IMG/VR virus record: IMGVR_UViG_3300026290_000001
From: a virus
DNA: 64,000 nucleotides
Reading direction: 5' to 3' (one strand)
Shown: piece by piece, positions 1-64,000 of the stretch
Layout of the letters: every line of letters starts with the position of its first letter
How positions within the stretch are numbered: position 1 is the stretch's first letter
Notes under the pieces: generated by a model
The model's database searches: none
Told to the model about the DNA's origin: nothing
The model's input: the letters and a program-made list of their open reading frames with translations, nothing else
Program-made: the position numbers and the translations under genes

Positions 1-1
1 A

Positions 2-106
2 AACGAAATGTATAATATTTTTGGTAACAGCAGTAAGAACCAACCAGAATTATCCATAGACGAAATGAATTATCTTGAAGGTAGATGTATTAAAGACTTT
101 AATTAA
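2..106 (+). CDS. hypothetical protein, 3' end only (gene starts upstream of window)
   Basis: Open frame from window edge ending at TAA 104-106; no start inside window. Confidence 0.3.
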   Translation, partial: NEMYNIFGNSSKNQPELSIDEMNYLEGRCIKDFN

Positions 107-166
107 TACCTTGTTAAAGTGCATTAGTATAACAGACAGTTAATGCACTTTATAGAGGGTATTACC
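101..166 (+). promoter_or_regulatory. conserved upstream element copy A: AATTAATACCTTGTTA, 9-bp inverted repeat with GTATAACAGACAG loop, then TATAGAGGGTATTA
   Basis: Direct reading; same flanks and loop motif recur at 572-639 with a different stem sequence. Confidence 0.4.
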
Positions 167-200
167 TCAAAAAATATATAACAGGAAAGGAATTGATAAA

Positions 201-566
201 ATGAGTAATGACACCAAAAAAACCTTAAAAAACCTTTTCAAATTATCCCACAAAATTTCCCTATACGTCCCGACAAAGGACAAAAATAATCAAGAACTAT
301 CCCAAGAATTAATCTCTAAAATGGTTGATCTCACAGCTTCCAAATTTTCCGAAGTTAACGGCGGCGCAACTAGTACCAATGCACTAGGATATTGGAAATC
401 AGTTGCTGGAGAACTCATAAAGGAAAATGTTGTAGTAGTTTTTTCCTATTCAAATGAATTGGAAAAATCCATTGAAGCAGCTATAGAAACTGGAGAACAA
501 CTAAAAGAAATAGCTAATCAAGATGCAATAAGTTTAGAAGTGAATAACGAACTATATTTCATATAA
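201..566 (+). CDS. hypothetical protein
   Basis: Track ORF, ATG 8 nt after SD-like AGGAA/GGAATTGA region. Confidence 0.55.
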   Translation: MSNDTKKTLKNLFKLSHKISLYVPTKDKNNQELSQELISKMVDLTASKFSEVNGGATSTNALGYWKSVAGELIKENVVVVFSYSNELEKSIEAAIETGEQLKEIANQDAISLEVNNELYFI

Positions 567-571
567 CAAAA

Positions 572-639
572 AATTAATACCTTGTTAGGATATATAAGTA
601 TAACAGATTGCTTATATATCCTATAGAGGGTATTAATCC
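572..639 (+). promoter_or_regulatory. conserved upstream element copy B: AATTAATACCTTGTTA, 12-bp inverted repeat with TATAACAGATTG loop, then TATAGAGGGTATTA
   Basis: Direct reading; paired with copy A. Confidence 0.4.
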
Positions 640-674
640 AAAAAAATAAAAACTGAAAGGAAGGAATTGATAAA

Positions 675-1178
675 ATGAAAACAAAAATTAACTATTTTTC
701 CGACTGCCAAACCATAGAAGCAATAAAAAAACGTTACCGGGAACTTGCCCAAAAATATCACCCCGATCATGCAGGAGGAGACGGGGAAACCATGAAGGAA
801 ATTAATCTGCAATATGAATCTTACAAAGGTATGACATTCACCGCAACTAATCACGAAACAGGTAAAACTTATGAACAGAACTTCGATCCGTTTGATGGTT
901 ACCGGGAAATTATAACCGCACTAATAAACATACCTAACATAACAATAGAACTAATCGGATCATGGCTCTGGATCACAGGCGAAACAAAACCTATCAAAGA
1001 ATACCTCAAAGAATTAGGTTTTAAATTTTCCGGCAAAAAAATTGCATGGTACTATCACTCAGGCAAATACCGCAAAAAATCTAAAAAAAATCTAACCATA
1101 GACGAAATTAGGAACATGTATGGAAGTGAAAAGGTTAACCAGGACAAGGAAAAGGAAAATAAACAGGTTATTGCTTAG
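675..1178 (+). CDS. J-domain (DnaJ-like) protein
   Basis: IEAIKKRYRELAQKYHPDHAGGD contains the J-domain HPD signature with flanking helix pattern. Confidence 0.7.
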   Translation: MKTKINYFSDCQTIEAIKKRYRELAQKYHPDHAGGDGETMKEINLQYESYKGMTFTATNHETGKTYEQNFDPFDGYREIITALINIPNITIELIGSWLWITGETKPIKEYLKELGFKFSGKKIAWYYHSGKYRKKSKKNLTIDEIRNMYGSEKVNQDKEKENKQVIA

Positions 1179-1220
1179 CAGTATATCCTTATAAAAAAAT
1201 AATAACAGGGAGGTGGAAAA

Positions 1221-1412
1221 ATGAATTATATCAAACAATTGCAATTGGAGAATCAGGAATTAAAAAACCGTATAACAGAATCGCAAGAAGTTATAACAGA
1301 ACTTTATCGCTACTTAATGTTGCCTAAATTTGCAGAAAATAATATGGTAAACAAGCAGGATATTTTTAATAGACTTGATCCGGTAAGAATATTGCTTAAT
1401 ACTACTATATAA
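1221..1412 (+). CDS. hypothetical protein
   Basis: Track ORF with GGAGGTGG SD. Confidence 0.45.
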   Translation: MNYIKQLQLENQELKNRITESQEVITELYRYLMLPKFAENNMVNKQDIFNRLDPVRILLNTTI

Positions 1413-1535
1413 TCCTTTATCCAATAGCACTATAACCGTAAAATAAATAACAGCATATAGTGCTATTCAATAAGAGATTATAAACGATAAGAGATTATAA
1501 ACGATAAATAATCAAGGAAGGAGGTATATAGTATA

Positions 1536-1874
1536 ATGAACAACAATTATAACAGAAGGAGAAAAAACGGCAAAATGATATCAACTTTTACAATAGCAAA
1601 CAAAACATATTCTATCCGCTTGACCGCACACGCTAAGCAACGAATAACAGATCGCAATTTAGACCTATATCAAGTAACAGGTTCCATACTATCACTAGGA
1701 CAGCAAAACATAGAACAATATTCCGGCAGTAATAGAGACATATTTATCATGGACAAACAGAATAATTTTAGTATTGTATGTAATATAACATACCGCACTA
1801 TAACAATTGTAACTGTCATAGACACGACAGATTGTTGGGTAAAAAATGGAACTATTGCGGTAAGACTGAAATAA
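1536..1874 (+). CDS. hypothetical protein
   Basis: Track ORF with AAGGAGGT SD. Confidence 0.45.
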   Translation: MNNNYNRRRKNGKMISTFTIANKTYSIRLTAHAKQRITDRNLDLYQVTGSILSLGQQNIEQYSGSNRDIFIMDKQNNFSIVCNITYRTITIVTVIDTTDCWVKNGTIAVRLK

Positions 1875-1894
1875 TAAAGGGGAGGAGAAAATAT

Positions 1895-2329
1895 ATGTTA
1901 ACAAAAAATAATAAAAACCTATCTAAAAATCCTATCAATATAACATATATAGCAGAATATACGGATGAATTAGAAGTTAATTCAGACTATTCAAATATAG
2001 TAAAAATATCTAACATAACAGATTTAGATAGTTTAATTTTTACTATGCTAGAATTACGCAAGCAACAGAAAAATAATATTTCTATAGGTTATACCATAGC
2101 GGATAATAAAAATAACTGGCTTATTGAAGATTATGCCAATACCCTGGAATTTTTAACCGATTCTAAATTATCGGATAAATTGGAAACTAAAGTAAGTAAA
2201 CAATCTGAACTAATAACAGAACTGTCAAAAGAGATAGAACTATACCAGCAATTTTTAAAAAAATACAATGCTATGGATCAGTTTAACAAGTTTAAACGGG
2301 AACAGGGAGAACAGGAATTAAACCAGTAA
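1895..2329 (+). CDS. hypothetical protein
   Basis: Track ORF 1832 trimmed to in-frame ATG that follows GGGGAGGAG SD. Confidence 0.5.
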   Translation: MLTKNNKNLSKNPINITYIAEYTDELEVNSDYSNIVKISNITDLDSLIFTMLELRKQQKNNISIGYTIADNKNNWLIEDYANTLEFLTDSKLSDKLETKVSKQSELITELSKEIELYQQFLKKYNAMDQFNKFKREQGEQELNQ

Positions 2330-2344
2330 TATAAAAATTACCGC

Positions 2345-2374
2345 TTGCATATACTGTTGACAGCATGATATAAT
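2345..2374 (+). promoter_or_regulatory. sigma-A-type promoter (TTGCAT-18-TGaTATAAT)
   Basis: Direct reading of -35/-10 hexamers with extended -10 TG. Confidence 0.5.
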
Positions 2375-2406
2375 AACTAATAACAGGGTAGGAGGTGAAT
2401 AACAGC

Positions 2407-2583
2407 ATGATAACAATAAAAGTTAATCGATACGGCAATGAAGCAACTATAATAGTAGAAGGAAATTGGCGAGGAGTATCACAAGAAATTAAAAAACAAA
2501 TACGCAAAAAAGAAAATCAATTCTATTCAATTTCTCAAGCAAAACAAATCAAGCAAGAACTGGAAAAATTATTGGCAAGGTAA
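2407..2583 (+). CDS. hypothetical protein
   Basis: Track ORF 2395 trimmed to ATG after GGAGGTG SD. Confidence 0.45.
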   Translation: MITIKVNRYGNEATIIVEGNWRGVSQEIKKQIRKKENQFYSISQAKQIKQELEKLLAR

Positions 2584-2607
2584 ATAAAATAGGCAGGAGG
2601 TAATAAA

Positions 2608-2775
2608 ATGGATAGTAGAGAACAGGCGATTAAACATTATGAACAGAAGTATAACATTAGCATTATTTATGATAGCAATGAAAGAACATATACAATATAT
2701 AGTCAAAACAGACTTTATGGTTATGTGGCAAGTCTTAAAGATTTAGACGATTACATGCAATTTAAACAGGGTTAA
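2608..2775 (+). CDS. small hypothetical protein (55 aa), not in track
   Basis: ATG after GCAGGAGGT SD; fills an otherwise empty gap. Confidence 0.4.
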   Translation: MDSREQAIKHYEQKYNISIIYDSNERTYTIYSQNRLYGYVASLKDLDDYMQFKQG

Positions 2776-2868
2776 GCAAATTAAGCAAGGCCATAAAACC
2801 TTGCAGCAAGGGTAAAATACCTTTGCTAGAGGGTTTTAAGGAACAAAAAAGGAGGGAGTAATAAACAT

Positions 2869-3084
2869 ATGGAAAAACGTATGGCAAAAACCTGTATAAC
2901 CAAAAAAGTTAAAGCAGAATTAAAATATCTTATTGACACAAAAGGCTATTGGTCAAAAGAAGTGAGGGAATATATAGAACAATTTCACTATTATAAAACA
3001 AGGGAATTACACGATATGGCACATGCTTATATTAATCATAACGAAGGCGAATTAACAAAGATTAACTATAAAATAACAGTATAA
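2869..3084 (+). CDS. hypothetical protein
   Basis: Track ORF with AGGAGGGAG SD. Confidence 0.5.
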   Translation: MEKRMAKTCITKKVKAELKYLIDTKGYWSKEVREYIEQFHYYKTRELHDMAHAYINHNEGELTKINYKITV

Positions 3085-3096
3085 GGAGGTAACACT

Positions 3097-3387
3097 ATGG
3101 AAAAATCACTAAAAGAAAAAGTAGGTTATATGAATCACTTAGGAATTAAACTAGCAGATTTAATTGATGCAGGTAAAATTGACTATAACAAGTTAACCGA
3201 CAAAGAATCAGAACTGATTTATGCAGTTGCGGACGGATTATCTGAGGAATATATCATGCGAAATATTGAAGGCCGTTGCTCTATTAAATCAATGCTGGAT
3301 AATTCTTTAGAAAAACTAGAAATCTATGTGAATAACAAAATAGAAGGATTAACGGCAATATTTGAAAAATACGATATAACAGTATAA
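3097..3387 (+). CDS. hypothetical protein
   Basis: Track ORF with AAGGAGGT SD. Confidence 0.5.
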   Translation: MEKSLKEKVGYMNHLGIKLADLIDAGKIDYNKLTDKESELIYAVADGLSEEYIMRNIEGRCSIKSMLDNSLEKLEIYVNNKIEGLTAIFEKYDITV

Positions 3388-3444
3388 TAATTCACATTGC
3401 ACCAAATAACCGTTTCATGTCGTTTTAAAGGAGGTAATAACAGA

Positions 3445-3672
3445 ATGATTAAAAAGGAACAAATACTCGAAGGTTTAGAACTAACTAAGCAATACATACT
3501 TGATTCTTTAATAGTTAATGAACAGATGAAAAAAACAACAGGCCAGCAACAAGTAATAGAAGATTTAGAAAAAACTATTAAAGATATATTGGAAAACATT
3601 GAATCATTACAATCTGATGTTTATAGAAAATATTTGTTATCACAAGGATTTTTAAATAAGGAGGATAAATAA
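3445..3672 (+). CDS. hypothetical protein
   Basis: Track ORF 3397 trimmed to ATG after AAGGAGGT SD. Confidence 0.5.
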   Translation: MIKKEQILEGLELTKQYILDSLIVNEQMKKTTGQQQVIEDLEKTIKDILENIESLQSDVYRKYLLSQGFLNKEDK

Positions 3673-3676
3673 AATT

Positions 3677-4030
3677 ATGACAAATAAACAATATAACAAA
3701 ATGGTAGAACAGATAGTTAAATATGCAATATTAGCTGAACTACCAGGAATCACAAAAAAAGAAGTTAATAACAGATATAACAATGTCCTAGAATCACATG
3801 GAGTAGAAAAGGCAGATTCAGCATTGCAATATACGTTAAAACAATTTAAAGAAAGAGCAAAAGAAAGAGAAATGAAATTCTGGCAGCAAGTAAAAACTGA
3901 AACATTTGATAAATTGCATTCTTACCCATGTAGTGTTAGAGATTTAAAAAGCATGATCAAAACTGGTGAAATTGACATAACAGGATTTACAAAAGAACAG
4001 GATATAAGATTAAGACTAGAATTAATTTAA
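3677..4030 (+). CDS. hypothetical protein
   Basis: Track ORF. Confidence 0.5.
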   Translation: MTNKQYNKMVEQIVKYAILAELPGITKKEVNNRYNNVLESHGVEKADSALQYTLKQFKERAKEREMKFWQQVKTETFDKLHSYPCSVRDLKSMIKTGEIDITGFTKEQDIRLRLELI

Positions 4031-4136
4031 TACTTCTTCCGAGTGCTAAACTAAACATATAATATAAATAACAGTAACAAGTTTAGCACTTCAAAGAGGG
4101 ATTAAAAAATAATAAACAAGAGGAGGTATAACAAGC

Positions 4137-4337
4137 ATGAACAAAACATTAAAAATCCAAAATACCCTTAGAGTACAAGAAAAAATCAAAGAATTAAATC
4201 TACCTTTGCAGCGTAACAAAAAAGGCTATTTTGAATTTATGTTTGATATCAGGGATCGGAAAAACTATCAAAATAACCAGGTAAGGGAATTAGTAAAGTG
4301 GGCTGAAATTGAAGGGATTAACTGGAGCATTAGATAG
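4137..4337 (+). CDS. hypothetical protein
   Basis: Track ORF with GAGGAGGT SD. Confidence 0.5.
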   Translation: MNKTLKIQNTLRVQEKIKELNLPLQRNKKGYFEFMFDIRDRKNYQNNQVRELVKWAEIEGINWSIR

Positions 4338-4416
4338 ATAGTATAATTGGCAATTTCAACATTCGTTGAAAATCTATAACAGATTGAAAATATAATTATT
4401 AAGGAGGTAACAACAC

Positions 4417-4662
4417 ATGAAAAGATATAACGTGAACATGTATCAGAATAATATACTTGTTAGAATAATAACAATTTATTCCACCACAAATAATGGCGCA
4501 ATCATTAAGGCCAAAAGAATATTTTTTTCAGATTGGTCAAAAGAACACATAAAAAAATACAAACATACTATCTCAGTAATAGCAAAACATTCTGATCTTT
4601 ACGGTAATTCATTGCCGGAGAATATTAAAGGTTATAATTATTCAATTCCTTATATTAAATAA
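4417..4662 (+). CDS. hypothetical protein
   Basis: Track ORF with AAGGAGGT SD. Confidence 0.5.
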   Translation: MKRYNVNMYQNNILVRIITIYSTTNNGAIIKAKRIFFSDWSKEHIKKYKHTISVIAKHSDLYGNSLPENIKGYNYSIPYIK

Positions 4663-4672
4663 TCCCTCTTTT

Positions 4673-4703
4673 AACCTGCTATTCTCCAGCAGGTTATTTT
4701 CTT
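4673..4703 (+). terminator. Rho-independent terminator-like hairpin
   Basis: AACCTGCT / AGCAGGTT 8-bp stem, 7-nt loop, then ATTTTCTT, directly after stop of 4417-4662. Confidence 0.6.
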
Positions 4704-4721
4704 AATATAATAACTATCCTA

Positions 4722-4750
4722 TTGACAGTATGAATACAACCTGATAGTAT
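4722..4750 (+). promoter_or_regulatory. sigma-A-type promoter (TTGACA-17-TAGTAT)
   Basis: Direct reading. Confidence 0.55.
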
Positions 4751-4785
4751 TATATTAACAAAATAATTTTAAGGAGGTTAATTAA

Positions 4786-5331
4786 ATGGAAACTAGAACA
4801 GAATACATTAACCGCAATAGGGTAGAAATTGAAGCTGAAGGAATTGATTTTAGTGATTGTATGGCAGAAACCTTGGAAGATGAATACTATGATGAAATTG
4901 TAATCAAGCATATCAAAGCAGGTGGAATGATCTCGAATGAAGTCTATAAAGATTTAACAGACGGACAGCAATATCATTTTAATAAATTTCTTAATTGGGA
5001 TAATGATAAAATAATTAACAGTGACTATGAACAGGAAGTTAAAAGACTAAAGAAAATATCCGATGAAAAGCATAAAATATATTTGCAGGAACAGGAACAA
5101 AAACGGCAAGAACAGGAAATCAGAGAACAAATAAAAGAACAAAAAGCAAAAGATCAAATTAAACAAAAATTAACACAAGAAATAGAAATTTTAAAAAATT
5201 GCTTAGTTGATTATGATAACTTATCTATGTTTGGCAAGGGGCGTATTACCAGGTTTAATTATGAACAGATGCAGGTGGAGATTAAGAAAAAAATTGCAGT
5301 AATGGAGCAACAGATAAAAAACATAATATAA
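4786..5331 (+). CDS. hypothetical protein with Q/E/K-rich coiled-coil-like segment
   Basis: Track ORF; low-complexity QEQEQKRQEQEIREQIKEQ stretch. Confidence 0.5.
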   Translation: METRTEYINRNRVEIEAEGIDFSDCMAETLEDEYYDEIVIKHIKAGGMISNEVYKDLTDGQQYHFNKFLNWDNDKIINSDYEQEVKRLKKISDEKHKIYLQEQEQKRQEQEIREQIKEQKAKDQIKQKLTQEIEILKNCLVDYDNLSMFGKGRITRFNYEQMQVEIKKKIAVMEQQIKNII

Positions 5332-5348
5332 TAAGGAGGGATAACAAA

Positions 5349-5510
5349 ATGAAATTTAAAATAGGCTATTTAGCAGATAACAAAAAGGCGAGAAAAGTAA
5401 TGGAAATATACGGCAAAAACGAAAAAGATGCAATAAGTAAAGCGAATGCAATATTATATAGTCAAGATAAAGAGGAATTAAATAATAGGAAGGGGGAAAT
5501 CAAACCATGA
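5349..5510 (+). CDS. small hypothetical protein (53 aa), not in track
   Basis: ATG after AGGAGGG SD; stop overlaps next start (ATGA). Confidence 0.35.
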   Translation: MKFKIGYLADNKKARKVMEIYGKNEKDAISKANAILYSQDKEELNNRKGEIKP

Positions 5511-5725
5511 AAAAATCCATTTCAATTACTGTTACTTCAGGTGAACCATTCAAAATAATTAGGCCAGGAGAAGAAAAATATAGCAATATTCAGAATTTCC
5601 GATTCTCTTCAAAAATCCAAGCAATAAAACAATTAAAAAAACATTTCAACATTGATTTGACATATCAGCATTTAAAGCAAAAAGGCATAGTGAAAATTGA
5701 TGATTATCAAATCCATGTAAAATAA
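5507..5725 (+). CDS. hypothetical protein
   Basis: Track ORF. Confidence 0.45.
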   Translation: MKKSISITVTSGEPFKIIRPGEEKYSNIQNFRFSSKIQAIKQLKKHFNIDLTYQHLKQKGIVKIDDYQIHVK

Positions 5726-5843
5726 CCACTCATCACCAAAGATTGATTTTATCACGCTTTTCCGGCTCAGAAATCCCATTATATAGGGATTAAAAAATTC
5801 AAAAATATTGGAATAAAAAAATAAAATTATGCATAGAATACTA

Positions 5844-5872
5844 TTGACAATATGAATTAGATAGTTTAATAT
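5844..5872 (+). promoter_or_regulatory. sigma-A-type promoter (TTGACA-17-TAATAT)
   Basis: Direct reading. Confidence 0.5.
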
Positions 5873-6084
5873 AATAAAAAAGGAGGTGGCACAATGATAA
5901 AAGTAGAATTAAAATATAACAATATTTTATTTAAGGCACAATTTAATTCACATCAGGAATTATCAGACTTTTTAAACGAAAATCAAGGAATAGAAATAAT
6001 TAGTTTAGGTTAGCACTTTTAAGCCTGGGCATTCGCTCAGGGTTAAGGGTACTAGAAAAAAACAAAAGAGAAGGAGGAGATAGA

Positions 6085-6351
6085 ATGGAAAACCTATTAA
6101 ATAATTATTTAAAATACTTAGCAGGACAATATACCAGAGATGATATAAAAGCTGAAATAATAGAATTCAAAACTAATAACGGTAATGCTGAAGAGTTTGA
6201 AAAAATGATCATAACAGCAACCAAAGGAGTTTATAAGAAAAATTCAGCAGTAGAAGATTTTTGGAAGTATTATAATGATTATACTCCTATTCCAAAATCA
6301 AAAACTGCATACGGAACAGGGCATATGAAAGATTTTAGAAAGTATTTTTAA
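6085..6351 (+). CDS. hypothetical protein
   Basis: Track ORF with GAAGGAGGAG SD. Confidence 0.5.
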   Translation: MENLLNNYLKYLAGQYTRDDIKAEIIEFKTNNGNAEEFEKMIITATKGVYKKNSAVEDFWKYYNDYTPIPKSKTAYGTGHMKDFRKYF

Positions 6352-6392
6352 CACCAAAAGCAAATTTGGTGCAATGTGAAAGGGGTAACAGA

Positions 6393-6536
6393 ATGAAAGC
6401 TAAAACAATTAGAATGACAAGAGTATGCAGAATATGTCAATGTCCTTTTACTTATAGATCAGAGGAAAAATTGCAGGAAGGTGATAAAAACGGGCATATA
6501 TGTAACACTTGTAAAAAACAGAAGGTGAGCAAATAA
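6393..6536 (+). CDS. small Cys-rich zinc-ribbon-like protein (47 aa), not in track
   Basis: CxxC...CxxC spacing (CRICQC ... CNTC). Confidence 0.35.
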   Translation: MKAKTIRMTRVCRICQCPFTYRSEEKLQEGDKNGHICNTCKKQKVSK

Positions 6537-6584
6537 CAGAATCAAACTGGTATTCTATCATTAAATATTGAGGAGGAATCGAAA

Positions 6585-6860
6585 ATGATATTGTGGAGAG
6601 TAACAGATGGAAAATATAAAACAGATTACATTAGAGCAAACAATTTAGATGAAGCTGGAAGAATTTTTAAAGAAAAGCATAACAGGCCAGGAGTAGAATT
6701 TCAACCAACAGATGAGAAAATACAAGCGGTATATTTTACAGACAATCCGTTTGATCCTGCATATTTTAAGGGAACAATAACACAAGCTAAAAAGGGAGCA
6801 AGGTTATATATTAGACAATGGCAGTTAGATGCACAAATTGATAGAATAGTAACAATGTAA
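6585..6860 (+). CDS. hypothetical protein
   Basis: Track ORF with GAGGAGG SD. Confidence 0.5.
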   Translation: MILWRVTDGKYKTDYIRANNLDEAGRIFKEKHNRPGVEFQPTDEKIQAVYFTDNPFDPAYFKGTITQAKKGARLYIRQWQLDAQIDRIVTM

Positions 6861-6908
6861 CCAAATGACGAATTGATATACTGTAAAAATAAGGGAGGAA
6901 TAATTAAA

Positions 6909-7109
6909 ATGTTAGTTAAAACAATAACAGACGAAACAAATGGTAAAAGATGGGAAATATTCAAAAAGTCTGATAATGAATATTTTTATAAATACTATGA
7001 GTTTTTTAAACAAATAGGCTGGAAATTAACAGGAAGAGAAGGAGATCATATCAATGGATATTTAACAAAGGATTGTATTGAATGGGAATTTGACATAACA
7101 ATAATATAA
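6909..7109 (+). CDS. hypothetical protein
   Basis: Track ORF 6873 trimmed to ATG after AAGGGAGGA SD. Confidence 0.45.
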   Translation: MLVKTITDETNGKRWEIFKKSDNEYFYKYYEFFKQIGWKLTGREGDHINGYLTKDCIEWEFDITII

Positions 7110-7133
7110 ATCAGTAGCAGGTTAATTCCTGCT

Positions 7134-7165
7134 TAGTATATCAGGACTATTCCCCTGATATACTA
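7134..7165. repeat. perfect 12-bp inverted repeat TAGTATATCAGG / CCTGATATACTA with 8-nt loop
   Basis: Direct reading; preceded by a second shorter hairpin; no T-tract, so operator-like rather than clear terminator. Confidence 0.5.
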
Positions 7166-7204
7166 ACAAGGGATTAAACATACAAAATAAAAGGAGGTAA
7201 TAAA

Positions 7205-7411
7205 ATGTTAGAATATTATTGTCACGTTAAAACGGTCAATACCAGATATCCAGACGATCAAAGAATCAAATGTATTATGACTTTAACAGAATATAAAGAT
7301 GAGGATGGTAATATTTACAGAAAATCATTCTATACAAAAAACGGGAACAAACCAATAATACCGCAAAAAGCAACACATGATGAATTGATAGAACTTAAAA
7401 AACAGTTTTAG
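7205..7411 (+). CDS. hypothetical protein
   Basis: Track ORF with AAGGAGGT SD. Confidence 0.5.
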   Translation: MLEYYCHVKTVNTRYPDDQRIKCIMTLTEYKDEDGNIYRKSFYTKNGNKPIIPQKATHDELIELKKQF

Positions 7412-7438
7412 TTTTTTCTATTATTTTTACTTTTACTA

Positions 7439-7468
7439 TTGACAATATGAAACCTAACGTATATAATA
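7439..7468 (+). promoter_or_regulatory. sigma-A-type promoter (TTGACA-18-TATAAT)
   Basis: Direct reading, consensus hexamers. Confidence 0.55.
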
Positions 7469-7502
7469 ATAATATAAATACTATTAAAAAAGGAGGCCAC
7501 AA

Positions 7503-7652
7503 ATGAAAACTATTGATGAATTAAAGCAAGGCGAATGCCAGATAATCACAAAGCAAGGTAAAGTATTCAAAGGATTTTACAGCGAAGAATATGAAGCAGT
7601 ATTCTTTACAATTCCATCTAACTATGAAATTATTGGTTATATCCAAGATTAA
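7503..7652 (+). CDS. small hypothetical protein (49 aa), not in track
   Basis: ATG after AAGGAGG SD. Confidence 0.35.
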   Translation: MKTIDELKQGECQIITKQGKVFKGFYSEEYEAVFFTIPSNYEIIGYIQD

Positions 7653-7670
7653 AAAAGGAGTGTGTTACAA

Positions 7671-8759
7671 ATGGCAATTAAAAAAGCTAACATTCAATGG
7701 AGTGCTAAACAGTTAACCAAATCAATTGAAAAAGGTACTATTACCTTTGACAATGCGGTGCAAAGAGGTTATGTATGGGATCAAGATAGAAAATCCTTAC
7801 TCATTCATAGTATGCTGGAGGGTTTTCCTATACCTGCATTTTTCGCAGCAAAAGATGAAAATGGCTATAGTATGCTTGATGGAAAACAAAGATCAGAAGC
7901 AATTTCCGGCTACATAAACGGCAATTATTTCTTAACTAATTTACCAGAGGTTATGGCGGAAATCACAGTACAAAATACAGAAAATAAGAAGGAAACAATA
8001 GAAGAAGAACTTGACATTAACGGCTCTTACTTTTCAGATTTGCCCGAAGATTTACAAGACCGTATTAGAGACTATTCCCTTACCGTTTACTATTTTGATG
8101 GAATAACCGAAGAAGAGGTAAACGAAATGTTTTTCCGGCTTAACAATGGCAAACCACTTACCGCTATTGAACTGACCAGAGTGAAGGCAAAATCTTTAGA
8201 AAAATTTCAAGAAATCGGTCAGCATCAATTATTTACCTCTACACTAACCGAAAAAGCAATTTCTAAGTATACCCATGAGGATTTGGTAATAAAATCCTGG
8301 GTGATGCTTAACACAGAAAATCCAGACTTAGGAACTAAGAACATTCGTTCTATTGTAGAGGTAAAAGATATTACAAACGAACAAGCGGATAATCTAAAAA
8401 CAGTTTATGACAAGGTTTTAGAAGTCTATACCATTTTGACCGCAGGAGACAAACAGGATAAAAAAACCGCAAAGCGTATTATAACCAGAACTCATTTCCT
8501 AAGTTTACTGCCTATCATTTCCAAACAGATTGACAGTAATTCCTGGAATACAGAACAATTTACAAGCTGGGTAAGACGTTTCTTTGGTAGTGATGAAGGT
8601 ACAACGATTAATGAAGAATACAACGAACTATCTAAAAGTGGAAGCAATAAGCCAGATAACATTAGAAGAAGGTTAGAGATTATCAAGATAGATTTTAGAC
8701 AATACCTGCTCAGTAGTAAAGATATTGAAGATAGTAGTCAAGATCAAGGTGTAGCGTAA
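7671..8759 (+). CDS. DUF262 / ParB-like NTPase-domain protein
   Basis: QRGYVWDQDRKSLLIHSMLEGFPIP and LDGKQRSEAI resemble the DUF262 (GmrSD N-domain, DndB-like) signature; no HNH/DUF1524 motif seen; track ORF 7662 trimmed to ATG. Confidence 0.55.
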   Translation: MAIKKANIQWSAKQLTKSIEKGTITFDNAVQRGYVWDQDRKSLLIHSMLEGFPIPAFFAAKDENGYSMLDGKQRSEAISGYINGNYFLTNLPEVMAEITVQNTENKKETIEEELDINGSYFSDLPEDLQDRIRDYSLTVYYFDGITEEEVNEMFFRLNNGKPLTAIELTRVKAKSLEKFQEIGQHQLFTSTLTEKAISKYTHEDLVIKSWVMLNTENPDLGTKNIRSIVEVKDITNEQADNLKTVYDKVLEVYTILTAGDKQDKKTAKRIITRTHFLSLLPIISKQIDSNSWNTEQFTSWVRRFFGSDEGTTINEEYNELSKSGSNKPDNIRRRLEIIKIDFRQYLLSSKDIEDSSQDQGVA

Positions 8760-8768
8760 TTGAAAAAA

Positions 8769-8798
8769 AGGGGTGCTATATAGCATCCCTTAATAATC
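8769..8798 (+). terminator. terminator-like hairpin
   Basis: AGGGGTGCTAT / ATAGCATCCCT imperfect stem just after the DUF262 stop; weak T-tract. Confidence 0.45.
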
Positions 8799-8827
8799 TA
8801 AAAATAATTTTATTGTATCTTTTGCTA

Positions 8828-8856
8828 TTGACAGTATGAAATGTATCATGTATACT
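8828..8856 (+). promoter_or_regulatory. sigma-A-type promoter (TTGACA-17-TATACT)
   Basis: Direct reading. Confidence 0.55.
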
Positions 8857-8897
8857 ATAATCATAATATAAAATAATTAAAAAAAGGAGTGTTATAA

Positions 8898-9392
8898 ATG
8901 ACTAACGATCTATGTGTTGTTAATACTACAAATTTTTGGATTTACAATTTTGCTAGTAACCAGGAACATGCAGAAGAAGTATTGTCCAGAGCTATTGAGG
9001 CAAATAAAGAGGATATTAAAACATGGGGAAACCATTGTAAAAATTATCCTGATATTGGACAATTTAAGGTTTATCTGGAAGAAGCAAAAAATAAAAAATA
9101 TGAGATTATGCCTTATAGTGAATACATCAAACTAGAAAGGAATTACTATCTAAATAGGCCGTTAACTGAAATAACCGCAGAACGATATAACGAAATGCTA
9201 AATGTATTACCTCCTATAAAATGGTGTACTAAAAACAATGTTGAAATGTTTTGCATATCTGAAATGCTAACAGGAAATTATACATCTCAGTATATGCACA
9301 ACAAAACAACAGATAAATATTATCATAAAACAGTGGACATTACCGACCAGACAACATGGGGTTATAACTTTATAAAAAGAATGGAGGTTTAA
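8898..9392 (+). CDS. hypothetical protein
   Basis: Track ORF. Confidence 0.5.
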   Translation: MTNDLCVVNTTNFWIYNFASNQEHAEEVLSRAIEANKEDIKTWGNHCKNYPDIGQFKVYLEEAKNKKYEIMPYSEYIKLERNYYLNRPLTEITAERYNEMLNVLPPIKWCTKNNVEMFCISEMLTGNYTSQYMHNKTTDKYYHKTVDITDQTTWGYNFIKRMEV

Positions 9393-9396
9393 CAAT

Positions 9397-9777
9397 ATGA
9401 CACAAACACAAGAACAAATTAAAATAGGTGATTACAAAGACATAGCACAGCAAATTGGAGGCAATAAATTTCTAGCAATGACAGGCAGCAAATTCCAGTA
9501 TTATGGCTATGATGAGTTAGGTTATGTATACTTGATGATTAAGTTATCCAAAAACCAGTCTAAGGCTCAGTATTTAAAAATCCAGTTAAACGGATTAGAT
9601 TTATACGATCTAACCTTCAGCCAGATTAAAAAAACATTAACACCACTGGCAAAAGAATTAGGTATTAAAATCTATGATGAAGAAGTTATAACAGTTAAAG
9701 AATACAAAGACGTTTATGCCGATATGTTGCAAGACATTTTCACCTCAGTAACAGGAATGTACACAAGGTTATTCTAG
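9397..9777 (+). CDS. hypothetical protein
   Basis: Track ORF with GGAGGT SD. Confidence 0.5.
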   Translation: MTQTQEQIKIGDYKDIAQQIGGNKFLAMTGSKFQYYGYDELGYVYLMIKLSKNQSKAQYLKIQLNGLDLYDLTFSQIKKTLTPLAKELGIKIYDEEVITVKEYKDVYADMLQDIFTSVTGMYTRLF

Positions 9778-9857
9778 GTTAATATAGAGCAGTTTTAAGG
9801 TATCTGCTTTAACAAAAACCTTCATTTTTAAAATATAAATATTGGAGGTATAACAAT

Positions 9858-10163
9858 ATGAGTATAACAGTTATTAACTTATCACATCCAACAGAACAAT
9901 TAAAAACCATAACGGAAAACTGGAACGATTTACCGCAAGAATTACAGCAAATTATACTTGCAGCAGACTACTACACGCTTAAACCTCAATCCCTGCTAAT
10001 CTATAAAGATAGGCAATGTATTCTTGATTGTATGGTATCGATAGATATTTTTGAAAGTGGACAAGTGAATTGGAATAGAATAGTAATACAAAATTGCTAT
10101 AGTAAAGACGGGTTACTATATGATTATTCAGAGTGGTTTAAGACCTGGGAAGGTTTTATATAA
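9858..10163 (+). CDS. hypothetical protein
   Basis: Track ORF with GGAGGT SD. Confidence 0.5.
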   Translation: MSITVINLSHPTEQLKTITENWNDLPQELQQIILAADYYTLKPQSLLIYKDRQCILDCMVSIDIFESGQVNWNRIVIQNCYSKDGLLYDYSEWFKTWEGFI

Positions 10164-10177
10164 GGAGGCAATAACAA

Positions 10178-10372
10178 ATGAAATGGTATGTAACAATAGT
10201 ACCAATGCCAGATGACCAACTATATGTAGGTATAACCGAAGGTGACTATGGAACAGATATAACAATCAGTGAACACTACACGCAAGAACAAGCAGAATTA
10301 GCTTGTGAACAGTATTCCAGGGATCATAAAATTTCTATGTTTGGAGAATACAGGCAGGAGGTAAATAACTAA
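10178..10372 (+). CDS. hypothetical protein
   Basis: Track ORF with AAGGAGG SD. Confidence 0.45.
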   Translation: MKWYVTIVPMPDDQLYVGITEGDYGTDITISEHYTQEQAELACEQYSRDHKISMFGEYRQEVNN

Positions 10373-10539
10373 TGAATGAGGGATTGACAATATTCCTAGT
10401 GGTAGCAGGTTATTTTGTGGCAGGTTTTGCCTTGTTAGGTATATGTAGTTTAATCGTTGAATATACTTACTCACAATCAAAATATAATAATCAAAATAAA
10501 CAGGCTATAACCACTAACAAATTCAATAGAGTAGCATAA
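10372..10539 (+). CDS. small membrane protein (55 aa), not in track
   Basis: ATG overlapping upstream stop (TAATG); hydrophobic span LTIFLVVAGYFVAGFALLGICSLIV. Confidence 0.35.
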   Translation: MNEGLTIFLVVAGYFVAGFALLGICSLIVEYTYSQSKYNNQNKQAITTNKFNRVA

Positions 10540-10734
10540 GGAGGGACTAAACAAATGAAAATTATTTCAATTCAAGATCACCGCAACGATAAACGGCAAA
10601 AACAAGAATATGCTAGAAAACTATTGAAGAAGATTAACCAGGAACAGGACAGACGCAAGCAGCAAGGCCAACGATATTTGAATGAGCAGATACATAAAAT
10701 TGATATAACTATTTAAGAAAAATAAATTTAGTGC

Positions 10735-10763
10735 TTGCTTTCATATTGTGGGTATGATATACT
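10735..10763 (+). promoter_or_regulatory. sigma-A-type promoter (TTGCTT-17-TGaTATACT)
   Basis: Direct reading, extended -10. Confidence 0.45.
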
Positions 10764-10800
10764 AAGCACATAAAATAAAAACATTAAAGGAGTGCCGAGA

Positions 10801-11184
10801 ATGAGTTTTACAAAAGCAGAATTAAGAGATTACAGGGTGGAAATTGAACAGGCATTGCAAGGAATAGCGGAAAGACATAATATTAACATCAAGGCAGGGA
10901 ATATCAGTTATTCAGCGAATGACTTTAAACTAACACTAGAAGTTACACAAAAAGAAGTCAACGGCCTGTTATATGAACAAGCAGAATTTAACAAAGATTG
11001 TATACTTTACGGATTTAAACCAGAAGATTATAAAAAAGAATTCTCCATGAATGGCAAAACTTTTGCTATAACTGGTTTTAATCATAAGGCTCATAAAATG
11101 CCTATACTGGCAAAAGGGAACGATGGTAAGGGGTATAAATTCGCTTGTGATACAGTTAAAAGGTTAATAGGTGTAACAGCATAA
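10801..11184 (+). CDS. hypothetical protein
   Basis: Track ORF 10792 trimmed to ATG after AAGGAG SD. Confidence 0.5.
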   Translation: MSFTKAELRDYRVEIEQALQGIAERHNINIKAGNISYSANDFKLTLEVTQKEVNGLLYEQAEFNKDCILYGFKPEDYKKEFSMNGKTFAITGFNHKAHKMPILAKGNDGKGYKFACDTVKRLIGVTA

Positions 11185-11228
11185 CAACCAGACCAAATAA
11201 CTTTTTCATAAAGAAAGGAAGTGGAGAA

Positions 11229-11396
11229 ATGAAATGGTATATAATAAAGATTAGTAATAAAACCTATTATAAATATGGTGGAAACATAAGAGACAAACAA
11301 TTTGCCACAAAGTTTCCTGAAAGCGAATTACATATTGCTCAGAATGTAATAAAACAATTCAATTACAAAAATGCTAAGATAGAAGAAGTGGAATAA
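11229..11396 (+). CDS. small hypothetical protein (55 aa), not in track
   Basis: ATG after AAGGAAGTGGAG SD. Confidence 0.35.
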   Translation: MKWYIIKISNKTYYKYGGNIRDKQFATKFPESELHIAQNVIKQFNYKNAKIEEVE

Positions 11397-11437
11397 CAGA
11401 ACAGAATTCAGATTTTATCATAAGGAGGAATGACACA

Positions 11438-11662
11438 ATGCAGTATTTTGAAATATCGTATAGACGTACTTATCATTGGATAGATAAAAAATACGTAAAA
11501 ACTGAACTAGGTGTTACAGATGCAATTAGAAAAACGGGATTAAAAAAGACCATTACTGATGTGACAGAAATAACAGAAGAACAATACAAAGAATATAAAG
11601 CAAAACAAAAAGCATTAAAAGAAGCAAAAAAGGCAAGAGAAGCAGAAAACTTTATACAATAA
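11438..11662 (+). CDS. hypothetical protein
   Basis: Track ORF with AAGGAGG SD. Confidence 0.5.
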   Translation: MQYFEISYRRTYHWIDKKYVKTELGVTDAIRKTGLKKTITDVTEITEEQYKEYKAKQKALKEAKKAREAENFIQ

Positions 11663-11711
11663 TCAATTATCATAAAACTGACATTTTATTGAAAGTTGGG
11701 AGGTAAATAAA

Positions 11712-12098
11712 GTGAAATTAGAAAACTTAGAAAAAAGACTTCAAAAAGCAGAAGAAAATTTTGATAGATTATATAATGACGATAAAACTAGAAATATTAG
11801 TTTTGTTAGTGCTGGTTGCCTTAGTAATTCATCAAGAAAGAATTTAGATAATAACAGCAAACAGATGTTTAATGAAGCAAAAAAAATCGAATTATTAAAA
11901 TTGGCAATTAAAGTTATTAAAGAAGATCCTTTTACTCTTAGAGAAATAGATAAACTTCAAAGAGGTAGGGATAATATTATTAATGTGTATATAACTCCAG
12001 TGGGTATTATGGCAAAATTAATAAGGGATGAATTAAGTAAATTAGATAATAAATTTGCTATGAAAGCTAATATAAAAATTGACTTAGGAGAAGGGTAA
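11712..12098 (+). CDS. hypothetical protein
   Basis: Track ORF, GTG start after GGGAGGT SD. Confidence 0.5.
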   Translation: MKLENLEKRLQKAEENFDRLYNDDKTRNISFVSAGCLSNSSRKNLDNNSKQMFNEAKKIELLKLAIKVIKEDPFTLREIDKLQRGRDNIINVYITPVGIMAKLIRDELSKLDNKFAMKANIKIDLGEG

Positions 12099-12207
12099 AT
12101 TGTTGAATTAACAACCTAACACCAAATAGGTATTTGGTCGCTATTTTATGCCTTAAAAACGCCAATTTCTATGCATTTCATTTTTCTAAGTTTTTGTGAT
12201 TTTACTA

Positions 12208-12236
12208 TTGACAGCATGATTATTAACTGATAACAT
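12208..12236 (+). promoter_or_regulatory. sigma-A-type promoter (TTGACA-17-TAACAT)
   Basis: Direct reading. Confidence 0.45.
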
Positions 12237-12272
12237 TATTAATATAAAATTATTGAAAAGGAGTTGGATTAA

Positions 12273-12443
12273 ATGAATGAAACTTTAGAACAGTTCATAA
12301 GCCGGACAATGGCAGATCGGAAAACAAGAAGACAACAAGGAAGGGAACAAAAAGAAGAGCAATATAAAAAAGAAGATGAAGAACTGGAAGAGGTAATAAA
12401 GATGATAGATCAGGAAATAGAAAGGAAACAAAGAGGGGAATAA
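12273..12443 (+). CDS. small charged hypothetical protein (56 aa), not in track
   Basis: ATG after AAAGGAG SD; a perfect 8-bp hairpin AAGAGGGG/CCCCTCTT overlaps its stop. Confidence 0.35.
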   Translation: MNETLEQFISRTMADRKTRRQQGREQKEEQYKKEDEELEEVIKMIDQEIERKQRGE

Positions 12444-12469
12444 AAACCCCCTCTTAGGAGGTAAAAATT

Positions 12470-12682
12470 ATGACTTATAAAATTAGAGCAGAACTTAAAA
12501 AGCATTTCCCGAATCTAAAATTTAAGGTGAGAAATATTTGTCCTTCATGGTATGAAATTGATTTTGGTAGTCCAGTGGGAAGTATTGAACAGGCTGAAAA
12601 ATGGTTAGATACTAAAGAAGAAATTCATAATAGGATGTTTGACTTTTGTACAAAGAATCAAGTCTTTTTATCAATAGGATAA
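12470..12682 (+). CDS. hypothetical protein
   Basis: Track ORF with TAGGAGGT SD. Confidence 0.5.
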   Translation: MTYKIRAELKKHFPNLKFKVRNICPSWYEIDFGSPVGSIEQAEKWLDTKEEIHNRMFDFCTKNQVFLSIG

Positions 12683-12965
12683 TAGATTAACAAAATAAGG
12701 GAAAGGTGATAGTATGCAAGAAATGAAACGTAAAGATATTCTAATAGTAATTGATCAGTTAAATCCTTTGCCATTATATAACAATAGTTTTGAAGTAGTT
12801 TATAGACAAAATATAACATAAATAAAAGGAGGTATAACAGCATGAAACAATTAACACCAGAACAATTAATAATTCTATTCCTAGAAAAAAGAAGTGGTAA
12901 ACGGCAATTAAAAATTGTAGTAAAATAATAATAAAATAATAATAATAAAAGGAGTGAATAAACAG

Positions 12966-13286
12966 ATGGAAACCGTAACAATAAATTCAGAAAAAATTAA
13001 ACAAGCAATAAATAATTATATGCAGGATTACATACTGGAAGTGTTTGAATTTTTTATTGGAGAGCCTTTATATAACTATGCAAAAATGCTTTATAATACC
13101 AATATCATAGTGTTTGATTTAGATAAATTTGAAAAATTATTTGAATATGGGGATGATTATAAAGATTATATTGGATTGAGTTTAAAAGATTCTATTATTA
13201 AAAAATATAATCCAGTATTAGCATTATTTATTGAAGAAATAGTATGTCATAATCAGTTTATGATGATAGGAATTATAACGGAATAA
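12966..13286 (+). CDS. hypothetical protein
   Basis: Track ORF 12954 trimmed to ATG after AAGGAGTG SD. Confidence 0.5.
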   Translation: METVTINSEKIKQAINNYMQDYILEVFEFFIGEPLYNYAKMLYNTNIIVFDLDKFEKLFEYGDDYKDYIGLSLKDSIIKKYNPVLALFIEEIVCHNQFMMIGIITE

Positions 13287-13362
13287 AACTTGGGATTGGT
13301 AAAAAGTAAGTAGTGATTAGACAATAACAGTAGTTATAATATAATAAGGATGGTGAAAGAAA

Positions 13363-13632
13363 ATGATCAATAAAACATATAATCAAGCTGAAATATTAGA
13401 ATTAATAAACCAGTATAACAGCACAGACCGGAAGCTAATAAAGTTAAATTACAAGCGCATACTAAATGATTTTAACATTATGCCTAAACAAATAATGGAG
13501 TTAGGTTACGCAAAAAACAACACATACAGTTGGTCAACAAAAAGTAGTCCTAATATCCCGATGCTAGATCAGGCTCTTACAATTGCTTGTGCGTTTAATT
13601 TTGATGTGAGAGAATTTGTAAAAGAAATATGA
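13363..13632 (+). CDS. hypothetical protein, possible HTH DNA-binding
   Basis: Track ORF; helix-turn-helix-like segment is a weak by-eye impression. Confidence 0.35.
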   Translation: MINKTYNQAEILELINQYNSTDRKLIKLNYKRILNDFNIMPKQIMELGYAKNNTYSWSTKSSPNIPMLDQALTIACAFNFDVREFVKEI

Positions 13633-13640
13633 TTATCATG

Positions 13641-13669
13641 TTGACAACATAGTTAAGTTGGTCTATAAT
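13641..13669 (+). promoter_or_regulatory. sigma-A-type promoter (TTGACA-17-TATAAT)
   Basis: Direct reading, perfect consensus hexamers. Confidence 0.6.
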
Positions 13670-13702
13670 TATATTAATAAAATAATTATAGGAGGTTACA
13701 CC

Positions 13703-13909
13703 ATGATTGAAAAACTTAGAAACTTAGACAAAGAGGAATCAACTAAACTATTAAGCACTTTAACCGTTAAAGCACTTAAAGAGTTAGCAAAGGAAGCAGG
13801 GATTAGCGTGGCAGGTAGCAAAGATACAATTATTGGTCAGATAGTTAACCATTTTGGATTTAAACGCCTTAATGAAGCAATGAGAAGAAGACCAGCAATG
13901 CAAAGATAG
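13703..13909 (+). CDS. hypothetical protein with SAP/Rho-N-like motif
   Basis: LSTLTVKALKELAKEAGISVAGSKDTIIGQIV resembles the SAP / Rho_N helix-loop-helix pattern; track ORF 13658 trimmed. Confidence 0.4.
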   Translation: MIEKLRNLDKEESTKLLSTLTVKALKELAKEAGISVAGSKDTIIGQIVNHFGFKRLNEAMRRRPAMQR

Positions 13910-13923
13910 AGAGGTATTTTTTA

Positions 13924-14121
13924 ATGTTAAAAACTGAAACTATTAAATATGCAAATGGTAGAGAAACAATAGTAATAAGGGAAACATTAACAAAGGGTAG
14001 AAAATTATTGATAGCTAAAGGATACGCACAATGTCCAAATCCAATGTTTTACCAAAAAGATAATAGTATTATTCATTACAATAAAACTATGAAAGTTTGG
14101 ATAGTTGAAGAAAGTAAATAA
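13924..14121 (+). CDS. hypothetical protein
   Basis: Track ORF. Confidence 0.45.
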   Translation: MLKTETIKYANGRETIVIRETLTKGRKLLIAKGYAQCPNPMFYQKDNSIIHYNKTMKVWIVEESK

Positions 14122-14222
14122 CAATATGAAAGGTGATATTTCACCATAAAAGTATAATTTAGTTATATGAAAAAAACAGATTATATTGATTAAAAAAGGA
14201 ATATAAAAATATATAAAATAGT

Positions 14223-14252
14223 TTGCAATTCATGTAGCCAGTATGATATAAT
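14223..14252 (+). promoter_or_regulatory. sigma-A-type promoter (TTGCAA-18-TGaTATAAT)
   Basis: Direct reading, extended -10. Confidence 0.5.
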
Positions 14253-14330
14253 AAATTATAACCTAAGTTAAGTCAAAACAGGAAAACAAAGGTGAAAATT
14301 AAATGGTAAAAAGAAAGGAATGATTTAAAA

Positions 14331-15065
14331 ATGGCAGAGAAAAAGGTATTATGGTTAACAGGAGAAAAGAGTCCTTACACTAATCAATACGAAGGTGCAT
14401 TAATTAATGCTGGAGAAACATATGAAGCAGTAAATACCTATGATTATCCTATTAGAGTTTGGACGAATATTTCTGGAGATAAGGCGGAAAGTTTTAAAAT
14501 CCCTGATAAAATTAAATGGGATGATGAAGAATTTGATGCTTTTAAGGAATTAATGAATTATGATATCAATGAAACAGAAAAATTTCTTGATTTTTTAACT
14601 GGATCAGAAGGTGAAGAAATTGTAAATGAAATGTATGCTATATCTAATATATTAGTTTTTGATTATGAAAACCAAGAGTTTGACAACATTGACAATTGGA
14701 TAACAGTTAAATGTTATGATTATGTTTGCAACAGTAACTTAAAAACTATTACATTAGATACTGATAACAATTATGGTTATAATGAAGAATATGAACTTGA
14801 AATAATAGACACATACAATCTTGATTATTTAGAACGGAACAATACTAATTTTGAATATGGTGGTATGGGCAATCATGCATTACTACACAAAGTTATTATT
14901 GATGGAGATAAAGATGATAATAGGATATTATGGCATGAGTGGTCGCAATGGCAGGGATCAGAATTGGATTCTGGATGTTTAATGAGTGTTGAAGATGTTT
15001 TGGAAAGGTTAGAAAACCATCCTGAATTAGAAGAAATTAAAGAGTGGTTAGGGGTTATAGAATAA
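14331..15065 (+). CDS. highly acidic hypothetical protein
   Basis: Track ORF; strongly D/E-rich throughout. Confidence 0.55.
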   Translation: MAEKKVLWLTGEKSPYTNQYEGALINAGETYEAVNTYDYPIRVWTNISGDKAESFKIPDKIKWDDEEFDAFKELMNYDINETEKFLDFLTGSEGEEIVNEMYAISNILVFDYENQEFDNIDNWITVKCYDYVCNSNLKTITLDTDNNYGYNEEYELEIIDTYNLDYLERNNTNFEYGGMGNHALLHKVIIDGDKDDNRILWHEWSQWQGSELDSGCLMSVEDVLERLENHPELEEIKEWLGVIE

Positions 15066-15093
15066 TCAAAAGTATTAAAAAGGAGGAATTTAA

Positions 15094-15282
15094 ATGAAGG
15101 TTGTAAAGGTTAAATTAACTAGAACTATGATAAAGATCTATGAATTAAATCCAGAATATTATCCAGAAGGATTAACATATGAACAAATGATAGAGATGGA
15201 CATAAATCCAGATAACAGAGAAATGCTTTTTGAAAATGATTTAATATCAGACGAAGTTGCTTGGGAATTAATAGATGAATAA
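15094..15282 (+). CDS. small acidic hypothetical protein
   Basis: Track ORF with AAGGAGGA SD. Confidence 0.45.
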   Translation: MKVVKVKLTRTMIKIYELNPEYYPEGLTYEQMIEMDINPDNREMLFENDLISDEVAWELIDE

Positions 15283-15297
15283 AATTAATATTTATTA

Positions 15298-15326
15298 TTG
15301 ACAACACGAAACACATATATTATAAT
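15298..15326 (+). promoter_or_regulatory. sigma-A-type promoter (TTGACA-17-TATAAT)
   Basis: Direct reading, perfect consensus hexamers. Confidence 0.6.
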
Positions 15327-15363
15327 AGTAATATAAAAATAAAACATAAAGGAGTTGCATAAA

Positions 15364-15537
15364 ATGAACGAACAAAACATTTACCAAGAAAACGGTTACA
15401 AAGATCGTCAGGACTATTTAGAGTGTATAGCATTAGATTATGGAGTACCACTTGAAGTAGTTATAAGTCTCGCAGAAGTTTTAGGAGAAAATGAGGATTG
15501 GGATGGGTTAGTTTTTGCGGAAGGAATGTTTGAATAG
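15364..15537 (+). CDS. small acidic hypothetical protein
   Basis: Track ORF 15355 trimmed to ATG after AAGGAG SD. Confidence 0.4.
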   Translation: MNEQNIYQENGYKDRQDYLECIALDYGVPLEVVISLAEVLGENEDWDGLVFAEGMFE

Positions 15538-15602
15538 GTGAAAATAAGGGGAGGGGGATAGTCCCTTCCCTTAAAACAAAAATATAAAGGAGAGATATAT
15601 TA

Positions 15603-16754
15603 ATGAATATTAATGTTAATCAAAAAGATTTAAAAGAAGGTATTGAAAAAGTTGAAAGGTTGTTTCATAGAAATTCTACAAATATTCCCGTATTAGATAC
15701 TATTATGTTAACGGCTGAAACAAATGGAATAATCTTAACGGTAAATAATTTAATCTCATCATTAATTGTAGATGTTGATGGAGAAGTTATTGAACCAGGG
15801 AATATACTTATTGACAAAAGCAATTTTAAACTAATTAAAAAATTATCTGGTGTTTTGAATATAACAGATGAAGTTGAAAGTATTACAGAAGAATTAAAAG
15901 AGTATACTGTAACAATTAAAGCAAATAGAAATCTTAAATTTAATTCACTTAACCCAGATGGGTTTCCTGAAGTAGAAACGGGTATTAATGAAGAAGCATT
16001 TATTATGCCTGAGAATGTTTTTAAAGATAAACTCAAAATAAAAGCATTCGTTGCTAAAAATCATTTTAGACAAGTGTTTAATAATATACTAATATCTGCT
16101 AAAAATGATATGGTAGCATGTAATACTCATTATTTAGCAAAGTATAAAATGAATGTAGAAAATAAATGTGAAAAAGATATGATTATTCCAGTTCAATCTG
16201 TAGAAGAATTAAATAAAATTCTTGATAATAAAAGTACAAATGATTTGCAGTTTTTCTATAATATTACAAGCAATGATGAACCAGAATATTTAAAAATAGT
16301 AGGTAAAGGATTTATATATATAACAAGATTGATTGAAGGTATTTATCCCGATTATGAACAAGTTATACCACAATCTTTTTGCACTACTTTAAACATAGAA
16401 AATAAAAAATTACAAGACAGTTTGGAGTTTGTTTTAGAGATTGTAAAAGACAATAAAAGTAAACCTATAGTTTTTAGTATAACAGATCAATTTAAAGTTT
16501 ATACAATAGAAGATGATAAAAATATGAGTGAAATTATTTTTGGTGATGCAACAGGAGAAGAATTAATAGTAAGTTTTAACGCTGGATATGTAAACGATAT
16601 ATTAAAAACAATTCCTGAAGATAAAATTAGTGTAAAATTTTCAGGACAAAAATCTCCTGCTATGTTTCAAGGAGAAGATAATAATAATGATGAAATATAT
16701 GTGCTAGTACCTCTAAGATTGAAAGAATTTGAATATGAAGATATCGCGGTATAG
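15603..16754 (+). CDS. DNA polymerase III beta sliding-clamp-like protein
   Basis: N-terminus PVLDTIMLTAETNGIILTVNNLISSLIVDVDGEVIEPGNILIDKSNFKLIKKL follows the DnaN pattern; length about 380 aa fits a three-domain clamp. Confidence 0.5.
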   Translation: MNINVNQKDLKEGIEKVERLFHRNSTNIPVLDTIMLTAETNGIILTVNNLISSLIVDVDGEVIEPGNILIDKSNFKLIKKLSGVLNITDEVESITEELKEYTVTIKANRNLKFNSLNPDGFPEVETGINEEAFIMPENVFKDKLKIKAFVAKNHFRQVFNNILISAKNDMVACNTHYLAKYKMNVENKCEKDMIIPVQSVEELNKILDNKSTNDLQFFYNITSNDEPEYLKIVGKGFIYITRLIEGIYPDYEQVIPQSFCTTLNIENKKLQDSLEFVLEIVKDNKSKPIVFSITDQFKVYTIEDDKNMSEIIFGDATGEELIVSFNAGYVNDILKTIPEDKISVKFSGQKSPAMFQGEDNNNDEIYVLVPLRLKEFEYEDIAV

Positions 16755-16797
16755 GGAATAATCCCTATACCTATAACAGCAAGAGGGGGAAATTCTA

Positions 16798-17136
16798 ATG
16801 GACGAATGGATGAAAAATTGTAGGTATTGCAGATTCTTTAAAGAAGATTATTGCACCAGGGAAGTTTTTAAAATTGATCTTGATAATAACATTGAACAAA
16901 TTATTGATGATGGATTGATTGAAGAAGCAATTCGAGAAGGGTTCTCAGAGAAGATATTTGACAGTGTAAGTAAAAAGAAACAAGGAGAATTTGCAGAAGA
17001 ATTTGAACAAGCAAAAATGAATTGGGTAGAAGAAATAAGTGAACAGGTGGCTGTGATGTTAAGGAATAATTTCAGTTTTGAATATGGGGTAATACCGAAG
17101 AACAGTAGAGAATTTTATTGTAGTAAGTGGGATTAA
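16798..17136 (+). CDS. hypothetical protein
   Basis: Track ORF. Confidence 0.5.
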   Translation: MDEWMKNCRYCRFFKEDYCTREVFKIDLDNNIEQIIDDGLIEEAIREGFSEKIFDSVSKKKQGEFAEEFEQAKMNWVEEISEQVAVMLRNNFSFEYGVIPKNSREFYCSKWD

Positions 17137-17164
17137 ATATATAATAACAGGGAGGTAATAACAA

Positions 17165-17359
17165 ATGCGTAAATGTGAAATTTGTGGAGAACTCTTTGAT
17201 GAACAGTTTATAACTCAATATGAACGTGATGAAGATAAAGGGAATAATTATATAAAACACAACGTAATCCATGTGTGTATAGATTGTGATCATCCAGAAT
17301 GGGACGATGAAACAAATGATTATTATATGATTATTAATGGTGTTAAATGGATTAATTAA
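17165..17359 (+). CDS. small zinc-ribbon-like protein
   Basis: CEICG ... CIDCDH cysteine pairs. Confidence 0.45.
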   Translation: MRKCEICGELFDEQFITQYERDEDKGNNYIKHNVIHVCIDCDHPEWDDETNDYYMIINGVKWIN

Positions 17360-17560
17360 GGAGGTTAACAGATGACAAATGAACAACAAAGGTTAGCGGA
17401 AGGATTATACTATCAACTTAATGAAATATCTAAACAAGTAGAAGGAGAAGATTTACCATACTGGATTAAAAACTATATTGTTGGATATTTTTCACTTGAA
17501 GTATTTAAAGAATAATAAAACCAAAACGATATTTGGTAATAACAGGAAGGAGAATTTATT

Positions 17561-17926
17561 ATGAAAGAAGTTTTAGTGGGTGGATACAATTTTTCAGGGT
17601 ACATTATTAGAACAGATTTCAAATATAACGAAGAAGTAAGAGAAGGTATTGCCGATGCAATTTCTTATACAAAAGCGAAAGTATTAAATAATATTGATTT
17701 AAATTTATTATCTCTAAGATTATTCAATAAAATTATCGATGAATATTCAGATGAAAATCTTCTACAATATGCAAAGAGTTTATTTAAAAATGTTGACGAT
17801 ATTACTTTAGATATGTTAAACATTGAAATGATTGTACATGATTATGCAAGAGATATTTCTATTAGATATATCCGAAGTTTGCAAGAGAAGTTTGGCCAAC
17901 ATATGAAAGAATTAGAATCGTTATAA
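17561..17926 (+). CDS. hypothetical protein
   Basis: Track ORF with AAGGAGAA SD. Confidence 0.5.
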   Translation: MKEVLVGGYNFSGYIIRTDFKYNEEVREGIADAISYTKAKVLNNIDLNLLSLRLFNKIIDEYSDENLLQYAKSLFKNVDDITLDMLNIEMIVHDYARDISIRYIRSLQEKFGQHMKELESL

Positions 17927-17960
17927 AATGCAAGTTTGATTAAAAAGGAGGAAAATATCA

Positions 17961-18182
17961 ATGAAAGAAATACCAGATTGTAAACTATGTAAATTAAAAT
18001 GTCACGGATGTTCTGGTTATCATACTTGTTTAATGAGACAAGAAATTAATGGACATAGAATAACAGATTGTAAACTGATGGCAAGTAAATATTATTTATG
18101 GGATAAATACTTAGATACTTATAATATGAATTTATGTAAGTATCAAGATGAGTGTCGAAGTGCAGTTGAGGCATGGTTATAG
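17961..18182 (+). CDS. small Cys-rich protein
   Basis: CKLCKLKCHGCSGYHTC. Confidence 0.45.
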   Translation: MKEIPDCKLCKLKCHGCSGYHTCLMRQEINGHRITDCKLMASKYYLWDKYLDTYNMNLCKYQDECRSAVEAWL

Positions 18183-18207
18183 TTGCTATACCGAAAGGAA
18201 ACATAAT

Positions 18208-18351
18208 ATGAATATAAAAGAATTAAAATCACCTTATGAAATTTATCCTTTTGAAAATATGACTAAATGGGATAAATTTAAATTATGGTTAAGGGCAGAT
18301 GTGCCATATTTCTTTATGAATTTGTGGTGGAAGGTTACTAAGAAGTATTGA
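18208..18351 (+). CDS. hypothetical protein
   Basis: Track ORF 18148 trimmed to ATG after AAAGGAAA SD. Confidence 0.4.
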   Translation: MNIKELKSPYEIYPFENMTKWDKFKLWLRADVPYFFMNLWWKVTKKY

Positions 18352-18572
18352 GATGAATAATAATTATGAAATATAAATGTCCATATTGCAAAACCATACA
18401 TAATAAAGACCAATGGGAAAGTAATTCAAGATGGGAACAGGAATGGAACAAAGAAAAAGCTAATATGAGTGCTAGCAATAAGAATAAACCTGTTCGATGT
18501 CCTAAGTGTAATACAAGAGTATTGATTGGTGAGTTAATATAGAAGACATATATAATAAGGAGTTGATTTTTA

Positions 18573-19022
18573 ATGGGAGATTCAAATAGATTTATAATAT
18601 TTGCCGATTTTATTCAAAAACATTTTAATAATTGTGAAAAAATATTAGATGTGGCTGGCGGTCAAGGTGGATTAACATATGAATTAATCAAAAGAGGTTA
18701 TCAGGTAACAGTTATTGATCCAAAAATTAAAATTAAAAACAATAATGTAAGTAAAATAAAAAAGTATTATAATGATGAAATAGATATATCTGATTATGAT
18801 TTAATTGTTGGATTACATCCAGATGGAGCAACAGAATATATAGTTAAAAATGCTATTCAAAATAATAAGAGATTTGCCGTTATTCCTTGCTGTGTATTTC
18901 CGATAAATAAAAAATTAAAATTTAATTATCATCAATGGATTAATCATCTTCAACAATATAGTCCTAATATAAATAGATGGCAATTATATATGCAAGGGTG
19001 TAATATTGTATTATATAATTAA
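18573..19022 (+). CDS. class I SAM-dependent methyltransferase-like protein, substrate unknown
   Basis: ILDVAGGQGGLTYELIKRGYQVTVIDP matches the Rossmann motif I (hh(D/E)hGxGxG) with downstream acidic residue. Confidence 0.45.
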   Translation: MGDSNRFIIFADFIQKHFNNCEKILDVAGGQGGLTYELIKRGYQVTVIDPKIKIKNNNVSKIKKYYNDEIDISDYDLIVGLHPDGATEYIVKNAIQNNKRFAVIPCCVFPINKKLKFNYHQWINHLQQYSPNINRWQLYMQGCNIVLYN

Positions 19023-19060
19023 ATGATGATAAAAGAGAGATTTTATTATAAATAAAGGAA

Positions 19061-19312
19061 GTGATAAATGTGAAAAAGAAACAAAAAAATATCATAACAT
19101 TTGATTGCTATGATAGAAAAACCAATACCTGTAATGGTAGTTGTCAGGGATGTAGTGATTGTCCTATGGTAATGAAATATCAAATTCCTAGAAAGGAAAT
19201 GTGGAAGCATATGAAACAAGTGCATATTCAAAGTAAACAATGGCAAAGATTAGAGCAAAGTTTAAAAAGTGATTGGACATTTGTAAATAAATTAAAAAGT
19301 ATTTATAAATAA
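19061..19312 (+). CDS. small Cys-rich protein
   Basis: CNGSCQGCSDCP. Confidence 0.45.
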   Translation: MINVKKKQKNIITFDCYDRKTNTCNGSCQGCSDCPMVMKYQIPRKEMWKHMKQVHIQSKQWQRLEQSLKSDWTFVNKLKSIYK

Positions 19313-19327
19313 AAAACCAATTTAGTA

Positions 19328-19356
19328 TTGACATTATACTGTTATTTTAGTAATAT
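19328..19356 (+). promoter_or_regulatory. sigma-A-type promoter (TTGACA-17-TAATAT)
   Basis: Direct reading. Confidence 0.5.
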
Positions 19357-19513
19357 AAACATAGGCAAGACACTCATGACGTAGTGCAAGGTGGGGGGAG
19401 TGTAGCAGGAGTAGCGAGGGAAGTAGTAATTAAAGTTAATTCTTGAAAGGATAGTTTAATTACGAAAGGTGGGGCGAAACTGTATAATTTTATTAAAAGG
19501 AGATGTTTTAAAA

Positions 19514-19801
19514 ATGAAAATTATTATTAAAGAATCAGGAAAGCAACCATATGAAAAAGAAATTAAAAATGATTTAACAGTGTTGCAAGAAATTGTTGGT
19601 GGTTATATTGAAGTATTGCCTATAACTCAGGAAATATTAATGATATGTAATGAAGAAGGAAAATTAGAAGGATTGCCGTACAATTTTACTTTAGGTAATG
19701 ATTATATAGTTGGAACAGTATTTTTTATTGGCAATAATGAACCAGAATTCAGATCGTTAGATGATGCAGAAATTAAAGTGGTTATGAATTGGTTTAAATA
19801 A
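19514..19801 (+). CDS. hypothetical protein
   Basis: Track ORF 19469 trimmed to ATG after AAAGGAGA SD. Confidence 0.5.
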   Translation: MKIIIKESGKQPYEKEIKNDLTVLQEIVGGYIEVLPITQEILMICNEEGKLEGLPYNFTLGNDYIVGTVFFIGNNEPEFRSLDDAEIKVVMNWFK

Positions 19802-19838
19802 AACGATGTTTTGATTTGAACAAGGAGGGTTGAATAAA

Positions 19839-20039
19839 ATATTTAATAAAGAAGATATAATGAGAATTGATTATGTTGAAAAATTATCAATTTTAGAAAT
19901 AGAAAAAGTTGCTTTATATAATAAGAATAAAATAACCGAAGAAGAAGTTTTAGAAGTTATTAAGTTACATGGGATAGGTTATAATCCAAATGTTATTTTA
20001 ATTGACAAGGAACAATTTGAAAATGTTTTTGGAAGTTGA
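19839..20039 (+). CDS. hypothetical protein, probable ATA start
   Basis: Track TTG at 19830 abuts the SD (no spacer); in-frame ATA lies about 9 nt after AAGGAGGG. Confidence 0.35.
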   Translation: MFNKEDIMRIDYVEKLSILEIEKVALYNKNKITEEEVLEVIKLHGIGYNPNVILIDKEQFENVFGS

Positions 20040-20090
20040 TTTAAAATACTCATTTCATTAAAAATAAAAAACTGAAAGGAAGGAATAAAA

Positions 20091-20429
20091 ATGAATTCAA
20101 TGAGTGCTTTTATAATGGGAGAAATAAATAGAGGTAAAGAGGAAATGGTTTTTGATTGGGATAAAGCAGCTAAATTAATTAAAGATAGTGGTTTTAAAGA
20201 TGCTTCGGCAGGACTTAATGGTGATTGGGGATGTACTAGTGGTGAAATTTTCATTAATGGCAAACCTAAAATGAGTGACTATACTTATTTAGCAAGTACA
20301 TGGGCAACACCTCAAATTGAAATTGACGGTGAATATTATGATTGTTATAGAATGGAAAGTGAAACACCCAATTGGCATAGTAAAACAATGTGGCCTAATA
20401 GTGCATTAAAAATTATAAATAAAGATTAA
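20091..20429 (+). CDS. hypothetical protein
   Basis: Track ORF. Confidence 0.5.
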   Translation: MNSMSAFIMGEINRGKEEMVFDWDKAAKLIKDSGFKDASAGLNGDWGCTSGEIFINGKPKMSDYTYLASTWATPQIEIDGEYYDCYRMESETPNWHSKTMWPNSALKIINKD

Positions 20430-20657
20430 CACCAAATAATCTTTTTATAAAAAACAATTTAAGGAGGATTAATAATGTCTTGGTATAATGAACCTTGTAG
20501 TGTACATCAGTTAAATTATGCAAAAAGTTTGGCAGAGGAATTAGATATAGATTATAGGTACGAATGGATACAACAAAATTTTACTAAAGGAGAACTGTCT
20601 AATTTAATAAAAAAATTTAGAAAACAATTGGGATTAGATTAAAATCGGAGGTAGCAG

Positions 20658-21143
20658 ATGCGAAAATACATAATTACACTACTACTTATGATTTTGATAG
20701 TAGTAATAGGGATTAATCAGGCGAATTCAAATTATCAAAAGGACGTATTAAACACAGAAAATAAATATGTGGAAACAATAGACAAGCAAGAAGAAATTAC
20801 ATATAATGAAGTTAAAAATAAAACCAAACCTGAAACAAATTTTAATATTGAAGAAAATGATAATTATATAATCATGATAGCAACAGCCTATACAAAGTCT
20901 ATAGAAGAAGGAACGCATAAAGGAATTACTAGAAGTGGCACTCAGGTTTCTAGGGGTACTGTTGCGATTGATCCTAGAGTTATACCATTGGGTACTAAAA
21001 TCTATGTTGAAGGTTATGGTCATGCGGAATGTTTAGATACTGGTGGGGATATTAAGCATAATAGAATTGATTTGTATATGGATAGCAAAGAAGAGTGTTT
21101 TGAATTTGGTAGGAGAGAAGTTAAAGTTTGGATTATTGATTAA
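20658..21143 (+). CDS. secreted/membrane-anchored 3D-domain protein (MltA-like cell-wall-binding fold)
   Basis: N-terminal hydrophobic signal-like segment; TAYT ... GTVAIDPRVIPLGTKIYVEGYGHAECLDTGGDIKHNRIDLYMDS matches the 3D (Asp-Asp-Asp) domain pattern. Confidence 0.6.
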   Translation: MRKYIITLLLMILIVVIGINQANSNYQKDVLNTENKYVETIDKQEEITYNEVKNKTKPETNFNIEENDNYIIMIATAYTKSIEEGTHKGITRSGTQVSRGTVAIDPRVIPLGTKIYVEGYGHAECLDTGGDIKHNRIDLYMDSKEECFEFGRREVKVWIID

Positions 21144-21164
21144 TATCAAATGAGGTGATTAAAA

Positions 21165-21557
21165 ATAGCAAAGAAAAAAACTACATATTATTTTGCAAGT
21201 AAAGAAGATTTTAATGATAAAATTTTATATCCTAGAATCCCTTTAAGCAGAATGGAAACTGAAGATGATAAAATTGAAAGAATTTGTGTTTCTAAAAGTA
21301 TCAATGGATGTTTAAGTGCTACACAATGTTGGGATAAAGAAGACATAGTATATATTTATAAATGCGAAAGCAATAAAGTAATACAACCAACATTAAAACA
21401 AGTGCCTGATCAATGTTTTACTGGAGAAGAATGGATTTTAGAACCAGTAAGAATGCAATTATTTATGAAGGTAAAAATTGAAACAAGTGATGATTGTAAA
21501 TTATTATCAAGGAATATGAGAAATGTAGTGTATAAGTTTGATATGTTAAAAATATAA
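21165..21557 (+). CDS. hypothetical protein, probable ATA start
   Basis: Track ATG at 21252 has no SD; frame is open back to an ATA 7 nt after GAGGTG. Confidence 0.4.
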   Translation: MAKKKTTYYFASKEDFNDKILYPRIPLSRMETEDDKIERICVSKSINGCLSATQCWDKEDIVYIYKCESNKVIQPTLKQVPDQCFTGEEWILEPVRMQLFMKVKIETSDDCKLLSRNMRNVVYKFDMLKI

Positions 21558-21603
21558 TAATTAAATTGCACTTTTATTATGAGTTGAAAGGAGAAATATA
21601 AAA

Positions 21604-22002
21604 ATGAATTGGTGGAAAATAAGAAATTGGTTTAATAATTATTTAAGACCATATGCAATCATGGGCGGAATATCAAATTTAATTAAATGGTTTCCTTTAA
21701 TCTGGAAAGATCGTGATTTTGATCATGGATATCTATATGATATTTTATATTTTAAATTAGGTGAAATGCAAAAATTTTTTGAATCGGGTAATACATATTC
21801 TGAAGGAGCAGACAAATATGCAGAACAAATTAAAAAATGTAAAGAATTGCTTTATCGTATAATGAACGAATCAATTCAAGATGAAAATTGGGATGGCGAT
21901 AATTTTACCAGACCATTGAATGAAATTTATGAATTAGAAAAAGAAGAAAAGAAACTATTTTGGAATATGATGTGTGACAATATTGATGGTTGGTGGGATT
22001 AA
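21604..22002 (+). CDS. hypothetical protein
   Basis: Track ORF with AAGGAGAAA SD. Confidence 0.5.
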   Translation: MNWWKIRNWFNNYLRPYAIMGGISNLIKWFPLIWKDRDFDHGYLYDILYFKLGEMQKFFESGNTYSEGADKYAEQIKKCKELLYRIMNESIQDENWDGDNFTRPLNEIYELEKEEKKLFWNMMCDNIDGWWD

Positions 22003-22023
22003 GTTAAAGCAAGGAGAATTTAG

Positions 22024-23253
22024 ATGATTGAGTTAAAAGGTAAATACACAATAGCAAAAGTATTCACCGATAATATAGATCAAGAAACAATATCTCAAAT
22101 AATTAATCTATGTAATCAAGACTTTACTGAAAACAGTAAAATACGTATAATGAGCGATTGTCATGCTGGTAAGGGATGTGTAATTGGTTTTACTGCTGAT
22201 TTAGGTGATAAAGTAATTCCCAATCTTATAGGTGTGGATATTGGATGTGGTTGTCTTACCGCTGAATTAGGTAAAATCAATCCAGACTTACAAAAACTAA
22301 ATGATGTTATTCATAAATACATTCCTAGTGGTAGAGATATTCATGAAGGTAGGATTTTAAAATTCCCTGAATTACAGGAGTTATATTGTTATAGAGAACT
22401 AAAAGAAACTAAACGAATTGAGAAAAGTATTGGCACACTAGGTGGAGGAAATCACTTTATAGAGTTAAACCAGGATGATGAAGATAATATTTATCTAGTG
22501 ATTCATTCAGGAAGTAGAAATTTAGGCAAACAAGTAGCAGACTATTATCAAAACATTGCTATTGAATTAAGAAGTGGTAGAGAAGAATATTATCTTGAAA
22601 GAGATAAAATTATTAAAGAGTATAAAGAGCAGGGTAGAAAAAAAGAAATTCAATCAGCATTAAAGCAATTAGACAATAAGTATCAACATTCTCAACCAGA
22701 TTATCCTAAAGAATTATGTTTTTTAGAAGGAATATGGAGAGAAAGATATTTACATGATATGGAGATTTGTCAGGAATACGCTAATATAAATAGAATGGCA
22801 ATGGCTGATATAATCCTTAAAAAATGGTTGAATTTAAATATTATATCATTGATACCAAATTTCTTTCAAACTATCCATAATTACATTAACTTTAAAGATA
22901 ATATCATTCGTAAAGGCTCTATTTCTGCCTATAAAGGTGAAAAGGTATTAATCCCTATTAATATGCGTGATGGATCATTATTATGTGTTGGTAAAGGTAA
23001 TCCAGATTGGAATTATTCTGCACCACATGGGGCTGGTAGATTAATGAGTAGGGGTAAGGCGAAACAAAATATTTCAATGGAAGAATATCAAAAATCTATG
23101 GAAGGTATATTTACCACTTCAGTTAATTTATCAACTTTAGATGAAGCACCTATGGCGTATAAATCTATGGATGAGATAGTAAATAATATTGGTGATACGG
23201 TTGATATTTTAAAAGTAATTAAACCTATTTATAATTTTAAAGCAGGAGAATAA
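22024..23253 (+). CDS. rtcB: RtcB-family RNA ligase
   Basis: SDCHAGKG, GGGNHFIEL and NYSAPHGAGR motifs correspond to RtcB metal-binding / His-GMP regions. Confidence 0.7.
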   Translation: MIELKGKYTIAKVFTDNIDQETISQIINLCNQDFTENSKIRIMSDCHAGKGCVIGFTADLGDKVIPNLIGVDIGCGCLTAELGKINPDLQKLNDVIHKYIPSGRDIHEGRILKFPELQELYCYRELKETKRIEKSIGTLGGGNHFIELNQDDEDNIYLVIHSGSRNLGKQVADYYQNIAIELRSGREEYYLERDKIIKEYKEQGRKKEIQSALKQLDNKYQHSQPDYPKELCFLEGIWRERYLHDMEICQEYANINRMAMADIILKKWLNLNIISLIPNFFQTIHNYINFKDNIIRKGSISAYKGEKVLIPINMRDGSLLCVGKGNPDWNYSAPHGAGRLMSRGKAKQNISMEEYQKSMEGIFTTSVNLSTLDEAPMAYKSMDEIVNNIGDTVDILKVIKPIYNFKAGE

Positions 23254-23332
23254 AACCCAATATATAGGGGTTTATGTTGTGATAAAATCTAACTTTCATT
23301 TTAAATTTATAAAGAAAAGGAAGTGATTAAAA

Positions 23333-23629
23333 ATGATAGAAATTAATAAATTGGAATCACAAATACAAAGGTATGACACTATGTTTGGAACTAGATCAAG
23401 AATATTTCCTCCCGATATAATTTTAGTATCAACATCTTTAGATAGTTGGCAAATATTAATTACCAACAAACAAAATAAACCTATTTATTTATTACATAAA
23501 AATAAATTTGGTAGAACAAATAAATATCATATTCAGGGAAGAAAAACATGTTTATATCATGCATACGATACAATACATAAACATAAAAATCCACTAATAA
23601 ATATCTACAAAAATAAAAGTTATAAATAA
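23333..23629 (+). CDS. hypothetical protein
   Basis: Track ORF. Confidence 0.45.
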   Translation: MIEINKLESQIQRYDTMFGTRSRIFPPDIILVSTSLDSWQILITNKQNKPIYLLHKNKFGRTNKYHIQGRKTCLYHAYDTIHKHKNPLINIYKNKSYK

Positions 23630-23762
23630 TAAGAAAAATATTCTAAATTACCGTCTATAAAAATAGGACAACTCATTTGAAGAAATTATGATGATACCAT
23701 GTGTTATTACAGTTGAGAATTTATCAGTATAAATTCGGCTTTATTGAAATGGAGGAATTAAA

Positions 23763-23945
23763 ATGAAAGTAGAAGAAATTATTAACTACATTGATTCAGC
23801 AATTAATAACAGACCTCACAGTGATGCTTTTTGGATTGATGAACAAGGAAACGATCATCACGCAGATGTTGGGTATGGAGTTGAATGGTGGAAAGTCATA
23901 AAGGAAGAATTAATTAGAGTGTTTATAGATAACGAATTAAAATAG
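23763..23945 (+). CDS. hypothetical protein
   Basis: Track ORF with GGAGGAA SD. Confidence 0.45.
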   Translation: MKVEEIINYIDSAINNRPHSDAFWIDEQGNDHHADVGYGVEWWKVIKEELIRVFIDNELK

Positions 23946-23977
23946 ACATTTGATTATTTAAATATGGAGGTAAAAGT

Positions 23978-24247
23978 ATGATTACAAATACTGGATTAAA
24001 ATTATTTATTAAAAACTACTTTGAGTGTAAAGCCGGAGATAGTATTACCTTTGAAATTAATAATTCAGAAGGTAAAATCGATTGTCTTAAAAACGATCTT
24101 TTTAGAGGATCAGTATATAATACTATTAAATATTTTGATTCTTGGAAAACAGATATTGTTAGCAAAACAGGATTTACCTGCTCTGATGATGCTTTTGATT
24201 GGATTAAAGATCAATCTAAGAAATTTGGATTTGAAATAGAAATTTAA
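23978..24247 (+). CDS. hypothetical protein
   Basis: Track ORF with GGAGGT SD. Confidence 0.45.
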   Translation: MITNTGLKLFIKNYFECKAGDSITFEINNSEGKIDCLKNDLFRGSVYNTIKYFDSWKTDIVSKTGFTCSDDAFDWIKDQSKKFGFEIEI

Positions 24248-24609
24248 TATTTACGACATTTGATTATAAGGAGGCTTTTATTATAAATACACTTCATGAA
24301 ATATTTGATAGAGATAATTACTAATCTATTGAAAATTAAATAGATTTTAGATTTATTATATTAATATAAAATGGAGGTTTTGTTGTGAGTGATTATTTAA
24401 TTTATATATTAATAAGTATGTCTTTTATATCAGTAATTTGTTTAATGGTTTGTATAGGAGAAGAAAGGAAAAATAAAATTAATATTATAAATAATAAGAA
24501 GAAAGAAATTGAAAATATTTTTGAACGAATTGAAAAGGTGTTAGAAGAAAAATAAACATTATAAAAGAATCATTTTATTATTATTAAAATATAAAAGGAG
24601 GTAAATAAT

Positions 24610-24906
24610 ATGATATTAAAAGGTAAAGAAGAAGGTATTGTAAAAATTATTATTGAATGTGATTGCGGTTGCGAAGCATTGCAACTATCTAAATTTAATT
24701 GGAATGATGGAGATGTTGATTATTATCTTGAAATACTAGTCCCTGCATTTAGTGCGGAGCAAACTACATCTTGGGATAGATTTAAAGTAAGAACAAAATT
24801 TATATGGTTAATTCTGCGTGGAAAATATCACTGGCTAACATCTTTAATTTTAAAGAAAGAACAATTAGTGCAACTAAGAGATGCTTTGAATGAAATGGTT
24901 GAATAA
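24610..24906 (+). CDS. hypothetical protein
   Basis: Track ORF with AAGGAGGT SD. Confidence 0.45.
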   Translation: MILKGKEEGIVKIIIECDCGCEALQLSKFNWNDGDVDYYLEILVPAFSAEQTTSWDRFKVRTKFIWLILRGKYHWLTSLILKKEQLVQLRDALNEMVE

Positions 24907-25144
24907 AATATTGAATTGGTAACAATATTAAAGAAAGGAGAGTAATATATATGTGGGATAAACTATCCAGAGAAGAAAAACTAAGAATTGTTAATACCAG
25001 ATTAGAAGAAGTAGATATTCAAATTAAAGAACTCTGTGATATCAGAGAAATTTTAGAAGAAGAACAACTAAAATTAAGGTTGCAATAAATACAAAAAATA
25101 AATATAATATAAATGTCACCATAATGAAAAGGAGGTAAAAATAT

Positions 25145-25534
25145 TTGAGTGCAGACAATGGAATTTACATACTCAAAACCAAAGAAAATCAATATCGAGT
25201 TATTTATGCTTCAGCAATAGAAAATCTATACTGGAATCCTCTTGATCCTAATAGTTATGACAAACTAATTCCCACTAGAATAGTTGAATTATACGGCAAA
25301 TCAAAATATACATATGATAAAAACTTAGCTAGGGATATTGCTTTTAACATGGCAAGAAATACTTATCTGGAATATGGAATTAGTGAAATTGTAGTTGATA
25401 AAACATGGAGACAGATTATTAAAGAAGCAAAAGAACTTGCTCCACTTGAAATTGAAGCAATTGAATGTAGTAGTACTCATGATGGTAGATGGGATAGTAA
25501 TTTAATTAAACTAAAAGAAATTATGAATATGTAA
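25145..25534 (+). CDS. hypothetical protein
   Basis: Track ORF, TTG start after AAGGAGGT SD. Confidence 0.45.
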   Translation: MSADNGIYILKTKENQYRVIYASAIENLYWNPLDPNSYDKLIPTRIVELYGKSKYTYDKNLARDIAFNMARNTYLEYGISEIVVDKTWRQIIKEAKELAPLEIEAIECSSTHDGRWDSNLIKLKEIMNM

Positions 25535-25545
25535 GGGGAGAGATT

Positions 25546-25794
25546 ATGACAAAAATATTGGCACATTATAATTATGATGATATTATTATTGGCGCAAATA
25601 ACTTAGGTCAGATACTTGTATGGTTTAGAAACAGATATAGAAAATTAAATAAATCTCAAAAAGATAGTTTGAGATATTTATATCTTGATAATACATATAT
25701 GGGTAGTGTTATTGAACAAATTGAAAATGATATTAAGGAAGAAAAGAGAAGGAAGATAAAGGAGAAATATAATATGAACGAGGAGGATATATAA
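25546..25794 (+). CDS. hypothetical protein
   Basis: Track ORF. Confidence 0.45.
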   Translation: MTKILAHYNYDDIIIGANNLGQILVWFRNRYRKLNKSQKDSLRYLYLDNTYMGSVIEQIENDIKEEKRRKIKEKYNMNEEDI

Positions 25795-25979
25795 TGATTT
25801 GTCCATATGATAATTGTCTAGAATGTTCTGAATATGATAAATGTTTTATTAAAGATAAAGAAGAACATATTGAAGTCGAATTTACTCAAGAAGAATTAGA
25901 ATTGATATATGATTGTTTATCTAGCACAAAAAATCGTTATGATAATTTAATTTTCAAGATTGAAAGATTAATATATTAA
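25794..25979 (+). CDS. small Cys-containing hypothetical protein
   Basis: Track ORF, start overlaps upstream stop. Confidence 0.45.
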   Translation: MICPYDNCLECSEYDKCFIKDKEEHIEVEFTQEELELIYDCLSSTKNRYDNLIFKIERLIY

Positions 25980-25999
25980 AATAAAAGGAGGAAATACAT

Positions 26000-26158
26000 A
26001 TGAGTAAATCACTAAGATCAATGATTAAAGAAGGAAGAGCAAAAGCAATTGAACGTAGATTTAAAAGTCAGACTAAAAGAAATGGTTATTGGGCAGCCGT
26101 TGATGCAAAAAAGAAGATTGAAGAGAAGAGTCATGCCGTTTTACATAATCAGAATTGA
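26000..26158 (+). CDS. small basic hypothetical protein (52 aa), not in track
   Basis: ATG after AAAGGAGGAAA SD; preferred over overlapping track ORF 26049-26246, which lacks an SD. Confidence 0.35.
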   Translation: MSKSLRSMIKEGRAKAIERRFKSQTKRNGYWAAVDAKKKIEEKSHAVLHNQN

Positions 26159-26285
26159 GGATGATTTAATCCTCCCAGGGGAATTTAAAGATTATATGAG
26201 TGCAGTAGAAAATTGTGATATAAATGATGTAATGTATTTGGATTAAAAGATTAAACCAAAGAACGTTTTTGTAATGATTTTTTAT

Positions 26286-26314
26286 TTGACAAACTACTAT
26301 TAAAATAGTAATAT
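26286..26314 (+). promoter_or_regulatory. sigma-A-type promoter (TTGACA-17-TAATAT)
   Basis: Direct reading. Confidence 0.5.
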
Positions 26315-26354
26315 AAATAGGAGAAACAAAACATAAAACAAAGGAGGTATATAA

Positions 26355-27437
26355 ATGAGTAGTTTGATAGTGGAAGTGTGCAGAGTAGACGAAATAGAAA
26401 AACATCCTAATGCAGATAAACTTTCTATAGTCACAGTTAAAGGATGGAATTGCATTGTAGGGTTAGACCAGTATAAACAAGGAGATTTAGTAGTATTTGT
26501 TCCACCAGATAGCATTATTCCTGAAAATATCATTGAAAAATATAATCTTACATATTTAAAGAATGGTGGTCGAGTAGGAACTACAAAATTACGTGGATTT
26601 ATTTCTCAAGGTCTTATACTTGATTTGCCCGAAGGTAAATTTAAAGTTGGAGATGATGTATCTAAAGTTTTAGGTATAACCAAATGGGAACCACCCGTAT
26701 CGCAAAATCATCAGCAAGCCAATGTCATTTCTAAGAAAAAATTAAATCCATATTTTGATCGATATACAGAAATAGAGAATATTAAAAACTATAAGAATGT
26801 ATTTGAACCTGGGGATAAAATAGTTATTACTGAAAAAATTCATGGTTCAAATTGGAGAGCAGGGAATTTACCTATAGTAATTGATAAATCACAACCTTTA
26901 ATATATAGATTTAGAGCGTGGTTTAGTAAATTATTAGGAAATTCTCACCAATTTGTATACGGCAGTCATAATGTTCAACTACATGGCAAAAATAAAAACA
27001 ATAATTTTTACGGTGAAGACCTATGGGGTAAGATTTGCAATAAATATAATATGATAAATATAATTCCTAAAGATTATATTATATATGGTGAAGTATATGG
27101 TATTGGAGTACAAGATTTAACTTATGGGTTAAAAGATGTTGATCTAGTTGTATTTGATATTAAATATAATGGAAAATATTTGCCTTGGGACGAAGTAGTA
27201 AAGTTTTGTAGACAATATAGTTTGCCAACAGTTCCTTTATTGTATATCGGTGATTTTGAAGAAGGGATAATTGAAAAATATACAAGTGGTAAATCAACAA
27301 TTTGTCCCAATCAAATTCGTGAAGGTTGTGTAGTAAAAGACCTTTGGGAAGAGCAGGATAAGCGAATTGGAAGAAAGATTTTGAAGAGTATTAATCCAGA
27401 TTATTTACTGAGAAAGAATGGAACAGAATATAGGTAA
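26355..27437 (+). CDS. RNA ligase (Rnl2-like nucleotidyltransferase) with N-terminal tRNA-binding-like OB domain
   Basis: N-terminus VCRVDEIEKHPNADKLSIVTVKGWNCIVG resembles the Myf / tRNA_bind signature (HPNADKL); EKIHGSN matches the T4 Rnl2-type KxHGxN adenylylation motif. Confidence 0.55.
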   Translation: MSSLIVEVCRVDEIEKHPNADKLSIVTVKGWNCIVGLDQYKQGDLVVFVPPDSIIPENIIEKYNLTYLKNGGRVGTTKLRGFISQGLILDLPEGKFKVGDDVSKVLGITKWEPPVSQNHQQANVISKKKLNPYFDRYTEIENIKNYKNVFEPGDKIVITEKIHGSNWRAGNLPIVIDKSQPLIYRFRAWFSKLLGNSHQFVYGSHNVQLHGKNKNNNFYGEDLWGKICNKYNMINIIPKDYIIYGEVYGIGVQDLTYGLKDVDLVVFDIKYNGKYLPWDEVVKFCRQYSLPTVPLLYIGDFEEGIIEKYTSGKSTICPNQIREGCVVKDLWEEQDKRIGRKILKSINPDYLLRKNGTEYR

Positions 27438-27556
27438 ATCATTATAAAACTTACTTTTTATCATGATTTTAGGCTTTAGAAATGCCTAGAAAATGGGATT
27501 TGTTTTCTGGGATTTTTATTAAATATTAAATAAAAATAAAAAAGGAGGTAATTAAT

Positions 27557-27772
27557 ATTTACGAATGTAAACAATGTGGTAATAAAAAATATTTTAATGA
27601 AATAAATTACATAAAGACATTTGTAGTTTTAGATGAAGAAACAGGTGAACCACAATATACACAAGATAAATTTATAGAGTGCATAGAAGTGTTTTGTGGA
27701 GTTTGTAAAGCAAGTAGTGAAGATAAAAATATATTATCTCAAGGGGAAATATTAAATTTAAAGGAGTATTAA
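27557..27772 (+). CDS. small zinc-ribbon protein without canonical start, not in track
   Basis: Open frame with CKQCG ... CGVCK; only ATT codons lie after the AAGGAGGT SD. Confidence 0.3.
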   Translation: MYECKQCGNKKYFNEINYIKTFVVLDEETGEPQYTQDKFIECIEVFCGVCKASSEDKNILSQGEILNLKEY

Positions 27773-27776
27773 TAAA

Positions 27777-28349
27777 TTGAGTAGTACAAATAGAAGTGAT
27801 GCACGCAATTATCACATTTCAGATTATTATGTGACTCCAGTAAATAAAATTATTGATTTTATAGATGCTTTTGTAGAAATAGAAGAAGATTTTGAAGGTA
27901 AAATGCTTGATCCTTGTGCAGGAGGAGATTCTAATCATCCAATGAGTTATCCAGAGGCATTTAAGTTATGTGGGTATTTAAATATGGATACTATGGATAT
28001 AAGAGAAGATTCTTTGGCAGATATTAAAACAAATTATCTTACATATGACTGTAAAAATAAATATAATATAATAGTTACCAATCCACCTTTTGGTTTAGCA
28101 AGAGAAATAATAGAAAAAGCATTAGATGATGTTAAGGATAATGGTTTTGTAGTTATGTTATTAAGATTAAATTTTTTTGGTGGTAAGCTTAGAGAAGATT
28201 TATGGGAAAAACAAATGCCTAAATATGCTTTTGTACATAATAGAAGAATGAGTTTTACAGATGATGGAAAAACAGATTCAATTGAATATATGCATTGTGT
28301 ATGGCAGAAGGGATATTACCCTGAATTTACTATGTTAAAAGTGATATAA
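27777..28349 (+). CDS. small putative N6-adenine methyltransferase
   Basis: YYVTP, LDPCAGGDS (motif I-like) and IVTNPPFG (motif IV); TTG start. Confidence 0.5.
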   Translation: MSSTNRSDARNYHISDYYVTPVNKIIDFIDAFVEIEEDFEGKMLDPCAGGDSNHPMSYPEAFKLCGYLNMDTMDIREDSLADIKTNYLTYDCKNKYNIIVTNPPFGLAREIIEKALDDVKDNGFVVMLLRLNFFGGKLREDLWEKQMPKYAFVHNRRMSFTDDGKTDSIEYMHCVWQKGYYPEFTMLKVI

Positions 28350-28680
28350 TTTAAATATGAATATTATAATAAAGGAGCATAATATATGAATGAAATAAAT
28401 AAAATAATTAATTATTTAATTACTATTGGATACGTTATTAAAAATGGAAGTGCATATTTACCTAGCGATAAAGAATTTGAAATTCCTTATGATGTTAGAA
28501 TGACACATTTTTTACACACGAATAAAATTTGTAATTATGAAGTACATGAAATGTAAATAAAAAACATAACCAAAATTCCATTTTATCATGATTTTCAGGA
28601 TGAAGAATCCCAATATACAGGCATCTATTTTTTGATTAATTGACAAAAATATAAAATAAATATAGGAGGAATAATACATA

Positions 28681-28725
28681 TTGTTAGAATTAAATAATTT
28701 TTACATAGGTGAAAATGCGAAATAG
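28681..28725 (+). pseudogene. 15-codon remnant of a methyltransferase 5' end
   Basis: TTG LLELNNFYIGE then stop; matches the first ~30 nt of the genes at 35506 and 40520; lies at the junction with G+C-richer DNA. Confidence 0.45.
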
Positions 28726-28733
28726 ACAGACAC

Positions 28734-29534
28734 ATGGAGAGGAGGAATGACCTGGTGGCGTTACCTTTGTTGATTGCCAAAAAAGAACAGAAGTTAAAAC
28801 AAAACTTATCAATTAAACTTTCAAATGAGAGTTGTTTTGATTTTCTCAAGAGATTGGACAGTAATTCAATATCGCTCATTCTGATTGACCCTCCTTACGG
28901 AGTTTCGAGAGATACAAATTTCGCTTCTGGTGAGGAAACGGGTAAAGATACTGATAGATTTAGAGTGTCTATGGATTTCGGTGATTGGGATTATGATTTT
29001 AATGATTTAGCAGGTGTAATTAAAGAATGTTACAGAGTTCTTAAAAAAGGTGGAACGATGATTTGTTTCTATGACCTCTGGAAAATCACAACTCTTAAAC
29101 AGTATTTTGATGATGCTAAATTTAAGCAACTTAGATACATAGAATGGATTAAGACAAATCCTGTTCCACTTAATAGTAAAACTAATTATCTCACAAATTC
29201 AAGAGAGATTGCCCTTGTTGGTGTAAAAGGTGGGAAACCAACTTTCCATTCAGAATATGATAATGGTATTTATAGTTATCCAATTTGTCACGATAAAGGT
29301 AGATTCCATCCTACACAGAAGCCTTTAGCTCTTATCGAAGATTTAATTGTTAAACATTCTGATGAGGGAGACCTTATTTGTGATTGTTTCTCAGGTTCAG
29401 GCACTACTGCTGTTGCATCTTATAATACCAATCGTAATTTTGTAGGATGTGAATTATCTAAAGAATATTACGACAAATCACTTCTTCGTTTTGAAGAACG
29501 AGGTTTCGATGGAAGGAGTGGTACTGATGAGTAG
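28734..29534 (+). CDS. DNA methyltransferase, beta-class (N6A or N4C)
   Basis: LILIDPPYG (motif IV) N-terminal and FHPTQKP ... DCFSGSGTT (motif I) C-terminal; G+C visibly higher than flanks. Confidence 0.7.
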   Translation: MERRNDLVALPLLIAKKEQKLKQNLSIKLSNESCFDFLKRLDSNSISLILIDPPYGVSRDTNFASGEETGKDTDRFRVSMDFGDWDYDFNDLAGVIKECYRVLKKGGTMICFYDLWKITTLKQYFDDAKFKQLRYIEWIKTNPVPLNSKTNYLTNSREIALVGVKGGKPTFHSEYDNGIYSYPICHDKGRFHPTQKPLALIEDLIVKHSDEGDLICDCFSGSGTTAVASYNTNRNFVGCELSKEYYDKSLLRFEERGFDGRSGTDE

Positions 29535-29726
29535 TGTTGATAAAACTATTCAGGATATGATTAAACGCAGTCCAAAGAGACTGCGACGGGGAGGGGTGAT
29601 CTTATGTTAAAAAAGTGTAACAGGGGGTTGTTTAGATGAATACAGAAAATGCAATGGAGACTGCGGCAATTGTGATTATTCATCAGAGCCCACAAAAGGC
29701 TAATTATCGCAGTTCCATAAAAAGAG

Positions 29727-29755
29727 TTGACAAGCATCTTGACACAGTGTAGTAT
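29727..29755 (+). promoter_or_regulatory. sigma-A-type promoter (TTGACA-17-TAGTAT)
   Basis: Direct reading inside the G+C-richer insert. Confidence 0.45.
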
Positions 29756-29834
29756 AAATACATACCCGTATGTCTATATCCGTACAACCAAGACGGGGGC
29801 TTATTTGGTGGGAATAAAATATTGAGGTGACATA

Positions 29835-30650
29835 ATGGATAGATTTCTAAACCAAATAATTTGCGGCGACAACGTAGAAGTAATGCGACAGATGCCAGAC
29901 AACTGCATAGACCTAACGGTAACTTCACCACCATACGATAATTTGAGAACTTATAACGGATATTCATGGGAATTTGAAGCGGTCGCTAACGAATTGTACC
30001 GCATAACAAAACCGGGTGGCGTGGTTGTGTGGGTAGTCGCCGACGCGACAGTTAAAGGCAGTGAGACAGGTACATCATTTAGACAGGCTCTTTACTTTAT
30101 GGACTGCGGATTTAATTTGCATGACACTATGATTTATGCAAAAAACAGTTATATGCCATTAACGCACAACAGATATGAGCAACAATTTGAATATATGTTT
30201 GTTTTTTCAAAGGGCAAGCCCAAGACGTTTAATCCAATAAAGATTAAGTCACAGACGGCAGGAACAAAGCGAAACCGAGGTGGAAGCAAGGCAAAAGAGA
30301 TGTCATATGCCGAAAGATTAAGAAATGAAAAGACAACTGTAAACGAATACAAGCAAGCACCAAATATTTTTTGGTATGACGTTGGGAAAAACGACAAAAG
30401 CATACACAATGCACCGTTTCCAGAACAGCTCGCAAACGACCACATTATTTCATGGAGTAATGAAGGAGATATTATCTTAGACCCAATGTGTGGTTCTGGC
30501 ACTACTTGTAAAATGGCTTATTTAAACAAAAGAAATTTTATTGGTATTGATATAAGCGAAGAATACATAAATGATATTTGTATACCAAGATTAAATTCTT
30601 ATGGATGGCAACAAAAAGAAAATATAAATATAGGAGGTAAAATAAAATAG
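29835..30650 (+). CDS. DNA methyltransferase, beta-class, SPPY type (probably N4-cytosine); chimeric
   Basis: TSPPYD and DPMCGSGTT; G+C-rich 5' two-thirds, AT-rich 3' end near-identical to the 3' ends of 35506-36345 and 40520-41323. Confidence 0.7.
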   Translation: MDRFLNQIICGDNVEVMRQMPDNCIDLTVTSPPYDNLRTYNGYSWEFEAVANELYRITKPGGVVVWVVADATVKGSETGTSFRQALYFMDCGFNLHDTMIYAKNSYMPLTHNRYEQQFEYMFVFSKGKPKTFNPIKIKSQTAGTKRNRGGSKAKEMSYAERLRNEKTTVNEYKQAPNIFWYDVGKNDKSIHNAPFPEQLANDHIISWSNEGDIILDPMCGSGTTCKMAYLNKRNFIGIDISEEYINDICIPRLNSYGWQQKENINIGGKIK

Positions 30651-31471
30651 CAAAAATTGAATTAGACAAGTATTATACTCCACCTGATTTAGCACAATAC
30701 ATAGTTAATAAAACAAAAGAAATTATAGGTGAAGATAATATTACTGAATATATAGAACCATCAGCAGGAGCAGGGGTGTTTTTAGATTATTTAGATAGAG
30801 AAAATGTTCCTTATTTGGCTTATGATATTGAACCAGAGGACAATAGGATTATTAAACAAGATTTTTTAGAGTTAGAATTAGAGTATAAAAAGGGTAGGTG
30901 TGTGATTGGGAATCCACCATATGGTAAATATATGAAACTTGCTGAACAATTTTATAAAAAGTCTATAGGAATAGGAGATTATATATCATTTATTTTACCA
31001 ATTAGCCAATTTAATAATAATATTAAATTATTTGATTTTGATTTAATATTTAGTGAAAATTTAGGTATTAAAGATTATTCAAATAAAAAAATTCATTGTT
31101 GTTTTAATATTTATAAAAGACCTAGTGGTAATCTTAATAAAAAACCAAATTATAAACTTAAAGAAGTTGAAATTAAAACTTCTCATAGAAAAGCACATCC
31201 TCCAAAAACTAATTTTATAACTAGAGATATTTTTGATTATGATATTAGAATATGTGCATGGGGTTCCTCAATAGGTAAAGTTTGTGAGTATGAAGGGCAA
31301 TATTCAACAGAGATGTGTATTAAAATCAAAAATGAAAAGTATAAAAATATAATTATCGATTTAATAAAAAATGTAAAATGGATTGATGTTTATCCTATGT
31401 TTGGTGCTCCACATATAGATTTATGGCATATTTATAAATACATAAAAGAACAAATACCTGAAATAAATTAA
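30647..31471 (+). CDS. N6-adenine DNA methyltransferase, gamma-class, probable ATA start
   Basis: YYTPPDLAQYIV, EPSAGAGVF (motif I) and GNPPYGK (motif IV); conserved region begins at ATA overlapping upstream TAG (ATAG), 9 nt after AGGAGG; track starts at internal GTG 30776. Confidence 0.6.
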   Translation: MAKIELDKYYTPPDLAQYIVNKTKEIIGEDNITEYIEPSAGAGVFLDYLDRENVPYLAYDIEPEDNRIIKQDFLELELEYKKGRCVIGNPPYGKYMKLAEQFYKKSIGIGDYISFILPISQFNNNIKLFDFDLIFSENLGIKDYSNKKIHCCFNIYKRPSGNLNKKPNYKLKEVEIKTSHRKAHPPKTNFITRDIFDYDIRICAWGSSIGKVCEYEGQYSTEMCIKIKNEKYKNIIIDLIKNVKWIDVYPMFGAPHIDLWHIYKYIKEQIPEIN

Positions 31472-31548
31472 AATACAAATCCCATTCTATAGGGATTTAA
31501 ATCGTGATAAAACAATCGTTTCATGTTGATTTAGAAAGGAGAAAATAT

Positions 31549-32130
31549 TTGAATAAATATTGGGAGCATTTTAAAACAATCACAAAACATAAATGGTATG
31601 TAATGAAAGCATGTTTTAAATCTAAATTATATTGGCAGGGAATAGTACATGATTTAAGTAAGTATTCAATTACCGAGTTCTTCACAAGTGCAAAATATTT
31701 CACAGGAAACAGTTCACCCATTGATGCTGAAAAAAATAAAAATGGTTACTCTTTAGCATGGCAAAATCATAAGGCAAACAATAAACATCATTGGCAATAT
31801 TGGACTGATTTTGAAAATGGAGATTTAATAGTTTTAAAAATGCCAGCCAAGTATTTAGCGGAAATGTTGTGTGATTGGGTGGGAGCAGGTAAGGCTTATA
31901 ATAAATCTATTTGGACTATTGATACATTTAAAGCATGGTATAAAAGCAATATAGATAAAATGATATTACACACAAGTACAAAGGCGTATATTAATTTACT
32001 TATAGAACATGTAATTAACGAACAAGACTTATATGATAATTGGATTAAAATATCAAGAATTAATGAAAATTATATGCTTGATGATTTAGAAGGTTGTTCA
32101 TATCAACCATCAATAAAACTATTAAAATAA
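31549..32130 (+). CDS. hypothetical protein, possible HD-domain phosphohydrolase
   Basis: H ... GIVHDLSKY spacing resembles the HD motif; track ORF 31504 trimmed to TTG after AAGGAG SD. Confidence 0.35.
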   Translation: MNKYWEHFKTITKHKWYVMKACFKSKLYWQGIVHDLSKYSITEFFTSAKYFTGNSSPIDAEKNKNGYSLAWQNHKANNKHHWQYWTDFENGDLIVLKMPAKYLAEMLCDWVGAGKAYNKSIWTIDTFKAWYKSNIDKMILHTSTKAYINLLIEHVINEQDLYDNWIKISRINENYMLDDLEGCSYQPSIKLLK

Positions 32131-32173
32131 AATCACAGATTGGTAATGAAATTTAGAAAGGAGTAGAAATACA

Positions 32174-33475
32174 ATATTAGAAGTAATTTATAAAACAGAA
32201 AAAGGTAGACTTGTTCATGGTGATAATATTGAAGCAATGAGAAAAATTAAAGAAAATTCAGTTGATAGTTGTATATCAGATTTTCCTTATGATTTATCAT
32301 TTATGGGTAAGAAATGGGATACTACAGGAAATTTTTATGAGTGGTGTAAAGATCGAGCAGAACCATTATATAGAATAATTAAGCCGGGAGGTTATGTTTG
32401 TATCTTTGGGCATCCTAAAACTAATCACAGAATGAAGTCAGCTTTTGAAGATGTAGGGTTTAATATAGTTGAAGAAATTGATTGGGTTTATGGAACTGGT
32501 TTTCCTAAGAATCAAGATATAGGAAAATTGTTTGATAAGAAAGCAGGAGCAGAAAGAGAAATTGTTGGATATTTAGATAGAAATGATAGAAAATTACCTA
32601 GTGGCGAAGGTGGTACTCATGGTACGGCACATCAAGATTATTGTAATAATGGTAGAGAAACTATAAATTTATCAATTACTGCACCAGCTACAAATCAAGC
32701 AAAGAAATGGGATGGATGGAAAACATCAGGATTAAAACCAGCACATGAACCAATTACTGTATTTCAAAAACCATTGGAAGGTACTTATATAAATAATATA
32801 AATACATATGGTGTTGGTGGAATGAATATTAATGCTTGTAGGATAGAACATAATGAACCTATTAAAACAACAAATAGAAAACCAAGAAGTGCTACATGGA
32901 ATATGGACACTTGTGGATTTGATAGCACAAACAATACTGTTGCTAGTGCTGATCCAAATGGCAGATTCCCTGCTAATATGATATTTGATTCTTCTATGGG
33001 AGAAGTATTAGATAATCAGAGTGGAATTAGTAAGTCAACGGGTGGAAGTGGAGATAAGAGCAAAGGTGCTTTAGGGGATAGTGTTTATGGAAAATATAAA
33101 AATGAAGAATTATCAGCTAATGCAGGAGGATTAGGAGATTCAAGTGGTGCTAGTAGATATTTCTTAAAGATAGATGCAGAAGATTTTGTACCATTTTTAT
33201 ATTGTCCTAAAGCATCTAAAAAAGAAAAAGGCGAAGGGAATACTCATGTAACTGTTAAACCTAAAGAATTAATAAAATGGCTCATTAAATTAGTTACACC
33301 TATAAATGGAAAAACAATTGATATTACTGCTGGTTCTGGTACACATGGTTTGGCTTGTGAAGAACTTAATAAGAATGAAGGTTATAATCTAAGATGGATT
33401 GATATTGAATTATTAAATACAGAGAAAGAACCTTATTGTGAAATTGCAATGAATAGAATTAAAAATGTAATATAA
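32174..33475 (+). CDS. DNA methyltransferase, beta-class, variant motif IV (DFPY), probable ATA start
   Basis: N-terminal GRLVHGDNIEAM ... SVDSCISDFPYD and C-terminal DITAGSGTHG; Gly/Ser-rich central insert; frame open upstream of track ATG 32237 with no canonical start after AAAGGAG. Confidence 0.55.
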   Translation: MLEVIYKTEKGRLVHGDNIEAMRKIKENSVDSCISDFPYDLSFMGKKWDTTGNFYEWCKDRAEPLYRIIKPGGYVCIFGHPKTNHRMKSAFEDVGFNIVEEIDWVYGTGFPKNQDIGKLFDKKAGAEREIVGYLDRNDRKLPSGEGGTHGTAHQDYCNNGRETINLSITAPATNQAKKWDGWKTSGLKPAHEPITVFQKPLEGTYINNINTYGVGGMNINACRIEHNEPIKTTNRKPRSATWNMDTCGFDSTNNTVASADPNGRFPANMIFDSSMGEVLDNQSGISKSTGGSGDKSKGALGDSVYGKYKNEELSANAGGLGDSSGASRYFLKIDAEDFVPFLYCPKASKKEKGEGNTHVTVKPKELIKWLIKLVTPINGKTIDITAGSGTHGLACEELNKNEGYNLRWIDIELLNTEKEPYCEIAMNRIKNVI

Positions 33476-33606
33476 AAATATACAGAAAAATACAAATATA
33501 CATACTATATATAGTGGCATTAAGCAATTCATACCACAATATATAGAAAAATATTTGAATAAAATTCGGGTTTTGTCACAAAATTATTAAATAGAAAGGA
33601 GAATAT

Positions 33607-33867
33607 ATGAAAAAAATAAAATATTACTGTGACAAATGTAATAAAGAAATCCAAAAGGAAGATATTATTAAAAAAGAAATACCTACTATAGATAAAATTG
33701 AAGCAAGAGGTGGTAAGGGTAATCCTACCCCTGTATTATTAGTATTTGAAAACTTAGTTATGGATGAATATGAGTTATGCAAAAATTGTGCAGATTCATA
33801 TGAAATATTACATAATTATTTCTTAACTTTACTTGCAAAACAATGGTCTAAAGTAAATACCAAATAA
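33607..33867 (+). CDS. small zinc-ribbon-like protein
   Basis: CDKCNKE ... CKNC. Confidence 0.45.
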   Translation: MKKIKYYCDKCNKEIQKEDIIKKEIPTIDKIEARGGKGNPTPVLLVFENLVMDEYELCKNCADSYEILHNYFLTLLAKQWSKVNTK

Positions 33868-33905
33868 TGCTTTCATAAAAACTAAAAAATAAGGAGAATA
33901 AATAT

Positions 33906-34340
33906 ATGAAAACTTTACTATTAATCTTAGGAATTATAATTCTAATTTCAAAGAAAAAGGCTATTCCAAATATTTTTAAATCTAAAGAAGTTAAGAGAAA
34001 AATGGCAGAAAAAATGTTTGATGAATTACCAGATAAGGCAAAGGAGTTACATATTGATCTTACCACATTAAAAGGCTTGTTAATTATATTTTTAGGTCTA
34101 TTTTGCTTGTTGTATATAATTTTTTATTTATTATCAGCAATATTTATTAATACCTTCGTATTCACTGTAATATCAATTCTATTAATGTTTCTTACAGTTA
34201 AAACTTTAAGTAATTTTCTAAAAGGTTTTGATAATACCGGAAATATAAAAGTAGAAAGTGTTGCATTTAGTATATTTAATATTATTGTTGATTTAGGATA
34301 CATAGGATATGTGTTTTTCAATATATATAAGATGTGGTAA
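33906..34340 (+). CDS. integral membrane protein
   Basis: Three to four long hydrophobic segments. Confidence 0.5.
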   Translation: MKTLLLILGIIILISKKKAIPNIFKSKEVKRKMAEKMFDELPDKAKELHIDLTTLKGLLIIFLGLFCLLYIIFYLLSAIFINTFVFTVISILLMFLTVKTLSNFLKGFDNTGNIKVESVAFSIFNIIVDLGYIGYVFFNIYKMW

Positions 34341-34387
34341 AACATCATAGAATAACGGTTTGGTGCAAAGTGAGGTGAAATTATTAA

Positions 34388-34552
34388 ATGACTTTTGGAT
34401 TTACTTATTTTATCTCTAAAAGGGATAAAAGCGCAGAAAGAATAATTAATATTGAAGCAGAGTCGGAAGAACAGGCATTTGATAAATACATAAAGTTTTT
34501 AAGTGAGCATCATATGGTTATGGGTGAATCACTTGGAGAAAAGTTAAAATAA
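34388..34552 (+). CDS. small hypothetical protein (54 aa), not in track
   Basis: ATG after GAGGTGAAA SD. Confidence 0.3.
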   Translation: MTFGFTYFISKRDKSAERIINIEAESEEQAFDKYIKFLSEHHMVMGESLGEKLK

Positions 34553-34607
34553 AAACAACACAAAAAATCAATTTGGTTCAAACTTTTACAAAAAACACAA
34601 TATAAAA

Positions 34608-35378
34608 ATGAAAGGAGAATTAGTATATAAGTTGCAATTATACTATAAAGATGAATACATAAGATTATTTCAAGGTGATTGTTTAGAAGTAATGGATAGG
34701 TTAATTGAGAAAGGTGTTAAATTTGATGCAATAATTACTGATCCTCCTTACGGGACTACAGCTTGTAAATGGGATAGTATCATACCATTTGATAGTATGT
34801 GGGAAAGATTAAATAAGTTAATAAAGGATAATAGTGCAATAGTTTTATTTGGTAGTGAACCATTTAGTAGTCATTTAAGAGTAAGTAATATTAAAAATTT
34901 TAAATATGATTGGATATGGAATAAAAAGAAGGGAGGAAGTCCTTTACTTTCTAAAATACAACCAATAAAAATATTTGAAATTATATCTGTTTTTGGGAAA
35001 GGGAAAATAAATTATTATCCAGTAATGGTTGATAGAGATAAACCTAAATCAAGGGGTAAGAATAGAGGAACTATTAGTGATACAACAAATAATTGTTTTT
35101 CAGAAGATAAGATTTATACGCAATATTATCCTAAAGCAATTATAGAATTTTCAAATGCTAGTCAAAAAAATAAATTTCACCCAACTCAAAAACCAGTGGA
35201 GCTAATGGAATATCTTATTAACACATATACACAAGAGAATGAAATTATATTAGATTTTACTTGCGGTTCTGGTACAACATTATTAGCATCAAGAAATCTT
35301 AAAAGAAAATGTATCGGTATTGAATTGGAAGAAAAATATTGTGAAATAACTAAACAAAGATTAGAAAAAGCAAGTTAA
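34608..35378 (+). CDS. DNA methyltransferase, beta-class (DPPY)
   Basis: ITDPPYGT and FHPTQKP ... DFTCGSGTT; true start may be in-frame TTG near 34632 because AAAGGAG lies just after the track ATG. Confidence 0.7.
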   Translation: MKGELVYKLQLYYKDEYIRLFQGDCLEVMDRLIEKGVKFDAIITDPPYGTTACKWDSIIPFDSMWERLNKLIKDNSAIVLFGSEPFSSHLRVSNIKNFKYDWIWNKKKGGSPLLSKIQPIKIFEIISVFGKGKINYYPVMVDRDKPKSRGKNRGTISDTTNNCFSEDKIYTQYYPKAIIEFSNASQKNKFHPTQKPVELMEYLINTYTQENEIILDFTCGSGTTLLASRNLKRKCIGIELEEKYCEITKQRLEKAS

Positions 35379-35505
35379 ATATAAAAACAGCATAAAATTC
35401 TAGTTTGGTTCAAAAATAGACGCCTAAAGATTGGGATTCTTAGAGTATGGATTTTTCAAAATAATTATTAAAATAAAAATATAAATATTGGAGGTAAATA
35501 TATAA

Positions 35506-36345
35506 TTGATAGAATTAAATAATTTTTATATAGGGGAATCTGTTAATTTTATGCGTAAAAATATTCCTGATAATTTTGTAGATTTAACAGTTACAAGTCC
35601 ACCTTATGATGATTTAAGAAAATATAATGGATTTATTTTTGATTATGAAACAATTTTTAAAGAACTTTTTAGAATAACTAAAAATGGTGGAATTGTTGTA
35701 TGGATAATAGGAGATAAGACAGAAAAAGGAACGGAAAGTCTAACAAGTTTTAAACATGCTTTAAGTGCTAAAAATATAGGATTTAATGTTCATGATACAA
35801 TGATATGGTTAAAACCTAATCCAACACCAACTGATCCTAAATGTTTAAGATATTATAATGCTTTTGAATACATGTTCGTTTTTTCTAAAGGAAAACCAAA
35901 AACATGTAATTATATAAAAGAAAAATCTAAAAATACAGGTAAAGAATTTGGTTCAGCTCCAATGAAAAGAGTAGATGGAACTAACAGAGATGACAGAACT
36001 GAAAAGTTAAAGGGTATAAAAATAAAAGACTATAAAATTAAAAGTAATGTATGGGAATGTGCTATAGGTTCAGGGGTATCTAAAGATAAAATTGCTTTTA
36101 AACATCCAGCAATTTTCCCTGAAAAATTAGTTGAAGATCACATAATTTCTTGGACTAATAAAAATGATATTGTACTAGACCCTATGTGTGGTTCGGGTAC
36201 AACGTGCAAAATGGCATGGTTAAACAAGCGTAATTTTATTGGAATTGATATGAGTGAAGAATACATAAATAACATTTGTATACCAAGATTAAATACATAT
36301 GGTTGGGAACAGAATAAAGAAAACGTATTTCAAGATTGCCTATAA
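35506..36345 (+). CDS. DNA methyltransferase, beta-class, SPPY type (paralog group)
   Basis: TSPPYDD and DPMCGSGTT; TTG start; high nucleotide similarity to 40520-41323. Confidence 0.7.
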   Translation: MIELNNFYIGESVNFMRKNIPDNFVDLTVTSPPYDDLRKYNGFIFDYETIFKELFRITKNGGIVVWIIGDKTEKGTESLTSFKHALSAKNIGFNVHDTMIWLKPNPTPTDPKCLRYYNAFEYMFVFSKGKPKTCNYIKEKSKNTGKEFGSAPMKRVDGTNRDDRTEKLKGIKIKDYKIKSNVWECAIGSGVSKDKIAFKHPAIFPEKLVEDHIISWTNKNDIVLDPMCGSGTTCKMAWLNKRNFIGIDMSEEYINNICIPRLNTYGWEQNKENVFQDCL

Positions 36346-36419
36346 ATTGGGCTTTATAATCTATAAAATCATTACCAAATTTGAGTTTGGTTCAAAGTTA
36401 TAGAAAGGAGAAATTATAA

Positions 36420-37256
36420 ATTATCAATACATATTATAAAAATAAATATGCAAGGATATATCAATGTGACAATTTAGAATTATTAAAACAATTACCAAAT
36501 GAATACATAGATTTAATTTATTGTGATATTTTATACAACACTGGTAAGAAATTTAAGGATTATGATGATCAATTAGGCACAACACAAGAAGCAATTAAAT
36601 GGTATAAACCAAGATTAATAGAAATGAAAAGAGTATTAAAGGAAACAGGATCAATTTATTTACATATGGATTTTAGATTAATACATTATTTAAAAGTAAA
36701 AATGGATGAAATATTTCAATTAAATAATTTTAGAAATGAGATTATATGGGATAAAGGATTTAGGGGTACGGAGCAAAAAGAGTTTTATCAACATTCGCAT
36801 GATTCAATATTATTTTATACAAAAACTAATAACTACATATGGAATAAAGTTTTTTGTGAATATGCTGATAAAAATATGAGTAGGTATAATAAAACTGATG
36901 AAGATGGAAATAAATATGCTTTAATTAAAAGAAAAAGAACAGACGGAAGTGTTTATTATGGCAAAACATATCCACAATCAGAAGGAAAGAAAGCAGACGA
37001 TGTATTTAGAGATATAAAAACTTTTTCATCAACAGCTAAAGAAAGAATTGGTTATGATACTCAAAAACCAAAGGCATTATTAGAACGTATTATTAAAGCA
37101 TCTTCTAATGAAGGAGATATAGTAGCAGACTTCTTTATGGGATCAGGCACTACTGGCGAAGTGGCATTAGAATTAGGTCGTAAATTTATTGGTTGTGATA
37201 TTGGGGAAAGGGCATGTGAGATTACTAAAAATAGATTAGATAAAATTATAATATAA
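36420..37256 (+). CDS. methyltransferase-like protein with degenerate motif IV (DILY) and no canonical start; possible pseudogene
   Basis: [27 protein letters not shown] plus C-terminal YDTQKP ... DFFMGSGTT; only ATT/ATC codons follow AAAGGAG before track ATG 36624. Confidence 0.45.
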
Positions 37257-37308
37257 AAACATGACAAAAACTATGTTTTATTTAGATTTTAAAAGAAAGG
37301 AGAAACAT

Positions 37309-37614
37309 ATGAAATTTATTAAAGATATTTCTAATATTATAATATTGCAAAATGATCATTGTAAATTTGAAATCAGAAGTGTACAAGGATTTAATGAAGA
37401 TGAAAATAAAATAATCTTAAAATGTGCCGAAGATATATCAGAGTTTAAAAAAGGTTATGTTTGTGATATGGAATGTCATTTTCCATTAGTTGAAAATGAT
37501 GGAGTTGAAGTTGGTGAAAGAATTGATACGATTCGAGACTTGGTATTGGTTTATATCAATAAAGATATTCAAATGGAATATGCCCCTAGTTTTGAATATG
37601 TATTTTATAAATAA
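37309..37614 (+). CDS. hypothetical protein
   Basis: Track ORF 37261 trimmed to ATG after AAAGGAGAAA SD. Confidence 0.4.
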   Translation: MKFIKDISNIIILQNDHCKFEIRSVQGFNEDENKIILKCAEDISEFKKGYVCDMECHFPLVENDGVEVGERIDTIRDLVLVYINKDIQMEYAPSFEYVFYK

Positions 37615-37659
37615 TAAAACAAAATTTCGATTTTATAACGATTTTAAAAGGAGGATATT

Positions 37660-37890
37660 ATGTTTAAAAAAATTAAAGTTAGAGAATTTTTAGAAGAAGT
37701 TTGCGGAGCAAAAGTTGATTGGATTTCTGGTAATGTAATTAAAGTAAATGAACATTATATTTATTTAGATAAAAAGAAATTTATTTTAAATTATGATTGG
37801 CATTTTTATGGAACAAAAAGAGATATATTAAAAACACTAAAAGAATATGGGTTTGTGATTAAAAAGAAATTACAGTTAAATTATTATTAG
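37660..37890 (+). CDS. hypothetical protein
   Basis: Track ORF with AAGGAGGA SD. Confidence 0.45.
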   Translation: MFKKIKVREFLEEVCGAKVDWISGNVIKVNEHYIYLDKKKFILNYDWHFYGTKRDILKTLKEYGFVIKKKLQLNYY

Positions 37891-38165
37891 AAACGAAAGG
37901 AGAAATATGCATACTGAACTAACAGAGGATCAACTTAAACTAATAAAAAAGTATGGGGAAATTAATCCACCACATCATACTATTGAAGAAATTGAAGAAG
38001 CATTGAAAAAATCATCTGAAATTAAAATAAAATTACAAGAAAAATAAATATCGTGATAAAATCTCTATTTGGTGCAGAAATGGATGGCTATATATTGGGA
38101 TTTGTGGGGCTATAAATTTTGAAAATAAAAACAAAAAATAAAGATAGGAGGTAAATATATAAAAT

Positions 38166-39158
38166 TTGCTTGAATTGAATAAAATATATAATGAAGATTG
38201 TATAATCGGCATGAAAAAATTATTAAAAGATGGTTACAAAAATACTTTTGATTTTATAGAAATTGATCCACCTTATAATATAGGCAAAGATAAATGGGAT
38301 AAATTTAAAAACCATCAAACATATTTAAATTTTATTAATGAAGTTATAAGTTTATCTAATGAATTAATGAGCGATAATGGAACCTTATTTTTATGGCATA
38401 ATAATATCGAGGTGTTATCAGATTTTATTAAATTAATTAATACTACAGATTTAAAATTAATGCAATTATGTATATGGAATAAATATTATAAATATAATGA
38501 TGACGGTAATTTGAATAATCAATACGGATTTTTAAATGGATTTATTCAAAGTGATTTAAATAGGAATTATCAAAAAATGTGCGAATATATTTTATATTAC
38601 ACTAAACAAAACGAAGAATTAACTGAATATAATGAAAAAGACCCATTTAAATCACTAAAGGAATATTTTTTTAATGCCCAAAAATCTTCTGGTTTATCAA
38701 GAAATAAAATTAATCAAATATTGGGGCATAGACAATCTGAGCATACTTTTTATACTAAAACTCAATGGACTTTTCCAACAGAAGAAACATATTTAGAATT
38801 ACAAAATATAATGAATCTACCTATCCCTTATAATGATTTAAAAAATACATATGAAACAATGAGATATACATATAATTCAGAGAAAAACAATTATCGAAGT
38901 TGTATTTGGAATTACCCGATAAGTAAAGAATCAAAACACAAGACAGAGAAACCGTTACAATTGTATTATGATTTATATGAAATACATACAAAAAATAATA
39001 GTAAATGTTTATTCCCGTTTGTGGGTAGTGGTAATAATATTTTAAGTTTATTTAAAATAAATAATTTTGATGGAGGGAAACGAGAGTTTGTAGGTTTTGA
39101 AACTGACAAAACATGGTTTACTTATATAAATGAAAAAATAGATTTAAGAATCCCGTAA
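38166..39158 (+). CDS. DNA methyltransferase, beta-class (DPPY)
   Basis: IEIDPPYN and C-terminal FPFVGSGNN; TTG start; 3' end overlaps a GAATCCC/GGGATTC hairpin. Confidence 0.65.
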   Translation: MLELNKIYNEDCIIGMKKLLKDGYKNTFDFIEIDPPYNIGKDKWDKFKNHQTYLNFINEVISLSNELMSDNGTLFLWHNNIEVLSDFIKLINTTDLKLMQLCIWNKYYKYNDDGNLNNQYGFLNGFIQSDLNRNYQKMCEYILYYTKQNEELTEYNEKDPFKSLKEYFFNAQKSSGLSRNKINQILGHRQSEHTFYTKTQWTFPTEETYLELQNIMNLPIPYNDLKNTYETMRYTYNSEKNNYRSCIWNYPISKESKHKTEKPLQLYYDLYEIHTKNNSKCLFPFVGSGNNILSLFKINNFDGGKREFVGFETDKTWFTYINEKIDLRIP

Positions 39159-39232
39159 TATTGGGATTCTTAAACCCAAAAATCAACACCAAACTTCGGT
39201 TTGGTTCAAAGTTATAGGAAGGAGAAAATAAT

Positions 39233-39427
39233 ATGTTTGATTGTAGATTCGCTAAAAGTATTCTATTGGATAAAAATGAAGATGATACTTATCATATGAC
39301 AATAAAAGGAGATATTTATAATCTTGATCCTGAAGCGGAAATTGATTTTTCTAGAGTGAAAATTATTAATTTTGATATTGAGGCATTAGCAACAACTGGG
39401 ACAATATGTAAAATAAAAATAATATAA
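39233..39427 (+). CDS. hypothetical protein
   Basis: Track ORF with AAGGAGAAA SD. Confidence 0.4.
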   Translation: MFDCRFAKSILLDKNEDDTYHMTIKGDIYNLDPEAEIDFSRVKIINFDIEALATTGTICKIKII

Positions 39428-39521
39428 AATTTTTGTTTGGTTAAGAAATTTATAATTATTATAGGGATTGATTTTACCATAATTTTAATATATAATAAAA
39501 ATAAAAACGGAGGTTTTATAT

Positions 39522-39692
39522 ATGGCGATTAAATTAGAATGTGATAAAATCATTCCAAAGTGTAGTGATTGTAAATATAATAAGGATTATTCTTCTTGGC
39601 AACATAAAATTCCTTGTGGAAAACAATTCTGTGTATATGGTTGTAATGTATGTAAAAATCCATGTGATGCAAAGGAGAATATGTCTTGGTAA
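39522..39692 (+). CDS. small Cys-rich protein (56 aa), not in track
   Basis: Twelve Cys in 56 aa; ATG after ACGGAGGT SD. Confidence 0.35.
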   Translation: MAIKLECDKIIPKCSDCKYNKDYSSWQHKIPCGKQFCVYGCNVCKNPCDAKENMSW

Positions 39693-39720
39693 AAATTAAT
39701 ATTAATAAAGGAGTTATAGT

Positions 39721-40461
39721 TTGTATAAATCGCCTCTTAGATATCCAGGAGGTAAAAGCAGGGCGATAAAAATAATTATCGAGTATTTTCCGAAAAGTAT
39801 AAAAGTTATGAGTTCTCATTTTGTAGGAGGAGGATCAATTGAACTTTATTTATCTGAAAATAATAAAATAATTGCGTATGATAATTTCGATCTGCTTATT
39901 AACTTTTGGAATCAATTAAAATATAAAAATAAAAATTTACATAATACAATATTAAAATATTACCCGTTAACAAAAGAACAATTTTTAGATATACAAAAAA
40001 ATATTTATAATTCAGATGATGAAGTTGAAATGGCCGCTAAATTTTATGTTTTAAATAGATGTAGTTTTTCAGGTAGTACATTAAGCGGTGGAATGTCACT
40101 AAATCATCCAAGATTTAATATTAATTTAATACATAAACTTCAGGAAGTAAATTTAAAAAATATTGAGTTTATTTGTATGGATTTCAAAGAATCAATATTA
40201 TTACATCAAAATAATTTTAAGTATTTAGACCCACCCTATTATATTGAAAATAATTTATATGGAGTAAAAGGAGGGTTACATAAAAATTTCGATCATATTG
40301 GTTTGAATGGTATTTTAAAACAATCATCTAATTGGGTATTAAGTTACAATGATTGTGAATACATAAGAAAACTTTATGAAGGATGCAAAATAATACAAGT
40401 TGATTGGAAATACGGAATGAGTAAAGATAAAAAATCTAATGAAATTCTTATAATAAATTAG
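39721..40461 (+). CDS. Dam-like N6-adenine DNA methyltransferase (alpha-class, D12 family)
   Basis: PLRYPGGK near N-terminus and YLDPPYY later, the D12/Dam arrangement; TTG start. Confidence 0.75.
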   Translation: MYKSPLRYPGGKSRAIKIIIEYFPKSIKVMSSHFVGGGSIELYLSENNKIIAYDNFDLLINFWNQLKYKNKNLHNTILKYYPLTKEQFLDIQKNIYNSDDEVEMAAKFYVLNRCSFSGSTLSGGMSLNHPRFNINLIHKLQEVNLKNIEFICMDFKESILLHQNNFKYLDPPYYIENNLYGVKGGLHKNFDHIGLNGILKQSSNWVLSYNDCEYIRKLYEGCKIIQVDWKYGMSKDKKSNEILIIN

Positions 40462-40519
40462 TAATATAAAAACAATATAAATATTTGGTTTGGTCATGAA
40501 ATATGAAAGGAGATTATAT

Positions 40520-41323
40520 TTGATAGAATTAAATAATTTTTACATAGGCGAGTCTGTTAATTTTATGCGTTACAATATTCCAGACAACTACATTGATTTA
40601 ACTATTACTTCACCACCTTATGATGATTTAAGAAAATATAATGGATTTATATTTGATTATCAAAGTATGTTTAAGGAATTATATAGAGTTACTAAAGACG
40701 GTGGAATTGTAGTTTGGGTAGTAGGAGATAAAACTGAAAATGGTAGTGAAACATTAACAAGTTTTAAACATGCTTTATATGCTAAAGAAATCGGTTTTAA
40801 TGTTCACGATACACAAATTTATTATAAGAATAATCCTATACCAACAACAGGCAATAGATATCATCAACACTTTGAATATATGTTCGTATTTAGCAAGAAT
40901 AAACCAAGGGTATTTAATCCAATCAAGGAAGATTGTAAATATAGTGGTTTGGCTAATATGAAAAATAGAGGCAAGGATGGTTCATTAAATTATACTAAAA
41001 TTGAAAGAACTAAAGATAAAAAGGTAGGTAATGTTTTCTTTTATTCTATTGGAGGGGGTATTACTACTAAAGATAAAATTGCTTATAGTCATCCTGCGTT
41101 GTTTCCAGATAAATTAGCCGAAGATCAAATAATAACTTGGAGCAATAAAGAAGATATTATTTTTGACCCAATGTGCGGTAGTGGTACTACTTGTAAAATG
41201 GCATGGTTAAATAAAAGAAATTTTATTGGAATTGATATAAGTGAAGAATATATAAATGATATTTGTATACCTAGACTAAATATATATGGTTGGCAACAAA
41301 AGCAAAATATAAAAATATCATAA
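40520..41323 (+). CDS. DNA methyltransferase, beta-class, SPPY type (paralog group)
   Basis: TSPPYDD and DPMCGSGTT; track ORF 40490 trimmed to TTG after AAAGGAGA SD. Confidence 0.7.
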   Translation: MIELNNFYIGESVNFMRYNIPDNYIDLTITSPPYDDLRKYNGFIFDYQSMFKELYRVTKDGGIVVWVVGDKTENGSETLTSFKHALYAKEIGFNVHDTQIYYKNNPIPTTGNRYHQHFEYMFVFSKNKPRVFNPIKEDCKYSGLANMKNRGKDGSLNYTKIERTKDKKVGNVFFYSIGGGITTKDKIAYSHPALFPDKLAEDQIITWSNKEDIIFDPMCGSGTTCKMAWLNKRNFIGIDISEEYINDICIPRLNIYGWQQKQNIKIS

Positions 41324-41428
41324 AATAAAAATCCCAATTTCTAGGGATTTACAAAACTCAAAAACATGATCAAAACTTCGTTTTGTTACATCAATAAAAC
41401 AATAAAATAAATTAAGGAGGGAAATAAA

Positions 41429-41884
41429 ATAGCGGATTTTGATAACAATAGATTTGCTTCAAAAAATCAAGAGTACGCAACACCTTGGGAATTATTTAAT
41501 AAGATAAATGAAGAATTTAATTTTACCTTAGATGTGTGTGCAGATGAAAATAATCATAAAGTTGATACATATTTTACGGAAGAACAAAATGCTCTTATCC
41601 AAAATTGGAAAGGAGTATGTTGGATGAATCCACCTTATAAGGATATGAAAAAATGGGTTATAAAAGCATACGAAGAATCAGTTAAAAATGATAGTATTGT
41701 GGTTTGTTTAATTCCAGCAAGAACTAATACCAAATGGTGGCATGAGTATTGCATGAAAGGTGAAATAAGATTTATTAAAGGTAGACCAAAATTTGAAGGA
41801 TGTATTCATGGTTTACCACAACCATTAGCAATTGTTGTTTTTGGAAAAGAATATAAAAATACATATGGTTCATTAGCAATTTAG
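41429..41884 (+). CDS. phage-type Dam N6-adenine methyltransferase (PF05869-like), probable ATA start
   Basis: YATPWELF ... FTLDVCADENNHK ... WKGVCWMNPPYKD; conserved region begins at ATA 7 nt after AAGGAGGG; track starts at internal GTG 41534. Confidence 0.6.
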   Translation: MADFDNNRFASKNQEYATPWELFNKINEEFNFTLDVCADENNHKVDTYFTEEQNALIQNWKGVCWMNPPYKDMKKWVIKAYEESVKNDSIVVCLIPARTNTKWWHEYCMKGEIRFIKGRPKFEGCIHGLPQPLAIVVFGKEYKNTYGSLAI

Positions 41885-42014
41885 TAAAAATATCAAGCAA
41901 ACAATGATATATAGGCATTTTCAACTTATCACAAATGCCTATATATTGGGCTTTTACAAAAATCATTACCAAAATATCATTTTATATTAATTAGAAAGGA
42001 GAAACAAAATATAA

Positions 42015-42584
42015 TTGAGTAAAAAATATAACATTATATATGCTGACCCACCTTGGAAACCTACTGAGAGTGGTACAGGAGTTAGAGGTACGGCAGATTT
42101 AAAAAAACGATATCAAGGTGTAATGAGTATAGAAGAAATATGTGCTTTACCAGTAAAAGATATATGTGAAGATACATGCATACTGTTTTTATGGGTTACA
42201 TTTCCAAGATTACAAGAAGGAATGAAAACTATTGAAGCGTGGGGATTTCAATATTATGGGTTGGGATTTGATTGGATTAAAACTAATCTTAAAAGTGGAA
42301 CTCCATTTTGGGGAATGGGTTATTATACTAGACAAAATTCAGAAATATGCTTAATAGGAGTAAAAAAGGATAAAAATAAAAGAATTAAACCACAAGTTAA
42401 AAATATTTTATCTGTAGTTCATTCACCAAGAAGAGAACATAGTCAAAAACCTGATGAAATAAGAGATTACATAGTTAAAATTTGTGGTGATTTACCTAGA
42501 ATAGAATTATTTGCTAGACAAAAAGTTGAAGGTTGGGACGCATGGGGCAATGAAATTGAAAATGATATTATATTAAATACATAA
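42015..42584 (+). CDS. MT-A70-family N6-adenine methyltransferase
   Basis: IIYADPPW (DPPW motif) with downstream FLWV and QKP; TTG start. Confidence 0.7.
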   Translation: MSKKYNIIYADPPWKPTESGTGVRGTADLKKRYQGVMSIEEICALPVKDICEDTCILFLWVTFPRLQEGMKTIEAWGFQYYGLGFDWIKTNLKSGTPFWGMGYYTRQNSEICLIGVKKDKNKRIKPQVKNILSVVHSPRREHSQKPDEIRDYIVKICGDLPRIELFARQKVEGWDAWGNEIENDIILNT

Positions 42585-42667
42585 AATAAAAATTATCATA
42601 AAAGTCTGAATTGGTTTAGAGTTAATAAAAATGAAAAATAAAAATAGGGAGGTATCTAATACATAAA

Positions 42668-43438
42668 TTGATTGAATTGAATACTATTTATAATGAAGAT
42701 TGTATTAACTTTATGAAGAAACTACCTAATGAATCTATTGATTTAATAATTGCCGATCCACCTTATTTTGAAATATGCGGAGAGTTTGATTTTATATGGA
42801 AATCATTAGATGACTATTTAAATTGGTCTAAAGAATGGATTTTACAATGTTATAATATTTTAAAACCATCAGGCAGTATTTATATATGGGGTAAAATTGG
42901 ATTTGGTAAGGGGTATTCTTTATTTAAAATTGCAGATTGGATAGAGAATGAAAAACTGTTTATTATAAAAAATTGGATTACTCAACGTAATACAAGAGGG
43001 AGAGGAACAAAGAAAGGGTATATAGAGGCAAGAGAAGAACTTCTGTTTTGCGTAAAGTCTAATCAATGTACTTGGAATATTGCTTATACCGAAGAAAAAT
43101 CTAATAGAAAAGATTTAGGATTTGATGGCAAACCTAGAAAAAATGAGTTTAAAAGATGCTCTGATGTATGGATTGATATAGCTGAAGCAAGTCAATCAAG
43201 TAATGAAAGATTTAAAACATTTAATGGTAAAACTTTTCCAACAGTTAAAGCACAAAAATTATGTAATAGAATTATTTTGGCAAGTTCTAATGAAAATGAT
43301 TTAGTTTATATTCCCTTTGCTGGTTCTGGAAGTGAAATTGAATCTTGTATAAAAAATAAAAGAAATTGGATTGCGACAGAAATTAATAATCAATACATAA
43401 ATGAAATCATTGAACCTAGAATTAAACGTATAATATAA
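42668..43438 (+). CDS. DNA methyltransferase, beta-class (DPPY)
   Basis: IIADPPYFE and C-terminal IPFAGSGSE; TTG start with conserved 5' end. Confidence 0.7.
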   Translation: MIELNTIYNEDCINFMKKLPNESIDLIIADPPYFEICGEFDFIWKSLDDYLNWSKEWILQCYNILKPSGSIYIWGKIGFGKGYSLFKIADWIENEKLFIIKNWITQRNTRGRGTKKGYIEAREELLFCVKSNQCTWNIAYTEEKSNRKDLGFDGKPRKNEFKRCSDVWIDIAEASQSSNERFKTFNGKTFPTVKAQKLCNRIILASSNENDLVYIPFAGSGSEIESCIKNKRNWIATEINNQYINEIIEPRIKRII

Positions 43439-43665
43439 AAAATAAAAATCATGATAAAATAAGTGTTTTATCATAATATTGCAGAAATCAGTATTTTGGT
43501 AGGTTATCAACAAATACACACAACAAAGCCCTAAATGGTGGGAATGAAAAGGTATTTTAAGTGGATTAACTCTACCAAAGTAAAAAATATTTGAACCAAA
43601 TGCGTCTTTTATTCAAAGTTTATTAAAAACATAAAATAAATATAAAGAAAAGAGGATTATATATA

Positions 43666-44370
43666 TTGAAACATATTTTAAGTTTTAGTGGCGGCAAAGA
43701 TTCAACCGCAATGTTACTCATAATGTTAGAGAGAGAATATCCAATAGATGAAATTATATTTTGCGATACTGGTAAAGAATTTCCTGCTTTATATAGACAT
43801 ATTGATAAAGTTGAAGAATACATAAACCAACCTATAACTAGGCTTAAAGGAGAAAAAACTTTTGATTATTGGATGTTCGAACATGAAAAAACCAAAGGTA
43901 AACATTTAGGTAAAAAGGGTTATGGTTGGGCAGACACCAGAGCAAGATGGTGTACAGCATATTTTAAGCGTGAAATTATGAATAAATACATAAAAGAAAA
44001 ATATAATAATGAATATAAAGAGTATGTAGGTATTGCTTATGATGAGTTTAAAAGATATGAGAAAACACAAAATGGTCATAAAAAATATCCTTTAATTGAA
44101 TGGAAAATAACTGAAGGTATGGCTCTAAAATATTGCTATGATAAAGGATTTGATTGGGAAGGAGTATACACACATTTTGAACGGGTATCTTGCTGGTGCT
44201 GCCCTTTAAAAAATCAGAGAGAATTATATATGCTTTATTCTTTCTATCCTGAATTATGGGCAGAACTCAAAGATATGGATAGTAGAGCATGGAACCAGTT
44301 TAAAAGAGATTACAGTGTTCAGGATTTAGAAGATAAATTTAGGGGATGGCAAGACATAATAAAAATATAA
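43666..44370 (+). CDS. PAPS-reductase-family PP-loop ATPase-like protein
   Basis: ILSFSGGKDSTAML PP-loop near N-terminus and C-terminal CWCCP cysteine cluster. Confidence 0.6.
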   Translation: MKHILSFSGGKDSTAMLLIMLEREYPIDEIIFCDTGKEFPALYRHIDKVEEYINQPITRLKGEKTFDYWMFEHEKTKGKHLGKKGYGWADTRARWCTAYFKREIMNKYIKEKYNNEYKEYVGIAYDEFKRYEKTQNGHKKYPLIEWKITEGMALKYCYDKGFDWEGVYTHFERVSCWCCPLKNQRELYMLYSFYPELWAELKDMDSRAWNQFKRDYSVQDLEDKFRGWQDIIKI

Positions 44371-44434
44371 ATATTTACTTTCTTTATAGTATGGTGTATA
44401 ATAAATATATCATATCTATATAGGAGGTTAAATT

Positions 44435-44644
44435 ATGAAAACATATAAAACTGAATCAGGAGAAGAATGGTTATATTTTGATGAATGGTTAGTAGAAAAC
44501 AGTTATTATAAATGGAAAAAACAATATGATATTTTAGCAAGTACGGGGACAGATGAAGAAGAAATAGATAGGATTAAAGACGATTTATTAAAACAATTCT
44601 ATGATTTTTGTGAAGAATATGGGTATGTTGGTCAGGAAGTATAA
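44435..44644 (+). CDS. hypothetical protein
   Basis: Track ORF with TAGGAGGT SD. Confidence 0.45.
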   Translation: MKTYKTESGEEWLYFDEWLVENSYYKWKKQYDILASTGTDEEEIDRIKDDLLKQFYDFCEEYGYVGQEV

Positions 44645-44764
44645 TTTATAATTTTTGTGTTTTACGAACCCCTAAATAATGGGGTTTGTGAAACCAAAAA
44701 TCATGATAAAACTCATCTTTTGTGTTGATATTAAAATTTAAATATAAGGAGGTAATATTATTAA

Positions 44765-45517
44765 TTGTTTGAATTAAATAAAATATATTGTGTTGATTGT
44801 TTAGAAGGGATTAAAAATATAGAAAGTGGCAGTATTGATATGGTATTTTTTGATCCTCCTTTCAATTTAAACAAAGATTATGGAATTAAAATTAATGATA
44901 ATTTAATAAAAGAAAAATATTTAAACTGGCAGTATGAAATATTAAAAGAATCTATTAGAGTGCTATGTGATAATGGGGCAATAATTTATCATACTATCCC
45001 AAAATGGGCATTTAAAATAGCTAATTATCTTGATGAACAAGGAATGGTTTTTCAAAATTGGATTTGTTGGAATGAATCAGGATCAACACCTACCCCTTCA
45101 AGATTATATCCTAAACATTATCCTATTCTTTGGTTTTCTAAGAATAAACTCAAAACTTTTAATAAACAATATATTCCCATAGAAAGATGCAGAAAGTGCA
45201 ATACTACTATAAAAGATTATGGTGGCAAATTTAAAGATTTAAAAGAAATAGATGGTGAAAAAGTAACTGTTTTAAGTGATGTATGGGACGATATACATAG
45301 AATAAGACATAATAAAAATAAAAATAGAAAATCAAATGAACTTCCCGAAATTTTAATGGAAAGAATAATTAACTTATATTCTAAAGAAAATGATATAATT
45401 TTAGACCCATTTTCAGGTAGTGGGACAACATGTAAAATAGCAAAGAAACTAAATAGACAATATATTGGATTTGAAATTAATCCTGAATACATAAAAATCT
45501 CAAAAGAACGTATTTAA
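44765..45517 (+). CDS. DNA methyltransferase, beta-class (DPPF)
   Basis: VFFDPPFN and DPFSGSGTT; TTG start. Confidence 0.7.
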   Translation: MFELNKIYCVDCLEGIKNIESGSIDMVFFDPPFNLNKDYGIKINDNLIKEKYLNWQYEILKESIRVLCDNGAIIYHTIPKWAFKIANYLDEQGMVFQNWICWNESGSTPTPSRLYPKHYPILWFSKNKLKTFNKQYIPIERCRKCNTTIKDYGGKFKDLKEIDGEKVTVLSDVWDDIHRIRHNKNKNRKSNELPEILMERIINLYSKENDIILDPFSGSGTTCKIAKKLNRQYIGFEINPEYIKISKERI

Positions 45518-45544
45518 AACAACAAAATAATATTATTGACGTTG

Positions 45545-45573
45545 TTGACTTTGTTTGTGAAAATTGATATAAT
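45545..45573 (+). promoter_or_regulatory. sigma-A-type promoter (TTGACT-17-TGaTATAAT)
   Basis: Direct reading, extended -10. Confidence 0.5.
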
Positions 45574-45598
45574 TAATAAAAATGTAGGAGGTATATTT

Positions 45599-45859
45599 AT
45601 GGCAGTACGCAGACAAAGGGCAACAACTAGTGCAGAAATAATGGATAAAGATATTAAAATAGTAATTAAAAAATCAAAAGTTCGCTATAGAAGTGTAGAA
45701 TCAAAATCTCATGGTTTTGTTAATGAATTTTGGATTGAAAAAATTGATGATTTATTTTTTTCAGGAGGTAAAATAAGTGAAGAAAGAATTTATCAACATT
45801 GGAAATTCAACTTTGATAAAAATAAGTGGGAGTGTATAGAAGACAAATCTAAAAATTAA
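45599..45859 (+). CDS. hypothetical protein
   Basis: Track ORF 45536 trimmed to ATG after TAGGAGGT SD. Confidence 0.4.
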   Translation: MAVRRQRATTSAEIMDKDIKIVIKKSKVRYRSVESKSHGFVNEFWIEKIDDLFFSGGKISEERIYQHWKFNFDKNKWECIEDKSKN

Positions 45860-45972
45860 TTTAATAAGAAAAATACAAATCCCATTATATCGGACTTCAT
45901 TTTTATAAAAATCATGATAAAACTTGTCTTTTGTCATGATATTAAAACAAAAATAAATATGGAGGTTAAAAT

Positions 45973-47394
45973 ATAATTAAATTAAATAAGTTTGCATTAG
46001 TACAATTAACTCCAAAAGATATGCGAAGCCAAGATAGTATAAATTTAGGATTAGAAATTATATCTGAAATAGTTAAAAAACAAGGTTGGCAATTAGATAC
46101 ATATAAATTCGGAGATAAAATTCAAGATGTTAATTCATATGATATTATAGGGTTTAGTTTATTCTATTTTACACAAATGTTAAATTTAGTTCCATTCCTA
46201 AAGAGTAATAATATTAAACCATTAAGTAGTAAAAGAAACAATCAACCACTATTATTAGCTGGCGGTCAAGGTATTCAAAATCCTAAACCAATTAGTAAAT
46301 TTATTGATGTATTTTGTATGGGTGAGGGTGAGGGGGTTTTGGAATATATCTTAGAAAATTATAAAAATAAAAATATTTTATCAAACCATAAGTCTTTGTA
46401 TATACCAAATATAAATGATAATTTTATATTCAACTCAATAAAAGATGTTGATTCTAAACCTATAATTTATGGTAAAAATAGCATGATAGAATTAACGAGG
46501 GGATGTAAAAATAGATGTAAGTTTTGTCAGTATGGATGGACAAATGGTAAATATCGAGAAAAAAACATCGAACTAGTAAAACAACAAATATTAGAGGTTA
46601 AAGATAAAGGCATTAAAAATATTAACTTGTTAAGTTGTAATTTGGGTGGTTATTCTAAGATAAATGAAGTTCTTGATTTTTGTATAGAAGAAAATATTAG
46701 ATTAATGAATACCGATATGAGAATTGACGAATATAGTGAAGAAATAGCTATAAAATTAGACCTACTAAAAGTGAGAACTCTAAAAGTTGGAGTAGAAAGC
46801 TTTTCTGATCAAACACGAATTGGTATTAATAAGAATATTTCAAAAATACAATTAGATACTTTTATTGACAGAGCTTTGAAGCATAATATATCAAATTTAC
46901 ATTTTTATTTAATATACGGACTTCCAAACGAAGAAAACTATAATGAATGGTTTAATTATATGGAATACATAAAAAATAGAATAAAATCTGTTGATAGAAA
47001 TATAAGAATTGAATTTAGTATTACTAATTTTGAACCAGCAATATATACACCCTTTGAAAAAAGTCCTTTAATTAATTTCCAAGACAAGCATAAATTTATG
47101 AGAGAATATTTAATAAAACAAGAAGAATTGGGTTATATAAAACAACCCGCACAAACAAAAGATTATAAAAATAGTCATGGAAGATTAGGCAGAAAAGAAC
47201 GAAGTTATAATATTGGAATGTGGTTACTACATGGGGACGAAACTGTAGGGGATGTGTTATATGAATTAAACATTAAAGGAATAGGTAGGAGTATAAATGA
47301 AAAGATTTATAATCAAATTTATAAAATATGCCAATCAAAAACTGATGTTTATCAAATAAGAAACATTCAAGATTTAAATGAAAATATATGGTGA
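45973..47394 (+). CDS. radical SAM protein with N-terminal B12-binding-like domain, probable ATA start
   Basis: TRGCKNRCKFCQYGW (CxxxCxxC); N-terminal FALVQLTP ... LGLEIISEIVKKQGW fits the cobalamin-binding-domain pattern; track ATG 46021 has no SD, ATA lies 7 nt after GGAGGTT. Confidence 0.55.
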   Translation: MIKLNKFALVQLTPKDMRSQDSINLGLEIISEIVKKQGWQLDTYKFGDKIQDVNSYDIIGFSLFYFTQMLNLVPFLKSNNIKPLSSKRNNQPLLLAGGQGIQNPKPISKFIDVFCMGEGEGVLEYILENYKNKNILSNHKSLYIPNINDNFIFNSIKDVDSKPIIYGKNSMIELTRGCKNRCKFCQYGWTNGKYREKNIELVKQQILEVKDKGIKNINLLSCNLGGYSKINEVLDFCIEENIRLMNTDMRIDEYSEEIAIKLDLLKVRTLKVGVESFSDQTRIGINKNISKIQLDTFIDRALKHNISNLHFYLIYGLPNEENYNEWFNYMEYIKNRIKSVDRNIRIEFSITNFEPAIYTPFEKSPLINFQDKHKFMREYLIKQEELGYIKQPAQTKDYKNSHGRLGRKERSYNIGMWLLHGDETVGDVLYELNIKGIGRSINEKIYNQIYKICQSKTDVYQIRNIQDLNENIW

Positions 47395-47470
47395 TGTCCA
47401 TGCCTATAAATTGGGATTCTCAACACTCAAAAACATGATAAAACTAGTTTTTGGTCATGAAATTAAATGC

Positions 47471-47499
47471 TTGACAAATATTAATTAAAATAGTAATAT
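47471..47499 (+). promoter_or_regulatory. sigma-A-type promoter (TTGACA-17-TAATAT)
   Basis: Direct reading. Confidence 0.5.
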
Positions 47500-47525
47500 A
47501 AAGATACTGCGAAGGGAGGAAGGTT

Positions 47526-49397
47526 ATGAGTGAAATAGAAAATCTCAAACAACAATTAGATTACCATGATGATTTGTATTACAATCAAGACGATCCTGAA
47601 TTATCTGATGTGGAATATGATGCTTTAAAACAAGAATATCTTAATTCAGTTAATCAACAAGAATACAACTATATACCTGGGCAAGCACAATTTAAAAAAT
47701 TCACACACACATTCCCTATTAAATCATTGGGGAAAATAAATACTATTGAACAAGCAAGAAAAGAAATTGAAAGGTTATATCCAGTAGTTATTGAACCTAA
47801 ATATGATGGATTAACCTTAGTGTTATATGGTGAAGGGAAAGTAGTAACTAGAGGTAGTGGTCAAATCGGAGAAGATGTTACTGCAAATGCTTCTAGATTT
47901 ATGCGTACTTATAATCCATATGGTTTACCTATTCGTGGCGAAGCAATTATGCCTATATCAGTGTTCCATGAAATTAACAAACAAAGGGATGTAGAAGGTA
48001 AGGAATTATTTAAAAATCCAAGAAATGCAATAGCAGGTATTCTTAGAAATAAAGATAATAGTAATATCCCTAAAGGGTTAAGATTTATTGCTTATGAAAT
48101 CGTAGGATCAGCAGAATCCCATATTCAACAATTATTAGAACTTAAAAAATACTATGATATACCTGAAGCAGATACTATTTGGAATTATAGTGAAATTGAT
48201 GATGCAGTAAAATTCATAGAAAACTTTGATCGTTCTAAATTAGATTATGAAATTGATGGATTAGTTATTAAATCTAATAAGACAAATGCATTAGATATTT
48301 TTGGTGAAACTGAACATCATCCGAACCATAGTGTTGCCTACAAGTTTCCTTCTCAGGGAGAATGGACTGTATTAAAATCTATAACTTGGCAAACTGGTCG
48401 CACGGGCAGAATTACCCCTGTGGCAGAATTGGAACCAGTAGATATTATGGGAAGTACAATCGAACGTGCTACATTGCATAATATAGGGTATATTAGTGGT
48501 TTAGATTTACAGCTATATGATAAGGTGTTTTTAGTGAAAAGTAATGATATTATTCCCGCTGTGATTAAATGTGAGCATACTAAAAATAGTAAACCTATTG
48601 AAATTATAAACAAGTGTCCTTCATGTGGAAGTGAATTAAAAATTATCAATGATCAATTATTCTGTATTAATGATGATTGTTTGGCAAAATTATTATATAG
48701 AACTTCTCATATGGTTAGTCGAGATGCCCTTAATATAGATGGTCTTAGTGAGCAAACCATTTTAAAAATGATTGAAGCAGGATATATTAATAAACCTTGG
48801 GATATATTTGATGTTACTGAAACAGAAATATTAAAATTAGATGGTTTTGCAAAGAAATCTGCCAAAAAAATATATGAAAATATTCAAAATGCAAGAAATT
48901 GTGATTTTGATAGAGCAATTTACGCTTGTGGAATTGAACTGATAGGCAGAAAGGTTAGTAAAGATATTGCAAAAGAATTTGAGACTATTGATAATTTGTT
49001 ATATTGTTTAAGACGTGATGATGCTAGAAGTATATTAGGTATGATTGATGGTATTGGTAATACCACTATAGATAGTTTATTGAATAACGTTAATATTTTA
49101 GAAAATATGGTGGATTATTTAAGTATTAGTAGTGTTGAAAAGAAAGAAACAACTTTTAAATCTCTTGAAAATATTACATTTGTAGTTACCGGAAATGTAG
49201 AAACATTTAAAAACCGTAAAGAGTTAGAAGAATTGATCACTTCTCTTGGTGGTAAGTTAAGTGGATCAGTTTCAAGTAAAACTAATTATTTAATCAACAA
49301 CGATATTACCTCCAATTCTGGTAAGAATAAAAAGGCAAACGAATTAGGGGTAGAAATTATTAGTGAAATACGATTTAATGAAATGATAGGTAGGTAA
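47526..49397 (+). CDS. ligA: NAD-dependent DNA ligase
   Basis: N-terminal LDYHDDLYYNQDDPELSDVEYDALKQEY, adenylylation motif EPKYDGL, Cys4 zinc finger CPSCGSEL...CINDDC, C-terminal BRCT-like VVTGNVETF. Confidence 0.85.
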   Translation: MSEIENLKQQLDYHDDLYYNQDDPELSDVEYDALKQEYLNSVNQQEYNYIPGQAQFKKFTHTFPIKSLGKINTIEQARKEIERLYPVVIEPKYDGLTLVLYGEGKVVTRGSGQIGEDVTANASRFMRTYNPYGLPIRGEAIMPISVFHEINKQRDVEGKELFKNPRNAIAGILRNKDNSNIPKGLRFIAYEIVGSAESHIQQLLELKKYYDIPEADTIWNYSEIDDAVKFIENFDRSKLDYEIDGLVIKSNKTNALDIFGETEHHPNHSVAYKFPSQGEWTVLKSITWQTGRTGRITPVAELEPVDIMGSTIERATLHNIGYISGLDLQLYDKVFLVKSNDIIPAVIKCEHTKNSKPIEIINKCPSCGSELKIINDQLFCINDDCLAKLLYRTSHMVSRDALNIDGLSEQTILKMIEAGYINKPWDIFDVTETEILKLDGFAKKSAKKIYENIQNARNCDFDRAIYACGIELIGRKVSKDIAKEFETIDNLLYCLRRDDARSILGMIDGIGNTTIDSLLNNVNILENMVDYLSISSVEKKETTFKSLENITFVVTGNVETFKNRKELEELITSLGGKLSGSVSSKTNYLINNDITSNSGKNKKANELGVEIISEIRFNEMIGR

Positions 49398-49400
49398 AAT

Positions 49401-49640
49401 ATGAACGATAAAATCTATATTATACCTAGAGAAGATAAACCAATAAAATTCATTATTGAAGAATTACCATGTCCTATCTGTTCACAAATTGGATATGATT
49501 TTAGATGTGAACATGCCAAAAGTAGTTTTAAAGATTTAATATATACAATATCTTGTACTAATTTTAATCATTGTGAAAATGCAGAGAATATATCATTGAA
49601 ATTCAATGAGTTAATACAAGATGAGTTGTTAACCACTTGA
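49401..49640 (+). CDS. small zinc-finger-like protein
   Basis: CPICSQ ... CEH. Confidence 0.45.
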   Translation: MNDKIYIIPREDKPIKFIIEELPCPICSQIGYDFRCEHAKSSFKDLIYTISCTNFNHCENAENISLKFNELIQDELLTT

Positions 49641-49950
49641 CAGATTAGTAAAATAAATATATAATAAAATTACAACAAAATATCAAAAATATCAATTTTA
49701 CAAATCCCAATATATAGCCATTCTTGAAGGTGAAAATCAACACCAAATCTGCGTTTTGTCACAACTTTTATGAATGCTAATATACAGGGCTTGAGAATTG
49801 CTATTTTAAGCGAAAATACGGTAAAATCAATGGTTTTAAGTAATTACTAAAATTAGCTTTACATAAAGTCCAATATATAGGCGTTTATAATTCTAAAAAT
49901 CGTGACAAAAGTGTCATTTTGTTTAGAAATTATAGAAAGGGGAATTAAAT

Positions 49951-50136
49951 ATGGATAAAAATTTTTTATTGCTTTGTTCATATGAGAATATGGAAGGAAT
50001 GCTAGAAAGAGATTTTGAATGGTATCAAACAGAAGAAAACATGAGAGAAAGCATTGAAGATAAAAAAGAATTTATAAAAGATTTTACGGTCAATAAAGCA
50101 ATAGAAATATTACAAGTTAGAAATATAGAAATATAA
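49951..50136 (+). CDS. hypothetical protein
   Basis: Track ORF with AAAGGGGAA SD. Confidence 0.4.
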   Translation: MDKNFLLLCSYENMEGMLERDFEWYQTEENMRESIEDKKEFIKDFTVNKAIEILQVRNIEI

Positions 50137-50192
50137 TTTAAATAATAAACCTTAGTAATAAAAACATTAAAAGGAGATGAATTATACATAAT

Positions 50193-50951
50193 TTGATTGA
50201 ATTGAATAAAATTTATAATGAAGATTGTATAGGTGGAAGGGGTATGTGTTTAATCCCAAATGAATCAATCGATATGATTTTATGTGATCTTCCGTATGGA
50301 ACTACGATGGCGAAATGGGATAAGATTATCAACCAAGAAGAATTGTGGACGCAGTATAGAAGGATAATTAAACCCAGAGGGGCAATTGTACTAACTTCTA
50401 GTCAGCCATTTTCAAGTGCTTTAATATATAAAAACCTAGACATTTATAGGCATTCATGGGTTTGGGAAAAGAACAATTCTGCAGATTATGCCAATGCAAA
50501 TTGTAGACCAATGAAAATACATGAGGAAGTATTGGTATTTTCATTCGCACATGATGTTGCTCCTGCTAAAGTAAAGATGATTTATAATCCACAGGGGCTA
50601 ATACCAGTTAATAAGCCCAATCGGAGAGGTAGACATAGTGAAACAACAGGTCATTTTAGAGAGAATGAGTACATACAAAAATACACAAACTATCCTACTA
50701 CAATATTGAGGTTTGCTTCAGATAAAGATAAAATTCACTCTACACAAAAACCTGTGGCGTTGTTTGAATATCTTATAGAAACATATAGTAATGAAGGTGA
50801 TTTGGTTTTAGATAATTGTATAGGCTCAGGCACAACAGCGATTGCGTGTATAAACATCAAACGTAAATTTATAGGGTTTGAAAATGACAATACATATTTT
50901 GAGTTAGCAAACAAAAGAATAGAAGAACATAAATGTAAAATAAATATTTGA
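50193..50951 (+). CDS. DNA methyltransferase, beta-class, variant motif IV (DLPY)
   Basis: ILCDLPYGT and HSTQKP ... DNCIGSGTT; TTG start; 5' 40 nt near-identical to 38166 and 42668. Confidence 0.65.
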   Translation: MIELNKIYNEDCIGGRGMCLIPNESIDMILCDLPYGTTMAKWDKIINQEELWTQYRRIIKPRGAIVLTSSQPFSSALIYKNLDIYRHSWVWEKNNSADYANANCRPMKIHEEVLVFSFAHDVAPAKVKMIYNPQGLIPVNKPNRRGRHSETTGHFRENEYIQKYTNYPTTILRFASDKDKIHSTQKPVALFEYLIETYSNEGDLVLDNCIGSGTTAIACINIKRKFIGFENDNTYFELANKRIEEHKCKINI

Positions 50952-51212
50952 CATTTAACCACAAACAGTATATAATAAAATTACCAGCAATATGCATCAA
51001 AAATATTAAAAATTTGCTTTTTACAAATTCCATTATATAGGTATTTATCAATACCCACAAAGCCCGATATATTGGGATTTTTACAAAAACATTACCAAAA
51101 ACAAATTTGGTCATGATTTTAAATTTGTCTTATATAAATTCAATATATAAGAATTTATTTTAAAATAAATTGCTGAGTTGAAATACGAAAGAAAGGAGGA
51201 AATACATAAAGT

Positions 51213-51473
51213 ATGATTAATGTTTTAGAAACACCCTATAAGTCAATTCAAGTAGAAACTAAAGAGAATGGTATTCAGACTATTTCCGAAGGTAATAAAA
51301 TAAGTTTTACTACCGAAAATGGTGAATTAAAAGAAGGTACTATTACTGGATTTGTAGGATCAAAACCTGAAAAAGTTGAAATTGAAATAATTCCTAGTGG
51401 CGAAAATCATAAAGAAATTTGGAAAGTTATTGATATGATCGAAGGAAGTTTAAAGTTGGTCGAAGATGAATAA
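51213..51473 (+). CDS. hypothetical protein
   Basis: Track ORF with AAGGAGGAAA SD. Confidence 0.45.
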   Translation: MINVLETPYKSIQVETKENGIQTISEGNKISFTTENGELKEGTITGFVGSKPEKVEIEIIPSGENHKEIWKVIDMIEGSLKLVEDE

Positions 51474-51530
51474 ATTTTTATTTATTAATAAGTAAAATAG
51501 AAAAATAAAAATGGAGGTATAGTTATACAT

Positions 51531-52589
51531 ATGGCAAAAGAAACAAAGGGGAAAAACAAAGGACTAGAATTACCCCAAACTAGAGGAAATTTCCAGATTA
51601 AAGGTATTGTAACTGGCACACAAAAAGACAATTTTTATAAGGAAACTCAAACCAAGACGCAAAAACCTTGGAGAATTCTTAATTTTGGAGTAAAAAACAA
51701 TAAAGATTCTACTATTTATGTTACTCTTTCTGATGGTGAAAAAGATAAGGTATATTTTTATAAGAGCGAAACTGTTGATGGAAAAAGAAAAACTGATGTT
51801 CAAGATGTTTCTTGGAAGGATAGGTTTAAATTTAATAAAGAAGGTTATCGTCTTATAGGTGTTAATACTGGTGTTTCTAAAATTACAGACAGTAAGGGTA
51901 ATGAAGTTAATGATAAGAAAATGCTTACCGGATATGATGCTTGTAAGGAAATCAGCGATAATTTAGTTGATGATCAAAGTGTATTTATTCGTGGTGCTAT
52001 TGATTATAGTCATTATGAAGTTAATGGTGAAACAAGAAGAGTAGTTAAATTTGTTCCCAATCAAGTATCACTTTGTAAAGATGTGGATTTTGATGAAGAA
52101 GATTATGTACCTACTGCTGATTTTACACAGATTATAGTTTTTACTGGAATTGAACCTGAAGATGAAGAAAAGAAGCGTTTTGTAGTATCTGCAAAAATAG
52201 TTAATTACAATTCTATTGAAGATGCAGAATTTATTGTTGAGAAAAAGGATTTGGCAACTACCCTTAAAAAGAATCTTAAACCTTATACTGCTATTAAAGT
52301 GTGGGGAAATATTTCTGTTTTAAAAGATGTTGAAGAAGTAGAAGTTTCCGATGCATGGGGAGAAGAAAATAAAATGGATAAAATAAATTCTCCTACTAAA
52401 AGAGAATTGATTATTACTGGTGCAGACCCCAAAACGATTGATGAAGAAACTTATGCCGAAGAAGTTATAGAAAATGCTTTGGCAAAAATCAAGGCAAGCA
52501 AGGAAGCAGAAAATGAGTTTGGTGTATCTGACGAGTGGGGTAGTGTTAGTAGTGATAGTTCTTCTGATGAAGACGATGAAGCATGGTAG
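51531..52589 (+). CDS. hypothetical protein with acidic C-terminal tail, possible ssDNA-binding/annealing protein
   Basis: C-terminus SSDSSSDEDDEAW resembles an SSB-type acidic tail; first gene of replication block; no fold-level evidence. Confidence 0.35.
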   Translation: MAKETKGKNKGLELPQTRGNFQIKGIVTGTQKDNFYKETQTKTQKPWRILNFGVKNNKDSTIYVTLSDGEKDKVYFYKSETVDGKRKTDVQDVSWKDRFKFNKEGYRLIGVNTGVSKITDSKGNEVNDKKMLTGYDACKEISDNLVDDQSVFIRGAIDYSHYEVNGETRRVVKFVPNQVSLCKDVDFDEEDYVPTADFTQIIVFTGIEPEDEEKKRFVVSAKIVNYNSIEDAEFIVEKKDLATTLKKNLKPYTAIKVWGNISVLKDVEEVEVSDAWGEENKMDKINSPTKRELIITGADPKTIDEETYAEEVIENALAKIKASKEAENEFGVSDEWGSVSSDSSSDEDDEAW

Positions 52590-52597
52590 AATTTATA

Positions 52598-52619
52598 AGG
52601 GAGTATTAATTTACTCCCT
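52598..52619 (+). terminator. terminator-like hairpin
   Basis: AGGGAGTA / TACTCCCT perfect 8-bp stem after stop of 51531-52589; no clear T-tract. Confidence 0.4.
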
Positions 52620-52663
52620 GTAAATTACTATCAAAATAAAAATATAGGAGGAATAAAACACAT

Positions 52664-53827
52664 ATGGCTACTGGTCGTGGAGGTAGTAAAGTTAGAACAA
52701 ATTTAGCTTTTTTACTTTATGGAGAACAGGGAACTTGGAAATCTTCTTTGTGTTTAGAATTTATGAAATTTAAAAGAGAAGATGGAAAACCTTTTAGAGT
52801 TTTATATATTGATCCAGAGCAGGGAAGTATTGATAGTTATTTAGAAAACTATGAAAACGAAGGTTATGATTTAAGAAATATTTATATTATATACACTCAA
52901 TCTATTTCAGAAGTTAAAGAATATATTAAACGTGCAAAAGATAATGAAGATTTTTATGAATTTGATGAAGATGGCAATGAAACAGATCAAGTATATTTAG
53001 ATGCAGAAGGATTACCATTTAGACCTGATGCAATAGTAGTTGACGGTGTTACCTTGCTTTATGTAGCTAAACAACAGAGTATGTTGAATTTTAGTAAAAA
53101 GAGAGCAACCGTAAGGGCAAAGAAAAATGAATTAATTGGTATGGAAAAAGAAGTTGCAATTGATGGGGCTGGTATCGAAATAAAGGATTACCAGACACTA
53201 AGATTTGAAGGACAGGATTTAATTCTTGATTTACTTGCTTGTGGAAAGCATTTTGCTGTTACTTGTCGGGAAGAAGATGAAAAAGAATCATATAGAGACA
53301 AAGATGGTTCAATTAAGGCAATGGCAACAGGTAGAAAACAACCAAGTGGATTTAAAGACGTAAGATATAATGTTAAAACAGTCCTTCGTACTTTCAAAGA
53401 TGATGATGGAATAATTAAAGCAATGGTTGAAAATAAAGACAGAACTCGTGTGCATGAACAAGATGAAGTTCTTGTTGAACCTACTCTATTAGATTGGCAA
53501 GTAATTATTGATAAAAATAAAGGTAAGAAGGATTTTACTATTGCTAATAATTTAAACGAATCTGTTGATAAAGAAATGAAAACAATTGAAAAAGAAAATG
53601 CTAAGTTTGATGAAGAATGGGATAATTCCAAATCAAACAATTCTGAAACAGAATTAAAAACTGCCGAAGATTATCATGATGCAATTAAAACTACCATTAC
53701 TAAATTATCTGCCAAGGACAAATCTTTAAAACAAGCAAAAATTGCTGAAGCAGGACTTCCAAAGGCATATCAAAAACTCAAAGATATTGAACAACTTAAA
53801 ACATATCTTAATATTGTAAGTAACTAA
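52664..53827 (+). CDS. P-loop ATPase (RecA-like / AAA_24-like), putative recombination or replication ATPase
   Basis: Walker A-like FLLYGEQGTWKSS and Walker B-like IVVDGVTLLY. Confidence 0.4.
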   Translation: MATGRGGSKVRTNLAFLLYGEQGTWKSSLCLEFMKFKREDGKPFRVLYIDPEQGSIDSYLENYENEGYDLRNIYIIYTQSISEVKEYIKRAKDNEDFYEFDEDGNETDQVYLDAEGLPFRPDAIVVDGVTLLYVAKQQSMLNFSKKRATVRAKKNELIGMEKEVAIDGAGIEIKDYQTLRFEGQDLILDLLACGKHFAVTCREEDEKESYRDKDGSIKAMATGRKQPSGFKDVRYNVKTVLRTFKDDDGIIKAMVENKDRTRVHEQDEVLVEPTLLDWQVIIDKNKGKKDFTIANNLNESVDKEMKTIEKENAKFDEEWDNSKSNNSETELKTAEDYHDAIKTTITKLSAKDKSLKQAKIAEAGLPKAYQKLKDIEQLKTYLNIVSN

Positions 53828-53892
53828 ATAATTGAATAATAAGGGAGGTTTTATAACTTCCCTTATTGTATAAAAAGTAGGTGATAAATTTA

Positions 53893-54543
53893 ATGAACAA
53901 TATAAATATCACTCGCAAATGTAAACATTGCAAAGAATATCTTAATATAGAAAAAGATAATTTTATTTATTATAAAAAAAGATATTATCATTTTGATTGT
54001 GCAGTAAATGAGCAACTAATTAGAAAAAACAATAAGTTATCTATAGAACAATGTATTGATAAATTTACACAACTACAAAATGAAACTCAAGAAGAAATTA
54101 ATAATATTATTAGTAAAGAAAGATTATACAAATGGTTGCAAATTACATACAATACAGTTGTTTTACCTAGTTATTTTTATATAAAAATGGATGAAATATT
54201 TTCTGGCATATATAAAGGGTTATCTAAGGAGATATCACCTGAAGATTTGCTTGATATGTGGACACGAAAGAAAAATGAATTAGATAGAATAAATGATTCA
54301 AATAGTAGGAAGGGTAAAAATTTAATTGGAGTTGCTAGAATAAATTATGATCTGGCAATATTGTTAAATAAATATGATAGTTATTTGAAATGGAAGGAAA
54401 AACAGAGAATTATTGAACAAGAACGCCAACAAGTTAAAGATGATTTTAAAAATAAAATAGAGTTTAATAAAATAAATATCACGAATAAACCAAATACCAA
54501 TTCAAATAATTTTAATATATCAGATATAATTGATGAAATATAG
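53893..54543 (+). CDS. hypothetical protein with N-terminal Cys/His motif
   Basis: CKHCKEY ... HFDC; track ORF 53881 trimmed to ATG. Confidence 0.45.
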   Translation: MNNINITRKCKHCKEYLNIEKDNFIYYKKRYYHFDCAVNEQLIRKNNKLSIEQCIDKFTQLQNETQEEINNIISKERLYKWLQITYNTVVLPSYFYIKMDEIFSGIYKGLSKEISPEDLLDMWTRKKNELDRINDSNSRKGKNLIGVARINYDLAILLNKYDSYLKWKEKQRIIEQERQQVKDDFKNKIEFNKINITNKPNTNSNNFNISDIIDEI

Positions 54544-54552
54544 GAGTTGTTT

Positions 54553-56097
54553 ATGGCAGAAAAAATAGATAAGTCAGAAATTGTTAATATCCAAAATGAA
54601 ATTATGTTAACAGGATGTATCTATAAGAAACCAGATATATTTGTAGAATATGGTCAACATATTAAAAGTAAATATGACTTTGCAGATGATGTTACTAAAT
54701 TCTTTTATGATAATGCTGAAATTATATATCAAAAAAGAACACAAACCTTTAATCAAAATGCTATAAATGCTTATATGACTGAAGATAAAGAACGATTAGC
54801 AATATATAAAAAATATGGAGGTTGGAAAACATTACAATCATGGATAGACCTTGCGGTAGTAGATGATTTTAAAAATTATTTTGACATATTAAAAAAATAT
54901 TCGTTGTTAAGAGAATATGATCGTAATGGATTTAATGTTCAAAAAATAATAAAACATCCCAAATTTGAATTATTTAATGCTGTTGATATATATAGATTAA
55001 TTAGAAGTAAAGCGGATAGAATACATACGGTTATTTTAACTAACAATGAGAGTGAAATTTTAAATGAAAAAATGTGCATGTTGATTGATACATGTTTAGA
55101 GAAACCAGATGTTGGATTATCCCTGCCATTCCCCATTATGAATGATTTATTTAGGGGAATAAGGACTGGTACTATGATGGCAAATGGTGCTTTATCTAAC
55201 AGTGGTAAATCAAGATATTTGTTTAAAATAGTTGCTTATATAGCACTTATTTTAAAACAAAAAGTGTGTGTATTGCTAAATGAAATGTCAATTGATGATA
55301 TGAGACTAGCATTATTAACTACAGTTATAAATAATCCAGAGTTTGCTCAATTGCATGGGTTTAAAATTACAAAAAATGAACGAGAAATAGCATTGGGATT
55401 ATATAAAGATAAAGATGGTAATTTTATTTATAGAAAAATAGATGATTCAGGAAATTATCTTGAAACACTAGACGAGTATAGGAATAAATTAATTGAACAA
55501 TCAGATGAATATAAAATAATTTATCAAATAGGCAATTGGATCGAAAGGGAAATGGACGGATTAATATATGCAAAAGATGTTAGTGATGGATATGATGACA
55601 AAAGTTTGTCATATGAAATAAGAAAACATAATTTAATTTATGGAGTTAAATATTATTTTTATGACACTTTAAAAAATGAACAAAGCACTATTGGAGATTG
55701 GTCGGCACTTAAAAGAACTGTAACAAAGTTATCCGAATTAACTACTCAATTAGATGTTTTTGTTTTTGGAAGCATACAACTTACTGATGATGTAAATCAC
55801 ATTGAACCATTAATGATGAGTTCAAGTAATATTGCAGAATGTAAGGCTGTTAAACATGTTTTAGATTCATTAACTATGTTCAAACATCTAAGAAAAGATG
55901 AATATAATAAATATTATTATATTACTACATCTGATTGGGGAGAACCAGAAGAAAGAGATTTGGATTTTAATAAACGATATTGTATTTTTGTTGTGGATAA
56001 AAACAGGACGGGAAGAAAAACTACCATGTTATTTGAAATTGATCTTGATAAAAACATATGGATAGAATGTGGGGAAGTTTTTAGAAAAGAAAAATAA
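54553..56097 (+). CDS. putative replicative helicase-like P-loop NTPase
   Basis: Walker A-like GALSNSGKS and acidic Walker B-like stretch; position between ATPase and primase; track ORF 54547 trimmed to ATG. Confidence 0.4.
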   Translation: MAEKIDKSEIVNIQNEIMLTGCIYKKPDIFVEYGQHIKSKYDFADDVTKFFYDNAEIIYQKRTQTFNQNAINAYMTEDKERLAIYKKYGGWKTLQSWIDLAVVDDFKNYFDILKKYSLLREYDRNGFNVQKIIKHPKFELFNAVDIYRLIRSKADRIHTVILTNNESEILNEKMCMLIDTCLEKPDVGLSLPFPIMNDLFRGIRTGTMMANGALSNSGKSRYLFKIVAYIALILKQKVCVLLNEMSIDDMRLALLTTVINNPEFAQLHGFKITKNEREIALGLYKDKDGNFIYRKIDDSGNYLETLDEYRNKLIEQSDEYKIIYQIGNWIEREMDGLIYAKDVSDGYDDKSLSYEIRKHNLIYGVKYYFYDTLKNEQSTIGDWSALKRTVTKLSELTTQLDVFVFGSIQLTDDVNHIEPLMMSSSNIAECKAVKHVLDSLTMFKHLRKDEYNKYYYITTSDWGEPEERDLDFNKRYCIFVVDKNRTGRKTTMLFEIDLDKNIWIECGEVFRKEK

Positions 56098-56112
56098 AGT
56101 GAGTGAATATCT

Positions 56113-57126
56113 TTGGATATTAAATTATTAAAAGAATACATATATGAAAACAATAGAATAGAAGATATTCTCCAACAAATAGGATGCCATTCAATAAAAT
56201 ATCATTCTTCAGGTTATTATACTTGTGGTAATATTGATGGTGACAATAAACAATCTGTTACTGTTTATAAAAATGAAAATTTAAATTGTATTAACTATAC
56301 AAGAGATATTGGCAATCCTTCTGATTTAATATCTTTAGTATGTTATAATACAAAATTATCTTTTTTTGATGCGTTAAAATATTTATGTAATCTATTAGGA
56401 ATTTCATATTACCATGATTTTGAAGAAGAAATACCAGAAAGTCTTCGTATTACCAAACTAATTTATGAAATGCAACAGGGAGAATATCAAAAAGAAGAAA
56501 GACCATTAAAACCAATTTCCGAAAAAATACTTTCATATTATAAACCATATTTAAACGATATGTTTTTAAATGATGGTATTTCTTATGAAACACAGCAAGA
56601 ATTCGAGATAGGATATGACGAACTGACCAATAGAATTACCATTCCTATAAGGTCAGAGATACATGATTTAATAGGGATAAAAGGTAGGTTATTTAAAGAA
56701 CATATAGACGAATGGGAACAAAAATATATCTATTTAGAACCTTGTGCCAGATCAAAAATATTATATGGACTACATAAAACATATCCATATATAAAACAAG
56801 AAGGTAAAGTTTTTATTACAGAATCAGAAAAAGGCTGTTTGCAACTTTGGTCTATGGGATATTGTAATTCTGTTGGAATAGGTGGTAAGAAAATATCATC
56901 TCAACAAATAGAAAAACTTACTCGTTTAGGAGTAGATTTAATTTTTTGCTTTGATAAAGATGTTACAAAGAAAGAAATAGAAAATATAGCAGATAGATTT
57001 GTTGATGGTGTAAATATTTTTTACTTATTTGACGATAAAGATATTTTGGAAGAAAAAGAATCACCGTCTGATAATCAAGAAAAATTTAAATACTTACTAA
57101 ACAACTGTTTATATAAAATAAAATAA
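56113..57126 (+). CDS. DnaG-like DNA primase (Toprim)
   Basis: N-terminal CHSIKYHSSGYYTCGN zinc-binding-like; Toprim glutamate ITESEKGCLQLW and acidic DLIFCFDKD; TTG start. Confidence 0.55.
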   Translation: MDIKLLKEYIYENNRIEDILQQIGCHSIKYHSSGYYTCGNIDGDNKQSVTVYKNENLNCINYTRDIGNPSDLISLVCYNTKLSFFDALKYLCNLLGISYYHDFEEEIPESLRITKLIYEMQQGEYQKEERPLKPISEKILSYYKPYLNDMFLNDGISYETQQEFEIGYDELTNRITIPIRSEIHDLIGIKGRLFKEHIDEWEQKYIYLEPCARSKILYGLHKTYPYIKQEGKVFITESEKGCLQLWSMGYCNSVGIGGKKISSQQIEKLTRLGVDLIFCFDKDVTKKEIENIADRFVDGVNIFYLFDDKDILEEKESPSDNQEKFKYLLNNCLYKIK

Positions 57127-57146
57127 AGGAGAAACAATAAGATATA

Positions 57147-58880
57147 ATGCAGTATAAATTAATAAACAATAGTTTAAATGATATTTATAATCCTAAAGAA
57201 ACTGTTCTTAGAAATAGAGGGATTGAAGACGTAGACGCATATTTGAATTTAGATGATAGTGTGCTAATACATTATAGTGAGTTGGACAATATAGGTAAAG
57301 CAGTTCAATGTTTGTTAAAACATTTAGAGAATGATAGTGAAATACATATTTTAGTTGATCCAGATGCTGATGGTCAGACTTCATCTGCAATAATGTATAG
57401 ATATTTAAAATTAATAAAACCAGATGTAAAGTTAACATATTCTATACATACTGGCAAGCAACATGGATTATCTAGGGATGTTGAAATGCCTGAAAATATA
57501 GATTTGTTAATAATGCCCGATAGTGGAAGTAATGATATAGAAAAATGTCAAGAACTTAAAGAAAATGATATTGATATACTTATATTGGATCACCATGAAA
57601 TTAATAACCCTAATCCTTATGCAATAGTAGTTAATCCACAAAACTGCAATTATGCCAACAAAAGCATTTCAGGAGTAGCAGTAGTTTATAAATTCCTTCA
57701 AGCACTTGATGAAGAATTGTGGAATGATTATGCTGATAACTTTCTTGATTTAGTTGCGCTTGGGTTAATAGGTGATTCTATGGATATCAAACAATTAGAA
57801 ACTAAAAGACTTATAGATAAGGGTTTATCTAAAATAAGAAGTAAACTATTCAAGGCACTTATTGATAAACAATCATATTCTATGAATAATATTATAAATA
57901 TAAATAATGTCCAATTTTATATAGTACCATTAATCAATGGTTTAATACGTGCAGGTGACTATGACGAAAAAGATTTATTGTTTAGGGGATTTATTGAAAC
58001 GGATGAAGTGTTTAAATACAAACCTAGAAGAAAATCAAAAAATGATCCAGAACCAGAAGAAATTGACGAGGATATATATACTAGGGTAGCAAGGTTATGC
58101 AGTAATGCTAGACAAAGACAAAATAATTCTAAAGATAAAGATGTTGAAAAACTGCTTGAATATATAGATGAAAAAGAATATAATAATAATAAAATAATAT
58201 TTGTTAATGTTACAGATAAATTAAATGAAAATTTAACTGGACTTGTTGCAATGAATATTGCGACAAAATACAATAAACCCTGTTTGTTATTAAGGAAAGT
58301 TAAAAATAAACCAGATTATTATGCAGGAAGTGCTAGAAATATTAATAGATCACCACTTCCAAACTTAAAGGATTATTTGGAAGAAACAAATATGTTTGAA
58401 TACTGTCAAGGTCATCAAGGTGCATTTGGTGTGGAAATACATAAAGATAATATACCAAAAGCAATTGAATTAATTAATGAGCAATTGAAAAATGTTGATT
58501 TTGCTTCATACTATGAAGTTGATTTTATTATTGATATTGATGATTTAGACATTAGTTTTATTAAAACAATGGATGAATTAAAAGATTTTTATGGACAGGG
58601 TATTGGAGAAGCATTAGTTTATATTAGTAATATAAAAGTAAGTAGAAATGATATTAATTTTATGGGTAAAGATAATAGTACTATTAAATTTGTATATAAC
58701 GATGAAATAACTTTTATAAAGTTTAGAATTGGAGAGAATGATCCAATTTATAAATGGTTAAATGATTGGGAAAATGATGATGATTTTATTGTTATTAATG
58801 TGATAGGTAAAGTAGGACTGAATAATTACAAAGGCATTTTAACACCACAGGTGATAATTGAAGATTATCAGGTAATATAA
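57147..58880 (+). CDS. DHH-family phosphoesterase (RecJ-like exonuclease)
   Basis: HILVDPDADGQTSSA (motif I/II) and LILDHHE (DHH motif III). Confidence 0.6.
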   Translation: MQYKLINNSLNDIYNPKETVLRNRGIEDVDAYLNLDDSVLIHYSELDNIGKAVQCLLKHLENDSEIHILVDPDADGQTSSAIMYRYLKLIKPDVKLTYSIHTGKQHGLSRDVEMPENIDLLIMPDSGSNDIEKCQELKENDIDILILDHHEINNPNPYAIVVNPQNCNYANKSISGVAVVYKFLQALDEELWNDYADNFLDLVALGLIGDSMDIKQLETKRLIDKGLSKIRSKLFKALIDKQSYSMNNIININNVQFYIVPLINGLIRAGDYDEKDLLFRGFIETDEVFKYKPRRKSKNDPEPEEIDEDIYTRVARLCSNARQRQNNSKDKDVEKLLEYIDEKEYNNNKIIFVNVTDKLNENLTGLVAMNIATKYNKPCLLLRKVKNKPDYYAGSARNINRSPLPNLKDYLEETNMFEYCQGHQGAFGVEIHKDNIPKAIELINEQLKNVDFASYYEVDFIIDIDDLDISFIKTMDELKDFYGQGIGEALVYISNIKVSRNDINFMGKDNSTIKFVYNDEITFIKFRIGENDPIYKWLNDWENDDDFIVINVIGKVGLNNYKGILTPQVIIEDYQVI

Positions 58881-58892
58881 AGGGGAATAGAT

Positions 58893-59732
58893 ATGAGTTA
58901 TATAATAGATTTATACACCCAAGGCAATTCTGCGTTAAAAATTTCTAAACAAGAAAATATTCCTGTTCATCAAATATACAAAATATTGGAAAAAAACAAT
59001 ATTCCAAGAAGAAGCAATCGAATAAATAATAAAAAATATAGTTGCAATGAAGATTATTTTGAGAATATAAATACGTCAGAAAAAGCATATTGGTTAGGTT
59101 TTTTATACGCTGATGGCTTTGTTTCAAAAAATGAAAAATTTTATAATAGAGGATCGTTAGGAATATCTTTGGCAATAGAAGACAAAGAACATTTAGAAAC
59201 ATTAAATAAAGATTTAAATTCAAATTATCCTATAAACATATATAGTGTAGTTAATGGTTATAAAATTGGTATTCAATATGCAAGAATAATTATTAAAAGT
59301 GAAAAAATATTTAATGATTTGATTGATAAGGGTTTAAGTGAAAGAAAATCAGAGATTAAAAAACGTCCAAAAAAAATACCAGAAGAATTAATTAAATATT
59401 TTATACTTGGATATTTTGATGGGAATGGTTGTATTTCAATACATAGAAGAAAAAATAATGATAAGTTGGATTTTAAATTTAGAATTACAAGTACAGATGA
59501 TGTATTATATTTTATTACAGATTATTTATATAACAATAAATTAATATACAATAAAAGAAAATTAGACAAACGACACATATACGATATTGTCTCTAATTTA
59601 GAATACGGAGGAAATAGGCAAGTATATAAAATTATGCACCATCTGTATCAAAATACACCCAGATTTTTAAAAAGAAAACATGAAAGATATTTAATATTAA
59701 AAAATCAACTTATGAAAGAAGGGGAAATATGA
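58893..59732 (+). CDS. LAGLIDADG homing endonuclease
   Basis: Two LAGLIDADG-type motifs (YWLGFLYADGF and FILGYFDGNGC) about 100 aa apart; stop overlaps next start (ATGA). Confidence 0.6.
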   Translation: MSYIIDLYTQGNSALKISKQENIPVHQIYKILEKNNIPRRSNRINNKKYSCNEDYFENINTSEKAYWLGFLYADGFVSKNEKFYNRGSLGISLAIEDKEHLETLNKDLNSNYPINIYSVVNGYKIGIQYARIIIKSEKIFNDLIDKGLSERKSEIKKRPKKIPEELIKYFILGYFDGNGCISIHRRKNNDKLDFKFRITSTDDVLYFITDYLYNNKLIYNKRKLDKRHIYDIVSNLEYGGNRQVYKIMHHLYQNTPRFLKRKHERYLILKNQLMKEGEI

Positions 59733-62700
59733 TTAATTTACATGTTCATGATGCAAAAGGTTCATTGTTGGATTCTATTGCAACAGTTGATAAAATAGTT
59801 GAATTTGCAAAAAAAAATAATCAAACTGCGATAGCATTAACCAATCATGGACTTATGACTTCATTTGTTGATTTTGTGAAAGAATGTAATAAAAATGATA
59901 TTAAACCTATCATTGGATGTGAAATTTATGAAACTGATGACATGCATGAGAAGCAAGACACTAGAGATTATCAACAACCAAGATATCATTTAATATTATT
60001 GGCAAAAAATAAGATTGGTTTGCAAAACTTATTTAAAATAGTATCTATTTCCAATACAGAAGGTTTTTATAAAAAACCAAGAGTATCCTTAGATTGGATT
60101 GAAAAAAATAATTGTGGGAAAGGAATTATATGTTTAACTGCTTGTCAAGCAGGTAGATTAAGTAAGTATTTAATTAATGATAAAGAATTAGAAGCAATAC
60201 AATTTGTTAAACAATTGCAATCTATATTTGATTATGTGTCATGTGAGATACAATCCCATAAAACGATTGATCAGCACAATGCAAATAAAAAAATATATGA
60301 ATTTTCACAAAAATATAATTTGCCTTATGTTATTACCACTGATGCTCATATGATAAATAAAAATGAAATTGACACTCATACAATTTTTGTTGAAATCGGA
60401 GAAGGAAGAGAAGTAGGAGAGAGTTATGTTGATTGTTATTTACAAACAGATTCAGATGTTTACAATATTTTAGAAAAACAATTTTCAAAAGAAATTATAA
60501 AAGAGGGTATTAATGAAACTATTTTAATTTCAAATATGATTGAAAATATTGATATTGGTTTAAATAATGGTGTTATAATGCCTAAAATACCTGTGCAAGA
60601 AGGATTTAATTCAAATAAAGAATATTTGAGACATTTAGTTTTCAAAGATTTTGAAAAAAAGTTTTCTCATTTATTAGCAGAAGATCAACAAATAAGAAAA
60701 GATAGACTTGAAATGGAATTGCCTATTTTATATGAGTTAAATTATACAGATTATTTTATTATGTTATATATGTTGGTAGAAGAAGCAAAAAAGAGGGATA
60801 TCCCAAGAGGGTATTCTAGAGGTTCAGGAGCAAATTGTTTATGTCTTTATATGTTAGGTGTAACTCAAATAGACAGCATTAGATGGGACTTAGATTTTTC
60901 AAGATTTGCTAATTTGGGTAGAAAATCAATTGCTGATTTTGATTTTGATATTTCCAAAAATAGACGAAAAGAATTTATTGAAATATCGGAAGAACTTTTT
61001 GGGAAAGAGAATGTTGCACCAATTGCTACATTTAATACTTTAAGTACAAAAGTAGCAATAAGAGACGTTGGTAAAGTATTAGATGAAAAATCAGAAGAGT
61101 ATAAAGGTAAGATACCTTATAAATTACGTGATGAAGTGGCAAAGATGATACCTACTATTAATACTATAAATGATTTAGGTGAGGAAGAAGAAAAAGAAGT
61201 ATTATTAAGAGATGTGTTGTTTAAAAACGAAAGATTAAAAGAAATATATGAGCAATATCCCTTGTGGTTTAAGTATGTTATGGAATTAGAAGGTTTGCCT
61301 AAAAGCATGGGTAGACATGCAGCAGGAACTATAATAACTCCCAATCCAGTTGTTGAATATTGTCCTATTTGTTATGATTCTGAAGATAATATTATGATTC
61401 AATTAGAAATGCATTCAGCAATGGATGATTTAGGTTTAACTAAAATGGATTATCTTGGACTTGAAACAGTAGACATTGTAGATGACACATTAAGAATGGC
61501 AGGATTAACTTGGGATGATGTAAATATAGATCACTTAAACCTTGAGGATTCAGAAGTATATGAAAAAGTTTATAAAAGTGGCAATACCATTGGAATATTT
61601 CAAATGGAATCTGCTGAGGCAAGAAGAATGTGTATAGAGGCAGAAGTTGATAATGTAGAAGATATAATAGTCATTAATGCAGCAAACCGACCAGGAACAA
61701 AAGACAATTTCCCTGATTATTGTAAAAACAAAAAATATCCCAATGAAATTGAAGTGTTGCATGAGGATTTGAAGAAAATATTTAATAAAACTCAATATGT
61801 TTTACTTTATCAGGAGCAAGCATTACAGTTATTTAGATACGCTGGTTTTCCTGAAGAAGAGGTAGATTCTGCGAGAAGAGCAATTGGGAAAAAATTGAAA
61901 GATGAAATGGAAAAATTAGAGATTAAGTTTAAAGAGGGATTGTTAAACAAAAATTGGAATGAAGATCAGATTAATGAAATATGGGGACTAATGCTTAAGC
62001 AAGCCGATTATTCGTTTAATCGAGGGCATGCCGTAGCATATGGTTTACTTAGTTATCTTACAGCATATTTAAAAACGCATTATCCTTTAGAATTTATGAC
62101 AGCATGTTTAACCGCTAAGAGTGATAATATGTCAAAATTAAGTATCTTTATTAATGAATGTCACAGGTTAAATATTCAAGTTGCACCACCAAACATTAAT
62201 TTATCAGAACGAAATTTTACTGCAATAAAAAATAAAAATAAAATATTATTTGGATTATATGCAATTAAAGGCATAGGAGATGCAGTAGTAAATACAATCA
62301 TAGAAAATAGAAGATATGAAGGGTTTGATGACTTTTTATCTAAAACAAAGGAGTCTGGAAAGATAACCAAAGGAACAATTATCAAGTTGGCAAAAAGTGG
62401 TTGTTTTCCAACAAAAAATAAAAGAAATTTTTTGCTTAGATATGCAAATAAATTATTTGAAAATGATTATAAAAATGAAATTTTTGAAGAAAGAAAAACT
62501 TTTAAATCAGTTAAGGAATTAAAAGAAGTATGGGGAATTGATACTGATACAATCAAAAATAAGCAAGAGAGACTTAAATTATTCAATCAAAAAAGAAAAG
62601 AAAAATTTGACAATGAAGAAGTAGATAGAACATTCAAAAAAGAAGATGCCCGACAAAAATATATTAAAGAATTTTCGTCAAAATATTTACAAGAAGAATT

Positions 62701-63061
62701 TATGTGGGAGTTTGAAACTTTATCAATGTTTATTACATATAACCCATTAAAAGAAGCATATAAATATGTTACTCCTTGGGACGAAGTAGACGATGGAGAA
62801 AAAGCAGTTGCTATCTGTGTAGTTGTAGACATTAAAAGAAAAAAAGATAAAAACAACAATACTTTTGCCTATTTAGACTTATATACTCCTTATGGGATAA
62901 TTGAAGCTACTTGTTGGGCAAGGCAATATAAAAACTTTAATGATTTAATTAAAAAAGGGAATAGTCTTGCAATTTTAGGACGGAAAAGAGATGGACAGTT
63001 TTTTGTTGAGTCAATGAAAACCTATCAGCAATGGTTAAAAGATAGAAATATAAACAACTAG
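59729..63061 (+). CDS. dnaE: DNA polymerase III alpha subunit (DnaE-type, PHP domain)
   Basis: N-terminal INLHVHDAKGSLLDS PHP motif, RGYSRGSGANCLCLYMLG palm-region motif, 1110 aa. Confidence 0.8.
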   Translation: MINLHVHDAKGSLLDSIATVDKIVEFAKKNNQTAIALTNHGLMTSFVDFVKECNKNDIKPIIGCEIYETDDMHEKQDTRDYQQPRYHLILLAKNKIGLQNLFKIVSISNTEGFYKKPRVSLDWIEKNNCGKGIICLTACQAGRLSKYLINDKELEAIQFVKQLQSIFDYVSCEIQSHKTIDQHNANKKIYEFSQKYNLPYVITTDAHMINKNEIDTHTIFVEIGEGREVGESYVDCYLQTDSDVYNILEKQFSKEIIKEGINETILISNMIENIDIGLNNGVIMPKIPVQEGFNSNKEYLRHLVFKDFEKKFSHLLAEDQQIRKDRLEMELPILYELNYTDYFIMLYMLVEEAKKRDIPRGYSRGSGANCLCLYMLGVTQIDSIRWDLDFSRFANLGRKSIADFDFDISKNRRKEFIEISEELFGKENVAPIATFNTLSTKVAIRDVGKVLDEKSEEYKGKIPYKLRDEVAKMIPTINTINDLGEEEEKEVLLRDVLFKNERLKEIYEQYPLWFKYVMELEGLPKSMGRHAAGTIITPNPVVEYCPICYDSEDNIMIQLEMHSAMDDLGLTKMDYLGLETVDIVDDTLRMAGLTWDDVNIDHLNLEDSEVYEKVYKSGNTIGIFQMESAEARRMCIEAEVDNVEDIIVINAANRPGTKDNFPDYCKNKKYPNEIEVLHEDLKKIFNKTQYVLLYQEQALQLFRYAGFPEEEVDSARRAIGKKLKDEMEKLEIKFKEGLLNKNWNEDQINEIWGLMLKQADYSFNRGHAVAYGLLSYLTAYLKTHYPLEFMTACLTAKSDNMSKLSIFINECHRLNIQVAPPNINLSERNFTAIKNKNKILFGLYAIKGIGDAVVNTIIENRRYEGFDDFLSKTKESGKITKGTIIKLAKSGCFPTKNKRNFLLRYANKLFENDYKNEIFEERKTFKSVKELKEVWGIDTDTIKNKQERLKLFNQKRKEKFDNEEVDRTFKKEDARQKYIKEFSSKYLQEEFMWEFETLSMFITYNPLKEAYKYVTPWDEVDDGEKAVAICVVVDIKRKKDKNNNTFAYLDLYTPYGIIEATCWARQYKNFNDLIKKGNSLAILGRKRDGQFFVESMKTYQQWLKDRNINN

Positions 63062-63072
63062 GAGATAAACAA

Positions 63073-64000
63073 ATGAATCAAACCACTAACCAAATATATG
63101 AATTTAAAGCAACACCGATATTTGAAAGGTATTATAATGACGAAACAAATTGGGGAGTATATAACTTCACCACTACAGATGATATTCCCCATTGTAATGA
63201 TTATAATGATCCTTTTCAAGAAAACTATACTGATAATATTAAACAAAGTACTTTAGTGGGTAAGTGTCAACAACTTTTTCTTGGTTCTGAATACATAGTA
63301 AATGCTAAACTTGAATACAATTCAAAATATAAAAAACACCAGTATGTACCTATTAATGTTACTGCAATTGTTCCTAAATCCGAACAATCACAAAGAGCAT
63401 TTTTAGAAGCAATAATTACCAAAAAACAAGCAGATATATTACTTGAAGTATATCCTAATATTGTTGAAGATACTATCAATGGGAATACGGACAATATTGA
63501 TTTGTCAAAAACTAAAGGTATTAAAGATTATACTTGGAATTATATTAAGGAAAGAATTATTAATAATTATGTAATATCAGATATTATTACATTGCTTCAA
63601 CCTATTGGTGTTACTTATTCAATGATTAAAAAACTATTAATGCACTATGGCAATCCTACTTTACTTAAAAATGATTTGTTAGACAATCCATATATTTTAA
63701 CTAAGATTTATGGATTGGGTTTTAAAAGAGTAGATGGATTGGCATTAAAATTAAAACCAGAATTAAAAGTATCAAATAAAAGGACTTATGCTTTTTTAAA
63801 TTATTATCTAAGAGAAATAGGAGAATCAAACGGTCATACATGGGTTACTTTTGATTTTCTTGAGAATGCAGTTCGTGACAATATTATTGAATGTGAAGAA
63901 TTGTATTATAAAATTTTAGATGTTGAAAGAGATACACAAGCATTATTATATATTGATGATGAAAAAAATAGAATTGGGTTAAAATATTATAGAGATATTG
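63073..64000 (+). CDS. hypothetical protein, 5' part only; possible RecD-like helicase N-terminal region
   Basis: Open to window end; HhH-like segment ILTKIYGLGFKRVDGLALKL; no ATPase motif within window. Confidence 0.3.
   Translation, partial: MNQTTNQIYEFKATPIFERYYNDETNWGVYNFTTTDDIPHCNDYNDPFQENYTDNIKQSTLVGKCQQLFLGSEYIVNAKLEYNSKYKKHQYVPINVTAIVPKSEQSQRAFLEAIITKKQADILLEVYPNIVEDTINGNTDNIDLSKTKGIKDYTWNYIKERIINNYVISDIITLLQPIGVTYSMIKKLLMHYGNPTLLKNDLLDNPYILTKIYGLGFKRVDGLALKLKPELKVSNKRTYAFLNYYLREIGESNGHTWVTFDFLENAVRDNIIECEELYYKILDVERDTQALLYIDDEKNRIGLKYYRDI

What the first reader, a model, noticed from the sequence alone, without database searches (positions are those of the whole stretch)
101..639. 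Conserved early-region element with compensatory stem changes and invariant TATAACAGA loop
Upstream of the genes at 201 and 675 the same element occurs: AATTAATACCTTGTTA, an inverted repeat, a loop containing GTATAACAGA, then TATAGAGGGTATTA. The stem arms differ completely between copies (AGTGCATTA/TAATGCACT versus AGGATATATAAG/CTTATATATCCT) yet remain perfectly complementary, a pattern expected under selection for structure. Related hairpins with an ATAACAG loop followed by AGAGGGATTA-like sequence occur near 1420-1470 and 4045-4100. The TTGTTA to TATAAC spacing is 11 nt, too short for a sigma-A promoter, so this may be a site for a phage-encoded regulator or an RNA processing or antitermination structure.
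Basis: seen in the sequence. Interest (0 to 1): 0.5.

Follow-up and report, generated by a model that had tools for sequence, protein, structure and literature searches.

The report
Early-mRNA processing hairpins plus polar heptamer
The two look-alike elements are real, structure-conserved hairpins that sit between the first genes of a large temperate phage's early operon and most likely act as RNase III-type RNA processing and stability sites, while their 'invariant loop' word ATAACAG is a separate, unexplained one-strand signal scattered through the whole early operon.

Summary
Copies at 101-166 and 572-637 share exact flanks that also pair with each other. Each element is therefore one ~23-26 bp two-tier hairpin with a conserved asymmetric internal loop, a variable upper stem and a loop.

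It belongs to a family: six members in window 1-7200 and about 50 in 12 related metagenomic phage loci. All lie on the coding strand, about 25-45 nt before a ribosome-binding site. Covariation is strong: 19 of 23 pairs change on both sides and 95.6% of cells are paired.

It is not a sigma-A promoter, not an intrinsic terminator, and matches no Rfam family. A covariance model built only from this clade picks five repeated hairpins in the phage SPO1 host-takeover module. These share the internal loop UUGYUAG...YAURGAG. SP82, a relative of SPO1, is the documented case of B. subtilis RNase III cutting early mRNA at such hairpins.

Best reading (0.45): intercistronic RNase III-type processing and stability sites.

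The loop is not invariant in relatives. ATAACAG is a polar heptamer: 407 plus-strand versus 5 minus-strand copies, confined to the early operon and enforced through synonymous codons. Its function is unknown.

The parts
101..166 (+). Element copy 1. Outer stem 104-112/156-164, bulged G113, inner stem 114-127/140-152 plus 154, loop 128-139 (contains ATAACAG at 129-135). Lies 35 nt before the ATG at 201.
   Evidence: Covariance model R1 scores 81.2 bits on the + strand and 33.9 bits on the - strand.
572..637 (+). Element copy 2. Outer stem 573-583/627-637, bulged G584, inner stem 585-600/609-623 plus 625, loop 601-608. Lies 38 nt before the ATG of the DnaJ-domain gene at 675.
   Evidence: R1 scores 81.2 bits. 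Orthologous copies sit upstream of the DnaJ-like gene in L006, L008, L180, L181 and L185, with compensatory stem changes.
1408..1482 (+). Two-tier hairpin of the same family, a different flank class (UAUAAUCCUUUAU / AUAAGAGAUUAUA). Inner stem 1423-1434/1456-1467. The 21-nt loop ends in ATAACAGCA. Lies before the gene at 1536.
   Evidence: (z = -5.6). Same flank class in L006:10791, L008:12448, L172:5534 and L002:13219.
2791..2841 (+). Two-tier hairpin with flanks AAAACCUUGCAG / CUAGAGGGUUUU, a 10-bp inner stem and a 3-nt loop. Lies before the gene at 2869.
   Evidence: -26.5 kcal/mol. R1 gives a weak hit of 18 bits. The homologue L006:11745-11801 has the same flanks and a different, complementary inner stem.
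4026..4106 (+). Two-tier hairpin. Outer stem 4033-4038/4094-4099, inner stem 4041-4052/4080-4091, 27-nt A-rich loop with ATAACAG at 4068-4074. Lies before the gene at 4137.
   Evidence: z = -5.8. R1 scores 26.4 bits, E = 0.0014. Close homologue at L185:2515-2603.
7122..7177 (+). Two-tier hairpin with flanks UUAAUUCCUGCUUAG / CUAACAAGGGAUUAA, a 13-bp inner stem and an 8-nt loop. Lies before the gene at 7205.
   Evidence: -29.4 kcal/mol. R1 hits it on the palindromic complement at 32.4 bits. Conserved in L011:13986, L177:6872 and L185:4395.
129..23812 (+). Polar heptamer ATAACAG: 41 plus-strand copies between 129 and 23812. Minus-strand copies only at 10966 and 19339. None from 24 to 64 kb.
   Evidence: In relatives, 407 plus-strand versus 5 minus-strand copies. 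It is the top-enriched 7-mer in every relative. Synonymous-codon test.
1536..1874 (+). Conserved early gene (DUF4258, 112 aa) with a predicted RelE/ParE-superfamily fold. Listed only as a candidate partner for the heptamer in the speculative reading.

Best explanation
The element is an RNA hairpin in the intercistronic leaders of one long early transcript of a roughly 138-kb temperate phage of low-GC Firmicutes. It is distantly SPbeta-like: it carries an MrpR-type regulator, a YonO-type RNA polymerase and a YorL-type Pol III alpha.

Shown:
- It belongs to a large family of two-tier hairpins with a median of 23 bp.
- The lower stem and the asymmetric internal loop are conserved (5'-YCYUG-U-UA / 5'-UA-U-A-G-AGGR).
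- The upper stem is freely covarying.
- The loop is A/C-rich.
- All members have the same orientation as the genes and lie about 25-45 nt before the next Shine-Dalgarno site.
- The internal-loop motif is shared with five repeated hairpins in the SPO1 host-takeover module.

Inferred:
- The host RNase III recognises the duplex of about two helical turns.
- Because of the internal loop, it makes a single cut in the 3' arm, as reported for SP82 and T7 early RNAs.
- The upstream cistron is then left with a protective 3' hairpin.
- The downstream cistron gets a new 5' end that starts with the purine-rich (SD-like) AGAGGG/AAAGGA tract shortly before its ribosome-binding site.
- This would uncouple the stability and translation of neighbouring early genes.

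The heptamer ATAACAG, often placed at the 3' side of the loop, is a second, independent signal of the early operon whose mechanism is not established.
For: Structure and selection:
- z = -5 to -8.
- On a sequence-only MAFFT alignment of 14 elements, 94.6% of cells are paired against 80% in shuffles. Fifteen of 23 pairs change on both sides. Slid controls give 34-54% paired.
- On 22 covariance-model hits, 95.6% are paired, 19 of 23 pairs covary, and there are 113 compensatory cells against 32 expected.

Flank covariation: UACC..GGUA changes to UAUC..GAUA.

Strand:
- G.U 29 versus A.C 14 cells, and 8 of the A.C cells fall at one internal-loop position.
- The 3' arm is always purine-rich and the loops are always A/C-rich on the coding strand.

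Context:
- The window is identical to a 138-kb contig.
- A sigma-A-like promoter lies about 1.4 kb upstream of the window start.
- Hairpins precede the genes at L188 7792, 8371, 8666, 9140 and 10001 within one co-oriented gene string.
- The hairpin-to-start distance is about constant.

Size: helix median 23 bp, range 19-29.

Link to a known RNase III substrate class:
- Model R1, built only from this clade, gives as its best hits in SPO1 1-14000 five repeated intergenic hairpins on the transcribed strand (E 0.0015 to 1.2).
- They share UUG(N)UAG ... YAU(N')GAG with N-N' paired. U-A here becomes C-G in SPO1.
- SP82 targets have internal loops and are cut once in the downstream arm (PMC1935012). 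The primary references are listed in PMC4838370.
- RBS-dependent stabilisation of SP82 RNA is reported in PMC7509114.

No Rfam family matches.
Against: - No transcript ends or cleavage data exist for this phage.
- That the SPO1 hairpins are the SP82-type RNase III sites rests on my recollection plus their position. The original papers (Panganiban & Whiteley 1983; Mitra & Bechhofer 1994; Hue et al. 1995) are not held.
- The SPO1 matches are weak in score (11-22 bits).
- Folding energy does not distinguish the + strand from the - strand (mean -23.0 vs -22.0 kcal/mol, p = 0.21), so a DNA cruciform is not excluded thermodynamically.
- RNase III alone does not explain why the loops are long and A/C-rich, nor why inner stems so often reuse a GAGUGCUA/UAGCACUC core.
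- The host is unknown.
Confidence: 0.45

Rival explanations
1. The hairpin is the RNA binding site of a phage-encoded or host protein, for example a translational operator or a processive-antitermination element of the nut/put kind. That protein would read the conserved internal loop and/or the loop word.
For: - Internal-loop nucleotides are conserved far beyond what pairing needs. UGUUA and UAUAGAG are invariant or nearly so.
- The loops are kept unpaired and G/U-poor.
- The element repeats at the head of a >60-kb co-oriented gene string that also contains terminator-like hairpins.
Against: - No candidate RNA-binding regulator was identified.
- The loop sequence and length are not conserved (8-33 nt).
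- About 50 copies per 12 loci, one before nearly every early gene, is unlike nut/put, which have one per operon.
- The same internal loop occurs in the unrelated phage SPO1. That points to a host factor common to Firmicutes rather than a clade-specific phage protein.
Confidence: 0.15
2. The hairpin is only an exonuclease barrier or 5'/3' stabiliser. Cleavage would be made by another enzyme, such as RNase Y in the A/U-rich flank, and the hairpin or the SD-like purine tract would protect the new ends from RNase J1 and PNPase, as in cggR-gapA or STAB-SD.
For: - Stable stem-loops sit at cistron borders.
- There is a purine-rich SD-like tract in the 3' arm and an A-rich tail.
- In B. subtilis, hairpins downstream of an RNase Y cut set the abundance of the product (PMC11780869).
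Against: - A simple barrier does not need the conserved asymmetric internal loop.
- It also does not need a constant length of about two helical turns.
- The SD-like tract is sequestered in the stem unless the stem is cut or opened.
Confidence: 0.15
3. The element acts on DNA. It could be a cruciform or inverted repeat serving as a recombination or cassette boundary that shuffles small early genes (like PeSL cassettes of T4-type phages). It could also be a site for the adjacent MrpR-like tyrosine-recombinase-type repressor.
For: - The early region is mosaic. The same element flanks different genes: it lies after the DnaJ-like gene in L002 but before it in the window, and an identical copy is in L022.
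- An MrpR_C_cat-like gene lies divergently upstream in all relatives.
- Folding energy is equal on both strands.
- Inner stems reuse GAGTGCTA in either orientation.
Against: - Upper-stem sequence is free while pairing is kept. This argues for a folded single strand, not a duplex operator.
- G.U outnumbers A.C.
- Orientation relative to the genes is strictly constant.
- No promoter accompanies the stem-loop.
- The attC core sequences are absent.
- SPBRE is a 15-bp motif in promoters (PMC10516654), unlike these elements of about 65 nt.
Confidence: 0.1
4. It is a promoter, either sigma-A or a hairpin-loop promoter for a phage RNA polymerase (N4-like logic, or the YonO-type enzyme of this clade), with ATAACAG as its core.
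For: - The loop shows TATAAC/TATAAT-like words on the non-template strand.
- AACA is the core of the AR9 non-virion RNAP promoter (own knowledge).
- A YonO-type RNAP gene exists in relatives.
Against: - The -35/-10 spacing is 11 nt here and 5-26 nt in relatives.
- ATAACAG has no flanking consensus at all.
- It occurs between the SD and the ATG, directly abutting SDs, and 175 times inside genes.
- Many hairpins lack it.
- The YonO-type gene lies in the opposite, leftward module.
Confidence: 0.05

Closest known systems
Bs-RNase III processing sites in early mRNA of Bacillus phages SP82/SPO1 (Panganiban & Whiteley 1983; Mitra & Bechhofer 1994)
   Same: - Repeated hairpins in leaders or intercistronic regions of early genes.
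- Lower stem and internal loop conserved between copies; upper stem variable but complementary.
- In SPO1, the same internal-loop words occur: UUGYUAG on the 5' side and YAURGAG on the 3' side, with one compensatory pair inside.
- A ribosome-binding site follows within about 30-55 nt.
   Different: - The SPO1 hairpins are GC-rich, with 3-5 nt loops and lower stems GGUUG/GAGCC.
- Here the stems are AU-rich and the loops are 8-33 nt, A/C-rich, and often carry ATAACAG.
- The phages are unrelated (Herelleviridae versus an SPbeta-like temperate siphovirus clade).
- Cleavage is documented only for SP82.
RNase III sites of the phage T7 early region (R0.3, R0.5, R1, R1.1, R1.3)
   Same: - Hairpins of about two helical turns, interrupted by an asymmetric internal loop.
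- They lie between early cistrons of one long transcript.
- A single cut in the 3' side leaves a 3' hairpin on the upstream mRNA (PMC1935012 for the rule).
   Different: No sequence similarity. The host is Gram-negative. T7 sites have small terminal loops.
PeSL (promoter-early stem-loop) mobile regulatory cassettes of T4-type phages
   Same: Short conserved stem-loop modules flank many small, shuffled early ORFs in a hyperplastic region.
   Different: PeSLs contain a sigma-70 early promoter. No promoter accompanies these hairpins. Recombination at the elements was not tested here.
T4 RegB endoribonuclease and its GGAG targets (comparison for the ATAACAG heptamer only)
   Same: - A short RNA word concentrated in early transcripts, often at or next to Shine-Dalgarno sites.
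   Different: - GGAG is itself the SD, whereas ATAACAG has no known translational role.
- No nuclease activity or cleavage is shown.
- The fold match cannot separate RelE-type RNases from ParE-type gyrase poisons.
Polar chromosomal oligomers (Chi, KOPS/SRS)
   Same: A short word with extreme strand bias, present in coding sequence at the cost of codon choice.
   Different: - Those are spread over whole replichores and are G-rich.
- ATAACAG is confined to one operon of about 17-24 kb and absent from the remaining 40 kb of the window, which has the same strand skew.

Membership tests
Phage early-mRNA RNase III processing hairpins (SP82/SPO1, T7 type) | Duplex of about two helical turns (at least ~20 bp) in a single hairpin | tested here: met
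   54 family hairpins have a median of 23 bp, range 19-29. The model has 23 pairs.
Phage early-mRNA RNase III processing hairpins (SP82/SPO1, T7 type) | Helix interrupted by an internal loop or bulges that are conserved between copies | tested here: met
   Bulged G on the 5' side and U and G on the 3' side in all class-1 copies. UGUUA and UAUAGAG are invariant or nearly so.
Phage early-mRNA RNase III processing hairpins (SP82/SPO1, T7 type) | Located between cistrons or in leaders of early transcripts, on the transcribed strand | tested here: met
   All copies are on the coding strand, 25-45 nt before an SD, downstream of one sigma-A-like promoter. The transcript itself was not observed.
Phage early-mRNA RNase III processing hairpins (SP82/SPO1, T7 type) | Sequence and structure similarity to the SP82/SPO1 sites | tested here: inconclusive
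   R1 finds five SPO1 hairpins (21.7 to 11.4 bits, E 0.0015 to 1.2) with shared UUGNUAG/YAUN'GAG. Their identity with the published SP82 sites could not be checked because the papers are not held.
Phage early-mRNA RNase III processing hairpins (SP82/SPO1, T7 type) | Cleavage by RNase III in vitro or rnc-dependent ends in vivo | not testable with these tools
   Needs experiment.
Sigma-A (sigma-70 type) promoter | -35 and -10 hexamers 16-18 bp apart | tested here: not met
   The TTGTTA-TATAAC spacing is 11 nt in both copies and 5-26 nt in relatives. The scan lists no site at the elements.
Intrinsic (Rho-independent) terminator | G+C-rich stem followed by a U tract | tested here: not met
   The stems are followed by A-rich sequence on the + strand. 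No T run follows on either strand. Not listed by the terminator scan.
Any Rfam 15 family | Covariance-model match | tested here: not met
   No match at E <= 1 in window 1-26000.
PeSL cassettes (T4-type phages) | Early promoter physically coupled to the stem-loop | tested here: not met
   No promoter-like site is adjacent. The consensus promoters at 2341, 4722, 5844, 7439 and 8828 are not next to family hairpins.
Integron attC sites | RYYYAAC ... GTTRRRY core sites flanking an imperfect hairpin with extrahelical bases | tested here: not met
   Extrahelical bases exist, but the flanks are YCYTGTTA ... TATAGAGG on + and CCTCTATA ... TAACARGR on -. Neither fits the core.
SPBRE operators of the SPbeta repressor MrpR | 15-bp motif in early promoter regions, bound by MrpR | not tested
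   An MrpR_C_cat-like gene is adjacent. The SPBRE sequence is given only in a figure (PMC10516654). The elements are not in promoters.
Chi / KOPS-type polar oligomers (for ATAACAG) | Strand-polar word distributed along the whole replicon arm | tested here: not met
   Polarity is met (407 vs 5). However, the word stops at about 24 kb although the strand skews continue to 64 kb.
RegB/GGAG-type early-mRNA inactivation (for ATAACAG) | Early phage RelE-fold endoribonuclease plus its target word concentrated in early mRNA leaders | tested here: inconclusive
   RelE/ParE-fold early protein. The word is 2.3 times denser in non-coding than in coding sequence and often abuts SDs. There is no evidence of cleavage or of a link between the two.

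The most novel reading that the evidence does not exclude
ATAACAG is an RNA-level 'early transcript tag'. It would be a heptamer written into every early mRNA: in loops of the processing hairpins, next to ribosome-binding sites, and in coding sequence through forced codon choice. A sequence-specific factor would read it. The conserved early RelE-fold protein (window 1536-1874) is a candidate endoribonuclease, which would make this a RegB-like self-shut-off system with a new specificity. The two-tier hairpins would then be dual-purpose modules: RNase III site plus displayed tag.
Probability: 0.12. Interest if true: 0.8.

Novelty: new variant of a known kind. Interest (0 to 1): 0.55.

Why it matters
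If the hairpins are RNase III sites, three things follow.

- The SP82/T7 strategy of cutting a long early transcript into separately stabilised cistrons is used by a large, uncultured clade of temperate Firmicute phages from digesters and fermenters.
- The shared internal loop (UUGYUAG/YAURGAG) may be a portable recognition determinant for Firmicute RNase III. Its rules are still poorly defined (PMC11780869).
- About 50 natural variants with free upper stems form a ready-made mutational series.

The heptamer is the more surprising part. Its strand bias is about 80:1. It is 10-20 fold enriched and is the top 7-mer in every relative. It is enforced through synonymous codons: 121 of 161 Ile-Thr-G sites against 41 expected. 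It is strictly limited to one operon. No known phage signal has this combination, so it makes a concrete, testable case for a new transcript-class or DNA-tracking signal.

Tried and rejected
- **DNA pattern scans for the flanks.** The first viral scan gave one chance hit (L001). Two further viral scans did not return the contig of L002, although the pattern matches it locally. The genome-contig scan gave 17 hits, about my own rough estimate of the number expected by chance. All were unstructured, so no host or prophage was found.
- **blastn of 1-8000 against INPHARED phages:** no match.
- **AATACATA,** enriched from 24 to 64 kb, looked like a middle promoter. It is mostly the codons of an E-Y-I motif in paralogous methyltransferases.
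- **Sigma-B, TnrA, PhoP, DnaA-box and attC resemblances** were considered by eye and dropped for wrong spacing or core.
- **Chi-type reading of ATAACAG** was dropped. The orientation and the restriction to one operon do not fit.
- **RNA accessibility of ATAACAG** is only marginally above that of composition-matched 7-mers (0.287 vs 0.26, p = 0.02). This is not informative.
- **Plus versus minus strand folding energy:** no difference.
- **Clostridium phage Amboise,** the closest cultured Pol III alpha at 48%, has neither the heptamer enrichment nor R1 hits.
- **The 10-nt identity of the 5' flank with the complement of 16S rRNA UAACAAGGUA** (the 1492R primer core) was judged coincidental.
- **Papers not held:** Hue 1995 and the SPO1 genome paper. 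The SPBRE sequence could not be read.
Full report
**1. The observation**

The sequence is as described.
- The 16-mer AATTAATACCTTGTTA occurs exactly twice in the 64-kb window, at 101 and 572. The 14-mer TATAGAGGGTATTA occurs exactly twice, at 151 and 622.
- Between them lie unrelated but perfectly complementary arms and a loop containing GTATAACAGA.
- As RNA, the two regions fold to -23.1 and -31.3 kcal/mol, z = -5.1 and -8.2, and none of 200 shuffles is as stable. The hairpins at 1408-1482 and 4026-4106 behave alike.
The element is therefore a single two-tier hairpin of 23-26 bp. It has a bulged G on the 5' side and a bulged U and G on the 3' side.

**2. What genome this is**

- All genes of the window are on the + strand. 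GC content is about 28%, and G>C and A>T skews run throughout.
- The first ~24 kb hold dozens of small ORFs with strong Shine-Dalgarno sites.
- Further on come RtcB, an RNA ligase, at least 13 DNA methyltransferases, NAD ligase, a DnaB-type helicase, a RecJ-like exonuclease and a Pol III alpha-like polymerase.
- The window is identical, with 0 mismatches over 11,874 nt, to a 138,134-bp metagenome contig (ENA ERZ27268616 k141_863810, locus L188). Window position 1 is L188 8466.
- Upstream lie a divergent MrpR_C_cat-like tyrosine-recombinase-type gene and an ~800-nt almost C-free tract. A sigma-A-like promoter (TTGCAT-17-TAGTAT, about L188 7078-7110) follows, and then the co-oriented early genes.
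- Relatives carry YonO-type RNAP (Pfam RdRP), YonV_C, FtsK/SpoIIIE, Replic_Relax and ALP_N genes in the divergent module. This is an SPbeta-like temperate phage lineage of Firmicutes.
- Its closest cultured Pol III alpha is Clostridium phage Amboise, at 48%.

**3. The element is one subclass of a large hairpin family**

- Homologues of the DnaJ-domain early protein (675-1178) are common in digester, fermenter and gut metagenomes. I fetched 15 related loci.
- Almost every one has a two-tier hairpin 35-95 nt upstream of that gene.
- A hairpin scan finds about 50 such structures in 12 loci. They share a plan:
  - an outer stem whose 5' arm is pyrimidine-rich (AAUCCUUU, AAACCUUUU, UACCUUG, AUCCUG);
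  - a 3' arm that is purine-rich and SD-like (AAAGGAUU, AAAGGGUUU, AGAGGGUA, AGAGGAU);
  - a 2-3 nt internal loop;
  - a 10-14 bp inner stem;
  - an 8-33 nt A/C-rich loop;
  - the next SD and start codon 37-59 nt after the inner stem.
- In the window the members are 101-166, 572-637, 1408-1482, 2791-2841, 4026-4106 and 7122-7177. Two more lie just upstream of the window start, at L188 7692-7756 and 8277-8335.
- The first genes of the operon are thus each separated by one hairpin.

**4. Covariation**

- I aligned 14 class-1 elements by sequence only (MAFFT, A2) and scored them with a structure taken from the fold of copy 1.
  - 94.6% of cells are standard pairs, against 80.0 ± 1.2% in shuffles (0 of 500 reach it).
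  - 15 of 23 pairs change on both sides.
  - There are 55 compensatory cells against 15.8 expected.
  - Sliding the 3' partner by 1-3 columns gives 34-54% pairing.
- A covariance model (R1) finds 22 plus-strand hits with E < 1e-6 in the window and relatives. On their alignment, 95.6% of cells pair, 19 of 23 pairs covary, and there are 113 compensatory cells against 31.9 expected. That alignment is fitted to the model, so the sequence-only result is the cleaner one.
- Orthologous copies show stepwise compensation, for example AAGUGCAUUAG, GAAUACAUUAG and AAAUACACUAG with matching 3' arms. The outer stem switches UACC..GGUA to UAUC..GAUA.

**5. Which strand and which molecule**

- G.U cells (29) outnumber A.C cells (14, eight of them at one internal-loop position).
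- The purine-rich arm, the A/C-rich loop and the orientation relative to genes are constant.
- R1 scores 81 bits on the + strand and 34-37 bits on the - strand, but the model was built on the + strand.
- Folding energies of the two strands do not differ (mean -23.0 vs -22.0 kcal/mol, p = 0.21).
- I take the element to act as RNA, at about 0.8. A DNA hairpin is not excluded.

**6. What it is not**

- No sigma-70-type site is listed at the elements. The TTGTTA-TATAAC spacing is 11 nt here and 5-26 nt in relatives.
- No U tract follows on either strand.
- No Rfam family matches window 1-26000 at E <= 1.
- Consensus promoters in the region (2341, 4722, 5844, 7439, 8828) are not adjacent to family hairpins, unlike PeSL cassettes.

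**7. Link to known RNase III substrates**

- B. subtilis RNase III cleaves early mRNA of phage SP82. [quoted passage not shown] The same rule holds for T7 RNAs with an internal bubble (PMC1935012; primary references listed in PMC4838370).
- The ribosome-binding site downstream of the SP82 site stabilises the RNA (Hue et al. 1995, as cited in PMC7509114).
- I scanned the host-takeover module of SPO1, the sequenced relative of SP82.
- It contains five repeated hairpins with conserved flanks GGUUGCUAG ... YAUGGAGCC and variable, complementary upper stems. Each lies upstream of an early gene on the transcribed strand.
- R1, built only from the metagenomic clade, ranks these hairpins first, second, third, fifth and ninth among all hits in the 14 kb (21.7, 17.8, 15.8, 15.3 and 11.4 bits; E 0.0015-1.2).
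- The aligned identities are UUG-N-UAG on the 5' side and YAU-N'-GAG on the 3' side, with N-N' paired. It is U-A here and C-G in SPO1.
- That these SPO1 hairpins are the counterparts of the SP82 sites is my inference from position, repetition and recollection. The original papers are not held.
- The median helix of 23 bp fits the roughly two turns that RNase III needs. An enrichment of U-G wobbles in the distal box of B. subtilis substrates is reported (PMC11780869). A U-G pair is the commonest state at one outer-stem position here, in 11 of 22 sequences.

**8. Proposed mechanism**

- Shown: a family of conserved, covarying two-tier hairpins between early cistrons.
- Inferred:
  - Host RNase III cuts once in the 3' arm at the internal loop.
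  - The upstream cistron keeps a 3' hairpin.
  - The downstream RNA begins with the freed purine-rich tract about 25-45 nt before its SD. This may help 30S binding or protect against RNase J1, as STAB-SD and SP82 leaders do.
- Confidence is 0.45.
- Rivals are a protein-binding or antitermination RNA (0.15), a pure exonuclease barrier with another endonuclease (0.15), a DNA-level boundary or repressor site (0.10) and a promoter (0.05).

**9. The heptamer ATAACAG**

- The window has 41 plus-strand and 2 minus-strand copies, all before 24 kb. The whole-window expectation from shuffles is 14.4 for both strands together. Twenty copies lie in the first 4.7 kb against 1.1 expected, which makes it the top 7-mer there, ahead of AGGAGGT.
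- The same holds in every relative: 407 plus-strand versus 5 minus-strand copies in 15 loci. It is the top 7-mer in each, 10-20 fold enriched. There are only isolated copies, or none, on either strand upstream of the early operon: none in the ~7 kb before the L188 operon start and one in L002.
- There is no flanking consensus.
- Positions fall into four groups: hairpin loops (25 of 61 hairpins), directly 5' of SDs, between the SD and the ATG, and coding sequence.
- In coding sequence it uses only the two frames that avoid the TAA stop, and it is enforced by codon choice:
  - 121 of 161 Ile-Thr-G.. sites are ATA-ACA-G (40.7 expected, p = 6e-40);
  - 54 of 70 xAT-Asn-Ser/Arg sites are xAT-AAC-AGx (14.2 expected, p = 3e-24).
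- Density is 2.1 per kb in coding and 4.9 per kb in non-coding sequence (window-only figures).
- Predicted accessibility is hardly above that of matched 7-mers.
- It is not a promoter. It has no context, it abuts SDs, and it is too dense.
- It is not Chi/KOPS-like, because it is confined to one operon while the strand skews continue.
- Its restriction to one transcription unit and one strand points to an RNA-level or transcription-coupled role. Nothing more is shown.

**10. Verdict**

- The 'invariant loop' claim is wrong.
- The hairpins are a new variant of a known kind, RNase III-type sites of phage early mRNA.
- The polar heptamer has no known counterpart and is the part worth an experiment.

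Noticed in passing
window 28734-50951: An island of at least 13 DNA methyltransferase genes: N6_N4_Mtase x10, a phrog_67-type MTase at 32237, a D12-class MTase at 39721 and an MT-A70 at 42015. It is interspersed with a PAPS-reductase-like gene and a radical SAM gene. Many genes seem to start at TTG. Three more N6_N4 MTase genes (one cut by the locus end) lie on the other strand upstream of the early region (L188 1-1626).
   Followed up: partly
[not shown]
   Followed up: partly
L188 5900-6720 (about 1.7-2.6 kb upstream of window position 1): An ~800-nt tract between the MrpR-like gene and the early promoter is almost free of C on the + strand (2-6% C, 60-72% G+T). Relatives have 1.3-3 kb gene-free gaps at the same place, and L002 8800-9040 shows repeated C/A-rich units.
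   Followed up: no
window 107-116 and 578-587: The conserved 5' flank TACCTTGTTA is identical to the core of the universal 16S primer 1492R, that is, complementary to 16S rRNA UAACAAGGUA. The enriched words UAACAG/AUAACAA resemble that rRNA segment. Judged coincidental but not tested.
   Followed up: no
window 1469-1505: A direct tandem repeat ATAAGAGATTATAAACG x2 immediately follows, and overlaps, the 3' arm of the 1408-1482 hairpin. As a result, the outer 3' arm is present twice.
   Followed up: no
family hairpins in all loci (e.g. window 4041-4052/4080-4091; L008 7820; L011 9912): Many inner stems reuse the same core in either orientation (GAGTGCTA...TAGCACTC, or GTAGCACTC...GAGTGCTAC). So the 'variable' stem is not random. 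The reason is unknown; common descent with arm swapping or a duplex-specific contact are possibilities.
   Followed up: no
window 22024-23253 and 26355-27437: RtcB-type and Rnl-type RNA ligase genes lie just after the heptamer-rich region. This suggests RNA repair, for example against host anticodon nucleases or RNase toxins.
   Followed up: no
L187 (SPO1 NC_011421) 7107-7162(+), 11808-11855(-), 12226-12281(-), 12432-12488(-), 12727-12782(-): Five repeated hairpins in the SPO1 host-takeover module have conserved flanks GGUUGCUAG/YAUGGAGCC and covarying upper stems. No Rfam search was run on this locus. A family model could be built from them.
   Followed up: partly
L188 7193-7318 and 7572-7697: The first early gene (41 aa, MIMTEKMNIEIENIENILADNEL...) is duplicated 380 nt downstream. 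The second copy is followed by a family hairpin.
   Followed up: no
window 24000-64000: AATACATA is 7-fold enriched on the + strand (34 vs 4.6). Most copies encode an E-Y-I motif of the paralogous methyltransferases or sit between the SD and TTG start codons. It is not a promoter.
   Followed up: yes

Follow-up and report, generated by a model that had tools for sequence, protein, structure and literature searches.

In Escherichia coli, infC and pcnB start at AUU and are subject to an IF3-dependent limitation of translation, with IF3 autoregulation being specific to infC, and AUA is almost inactive as a start codon. In reporters of Clostridium sporogenes and Clostridium butyricum, AUU, AUA, CUG, and AUC reached 5 to 20% or 40 to 100% of the AUG level depending on the 5' untranslated region, whereas the same codons reached 0.04 to 3% of AUG in E. 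coli; the authors merely suggested that annotations be re-examined (PMC9680021). Ribo-Ret analysis of Staphylococcus aureus revealed AUA starts (infC, ccpN, and citZ) and an AUU start (cvfC1) with extended Shine-Dalgarno (SD) sequences and, in reporters, about 10 to 30% of AUG activity, and the AUA start of ccpN is conserved in Bacillus subtilis (PMC13009471).

Here, we analyzed a 64,000-nt stretch of viral DNA (the window; IMG/VR record IMGVR_UViG_3300026290_000001). It belongs to a large, uncultured, temperate, SPbeta-like phage of about 135 to 138 kb, probably with an anaerobic, AT-rich host among the Clostridia, a host assignment based on AT content, SD type, the anaerobic NrdD/NrdG, and one metagenome-assembled genome (MAG) label. 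Our searches found no close cultured relative of the phage and no report in the literature on start-codon usage in SPbeta-like, phiCD211, or phiCDIF1296T phages.

Eight ATA and ATT codons behind Shine-Dalgarno sequences

The original prediction held that, at eight loci, an ATA or ATT codon lies at canonical spacing behind a strong SD. All eight codons, SDs, and spacings were confirmed: ATA is present at 19839, 21165, 30647, 32174, 41429, and 45973, and ATT at 27557 and 36420. The SDs are 6 to 9 nt long, and their aligned spacing is 7 to 10 nt at 8/8 sites, within the 6- to 10-nt range that also holds 80% of the ATG genes in the window (n = 82). A stop codon lies in frame 0 to 9 codons 5' of each site; because of these stops, the near-cognate codons available are limited to ATA/ATT or to the adjoining ATT/ATC at 45976 and 36423. 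At none of the eight sites did we find a canonical start able to yield the conserved N terminus. The downstream canonical starts were predicted to lack an SD, which is true in general but not of GTG 30776, preceded by AGGAG at a spacing of 4, or of the internal ATG 41624, preceded by AAAGGAG. The first of these strings codes for motif I, and the second is a by-product of conserved WKGV codons.

Is a well-spaced ATA significant by itself? Because AUH accounts for 11% of codons in the window and occurs in frame beside the ATG in 21/82 ATG genes, it is not. What is significant is the combination of an absent canonical start, a conserved N terminus, and homologues starting on that codon. SDs were only marginally longer in ATA/ATT genes than in ATG genes (means of 7.6 versus 6.9 nt; P = 0.09), and there is therefore no clear compensation by an "extended SD."

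Methyltransferases and other genes with ATA or ATT at the start position

At least eight genes have candidate ATA/ATT starts, and half of them encode DNA methyltransferases (all features described here are on the + strand; L numbers denote related contigs, and P numbers denote related proteins). The first (30632..31471) encodes a 274-amino-acid (aa) enzyme with motif I (EPSAGAG) and motif IV (NPPY), and its ATA at 30647 follows the SD AGGAGGT (30632-30638) at an aligned spacing of 9. At the homologous position, L003 (66% aa identity) and L004 (61%) have ATA, L005 has ATT, L007 and L010 to L016 have ATG, and L008 and L009 have GTG; in L006, an ATG lies two codons downstream. Comparison of codons 2 to 43 with L003 (42 aligned) gave 7 synonymous and 2 nonsynonymous changes (omega, 0.06). 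A start at GTG 30776 would remove motif I.

The second gene (32155..33475; 433-aa N6_N4 DNA methyltransferase; Pfam PF01555, 1.9e-22) has the SD AGAAAGGAG at 32155-32163 and ATA 32174 at a spacing of 9; from the in-frame TGA to the conserved N terminus, no other near-cognate codon is available. A small correction is needed here: the ATA does lie behind the SD, but relatives start at TTG on the next codon, which is TTA in the window. The TTG start of L054 (66%) aligns with the second codon, and L056 (70%) reads ATA-TTG versus ATA-TTA. The third gene (36402..37256; 278-aa N6_N4 DNA methyltransferase; PF01555, 9.1e-55) carries the same SD, AGAAAGGAG, at 36402-36410, with ATT 36420 at a spacing of 8 and right after an in-frame TAA. 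In its relative L067 (90% aa identity), only ATA is usable at the SD (CTA-ATA), and the 67 N-terminal codons differ by 19 synonymous and 9 nonsynonymous changes (omega, 0.06). Starting at the first ATG, 36624, would lose 68 aa, including motif IV.

The fourth gene (41414..41884) encodes a 151-aa phage Dam-type methyltransferase (PF05869, 3.3e-32, from residue 12), with AAGGAGG at 41414-41420 and ATA 41429 at a spacing of 8. ATG occupies exactly this codon in L019 (79%) and L022 (55%), giving MADFD... versus IADFD..., and the near-identical protein P0009 (HAS90806.1, from a "Clostridiales bacterium" MAG) begins with M; P0008 begins with L (TTG). The first canonical start would cost the Dam domain its N-terminal third.

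Three further sites belong to shorter open reading frames (ORFs). The 66-aa ORF of unknown function at 19822..20039 has AAGGAGG (19822-19828) and ATA 19839 at a spacing of 10; its cluster mates P0039, P0040, and P0042 (≥90% identity) are also 66 aa long and begin with MFNKEDIM versus IFNKEDIM here, and P0036 and P0037 retain Ile. The 130-aa ORF of unknown function at 21152..21557 has GAGGTGAT (21152-21159) and ATA 21165 at a spacing of 9. Its first codons, ATA GCA AAG, correspond to ATG GCA AAG in L145 (78% aa identity); L146 likewise has ATG at the matching codon, and ATA is kept in L147 (about 84 to 94% nucleotide identity). The 71-aa protein encoded at 27541..27772 contains two CxxC pairs and is zinc-ribbon-like, with AAAGGAGGT at 27541-27549 and ATT 27557 at a spacing of 8. 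Homologues P0061 to P0063 (69 to 84% identity, 71 to 72 aa) begin with MY(V/I)CK(Q/K)CGNKKY, and ATT TAC GAA TGT here corresponds to ATG TAT GTA TGT in L159 and ATG TAC GTA TGT in L160; the sole canonical start, GTG 27689, would lose the first CxxC. The eighth site belongs to a 473-aa radical SAM enzyme (45961..47394; PF19864 and PF04055) with GGAGGT at 45961-45966 and ATA 45973, at a spacing of 7, followed by ATT 45976. In L060 (73% aa identity), ATT alone stands at the SD, aligned with the second codon of this gene.

Two more N6_N4 methyltransferase genes, absent from the original prediction, have ambiguous start codons. One (42648..43438; SD GGAGGT) could start at ATA 42659 (spacing, 6) or TTG 42668 (spacing, 15), and the other (50170..50951; SD AAAGGAG) at ATA 50184 (spacing, 6) or TTG 50193 (spacing, 15). 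For these two genes only, the chances are even that the TTG three codons on is the true start, the ATA being mere spacer. The paralogues 35506, 40520, 38166, and 44765 (LIELN...) all start at the TTG homologous to this one, and that of 38166 lies at a spacing of 14 with no alternative start. However, a spacing of at least 14 occurs in just 1/82 ATG genes, ATA-CAT-AAA/AAT is conserved among 42659, 50184, and L003:11548 (which shares "ATA CAT AAA TTG ATT GAA TTG AAT" with 42659), and the corresponding start carries Ile in place of Leu/TTG in L003:12381 and in the relative P0051.

The ATA/ATT sites are concentrated within and near an island of about 16 genes for DNA methyltransferases, most of which do not start at ATG (27777..45517; PF01555, PF02086, PF05063, PF05869, and sub-threshold PF07669). 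The set comprises the ATA/ATT methyltransferase genes together with genes starting at TTG (27777, 35506, 38166, 39721, 40520, 42015, and 44765), GTG (28755), and ATG (29835 and 34608); the 16th member (50184/50193) lies outside the island. TTG is the commonest start among them, and the TTG genes tend to have long spacers of 11 to 14 nt. ATG starts 2/16 methyltransferases versus 80/91 other genes (Fisher P = 3e-9, a value inflated because paralogues counted separately, such as 35506/40520 and the LIELN N-terminus group, may have inherited their start codon). The non-ATG bias spans five methyltransferase Pfam families, and nearly all replication genes of this genome start at ATG. Further putative ATA/ATT/ATC starts occur in related phage contigs, both on methyltransferase genes and on HNH/AP2-like ones (L003 6564, 12381, and 13283; L055 2464; L068 3355).

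Explanations for the ATA and ATT codons

Across these families, homologues either carry ATG, GTG, or TTG at this codon or the one beside it, or have ATA/ATT themselves at 61 to 90% identity. The codon is shared with a canonical start of relatives at 30647, 41429, 21165, 19839, and 27557, with the adjacent codon used at 32174; ATA/ATT is kept in diverged relatives at 30647 (L003, L004, and L005), 36420 (L067), 45973 (L060), and 21165 (L147). The claim that conserved domains reach upstream of the first canonical start was upheld by homologues and by purifying selection on the upstream segments (omega about 0.06 for 36420 versus L067 and 30647 versus L003; whole-gene omega, 0.09 to 0.33). ATG in related genomes had been named as grounds for refuting ATA starts, which was badly framed: relatives do carry ATG at 41429, 21165, 19839, and 27557, and this marks the codon as the family's start position and does not show the ATA to be an error.

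On the basis of start homology, selection, and retained ATA/ATT, we favor, with a probability of roughly 0.8, genuine SD-directed AUA/AUU initiation, one of the options raised in the original prediction, at weak starts in and around the methyltransferase island that would keep output low. A strong SD at normal spacing would set the AUA/AUU codon in the ribosomal P site, where initiator fMet-tRNA could read it despite one mismatch, a mode of initiation known from Firmicutes, and insert Met. Full-length functional protein would then be made, probably at a lower rate than from AUG. Most likely, the weak starts would keep the output of DNA-modifying enzymes low, or they may persist since little protein is needed. 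That potentially toxic enzymes are throttled in this way is plausible, and the idea gains support from the concentration of the sites in methyltransferase genes, which the original prediction did not remark.

One potential explanation without any regulatory purpose is tolerated erosion, in which AT-biased mutation turned ATG into ATA/ATT/TTG in low-dose accessory genes that still start, a nearly neutral change because Clostridia-type ribosomes would still initiate well enough. We regard this as possible but on the doubtful side. The genome has 27% G+C, the start codon differs among close relatives (ATG/TTG/ATA at the Dam site and M versus I at 19839), the 16 methyltransferases are partly redundant, AUH codons reach up to 40 to 100% of AUG in Clostridium reporters (PMC9680021), and SD compensation is not significant. 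Against it, ATA/ATT persists at the 30647 site over lineages between which dS is 0.6 to 1.2, the bias runs across methyltransferase families while replication genes keep ATG, and the 11- to 14-nt spacers of the TTG methyltransferases suggest a consistent push to weak initiation. Taken together, the data fit adaptive throttling and tolerated erosion under AT mutation pressure alike.

Two other readings are very improbable. Loss of translation through start-codon inactivation would require one transition from ATG to ATA, and 41429, 21165, and 19839 have close relatives with ATG; the ORFs are nevertheless intact, selection extends to the segments 5' of the first canonical start, relatives at 61 to 90% aa identity keep ATA/ATT, and strong SDs still stand at the correct spacing, and we reject it. 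Translation from the first downstream ATG/GTG into N-terminally shorter proteins, just as improbable, is what Prodigal-type callers produce, and the Pfam domains of 32174 and 45973 would survive it. However, it would generally use codons without an SD, ignore the upstream position at which homologues start, discard upstream segments that are conserved and under purifying selection, and remove motif I from 30647, motif IV from 36420, the N-terminal Dam part from 41429, and a CxxC from 27557. Public calls shorten the genes to 231, 412, 116/86, 457, 101, 59, and 210/196 aa, among them 59 aa from ATG 19860 (19839), 101 aa from ATG 21252 (21165), 457 aa from ATG 46021 (45973), and a truncated 231-aa form of the 30647 product without a Pfam match; the 27557 ORF is not called in three public annotations. 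Standard gene callers thus cut ATA/ATT-start genes short or miss them, as anticipated.

Sequencing or assembly error, for which the single-base difference from ATG is the sole point, can be dismissed: the aligned assemblies, which represent five samples and three sources with separate pipelines (JGI 3300009647, 3300009671, and 3300026194; ENA/MEGAHIT ERZ27268616; Logan SRR5007459), all match the window at 100% identity, ATA codons included, diverged relatives also have ATA/ATT, and errors would have to be confined to the start codons of a single class of genes. The omega of about 0.06 upstream and the identical assemblies exclude errors and pseudogenes alike.

Comparison with known systems

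The phage resembles the large temperate Firmicutes phages with orphan DNA methyltransferases (SPbeta-like; phiCD211/phiCDIF1296T of Clostridioides difficile): it too is large and temperate, has a Pol III alpha and YorF-type replication module, and encodes methyltransferases whose presumed role is to shield phage DNA from restriction; its 27777 methyltransferase gene shares 75% nucleotide identity with phiCD211 over 376 nt. Unlike those phages, it has about 16 methyltransferases in one island. As with E. coli infC and pcnB, a weak start may limit how much is made of a protein whose excess is harmful or unneeded, although the organism and gene class are different and IF3 autoregulation is particular to infC.

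The S. aureus starts resemble those described here in that AUA/AUU follows a long SD at normal spacing and in conserving the noncanonical codon in relatives (PMC13009471), and attenuated translation would be expected in the phage. S. aureus has four such sites per genome, whereas the phage has 8 to 10 within some 30 kb, and these concentrate on genes for DNA-modifying enzymes; its SDs are not clearly stronger than in its ATG genes, unlike the extended SDs of S. aureus. The phage shares AT-rich, Clostridia-type translation and strong SDs with the C. sporogenes and C. butyricum reporters, but those were engineered, and its starts are natural and evolutionarily retained (PMC9680021). Because the Clostridium and Staphylococcus work already shows SD-directed AUA/AUU initiation, we regard the phage as a new natural case of that mechanism, and an unusually dense one.

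Start codons of the eight genes and of their relatives

The original prediction placed the starts of eight genes at ATA or ATT codons behind strong Shine-Dalgarno (SD) sequences, and all eight codons were found: ATA at 19839, 21165, 30647, 32174, 41429 and 45973, and ATT at 27557 and 36420. Spacing, counted from whichever base aligns with the final G of GGAGG, was 7 to 10 at 8/8 sites, compared with 6 to 10 in 80% of 82 ATG genes in the window (modes, 7 and 9). The matched SD before the ATA/ATT codons was 6 to 9 bases long, and an in-frame stop lay within 0 to 9 codons upstream of each site, with no other candidate start. The first canonical codons followed 7 to 68 codons downstream. The claim that these are without an SD held in general but failed for GTG 30776 and ATG 41624, where the SD-like strings are by-products of conserved coding sequence. 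At 19839, the ATG located 7 codons downstream is formally still possible as a start. Since AUA, AUU and AUC (AUH) make up 11% of codons and adjoin the ATG in frame in 21/82 ATG genes, a well-spaced AUH can readily occur by chance, and the case therefore rests on comparative evidence. An automatic SD-anchored start caller gave false positives at internal SD-like sites and beside true ATGs; each counted start site was checked by hand. No further hidden ATA/ATT genes were detected among 81 strong SD sites scanned, the 17 unassigned ones being small ATG open reading frames (ORFs) or intragenic.

We compared the start codons with those of homologous genes on related viral contigs (L numbers; amino acid identities in parentheses). 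Among 14 relatives of the predicted DNA methyltransferase at 30647, the homologous codon was ATA in L003 (66%) and L004 (61%), ATT in L005 (64%), GTG in L008 and L009, and ATG in L007 and L010 to L016; L006 has its ATG two codons downstream. At 41429, the window reads ATA GCG GAT TTT compared with ATG GCx GAT TTT in L019 (79%) and L022 (55%), and cluster mates at ≥90% identity begin with MADFD or, from TTG, with LADFD. For P0009, one of these cluster mates, and P0039, a cluster mate of 19839, the start was read as M from the protein only. At 21165, ATA GCA AAG AAA corresponds to ATG GCA AAG AAA in L145 (78%), and ATA is retained in L147, a close relative with a different upstream context. Three cluster mates of 19839 are exactly 66 amino acids long and begin with MFNKEDIM compared with IFNKEDIM in the window, and two others retain the Ile. 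The three homologues of 27557 (71 to 72 amino acids) share the N terminus MY(V/I)CK(Q/K)CGNKKY, encoded from ATG TAT GTA TGT or ATG TAC GTA TGT compared with ATT TAC GAA TGT in the window.

At 36420, ATT-ATC immediately follows a TAA in the window, and the N terminus of L067 (90%) reads CTA-ATA, so that ATA is its sole usable start behind AAGGAGGT. At 45973, L060 (73%) carries ATT alone behind the SD, aligned to the second codon of the window's ATA-ATT. The start at 32174 is TTG in L054 and ATA-TTG in L056; in the window this arrangement has turned into ATA-TTA, so that TTG is lost and the preceding ATA is the sole option. Taken together, relatives of 30647, 41429, 21165, 19839 and 27557 carry ATG, GTG or TTG on the same codon, those of 32174 carry one on the codon next to it, and those of 36420 and 45973 keep a noncanonical start. 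ATATTG, in which ATA directly precedes TTG, is present at start sites at 43663-43668 in the window, at 3001-3006 in L056 and at 19661-19666 in L155; a tandem arrangement of weak starts may recur.

A frameshift or fusion with the upstream gene was considered at 30647, whose ATA shares bases with the preceding TAG (ATAG). It was rejected because the homologues are separate genes with their starts on that codon and because the other sites follow intergenic gaps of ∼20 to 120 nt.

AT-rich related contigs share the habit of noncanonical starts. In L003, two methyltransferases (9998 and 12381) start with ATA, as do two paralogues (6564-7121 and 13283-13834) that begin with ATA GCA AAR GG (IAKGQF and IAKGYF) and have no canonical start for 64 to 79 codons. 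Based on their weak, subthreshold HNH_3 and AP2 matches, these paralogues may be homing-endonuclease-like. An ATA start is also found on a methyltransferase of L055 and on an ORF of L005, and an ATC start is probable for a D12 methyltransferase of L068. The methyltransferase at L160:4003-4677 is called from an internal ATG, and its conserved N terminus KINKIYNEDC lies upstream in an open frame with no obvious canonical start; it is therefore probably another miscalled weak start.

Constraint on the N termini and consequences for annotation

Spacing, homologue starts and purifying selection on the N termini all argue for the first of the explanations offered, real initiation at AUA and AUU, as far as sequence comparison can tell. 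Whole-gene omega (a dN/dS-type measure; Nei-Gojobori) was 0.09 to 0.33. Upstream of the first canonical start it was 0.06 both for 36420 compared with L067 (67 codons, 19 synonymous and 9 nonsynonymous changes) and for 30647 compared with L003 (42 codons, 7 synonymous and 2 nonsynonymous), and 0.11 to 0.18 for 32174 and 45973; such short segments give noisy values, and one 20-codon comparison exceeded 1. If translation began only at the first canonical codon, 30647 would lose motif I (EPSAGAG), 36420 motif IV, 41429 the N-terminal third of its Dam domain and 27557 its first CxxC. The idea that these genes have been inactivated at their start codons fits poorly with such constrained segments and retained motifs, which make pseudogenes and downstream starts very unlikely. 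A sequence error turning ATG into ATA is rejected, as JGI, ENA (MEGAHIT) and Logan assemblies from five samples matched the window at 100% identity in the regions compared, ATA codons included.

Domain matches indicate what the full-length genes encode. PF01555 (N6_N4_Mtase) matched above the gathering score at 32174 (80.8 bits), 36420 (186.4 bits) and 42659 (116.9 bits), as did PF05869 (Dam) at 41429 (112 bits). The protein from 30647 scored 18.2 bits against PF07669 (Eco57I-like gamma-class N6-adenine methyltransferase), below the 25.3 cutoff; it contains IEPSAGAGVF (motif I, xxGxG) and GNPPYG (motif IV, NPPY), and its tblastn matches are phage "DNA N6-adenine methyltransferase" genes at 29 to 33% identity. 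The product of 45973 (PF04055, 57 bits; PF19864, Radical_SAM_N2, 69.2 bits) fits a B12-binding radical SAM enzyme with a Radical_SAM core and an N-terminal B12-like domain. Motif IV of two N6_N4 methyltransferases departs from the usual DPPY: it is DILY in 36420 (36420-37256), with DILY or DILF in L012, L014 and L067 to L070, and DFPY in 32174 (32174-33475).

Gene callers in standard use recognize ATG, GTG and TTG alone. As anticipated, every public annotation of this uncultured phage that we checked truncates or omits these genes: seven are shortened (231, 412, 116/86, 457, 101, 59 and 210/196 amino acids, the 231-residue form without any Pfam match), and the 71-residue zinc-ribbon-like gene at 27557 is absent. 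It follows that systematic gaps are likely in the methyltransferase inventories and motif assignments of AT-rich Firmicutes phages.

The methyltransferase island and its genomic setting

Beyond what was first noticed, the eight sites cluster in and around an island of DNA methyltransferase genes, ∼16 in all, at 27777-45517 (27.8 to 45.5 kb) with one more at 50184-50951 (50.2 kb). The island comprises five Pfam families: N6_N4_Mtase, D12, MT-A70, Dam and subthreshold Eco57I-like matches. Starts of the 16 genes are TTG (7), GTG (1), ATG (2, one without an SD), ATA (3), ATT (1) and ambiguous ATA/TTG (2; 42659 and 50184). ATG thus opens 2/16 methyltransferases compared with 80/91 other genes (Fisher P = 3e-9), a clear and testable within-genome contrast, and AUH opens 4 to 6/16 compared with 4/91 (P = 0.017 to 0.0007); both sets of P values are inflated, since the paralogues 35506/40520 and the group with the N terminus LIELN may have inherited their start codons. 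The non-ATG bias is present across all five families, and the TTG-start methyltransferases tend to have long spacers (11 to 14 nt). Other weak-start genes encode the radical SAM enzyme (ATA), a PAPS-reductase-like protein (TTG), a DUF5662 protein (TTG), the zinc-ribbon protein (ATT) and two proteins without an assigned function. In 20 kb of flanks, nearly all starts are ATG.

When L157:443-1267 (minus strand, near the integrase) is counted, the methyltransferases number ∼16 to 17 in five Pfam families, an unusually large arsenal, and the set is mosaic rather than syntenic across related contigs. Upstream of the island, 7671-8759 encodes a GmrSD_N-domain protein (type IV restriction-like endonuclease domain).

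An AT-rich imperfect palindrome of ∼36 nt, AAAAATCATGAYAAAAC-N5-TTTTRTCATGATATT, lies just past many gene ends in and around the island (27435-27470, 28560-28595, 37255-37290, 43445-43480, 44697-44732, 45908-45943, 47429-47464, 49733-49768 and 51085-51120). It had 87 matches at ≤3 mismatches compared with 50 ± 7 expected, and folding of its RNA is weak, at −4.6 to −11.6 kcal/mol. Possible roles are those of a terminator, an operator or a cassette junction. In a variant form, AAAATCATTACCAAA...TTTGGTTCAAAGTTATAGAAAGGAG, it extends directly into the SD of 36420 and 39233, and looser copies of this variant precede 42015, 49951 and methyltransferases of L067 and L003.

The window has 27% G+C and a strong purine skew, with essentially all genes on the plus strand. 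Pfam matches reveal a module for replication and nucleic acid repair (beta clamp, Pol III alpha, RecJ, primase-like protein, NAD-dependent ligase, RtcB, RNA ligase and GmrSD-like protein). Near-consensus sigma-70-type promoters (TTGACA-N17-TAATAT) lie at approximately 26290-26330 and 47465-47505 and precede the genes for the RNA ligase (26355) and the NAD-dependent DNA ligase (47526). The sequence is present on 13 to 15 public contigs of up to 138 kb, and the flanks in public assemblies encode a tyrosine integrase, a YorF-family protein, a RecD2-like helicase, the anaerobic reductase NrdD/NrdG and a dUTPase. The contigs and flanking genes mark it as a temperate, SPbeta-like phage of ∼135 to 138 kb with an anaerobic host, and one near-identical Dam protein carries the label of a "Clostridiales bacterium" metagenome-assembled genome (MAG). 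No close cultured relative was recovered: megablast of 21.5 kb against INPHARED returned short methyltransferase fragments only, and tblastn of two proteins gave matches at ≤43% identity.

Possible causes and known systems

How might AUA and AUU be used? In the simplest reading, ordinary SD-directed 30S initiation would suffice, with fMet-tRNA pairing to AUA or AUU through a third-position mismatch; by analogy, output would probably be below that of AUG and may depend on IF3. We found no special AUA feature in the phage: no tRNA genes (initiator or Ile2-like, for AUA decoding) in 84 kb comprising the window and 20 kb of flanks, and no Rfam element in the leaders at gathering thresholds.

Two readings address why the weak codons are there. 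In one, selection holds down the output of enzymes that do harm or are required in no more than catalytic amounts, in line with the throttling first proposed; this is favored by the persistence of ATA/ATT across dS of ∼0.6 to 1.2 and by weak initiation that recurs consistently from family to family and in the spacers. In the other, AT mutation pressure erodes start codons and the change is tolerated, in a host with ribosomes that start efficiently at AUH. It is favored by start codons that differ between close relatives (ATG, TTG and ATA at a single site) and by the nonsignificant compensation by the SD, extended SDs offsetting the weak codon only as a weak trend in ATA/ATT compared with ATG genes (P = 0.09).

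We consider it improbable that these genes form a start-codon "regulon," in which anti-restriction methyltransferases and other nucleic acid enzymes behind AUA, AUU or UUG would have their translation collectively tuned by start-codon stringency. Stringency, which depends on IF3 activity and initiator-tRNA supply, could shift at prophage induction or infection, or be shifted by the phage, giving a global posttranscriptional switch of DNA modification rather than a fixed low dose.

A literature search on ATA/ATT starts in phage methyltransferases returned nothing relevant. In Clostridium sporogenes and Clostridium butyricum, AUU, AUA, AUC and CUG starts of gusA gave 5 to 20% or 40 to 100% of the AUG level, depending on the 5′ untranslated region, compared with 0.04 to 3% in Escherichia coli (PMC9680021). 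Retapamulin ribosome profiling in Staphylococcus aureus identified AUA starts on infC, ccpN and citZ and an AUU start on cvfC1, with extended SDs and ∼10 to 30% of the AUG level in reporters (PMC13009471). The kind of start is therefore already known, and the confirmed observation is an unusually dense natural instance of a known mechanism. The 8 to 10 AUA/AUU starts and the cases on related contigs offer a natural set on how Clostridia-type ribosomes handle near-cognate starts and on whether phages adjust the amounts of DNA-modifying enzymes by way of the start codon, of relevance to specialists in translation and phage epigenetics and of practical use for annotation. The novelty lies in the density, in the phage setting and in the bias in gene class: 8 to 10 sites fall within ∼30 kb of this phage, whereas four are known in the S. 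aureus genome.

Follow-up and report, generated by a model that had tools for sequence, protein, structure and literature searches.

Sixteen DNA methyltransferase genes lie within 23 kb of the phage DNA analysed here. The explanation we favour, with a probability of about 0.72, is that they form an arsenal of stand-alone (orphan) enzymes that pre-methylate phage DNA against many host restriction enzymes. The window, a 64,000-nucleotide stretch from IMG/VR record IMGVR_UViG_3300026290_000001, is part of the genome, 135-138 kb in size, of a temperate phage with phiCD211 and SPbeta as distant relatives; the putative host of this phage is a low-GC bacterium of the gut or of a digester. The methyltransferase genes occupy 12.6 kb of the 23.2-kb island, which is part of the lytic replication region and shares its strand with the replication genes, and most of them directly border further methylase genes. 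There are 17-19 methyltransferase genes per whole genome. This density is, on genome comparison, truly unusual because phage relatives contain only one to three methyltransferases each at the syntenic site. In the INPHARED collection, a PF01555 query matched a mean of 1.12 places per matching phage record, with a maximum of three per record among the best 60 records; the same query matched 10 places in the island. The sequence-only reading had reported 16 methyltransferase ORFs in about 23 kb, a density unusual even for phages. All 16 were found where it had placed them, on the + strand, all belong to methyltransferase families, and every testable part of its interpretation held.

Families, motifs and neighbouring genes

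Pfam profiles placed 14 of the 16 ORFs above the gathering threshold: 11 as N6_N4_Mtase (PF01555) and one each as D12 (PF02086), phage Dam (PF05869) and MT-A70 (PF05063). The two remaining ORFs, described earlier as gamma-like, had only sub-threshold matches to Eco57I in Pfam, but both matched PHROG 799, 'DNA methyltransferase'. Beta, alpha (D12), gamma-like, phage Dam and MT-A70 types were thus all found, in agreement with the claim of at least four structural classes, and every motif IV variant that had been quoted was present. Motifs I and IV were intact in all 16 proteins, with motif I in the order expected for each class. All 16 reading frames were intact, and the family-invariant residues were all present wherever they were checked.

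In the gamma-like genes, motif I precedes NPPF or NPPY. The small M01 (27777..28349, TTG start) has LDPCAGG followed by NPPF, and matched PHROG 799 with E=1e-44. It is 75% identical in nucleotides to a 'DNA methyltransferase' gene of phiCD211, located immediately upstream of the PolIII alpha gene of that phage. M04 (30647..31471, NPPY, ATA start 9 nt after GGAGG) belongs to a large family that has no Pfam model, and matched PHROG 799 (E=3e-12) and phrog_5172 (E=2e-29). Its confident AlphaFold model matches M.BseCI, M.TaqI and CamA, and the top structural matches of its catalytic domain are the RNA m6A methylases METTL5, Erm and KsgA. Genome context and longer alignments to DNA enzymes suggest that DNA is the substrate of M01 and M04.

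The 11 beta-class genes, all above the PF01555 gathering score, encode DPPY, DPPF, SPPY or variant forms of motif IV. Those with DPPY are M02 (28755..29534, E=5e-38), M06 (34608..35378, E=7e-34, ATG start with no Shine-Dalgarno sequence), M09 (38166..39158, 330 aa, E=4e-20, TTG start) and M14 (42668..43438, E=2e-33), while M15 (44765..45517, E=3e-53, TTG start) has DPPF. M02 probably starts at the GTG at 28755, 9 nt after AGGAGG, rather than at the ATG at 28734, which has no ribosome-binding site; M14 starts at the TTG at 42668 or at an ATA at 42659, 6 nt after GGAGG. The SPPY paralogs are M03 (29835..30650, E=1e-42, ATG start), M07 (35506..36345, E=2e-43, TTG start) and M11 (40520..41323, E=5e-39, TTG start). 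M03 is probably an N4-cytosine methyltransferase, and its best solved relatives are DNA cytosine-N4 methyltransferases (8s9n, E=3e-20).

Variant motif IV forms were found in M05 (32174..33475, 433 aa, E=2e-22, ATA start), which has DFPY and a long, Gly/Ser-rich central insert; in M08 (36420..37256, E=9e-55, ATT start), which has DILY; and in M16 (50193..50951, E=3e-29), which has DLPY and starts at the TTG at 50193 or an ATA at 50184. M16 is 38% identical to M06, and its solved relatives are DpnA and M.MboIIA. M05 has 19,938 representative homologs; DPPY was present in 131 of 150, and DFPY in the seven closest clusters. The DILY of M08 aligns with the DPPY of M.RsrI and was present in 102 of the 120 closest homologs, with DVLY in another 10. 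Because they are kept in homologs in this way, DILY and DFPY are, on these alignments, conserved clade variants and not decay.

The remaining three genes each represent a different family. M10 (39721..40461, DPPY, TTG start) encodes an alpha-class D12 (Dam-type) adenine methyltransferase (PF02086, E=7e-27) with solved relatives 7m6b (E=2e-32) and DpnM. M12 (41429..41884, NPPY, ATA start 8 nt after GGAGG) encodes a small phage-type Dam (PF05869, E=4e-32) that also matched TIGR01712, phage_N6A_met, with E=1e-23, under that model's cutoff. M13 (42015..42584, DPPW, TTG start) encodes an MT-A70 family protein (PF05063, E=5e-30), and its solved relatives are MT-A70 proteins (7f4r, E=6e-22). All 16 are predicted to be enzymatically active, with about 13 expected to produce N6-methyladenine and the three SPPY enzymes N4-methylcytosine.

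Four other annotated genes are encoded on the + strand of the island. A DUF5662 protein (31549..32130), which is not a methyltransferase, has a TTG start that agrees with the N-termini of its homologs. It was modelled as all-helical, resembling HD domains, and was rejected as a candidate nuclease, since the model of this sole mid-sized protein of no assigned function has no PD-(D/E)XK, HNH or GIY-YIG fold. A PAPS-reductase/PP-loop family gene (43666..44370, PF01507 E=4e-11, phrog_424 E=1e-49, TTG start) is also paired with M15 in the relative L003, where it is 85% identical. Between M15 and M16 is an NAD-dependent DNA ligase gene (47526..49397, ATG start; PF01653, PF03120 and BRCT domains). 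A B12-binding-type radical SAM protein (45973..47394; PF19864 and PF04055, TIGR03960-like) starts with ATA in the window and with ATT in an ortholog, and relative L009 keeps the peptide upstream of the ATG.

Paralogs, recombination scars and an intergenic motif

The GC3 of most of the island methyltransferase genes equals that of the core genes, which indicates that most are long-term residents. Alignment of the paralogs revealed two families in which the catalytic ends are nearly identical and the central target-recognition regions unrelated. M06 is within a four-member family of this kind. Among the SPPY paralogs, M07 is 65% identical to M11 and 55% identical to M03, with the middle variable.

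Profiles of GC content and nucleotide identity identified a higher-GC segment (28740..30500, + strand; GC 0.33-0.53 versus about 0.26) containing M02, whose GC3 of 0.23 is above the resident level, a 300-nt spacer and most of M03. A promoter scan of the spacer found its own sigma-A-like promoter, TTGACA-17-TAGTAT, at 29727. M03 is chimeric, and its last 150 nt or so are low in GC and 83-88% identical to M11. Just upstream of the segment lies what is left of an SPPY-type methyltransferase gene, a fossil 5' end (28680..28724, + strand) that consists of a ribosome-binding site, a TTG, 11 codons (LLELNNFYIGE) and a stop; over 86 nt it matches the M07 start region (family D16) at 73% identity. We interpret the higher-GC segment as having inserted later into an SPPY gene that was already resident; together with the fossil start, it shows incoming genes recombining into residents.

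A 40-nt motif, AAAAWCATnAYMAAA-N6-TTTKRTYAnGAWWTTAWA, recurs between genes. Alignment and nhmmer found at least 23 copies, confined to 26-51 kb and all on the + strand: at 26246..26282, 27436..27472, 28558..28599, 31498..31536, 33552..33586, 34550..34588, 35382..35419, 36364..36402, 37255..37293, 37612..37648, 38045..38083, 39178..39217, 40468..40503, 41358..41389, 41958..41997, 42588..42625, 43443..43483, 44695..44735, 45906..45946, 47427..47467, 49732..49771, 49894..49934 and, last, 51084..51122. The motif abuts ribosome-binding sites, and a hairpin in it had no covariation support. Phage L003, otherwise different, has the coding sequence of M15 with 100% nucleotide identity, and the junction at which diverged sequence becomes 100% identical falls inside the copy at 44695..44735, the one recombination junction documented inside the motif. 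A second methyltransferase locus was found outside the window, beside the integrase, where the number of genes is strain-variable (one or three). Neither this locus nor the recognition-region swaps, weak starts, intergenic motif and recombination scars had been part of the sequence-only reading.

These features point to three routes by which the collection was assembled and diversified: exchange of methyltransferase cassettes with other phages, with crossovers in the conserved intergenic motif; recombination of foreign genes into residents via conserved catalytic motifs; and tandem gene duplication followed by replacement of the central target-recognition region.

Weak initiation, protection and alternative explanations

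Only two of the 16 methyltransferase genes start with ATG, compared with 74 of 85 other genes (Fisher p=8e-9), and the island enzymes start at weak codons, TTG, ATA and ATT. The ATA starts at 30647, 32174 and 41429 and the ATT start at 36420 given by the sequence-only reading are correct, as they are required to take in conserved N-terminal motifs; public gene calls shorten these four genes. The ATT of M08 is directly behind a TAA stop and 8-9 nt after AGGAG. In orthologs 73% identical, ATA/ATT starts with well-spaced Shine-Dalgarno sequences recur and the peptide upstream is conserved through synonymous changes; such starts recur in other phages too. In model bacteria, ATA/ATT initiation is about 100-fold weaker than initiation at ATG, and some of the four genes that rely on it could be barely expressed or inactive. 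Weak initiation, through TTG, ATA or ATT and long or absent Shine-Dalgarno spacing, probably keeps translation low. A possible reason is that little of each enzyme may be needed and that 16-19 methylases at full strength might be costly or toxic.

During lytic growth, newly made phage DNA would be methylated by these S-adenosylmethionine (SAM)-dependent enzymes at a wide variety of short sequences, and packaged genomes would therefore already be protected from the type I-III restriction systems of the next strain infected. GC-containing 4-mer palindromes are markedly avoided (AGCT 0.43, GGCC 0.41, GATC 0.64), GAATTC occurs 8 times against 27 expected, and the RNA-repair genes RtcB and RNA ligase are neighbours. 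The avoidance and these neighbours are consistent with a protective function and a restriction-rich host. Heavy methylation would, in turn, make the phage vulnerable to methylation-dependent (type IV) nucleases.

Some or many of the methyltransferases might instead be halves of chlorovirus-like restriction-modification or exclusion systems, with nucleases that went unrecognised and that would degrade host DNA or exclude competing phages. Restriction endonucleases are notoriously hard to spot from sequence, so the several small unannotated ORFs between the methylase genes could include them. In addition, a GmrSD N-terminal domain protein is encoded at 7671-8756, strain L023 has, outside the window, a gene with a CoiA-type nuclease domain close to the second methyltransferase locus, and about 25% of chlorovirus methyltransferases have adjacent nucleases (PMC7019647). 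However, as had been reported, no restriction endonuclease partner is evident: apart from the annotated enzymes, the island ORFs are of 144 aa or less and none matched a nuclease family in Pfam or PHROGs, the DUF5662 model has no restriction-enzyme fold, and the methylase genes mostly abut one another directly. The restriction-modification or exclusion reading is highly improbable. A role mainly in epigenetic regulation, of phage replication, packaging, gene timing or the lysogen chromosome, is unlikely. The phage is temperate with a tyrosine integrase, the second methyltransferase cluster adjoins that integrase on the lysogeny strand, and Dam-type enzymes control packaging and replication in some phages, but regulation accounts for one or two enzymes and not for 16-19 diverse, rapidly swapped specificities. 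The turnover of target-recognition regions and the exchange of cassettes between strains are the signature of an arms race, and the island lies with the replication genes, on their strand, in the lytic region.

It is very unlikely that much of the island is a graveyard of acquired, decaying genes that have lost ATG starts and intact motif IV sequences and contribute little. Four or five genes have no ATG, GTG or TTG start, three have a non-canonical motif IV, several are shortened by public gene callers, and the fossil at 28680 is clear. Against this stand the 16 intact frames and their invariant residues, the retention of DILY and DFPY across many homologs, the recurrence of well-spaced ATA/ATT starts in orthologs and other phages, and GC3 that is fully ameliorated without frameshifts.

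Comparison with known systems

An arsenal of orphan anti-restriction methylases would be an extreme variant of a known strategy, and one that is informative on mechanism, as the island sequence reveals how such a collection was assembled and, probably, held at low expression. Known phage orphan DNA methyltransferases include T4 and P1 Dam, the methylases acquired by lactococcal 936-type phages (PMC4190342) and those of a gut-phage survey in which 72% of methylase-carrying phages had a single gene (PMC10477858). Like the island enzymes, these are stand-alone proteins of the PF01555, D12 and phage Dam families that have no nuclease and are presumed to give self-protection from restriction. The island differs greatly in its numbers, with 16 genes in 23 kb and a genome total of 17-19, and also in its weak starts, its cassette linkers and its paralog families in which target-recognition regions have been swapped.

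The SPbeta-group Bacillus phages are a related group of large, temperate phages of Firmicutes. Their protection against many restriction systems at a time comes from multispecific C5-cytosine methyltransferases such as M.SPRI and M.Phi3TI, in which several target-recognition domains are fused in one enzyme (PMC12707154). The island instead has many separate amino-methyltransferases (N6A and N4C) with one recognition region each, and no C5 methyltransferase was seen in the window. Chlorovirus NY-2A, with 18 predicted DNA methyltransferases in 369 kb, has a similarly very large viral repertoire with many orphans; it is a virus of eukaryotic algae and encodes 5mC as well as 6mA enzymes, about a quarter of which have partner nucleases that degrade host DNA (PMC7019647). 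The NY-2A genes are scattered, at a density per kb of genome about 2.5-fold lower than in the island phage.

The 40-nt motif resembles the PeSL promoter-terminator cassettes of T4-type phages (PMC2839356, PMC4122927) in being a short conserved intergenic repeat that separates accessory genes in a plastic region and has recombination junctions inside it. The two are unrelated in sequence and phage group, and the island motif differs in abutting ribosome-binding sites. In Helicobacter and Mycoplasma, target-recognition domains move among restriction-modification methylases. Those systems (for context, PMC10423294 and PMC9465063) share with the island a conserved catalytic framework, central recognition regions exchanged among paralogs and strain-variable copy number, but they are cellular type I/III systems, whereas the island is in a phage genome and encodes orphan beta-class, type II-like enzymes.

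The island methyltransferases and their neighbours

All 16 open reading frames in which a sequence-only reading had recognised methyltransferase motifs (M01-M16 in genome order, window 27777-50951) were found where that reading had placed them, and in every one motif IV and motif I were intact and in the order appropriate to the class. In HMM searches, 14 of the 16 scored above the Pfam gathering thresholds, eleven against PF01555 and one each against PF02086, PF05869 and PF05063. The PF01555 proteins scored 73-186 bits (gathering cutoff 26.7), and all eleven had the circularly permuted beta-class order, motif IV lying towards the N-terminal end and motif I (FxGxG) towards the C-terminal end. 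Motif IV was canonical (DPPY, DPPF or SPPY) in eight of them and variant (DFPY, DILY or DLPY) in three. The DILY of M08 (36420) aligned with the DPPY of M.RsrI and was found in 102 of the 120 homologs closest to M08, with DVLY in 10 more. The DFPY of M05 (32174) was common to the seven closest 50%-identity clusters, the rest of that family otherwise having DPPY. Because they are kept in homologs, DILY and DFPY are conserved clade variants and not signs of decay. The solved proteins most similar to the SPPY trio (M03, M07 and M11) were N4-cytosine methylases.

The three remaining Pfam assignments were each to a different family. M10 matched D12 (PF02086, 95.3 bits, cutoff 22), had FVGGGS at residue 36 followed by DPPY at residue 170, which is the alpha-class order of motif I, recognition region and DPPY, and had 7m6b as a solved relative (E = 2e-32). 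M12 matched phage Dam (PF05869, 111.8 bits, cutoff 28.1) with NPPY at residue 67; its score against the NCBIfam equivalog TIGR01712 was 83.5, under the cutoff of 97. M13 matched MT-A70 (PF05063, 105.1 bits, cutoff 23.9) with DPPW at residue 11, and solved MT-A70 relatives were found at E = 6e-22.

M01 (27777) and M04 (30647), which had been called gamma-like, scored 17.8 and 18.1 bits against the Pfam Eco57I model, short of its cutoff of 25.3, and had no NCBIfam match. Both matched PHROG 799, "DNA methyltransferase" (E = 1e-44 for M01 and 3e-12 for M04), from which their profile support comes. The gamma-class motif order, X (xYTP), I (xPxxGxGxF) and IV (NPPY/F), and a Rossmann-type fold of class I with a recognition domain behind it were also recognised in this gamma-like group. 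M04 is one of a family of over 2,700 proteins, all unnamed and none with a Pfam domain, in which the motifs DKYYT, EPSAGxGxF and GNPPY are invariant. Because sequence searches of solved structures with M01 and M04 were uninformative, a structure of M04 was modelled with AlphaFold from the alignment of its family, and the model was confident (pLDDT 89.6, pTM 0.83). The best matches to its catalytic domain were the RNA m6A enzymes METTL5 and Erm; DNA enzymes aligned over longer stretches. Genomic context favours DNA as the candidate substrate of M01 and M04. Left out of the DNA methylase count was a 149-aa ORF elsewhere in the window (18573-19022) that has the glycine motif of class I SAM methyltransferases and matches Methyltransf_32 weakly (E = 4e-5, below threshold).

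The methylase genes make up 12.6 kb of the 23.2-kb island, and the view that such a density is unusual even for phages was borne out. Syntenic relatives carried 1 to 3 methyltransferases. A tblastn search of INPHARED (50,697 records) with M15, the DPPF protein encoded at 44765, gave 1,131 places spread over 1,012 records, an average of 1.12, with no more than 3 in any of the best 60 records, whereas the same protein matched ten PF01555 genes in the island. In a gut-phage survey (n = 8,848), 72% of the methylase-carrying phages had a single such gene (PMC10477858). Fusobacterium phage FNU1, considered as a methylase-rich parallel, was set aside, since its paper lists only about 3.

The enzymes had also been described as lacking a restriction endonuclease partner. 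Searches of the neighbouring ORFs, PHROGs among them, agreed with this in giving no match to a nuclease family, which classes the methylases as orphans, and the 14 small island ORFs (144 aa or less) gave none either. Restriction enzymes are frequently missed by sequence-based detection. Besides the methylases and these small ORFs, the island encodes proteins of the DUF5662, PAPS-reductase/PP-loop and B12-type radical SAM kinds, as well as an NAD-dependent ligase. The DUF5662 protein was considered as a hidden restriction enzyme and ruled out by its HD-like fold. The PAPS-reductase/PP-loop protein (window 43666-44370; 9157-9882 in the related phage sequence L003) belongs to phrog_424, has distant similarity to DndC, and is encoded in linkage with M15 in two otherwise different phages. 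The radical SAM protein (window 45973-47394) is of the B12-binding type (TIGR03960-like) and is 73% conserved in a second related phage, L009 (9962-11374), where its gene likewise has methyltransferases on its flanks; it might be another nucleic-acid-modifying enzyme.

Start codons

Two of the 16 methylase genes start with ATG (M03, and M06 without a Shine-Dalgarno sequence), one with GTG, and nine with TTG, often at a spacing of 10-14 nt. Three start with ATA (M04 at 30647, M05 at 32174 and M12 at 41429) and one with ATT (M08 at 36420), and M14 and M16 may use ATA in place of TTG. Among the other island enzymes, the DUF5662 and PAPS-reductase genes start with TTG and the radical SAM gene with ATA (45973); ATG is used by the small island ORFs and by the genes in the rest of the window. 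The ratio of ATG to non-ATG starts was 2:14 for the methylases and 74:11 for all other genes (Fisher p = 8e-9). A further ATT start was seen at 27557.

The ATA and ATT genes have an in-frame stop no more than 24 nt before the start and a good Shine-Dalgarno sequence 8-10 nt ahead of it, and the N-termini of their homologs line up with the ATA or ATT codon. Starting M04, M08 and M12 at the first canonical codon would remove conserved motifs, and in M05 it would cost 21 conserved residues at the N-terminus, ahead of motif IV. M08, M12 and M16 appear in shortened form in the public gene calls, which also lack the N-terminus of M04. Since standard annotation truncates ATA and ATT genes, phage methyltransferases are undercounted or mis-modelled in surveys.

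Similar starts were found in other phages. The radical SAM ortholog of L009 (73% identical) has an ATT start at about 9962 with equal Shine-Dalgarno spacing, and the peptide before the ATG has been kept through synonymous changes between the two genes. ATA starts were also seen in the D12 methylase of L003 (about 4823) and in an M04-family gene of another related sequence, L020 (about 10010). In one third of the close homologs of M04 the start position is occupied by Ile; some of these may have their real ATG three codons upstream. Because ATA and ATT starts recur in orthologs and in other phages, the weak starts are not recent damage. Their recurrence suggests deliberate low-level expression, and we infer that low expression may have been selected for.

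Paralogs, the second locus and the intergenic motif

Identity between most of the 16 proteins is 30% or lower, and they thus represent distinct lineages. Two paralog families were found, one made up of M06 and three genes beside the integrase, and the other of the SPPY trio. Identity of the N-terminal (motif IV) ends is 80-100% among members of the M06 family and 83-86% between M07 and M11, but that end of M03 is only about 46-60% identical to those of M07 and M11. In both families the C-terminal (motif I) ends are about 70-100% identical, and the central 90 residues or so are only 5-40% identical. The target-recognition region of beta-class enzymes is the central part. A conserved framework around a divergent centre is, at the level of sequence comparison, the classic signature of specificity change through replacement of the target-recognition region.

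A recombination scar was found at 28680, where the beginning of an SPPY gene, with its ribosome-binding site, TTG and 11 codons (LLELNNFYIGE), runs into a stop. After this fossil start comes a 1.8 kb stretch of higher GC (0.33-0.53) in which lie M02, most of M03 and, between the two genes, a spacer that has a sigma-A-like promoter of its own. Low GC returns over the final 150 nt of M03, which are 83-88% identical to M11. The most economical reading is recombination of a foreign segment into an SPPY gene already resident there. Most of the other methylase genes have a GC3 of 0.11-0.17, equal to that of core genes, which indicates that they are long-term residents.

The second methylase locus is on the opposite strand, some 8 kb upstream of the window, and adjoins a tyrosine integrase. 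In the 138.1 kb strain it holds three tandem PF01555 genes (L024 132-2487, minus strand), which are M06-like and differ in their central regions. In the 135.3 kb strain (L023 1-2487) there is one PF01555 gene, then different genes including one for a CoiA-type nuclease-domain protein. Up to a breakpoint within the conserved methylase motif I (CGSGTT), the strains share 99.995% identity. This difference gives 17-19 methyltransferases per phage, the number depending on the strain.

Direct-repeat analysis and inspection of spacers also revealed a motif of about 40 nt, AAAAWCATnAYMAAA-N6-TTTKRTYAnGAWWTTAWA. Twenty-three copies were curated as an alignment, and a profile made from it added one weak copy within the region. 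All copies, at least 23, lie between 26.2 and 51.1 kb (window 26246-51122), in the accessory region only; on the rest of the window and 10 kb of genome flank on each side the profile gave only matches with E above about 0.04. The copies are placed 12-180 nt upstream of start codons, often in contact with the ribosome-binding site. The motif is also present in L003, a mosaic relative in which the M15 coding sequence is 100% identical at the nucleotide level and the left flanking DNA is unrelated. At this one junction, the switch from diverged to identical sequence falls within the motif copy at 44695-44735.

Two conventional explanations of the motif were considered, a hairpin (in RNA or DNA) and a sigma-70 promoter. 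Many copies adjoin a short palindrome (CCCAATATATTGGG-like) followed by Ts; within the motif itself, pairing and covariation were no better than in shuffled alignments (489 of 500 shuffles scored as high), and the hairpin was rejected. The motif matched no Rfam family, and a rough search for hairpins across the window gave too much noise, the DNA being AT-rich. A sigma-70 promoter is likewise not favoured, since fitting hexamers were absent from the motif and it abuts ribosome-binding sites; separate sigma-A-like promoters were found at 26286, 29727 and 45545 and about 10 nt past the motif copy that ends at 47467.

The phage, its host and the role of the island

The window has a GC content of about 28% and every gene on the plus strand. 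It is 100% identical to IMG/VR contig 3300009647_000134 (64,930 bp) over the two stretches compared, about 41 kb in total. Contigs of 99.6, 135.2, 135.3 and 138.1 kb, assembled from several independent metagenomes, also carry its sequence at a nucleotide identity of 99.99-100%; samples with this phage include those behind ERZ27268616, ERZ764778 and IMG 3300009607, 3300009647 and 3300009671. Occurrence on these longer contigs indicates that the complete element is a phage of about 135-138 kb, and the tyrosine integrase just outside the window start indicates that it is probably temperate. The replication module encodes a sliding clamp, a YorF-family protein, a primase-like protein, a RecJ-like protein, PolIII alpha and a RecD2-like helicase.

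PolIII alpha shares 48% identity with its counterpart in [Clostridium] innocuum phage Amboise. The 131 kb C. difficile phage phiCD211 has a similar gene order (RtcB, methyltransferase, then PolIII alpha, helicase and primase), and the SPbeta-type proteins YorF, YorH, YonB and YonD are present in relatives. A megablast search of INPHARED gave no close relatives of the island, only 375 nt of phiCD211 at 75% identity. There were no tRNA genes, a search of plasmids with PolIII alpha gave matches of only about 30%, and a scan of genomes for the host gave one mis-binned 98% fragment and one relative in a 47%-GC Clostridiales MAG. The candidate host is a low-GC Firmicute, probably one of the Clostridia.

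Several other genes deserve mention. In the relative L014, a PolIII alpha gene 98% identical to that of the window (59729-63061) is interrupted by an insertion of about 0.9 kb with a 293-aa ORF (3345-4223), and in L015 (10001-14605) the gene is split into three ORFs, which suggests introns, inteins or homing elements. The gene preceding PolIII alpha in the window (58893-59732) has a faint LAGLIDADG match. A 362-aa protein (window 7671-8756) has the GmrSD N-terminal (DUF262) domain, with no C-terminal nuclease domain detected in it. The GmrSD N-terminal domain occurs in modification-dependent type IV restriction enzymes.

Directly upstream of the island are genes for RtcB (22024-23253) and an ATP-dependent RNA ligase (TIGR02306-like, 26355-27437), which look like tRNA-repair counter-defence and would fit a counter-defence region. 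GC-containing 4-mer palindromes are depleted in the window, with observed/expected ratios of 0.43 for AGCT, 0.41 for GGCC, 0.64 for GATC, 0.67 for TGCA and 0.67 for GTAC, and GAATTC occurs 8 times against 27 expected. Together with the upstream tRNA-repair-type enzymes, this depletion is consistent with restriction pressure. The non-palindromes CTTA/TAAG are also low (z = -9).

The sequence-only reading had taken the enzymes for orphan protective methylases, and the island as an extreme case of this known anti-restriction strategy is the best available interpretation. What would be unusual is the addition of recognition-region swapping and gene capture via conserved motifs, of a cassette-linker motif, and of systematic weak or non-AUG starts. 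The island may go beyond a pile of acquired genes and form an evolvable "specificity library" with an organisation of its own, of a design general to large temperate Firmicute siphophages; we give this a probability of roughly 0.3. Each cassette would be marked by a dedicated 40-nt linker at which phages could cross over in exchanges, the conserved catalytic ends would allow target-recognition regions to be swapped or whole genes captured, and the systematic starts at UUG and at non-AUG codons (AUA/AUU) would hold back translation of the enzymes as a built-in throttle. Such a design, if true, would have been overlooked so far because gene callers truncate or miss genes of this kind.

If the enzymes are active, they would be among the densest methyltransferase sets so far observed in bacterial viruses and a source of perhaps 16-19 new DNA specificities, including those of the Pfam-less M04 family and of the DILY and DFPY motifs. 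The island would offer a natural example of how an anti-restriction repertoire grows, by cassette exchange at a linker motif, capture of foreign genes via conserved motifs and replacement of target-recognition regions. A possible use is the pre-methylation of DNA for transforming genetically intractable Clostridia-like gut bacteria.

The closest viral parallel found was chlorovirus NY-2A, which has 18 methyltransferases in 369 kb (PMC7019647). The intergenic motif is reminiscent of the PeSL cassettes, which mediate modular shuffling in T4-type phages (PMC2839356, PMC4122927). A PeSL consists of a terminator stem-loop and an early promoter; the motif here has neighbouring palindromes, no covarying hairpin and no sigma-70 hexamers; the two systems share a conserved intergenic motif beside variable genes and a junction inside that motif, here at one site.
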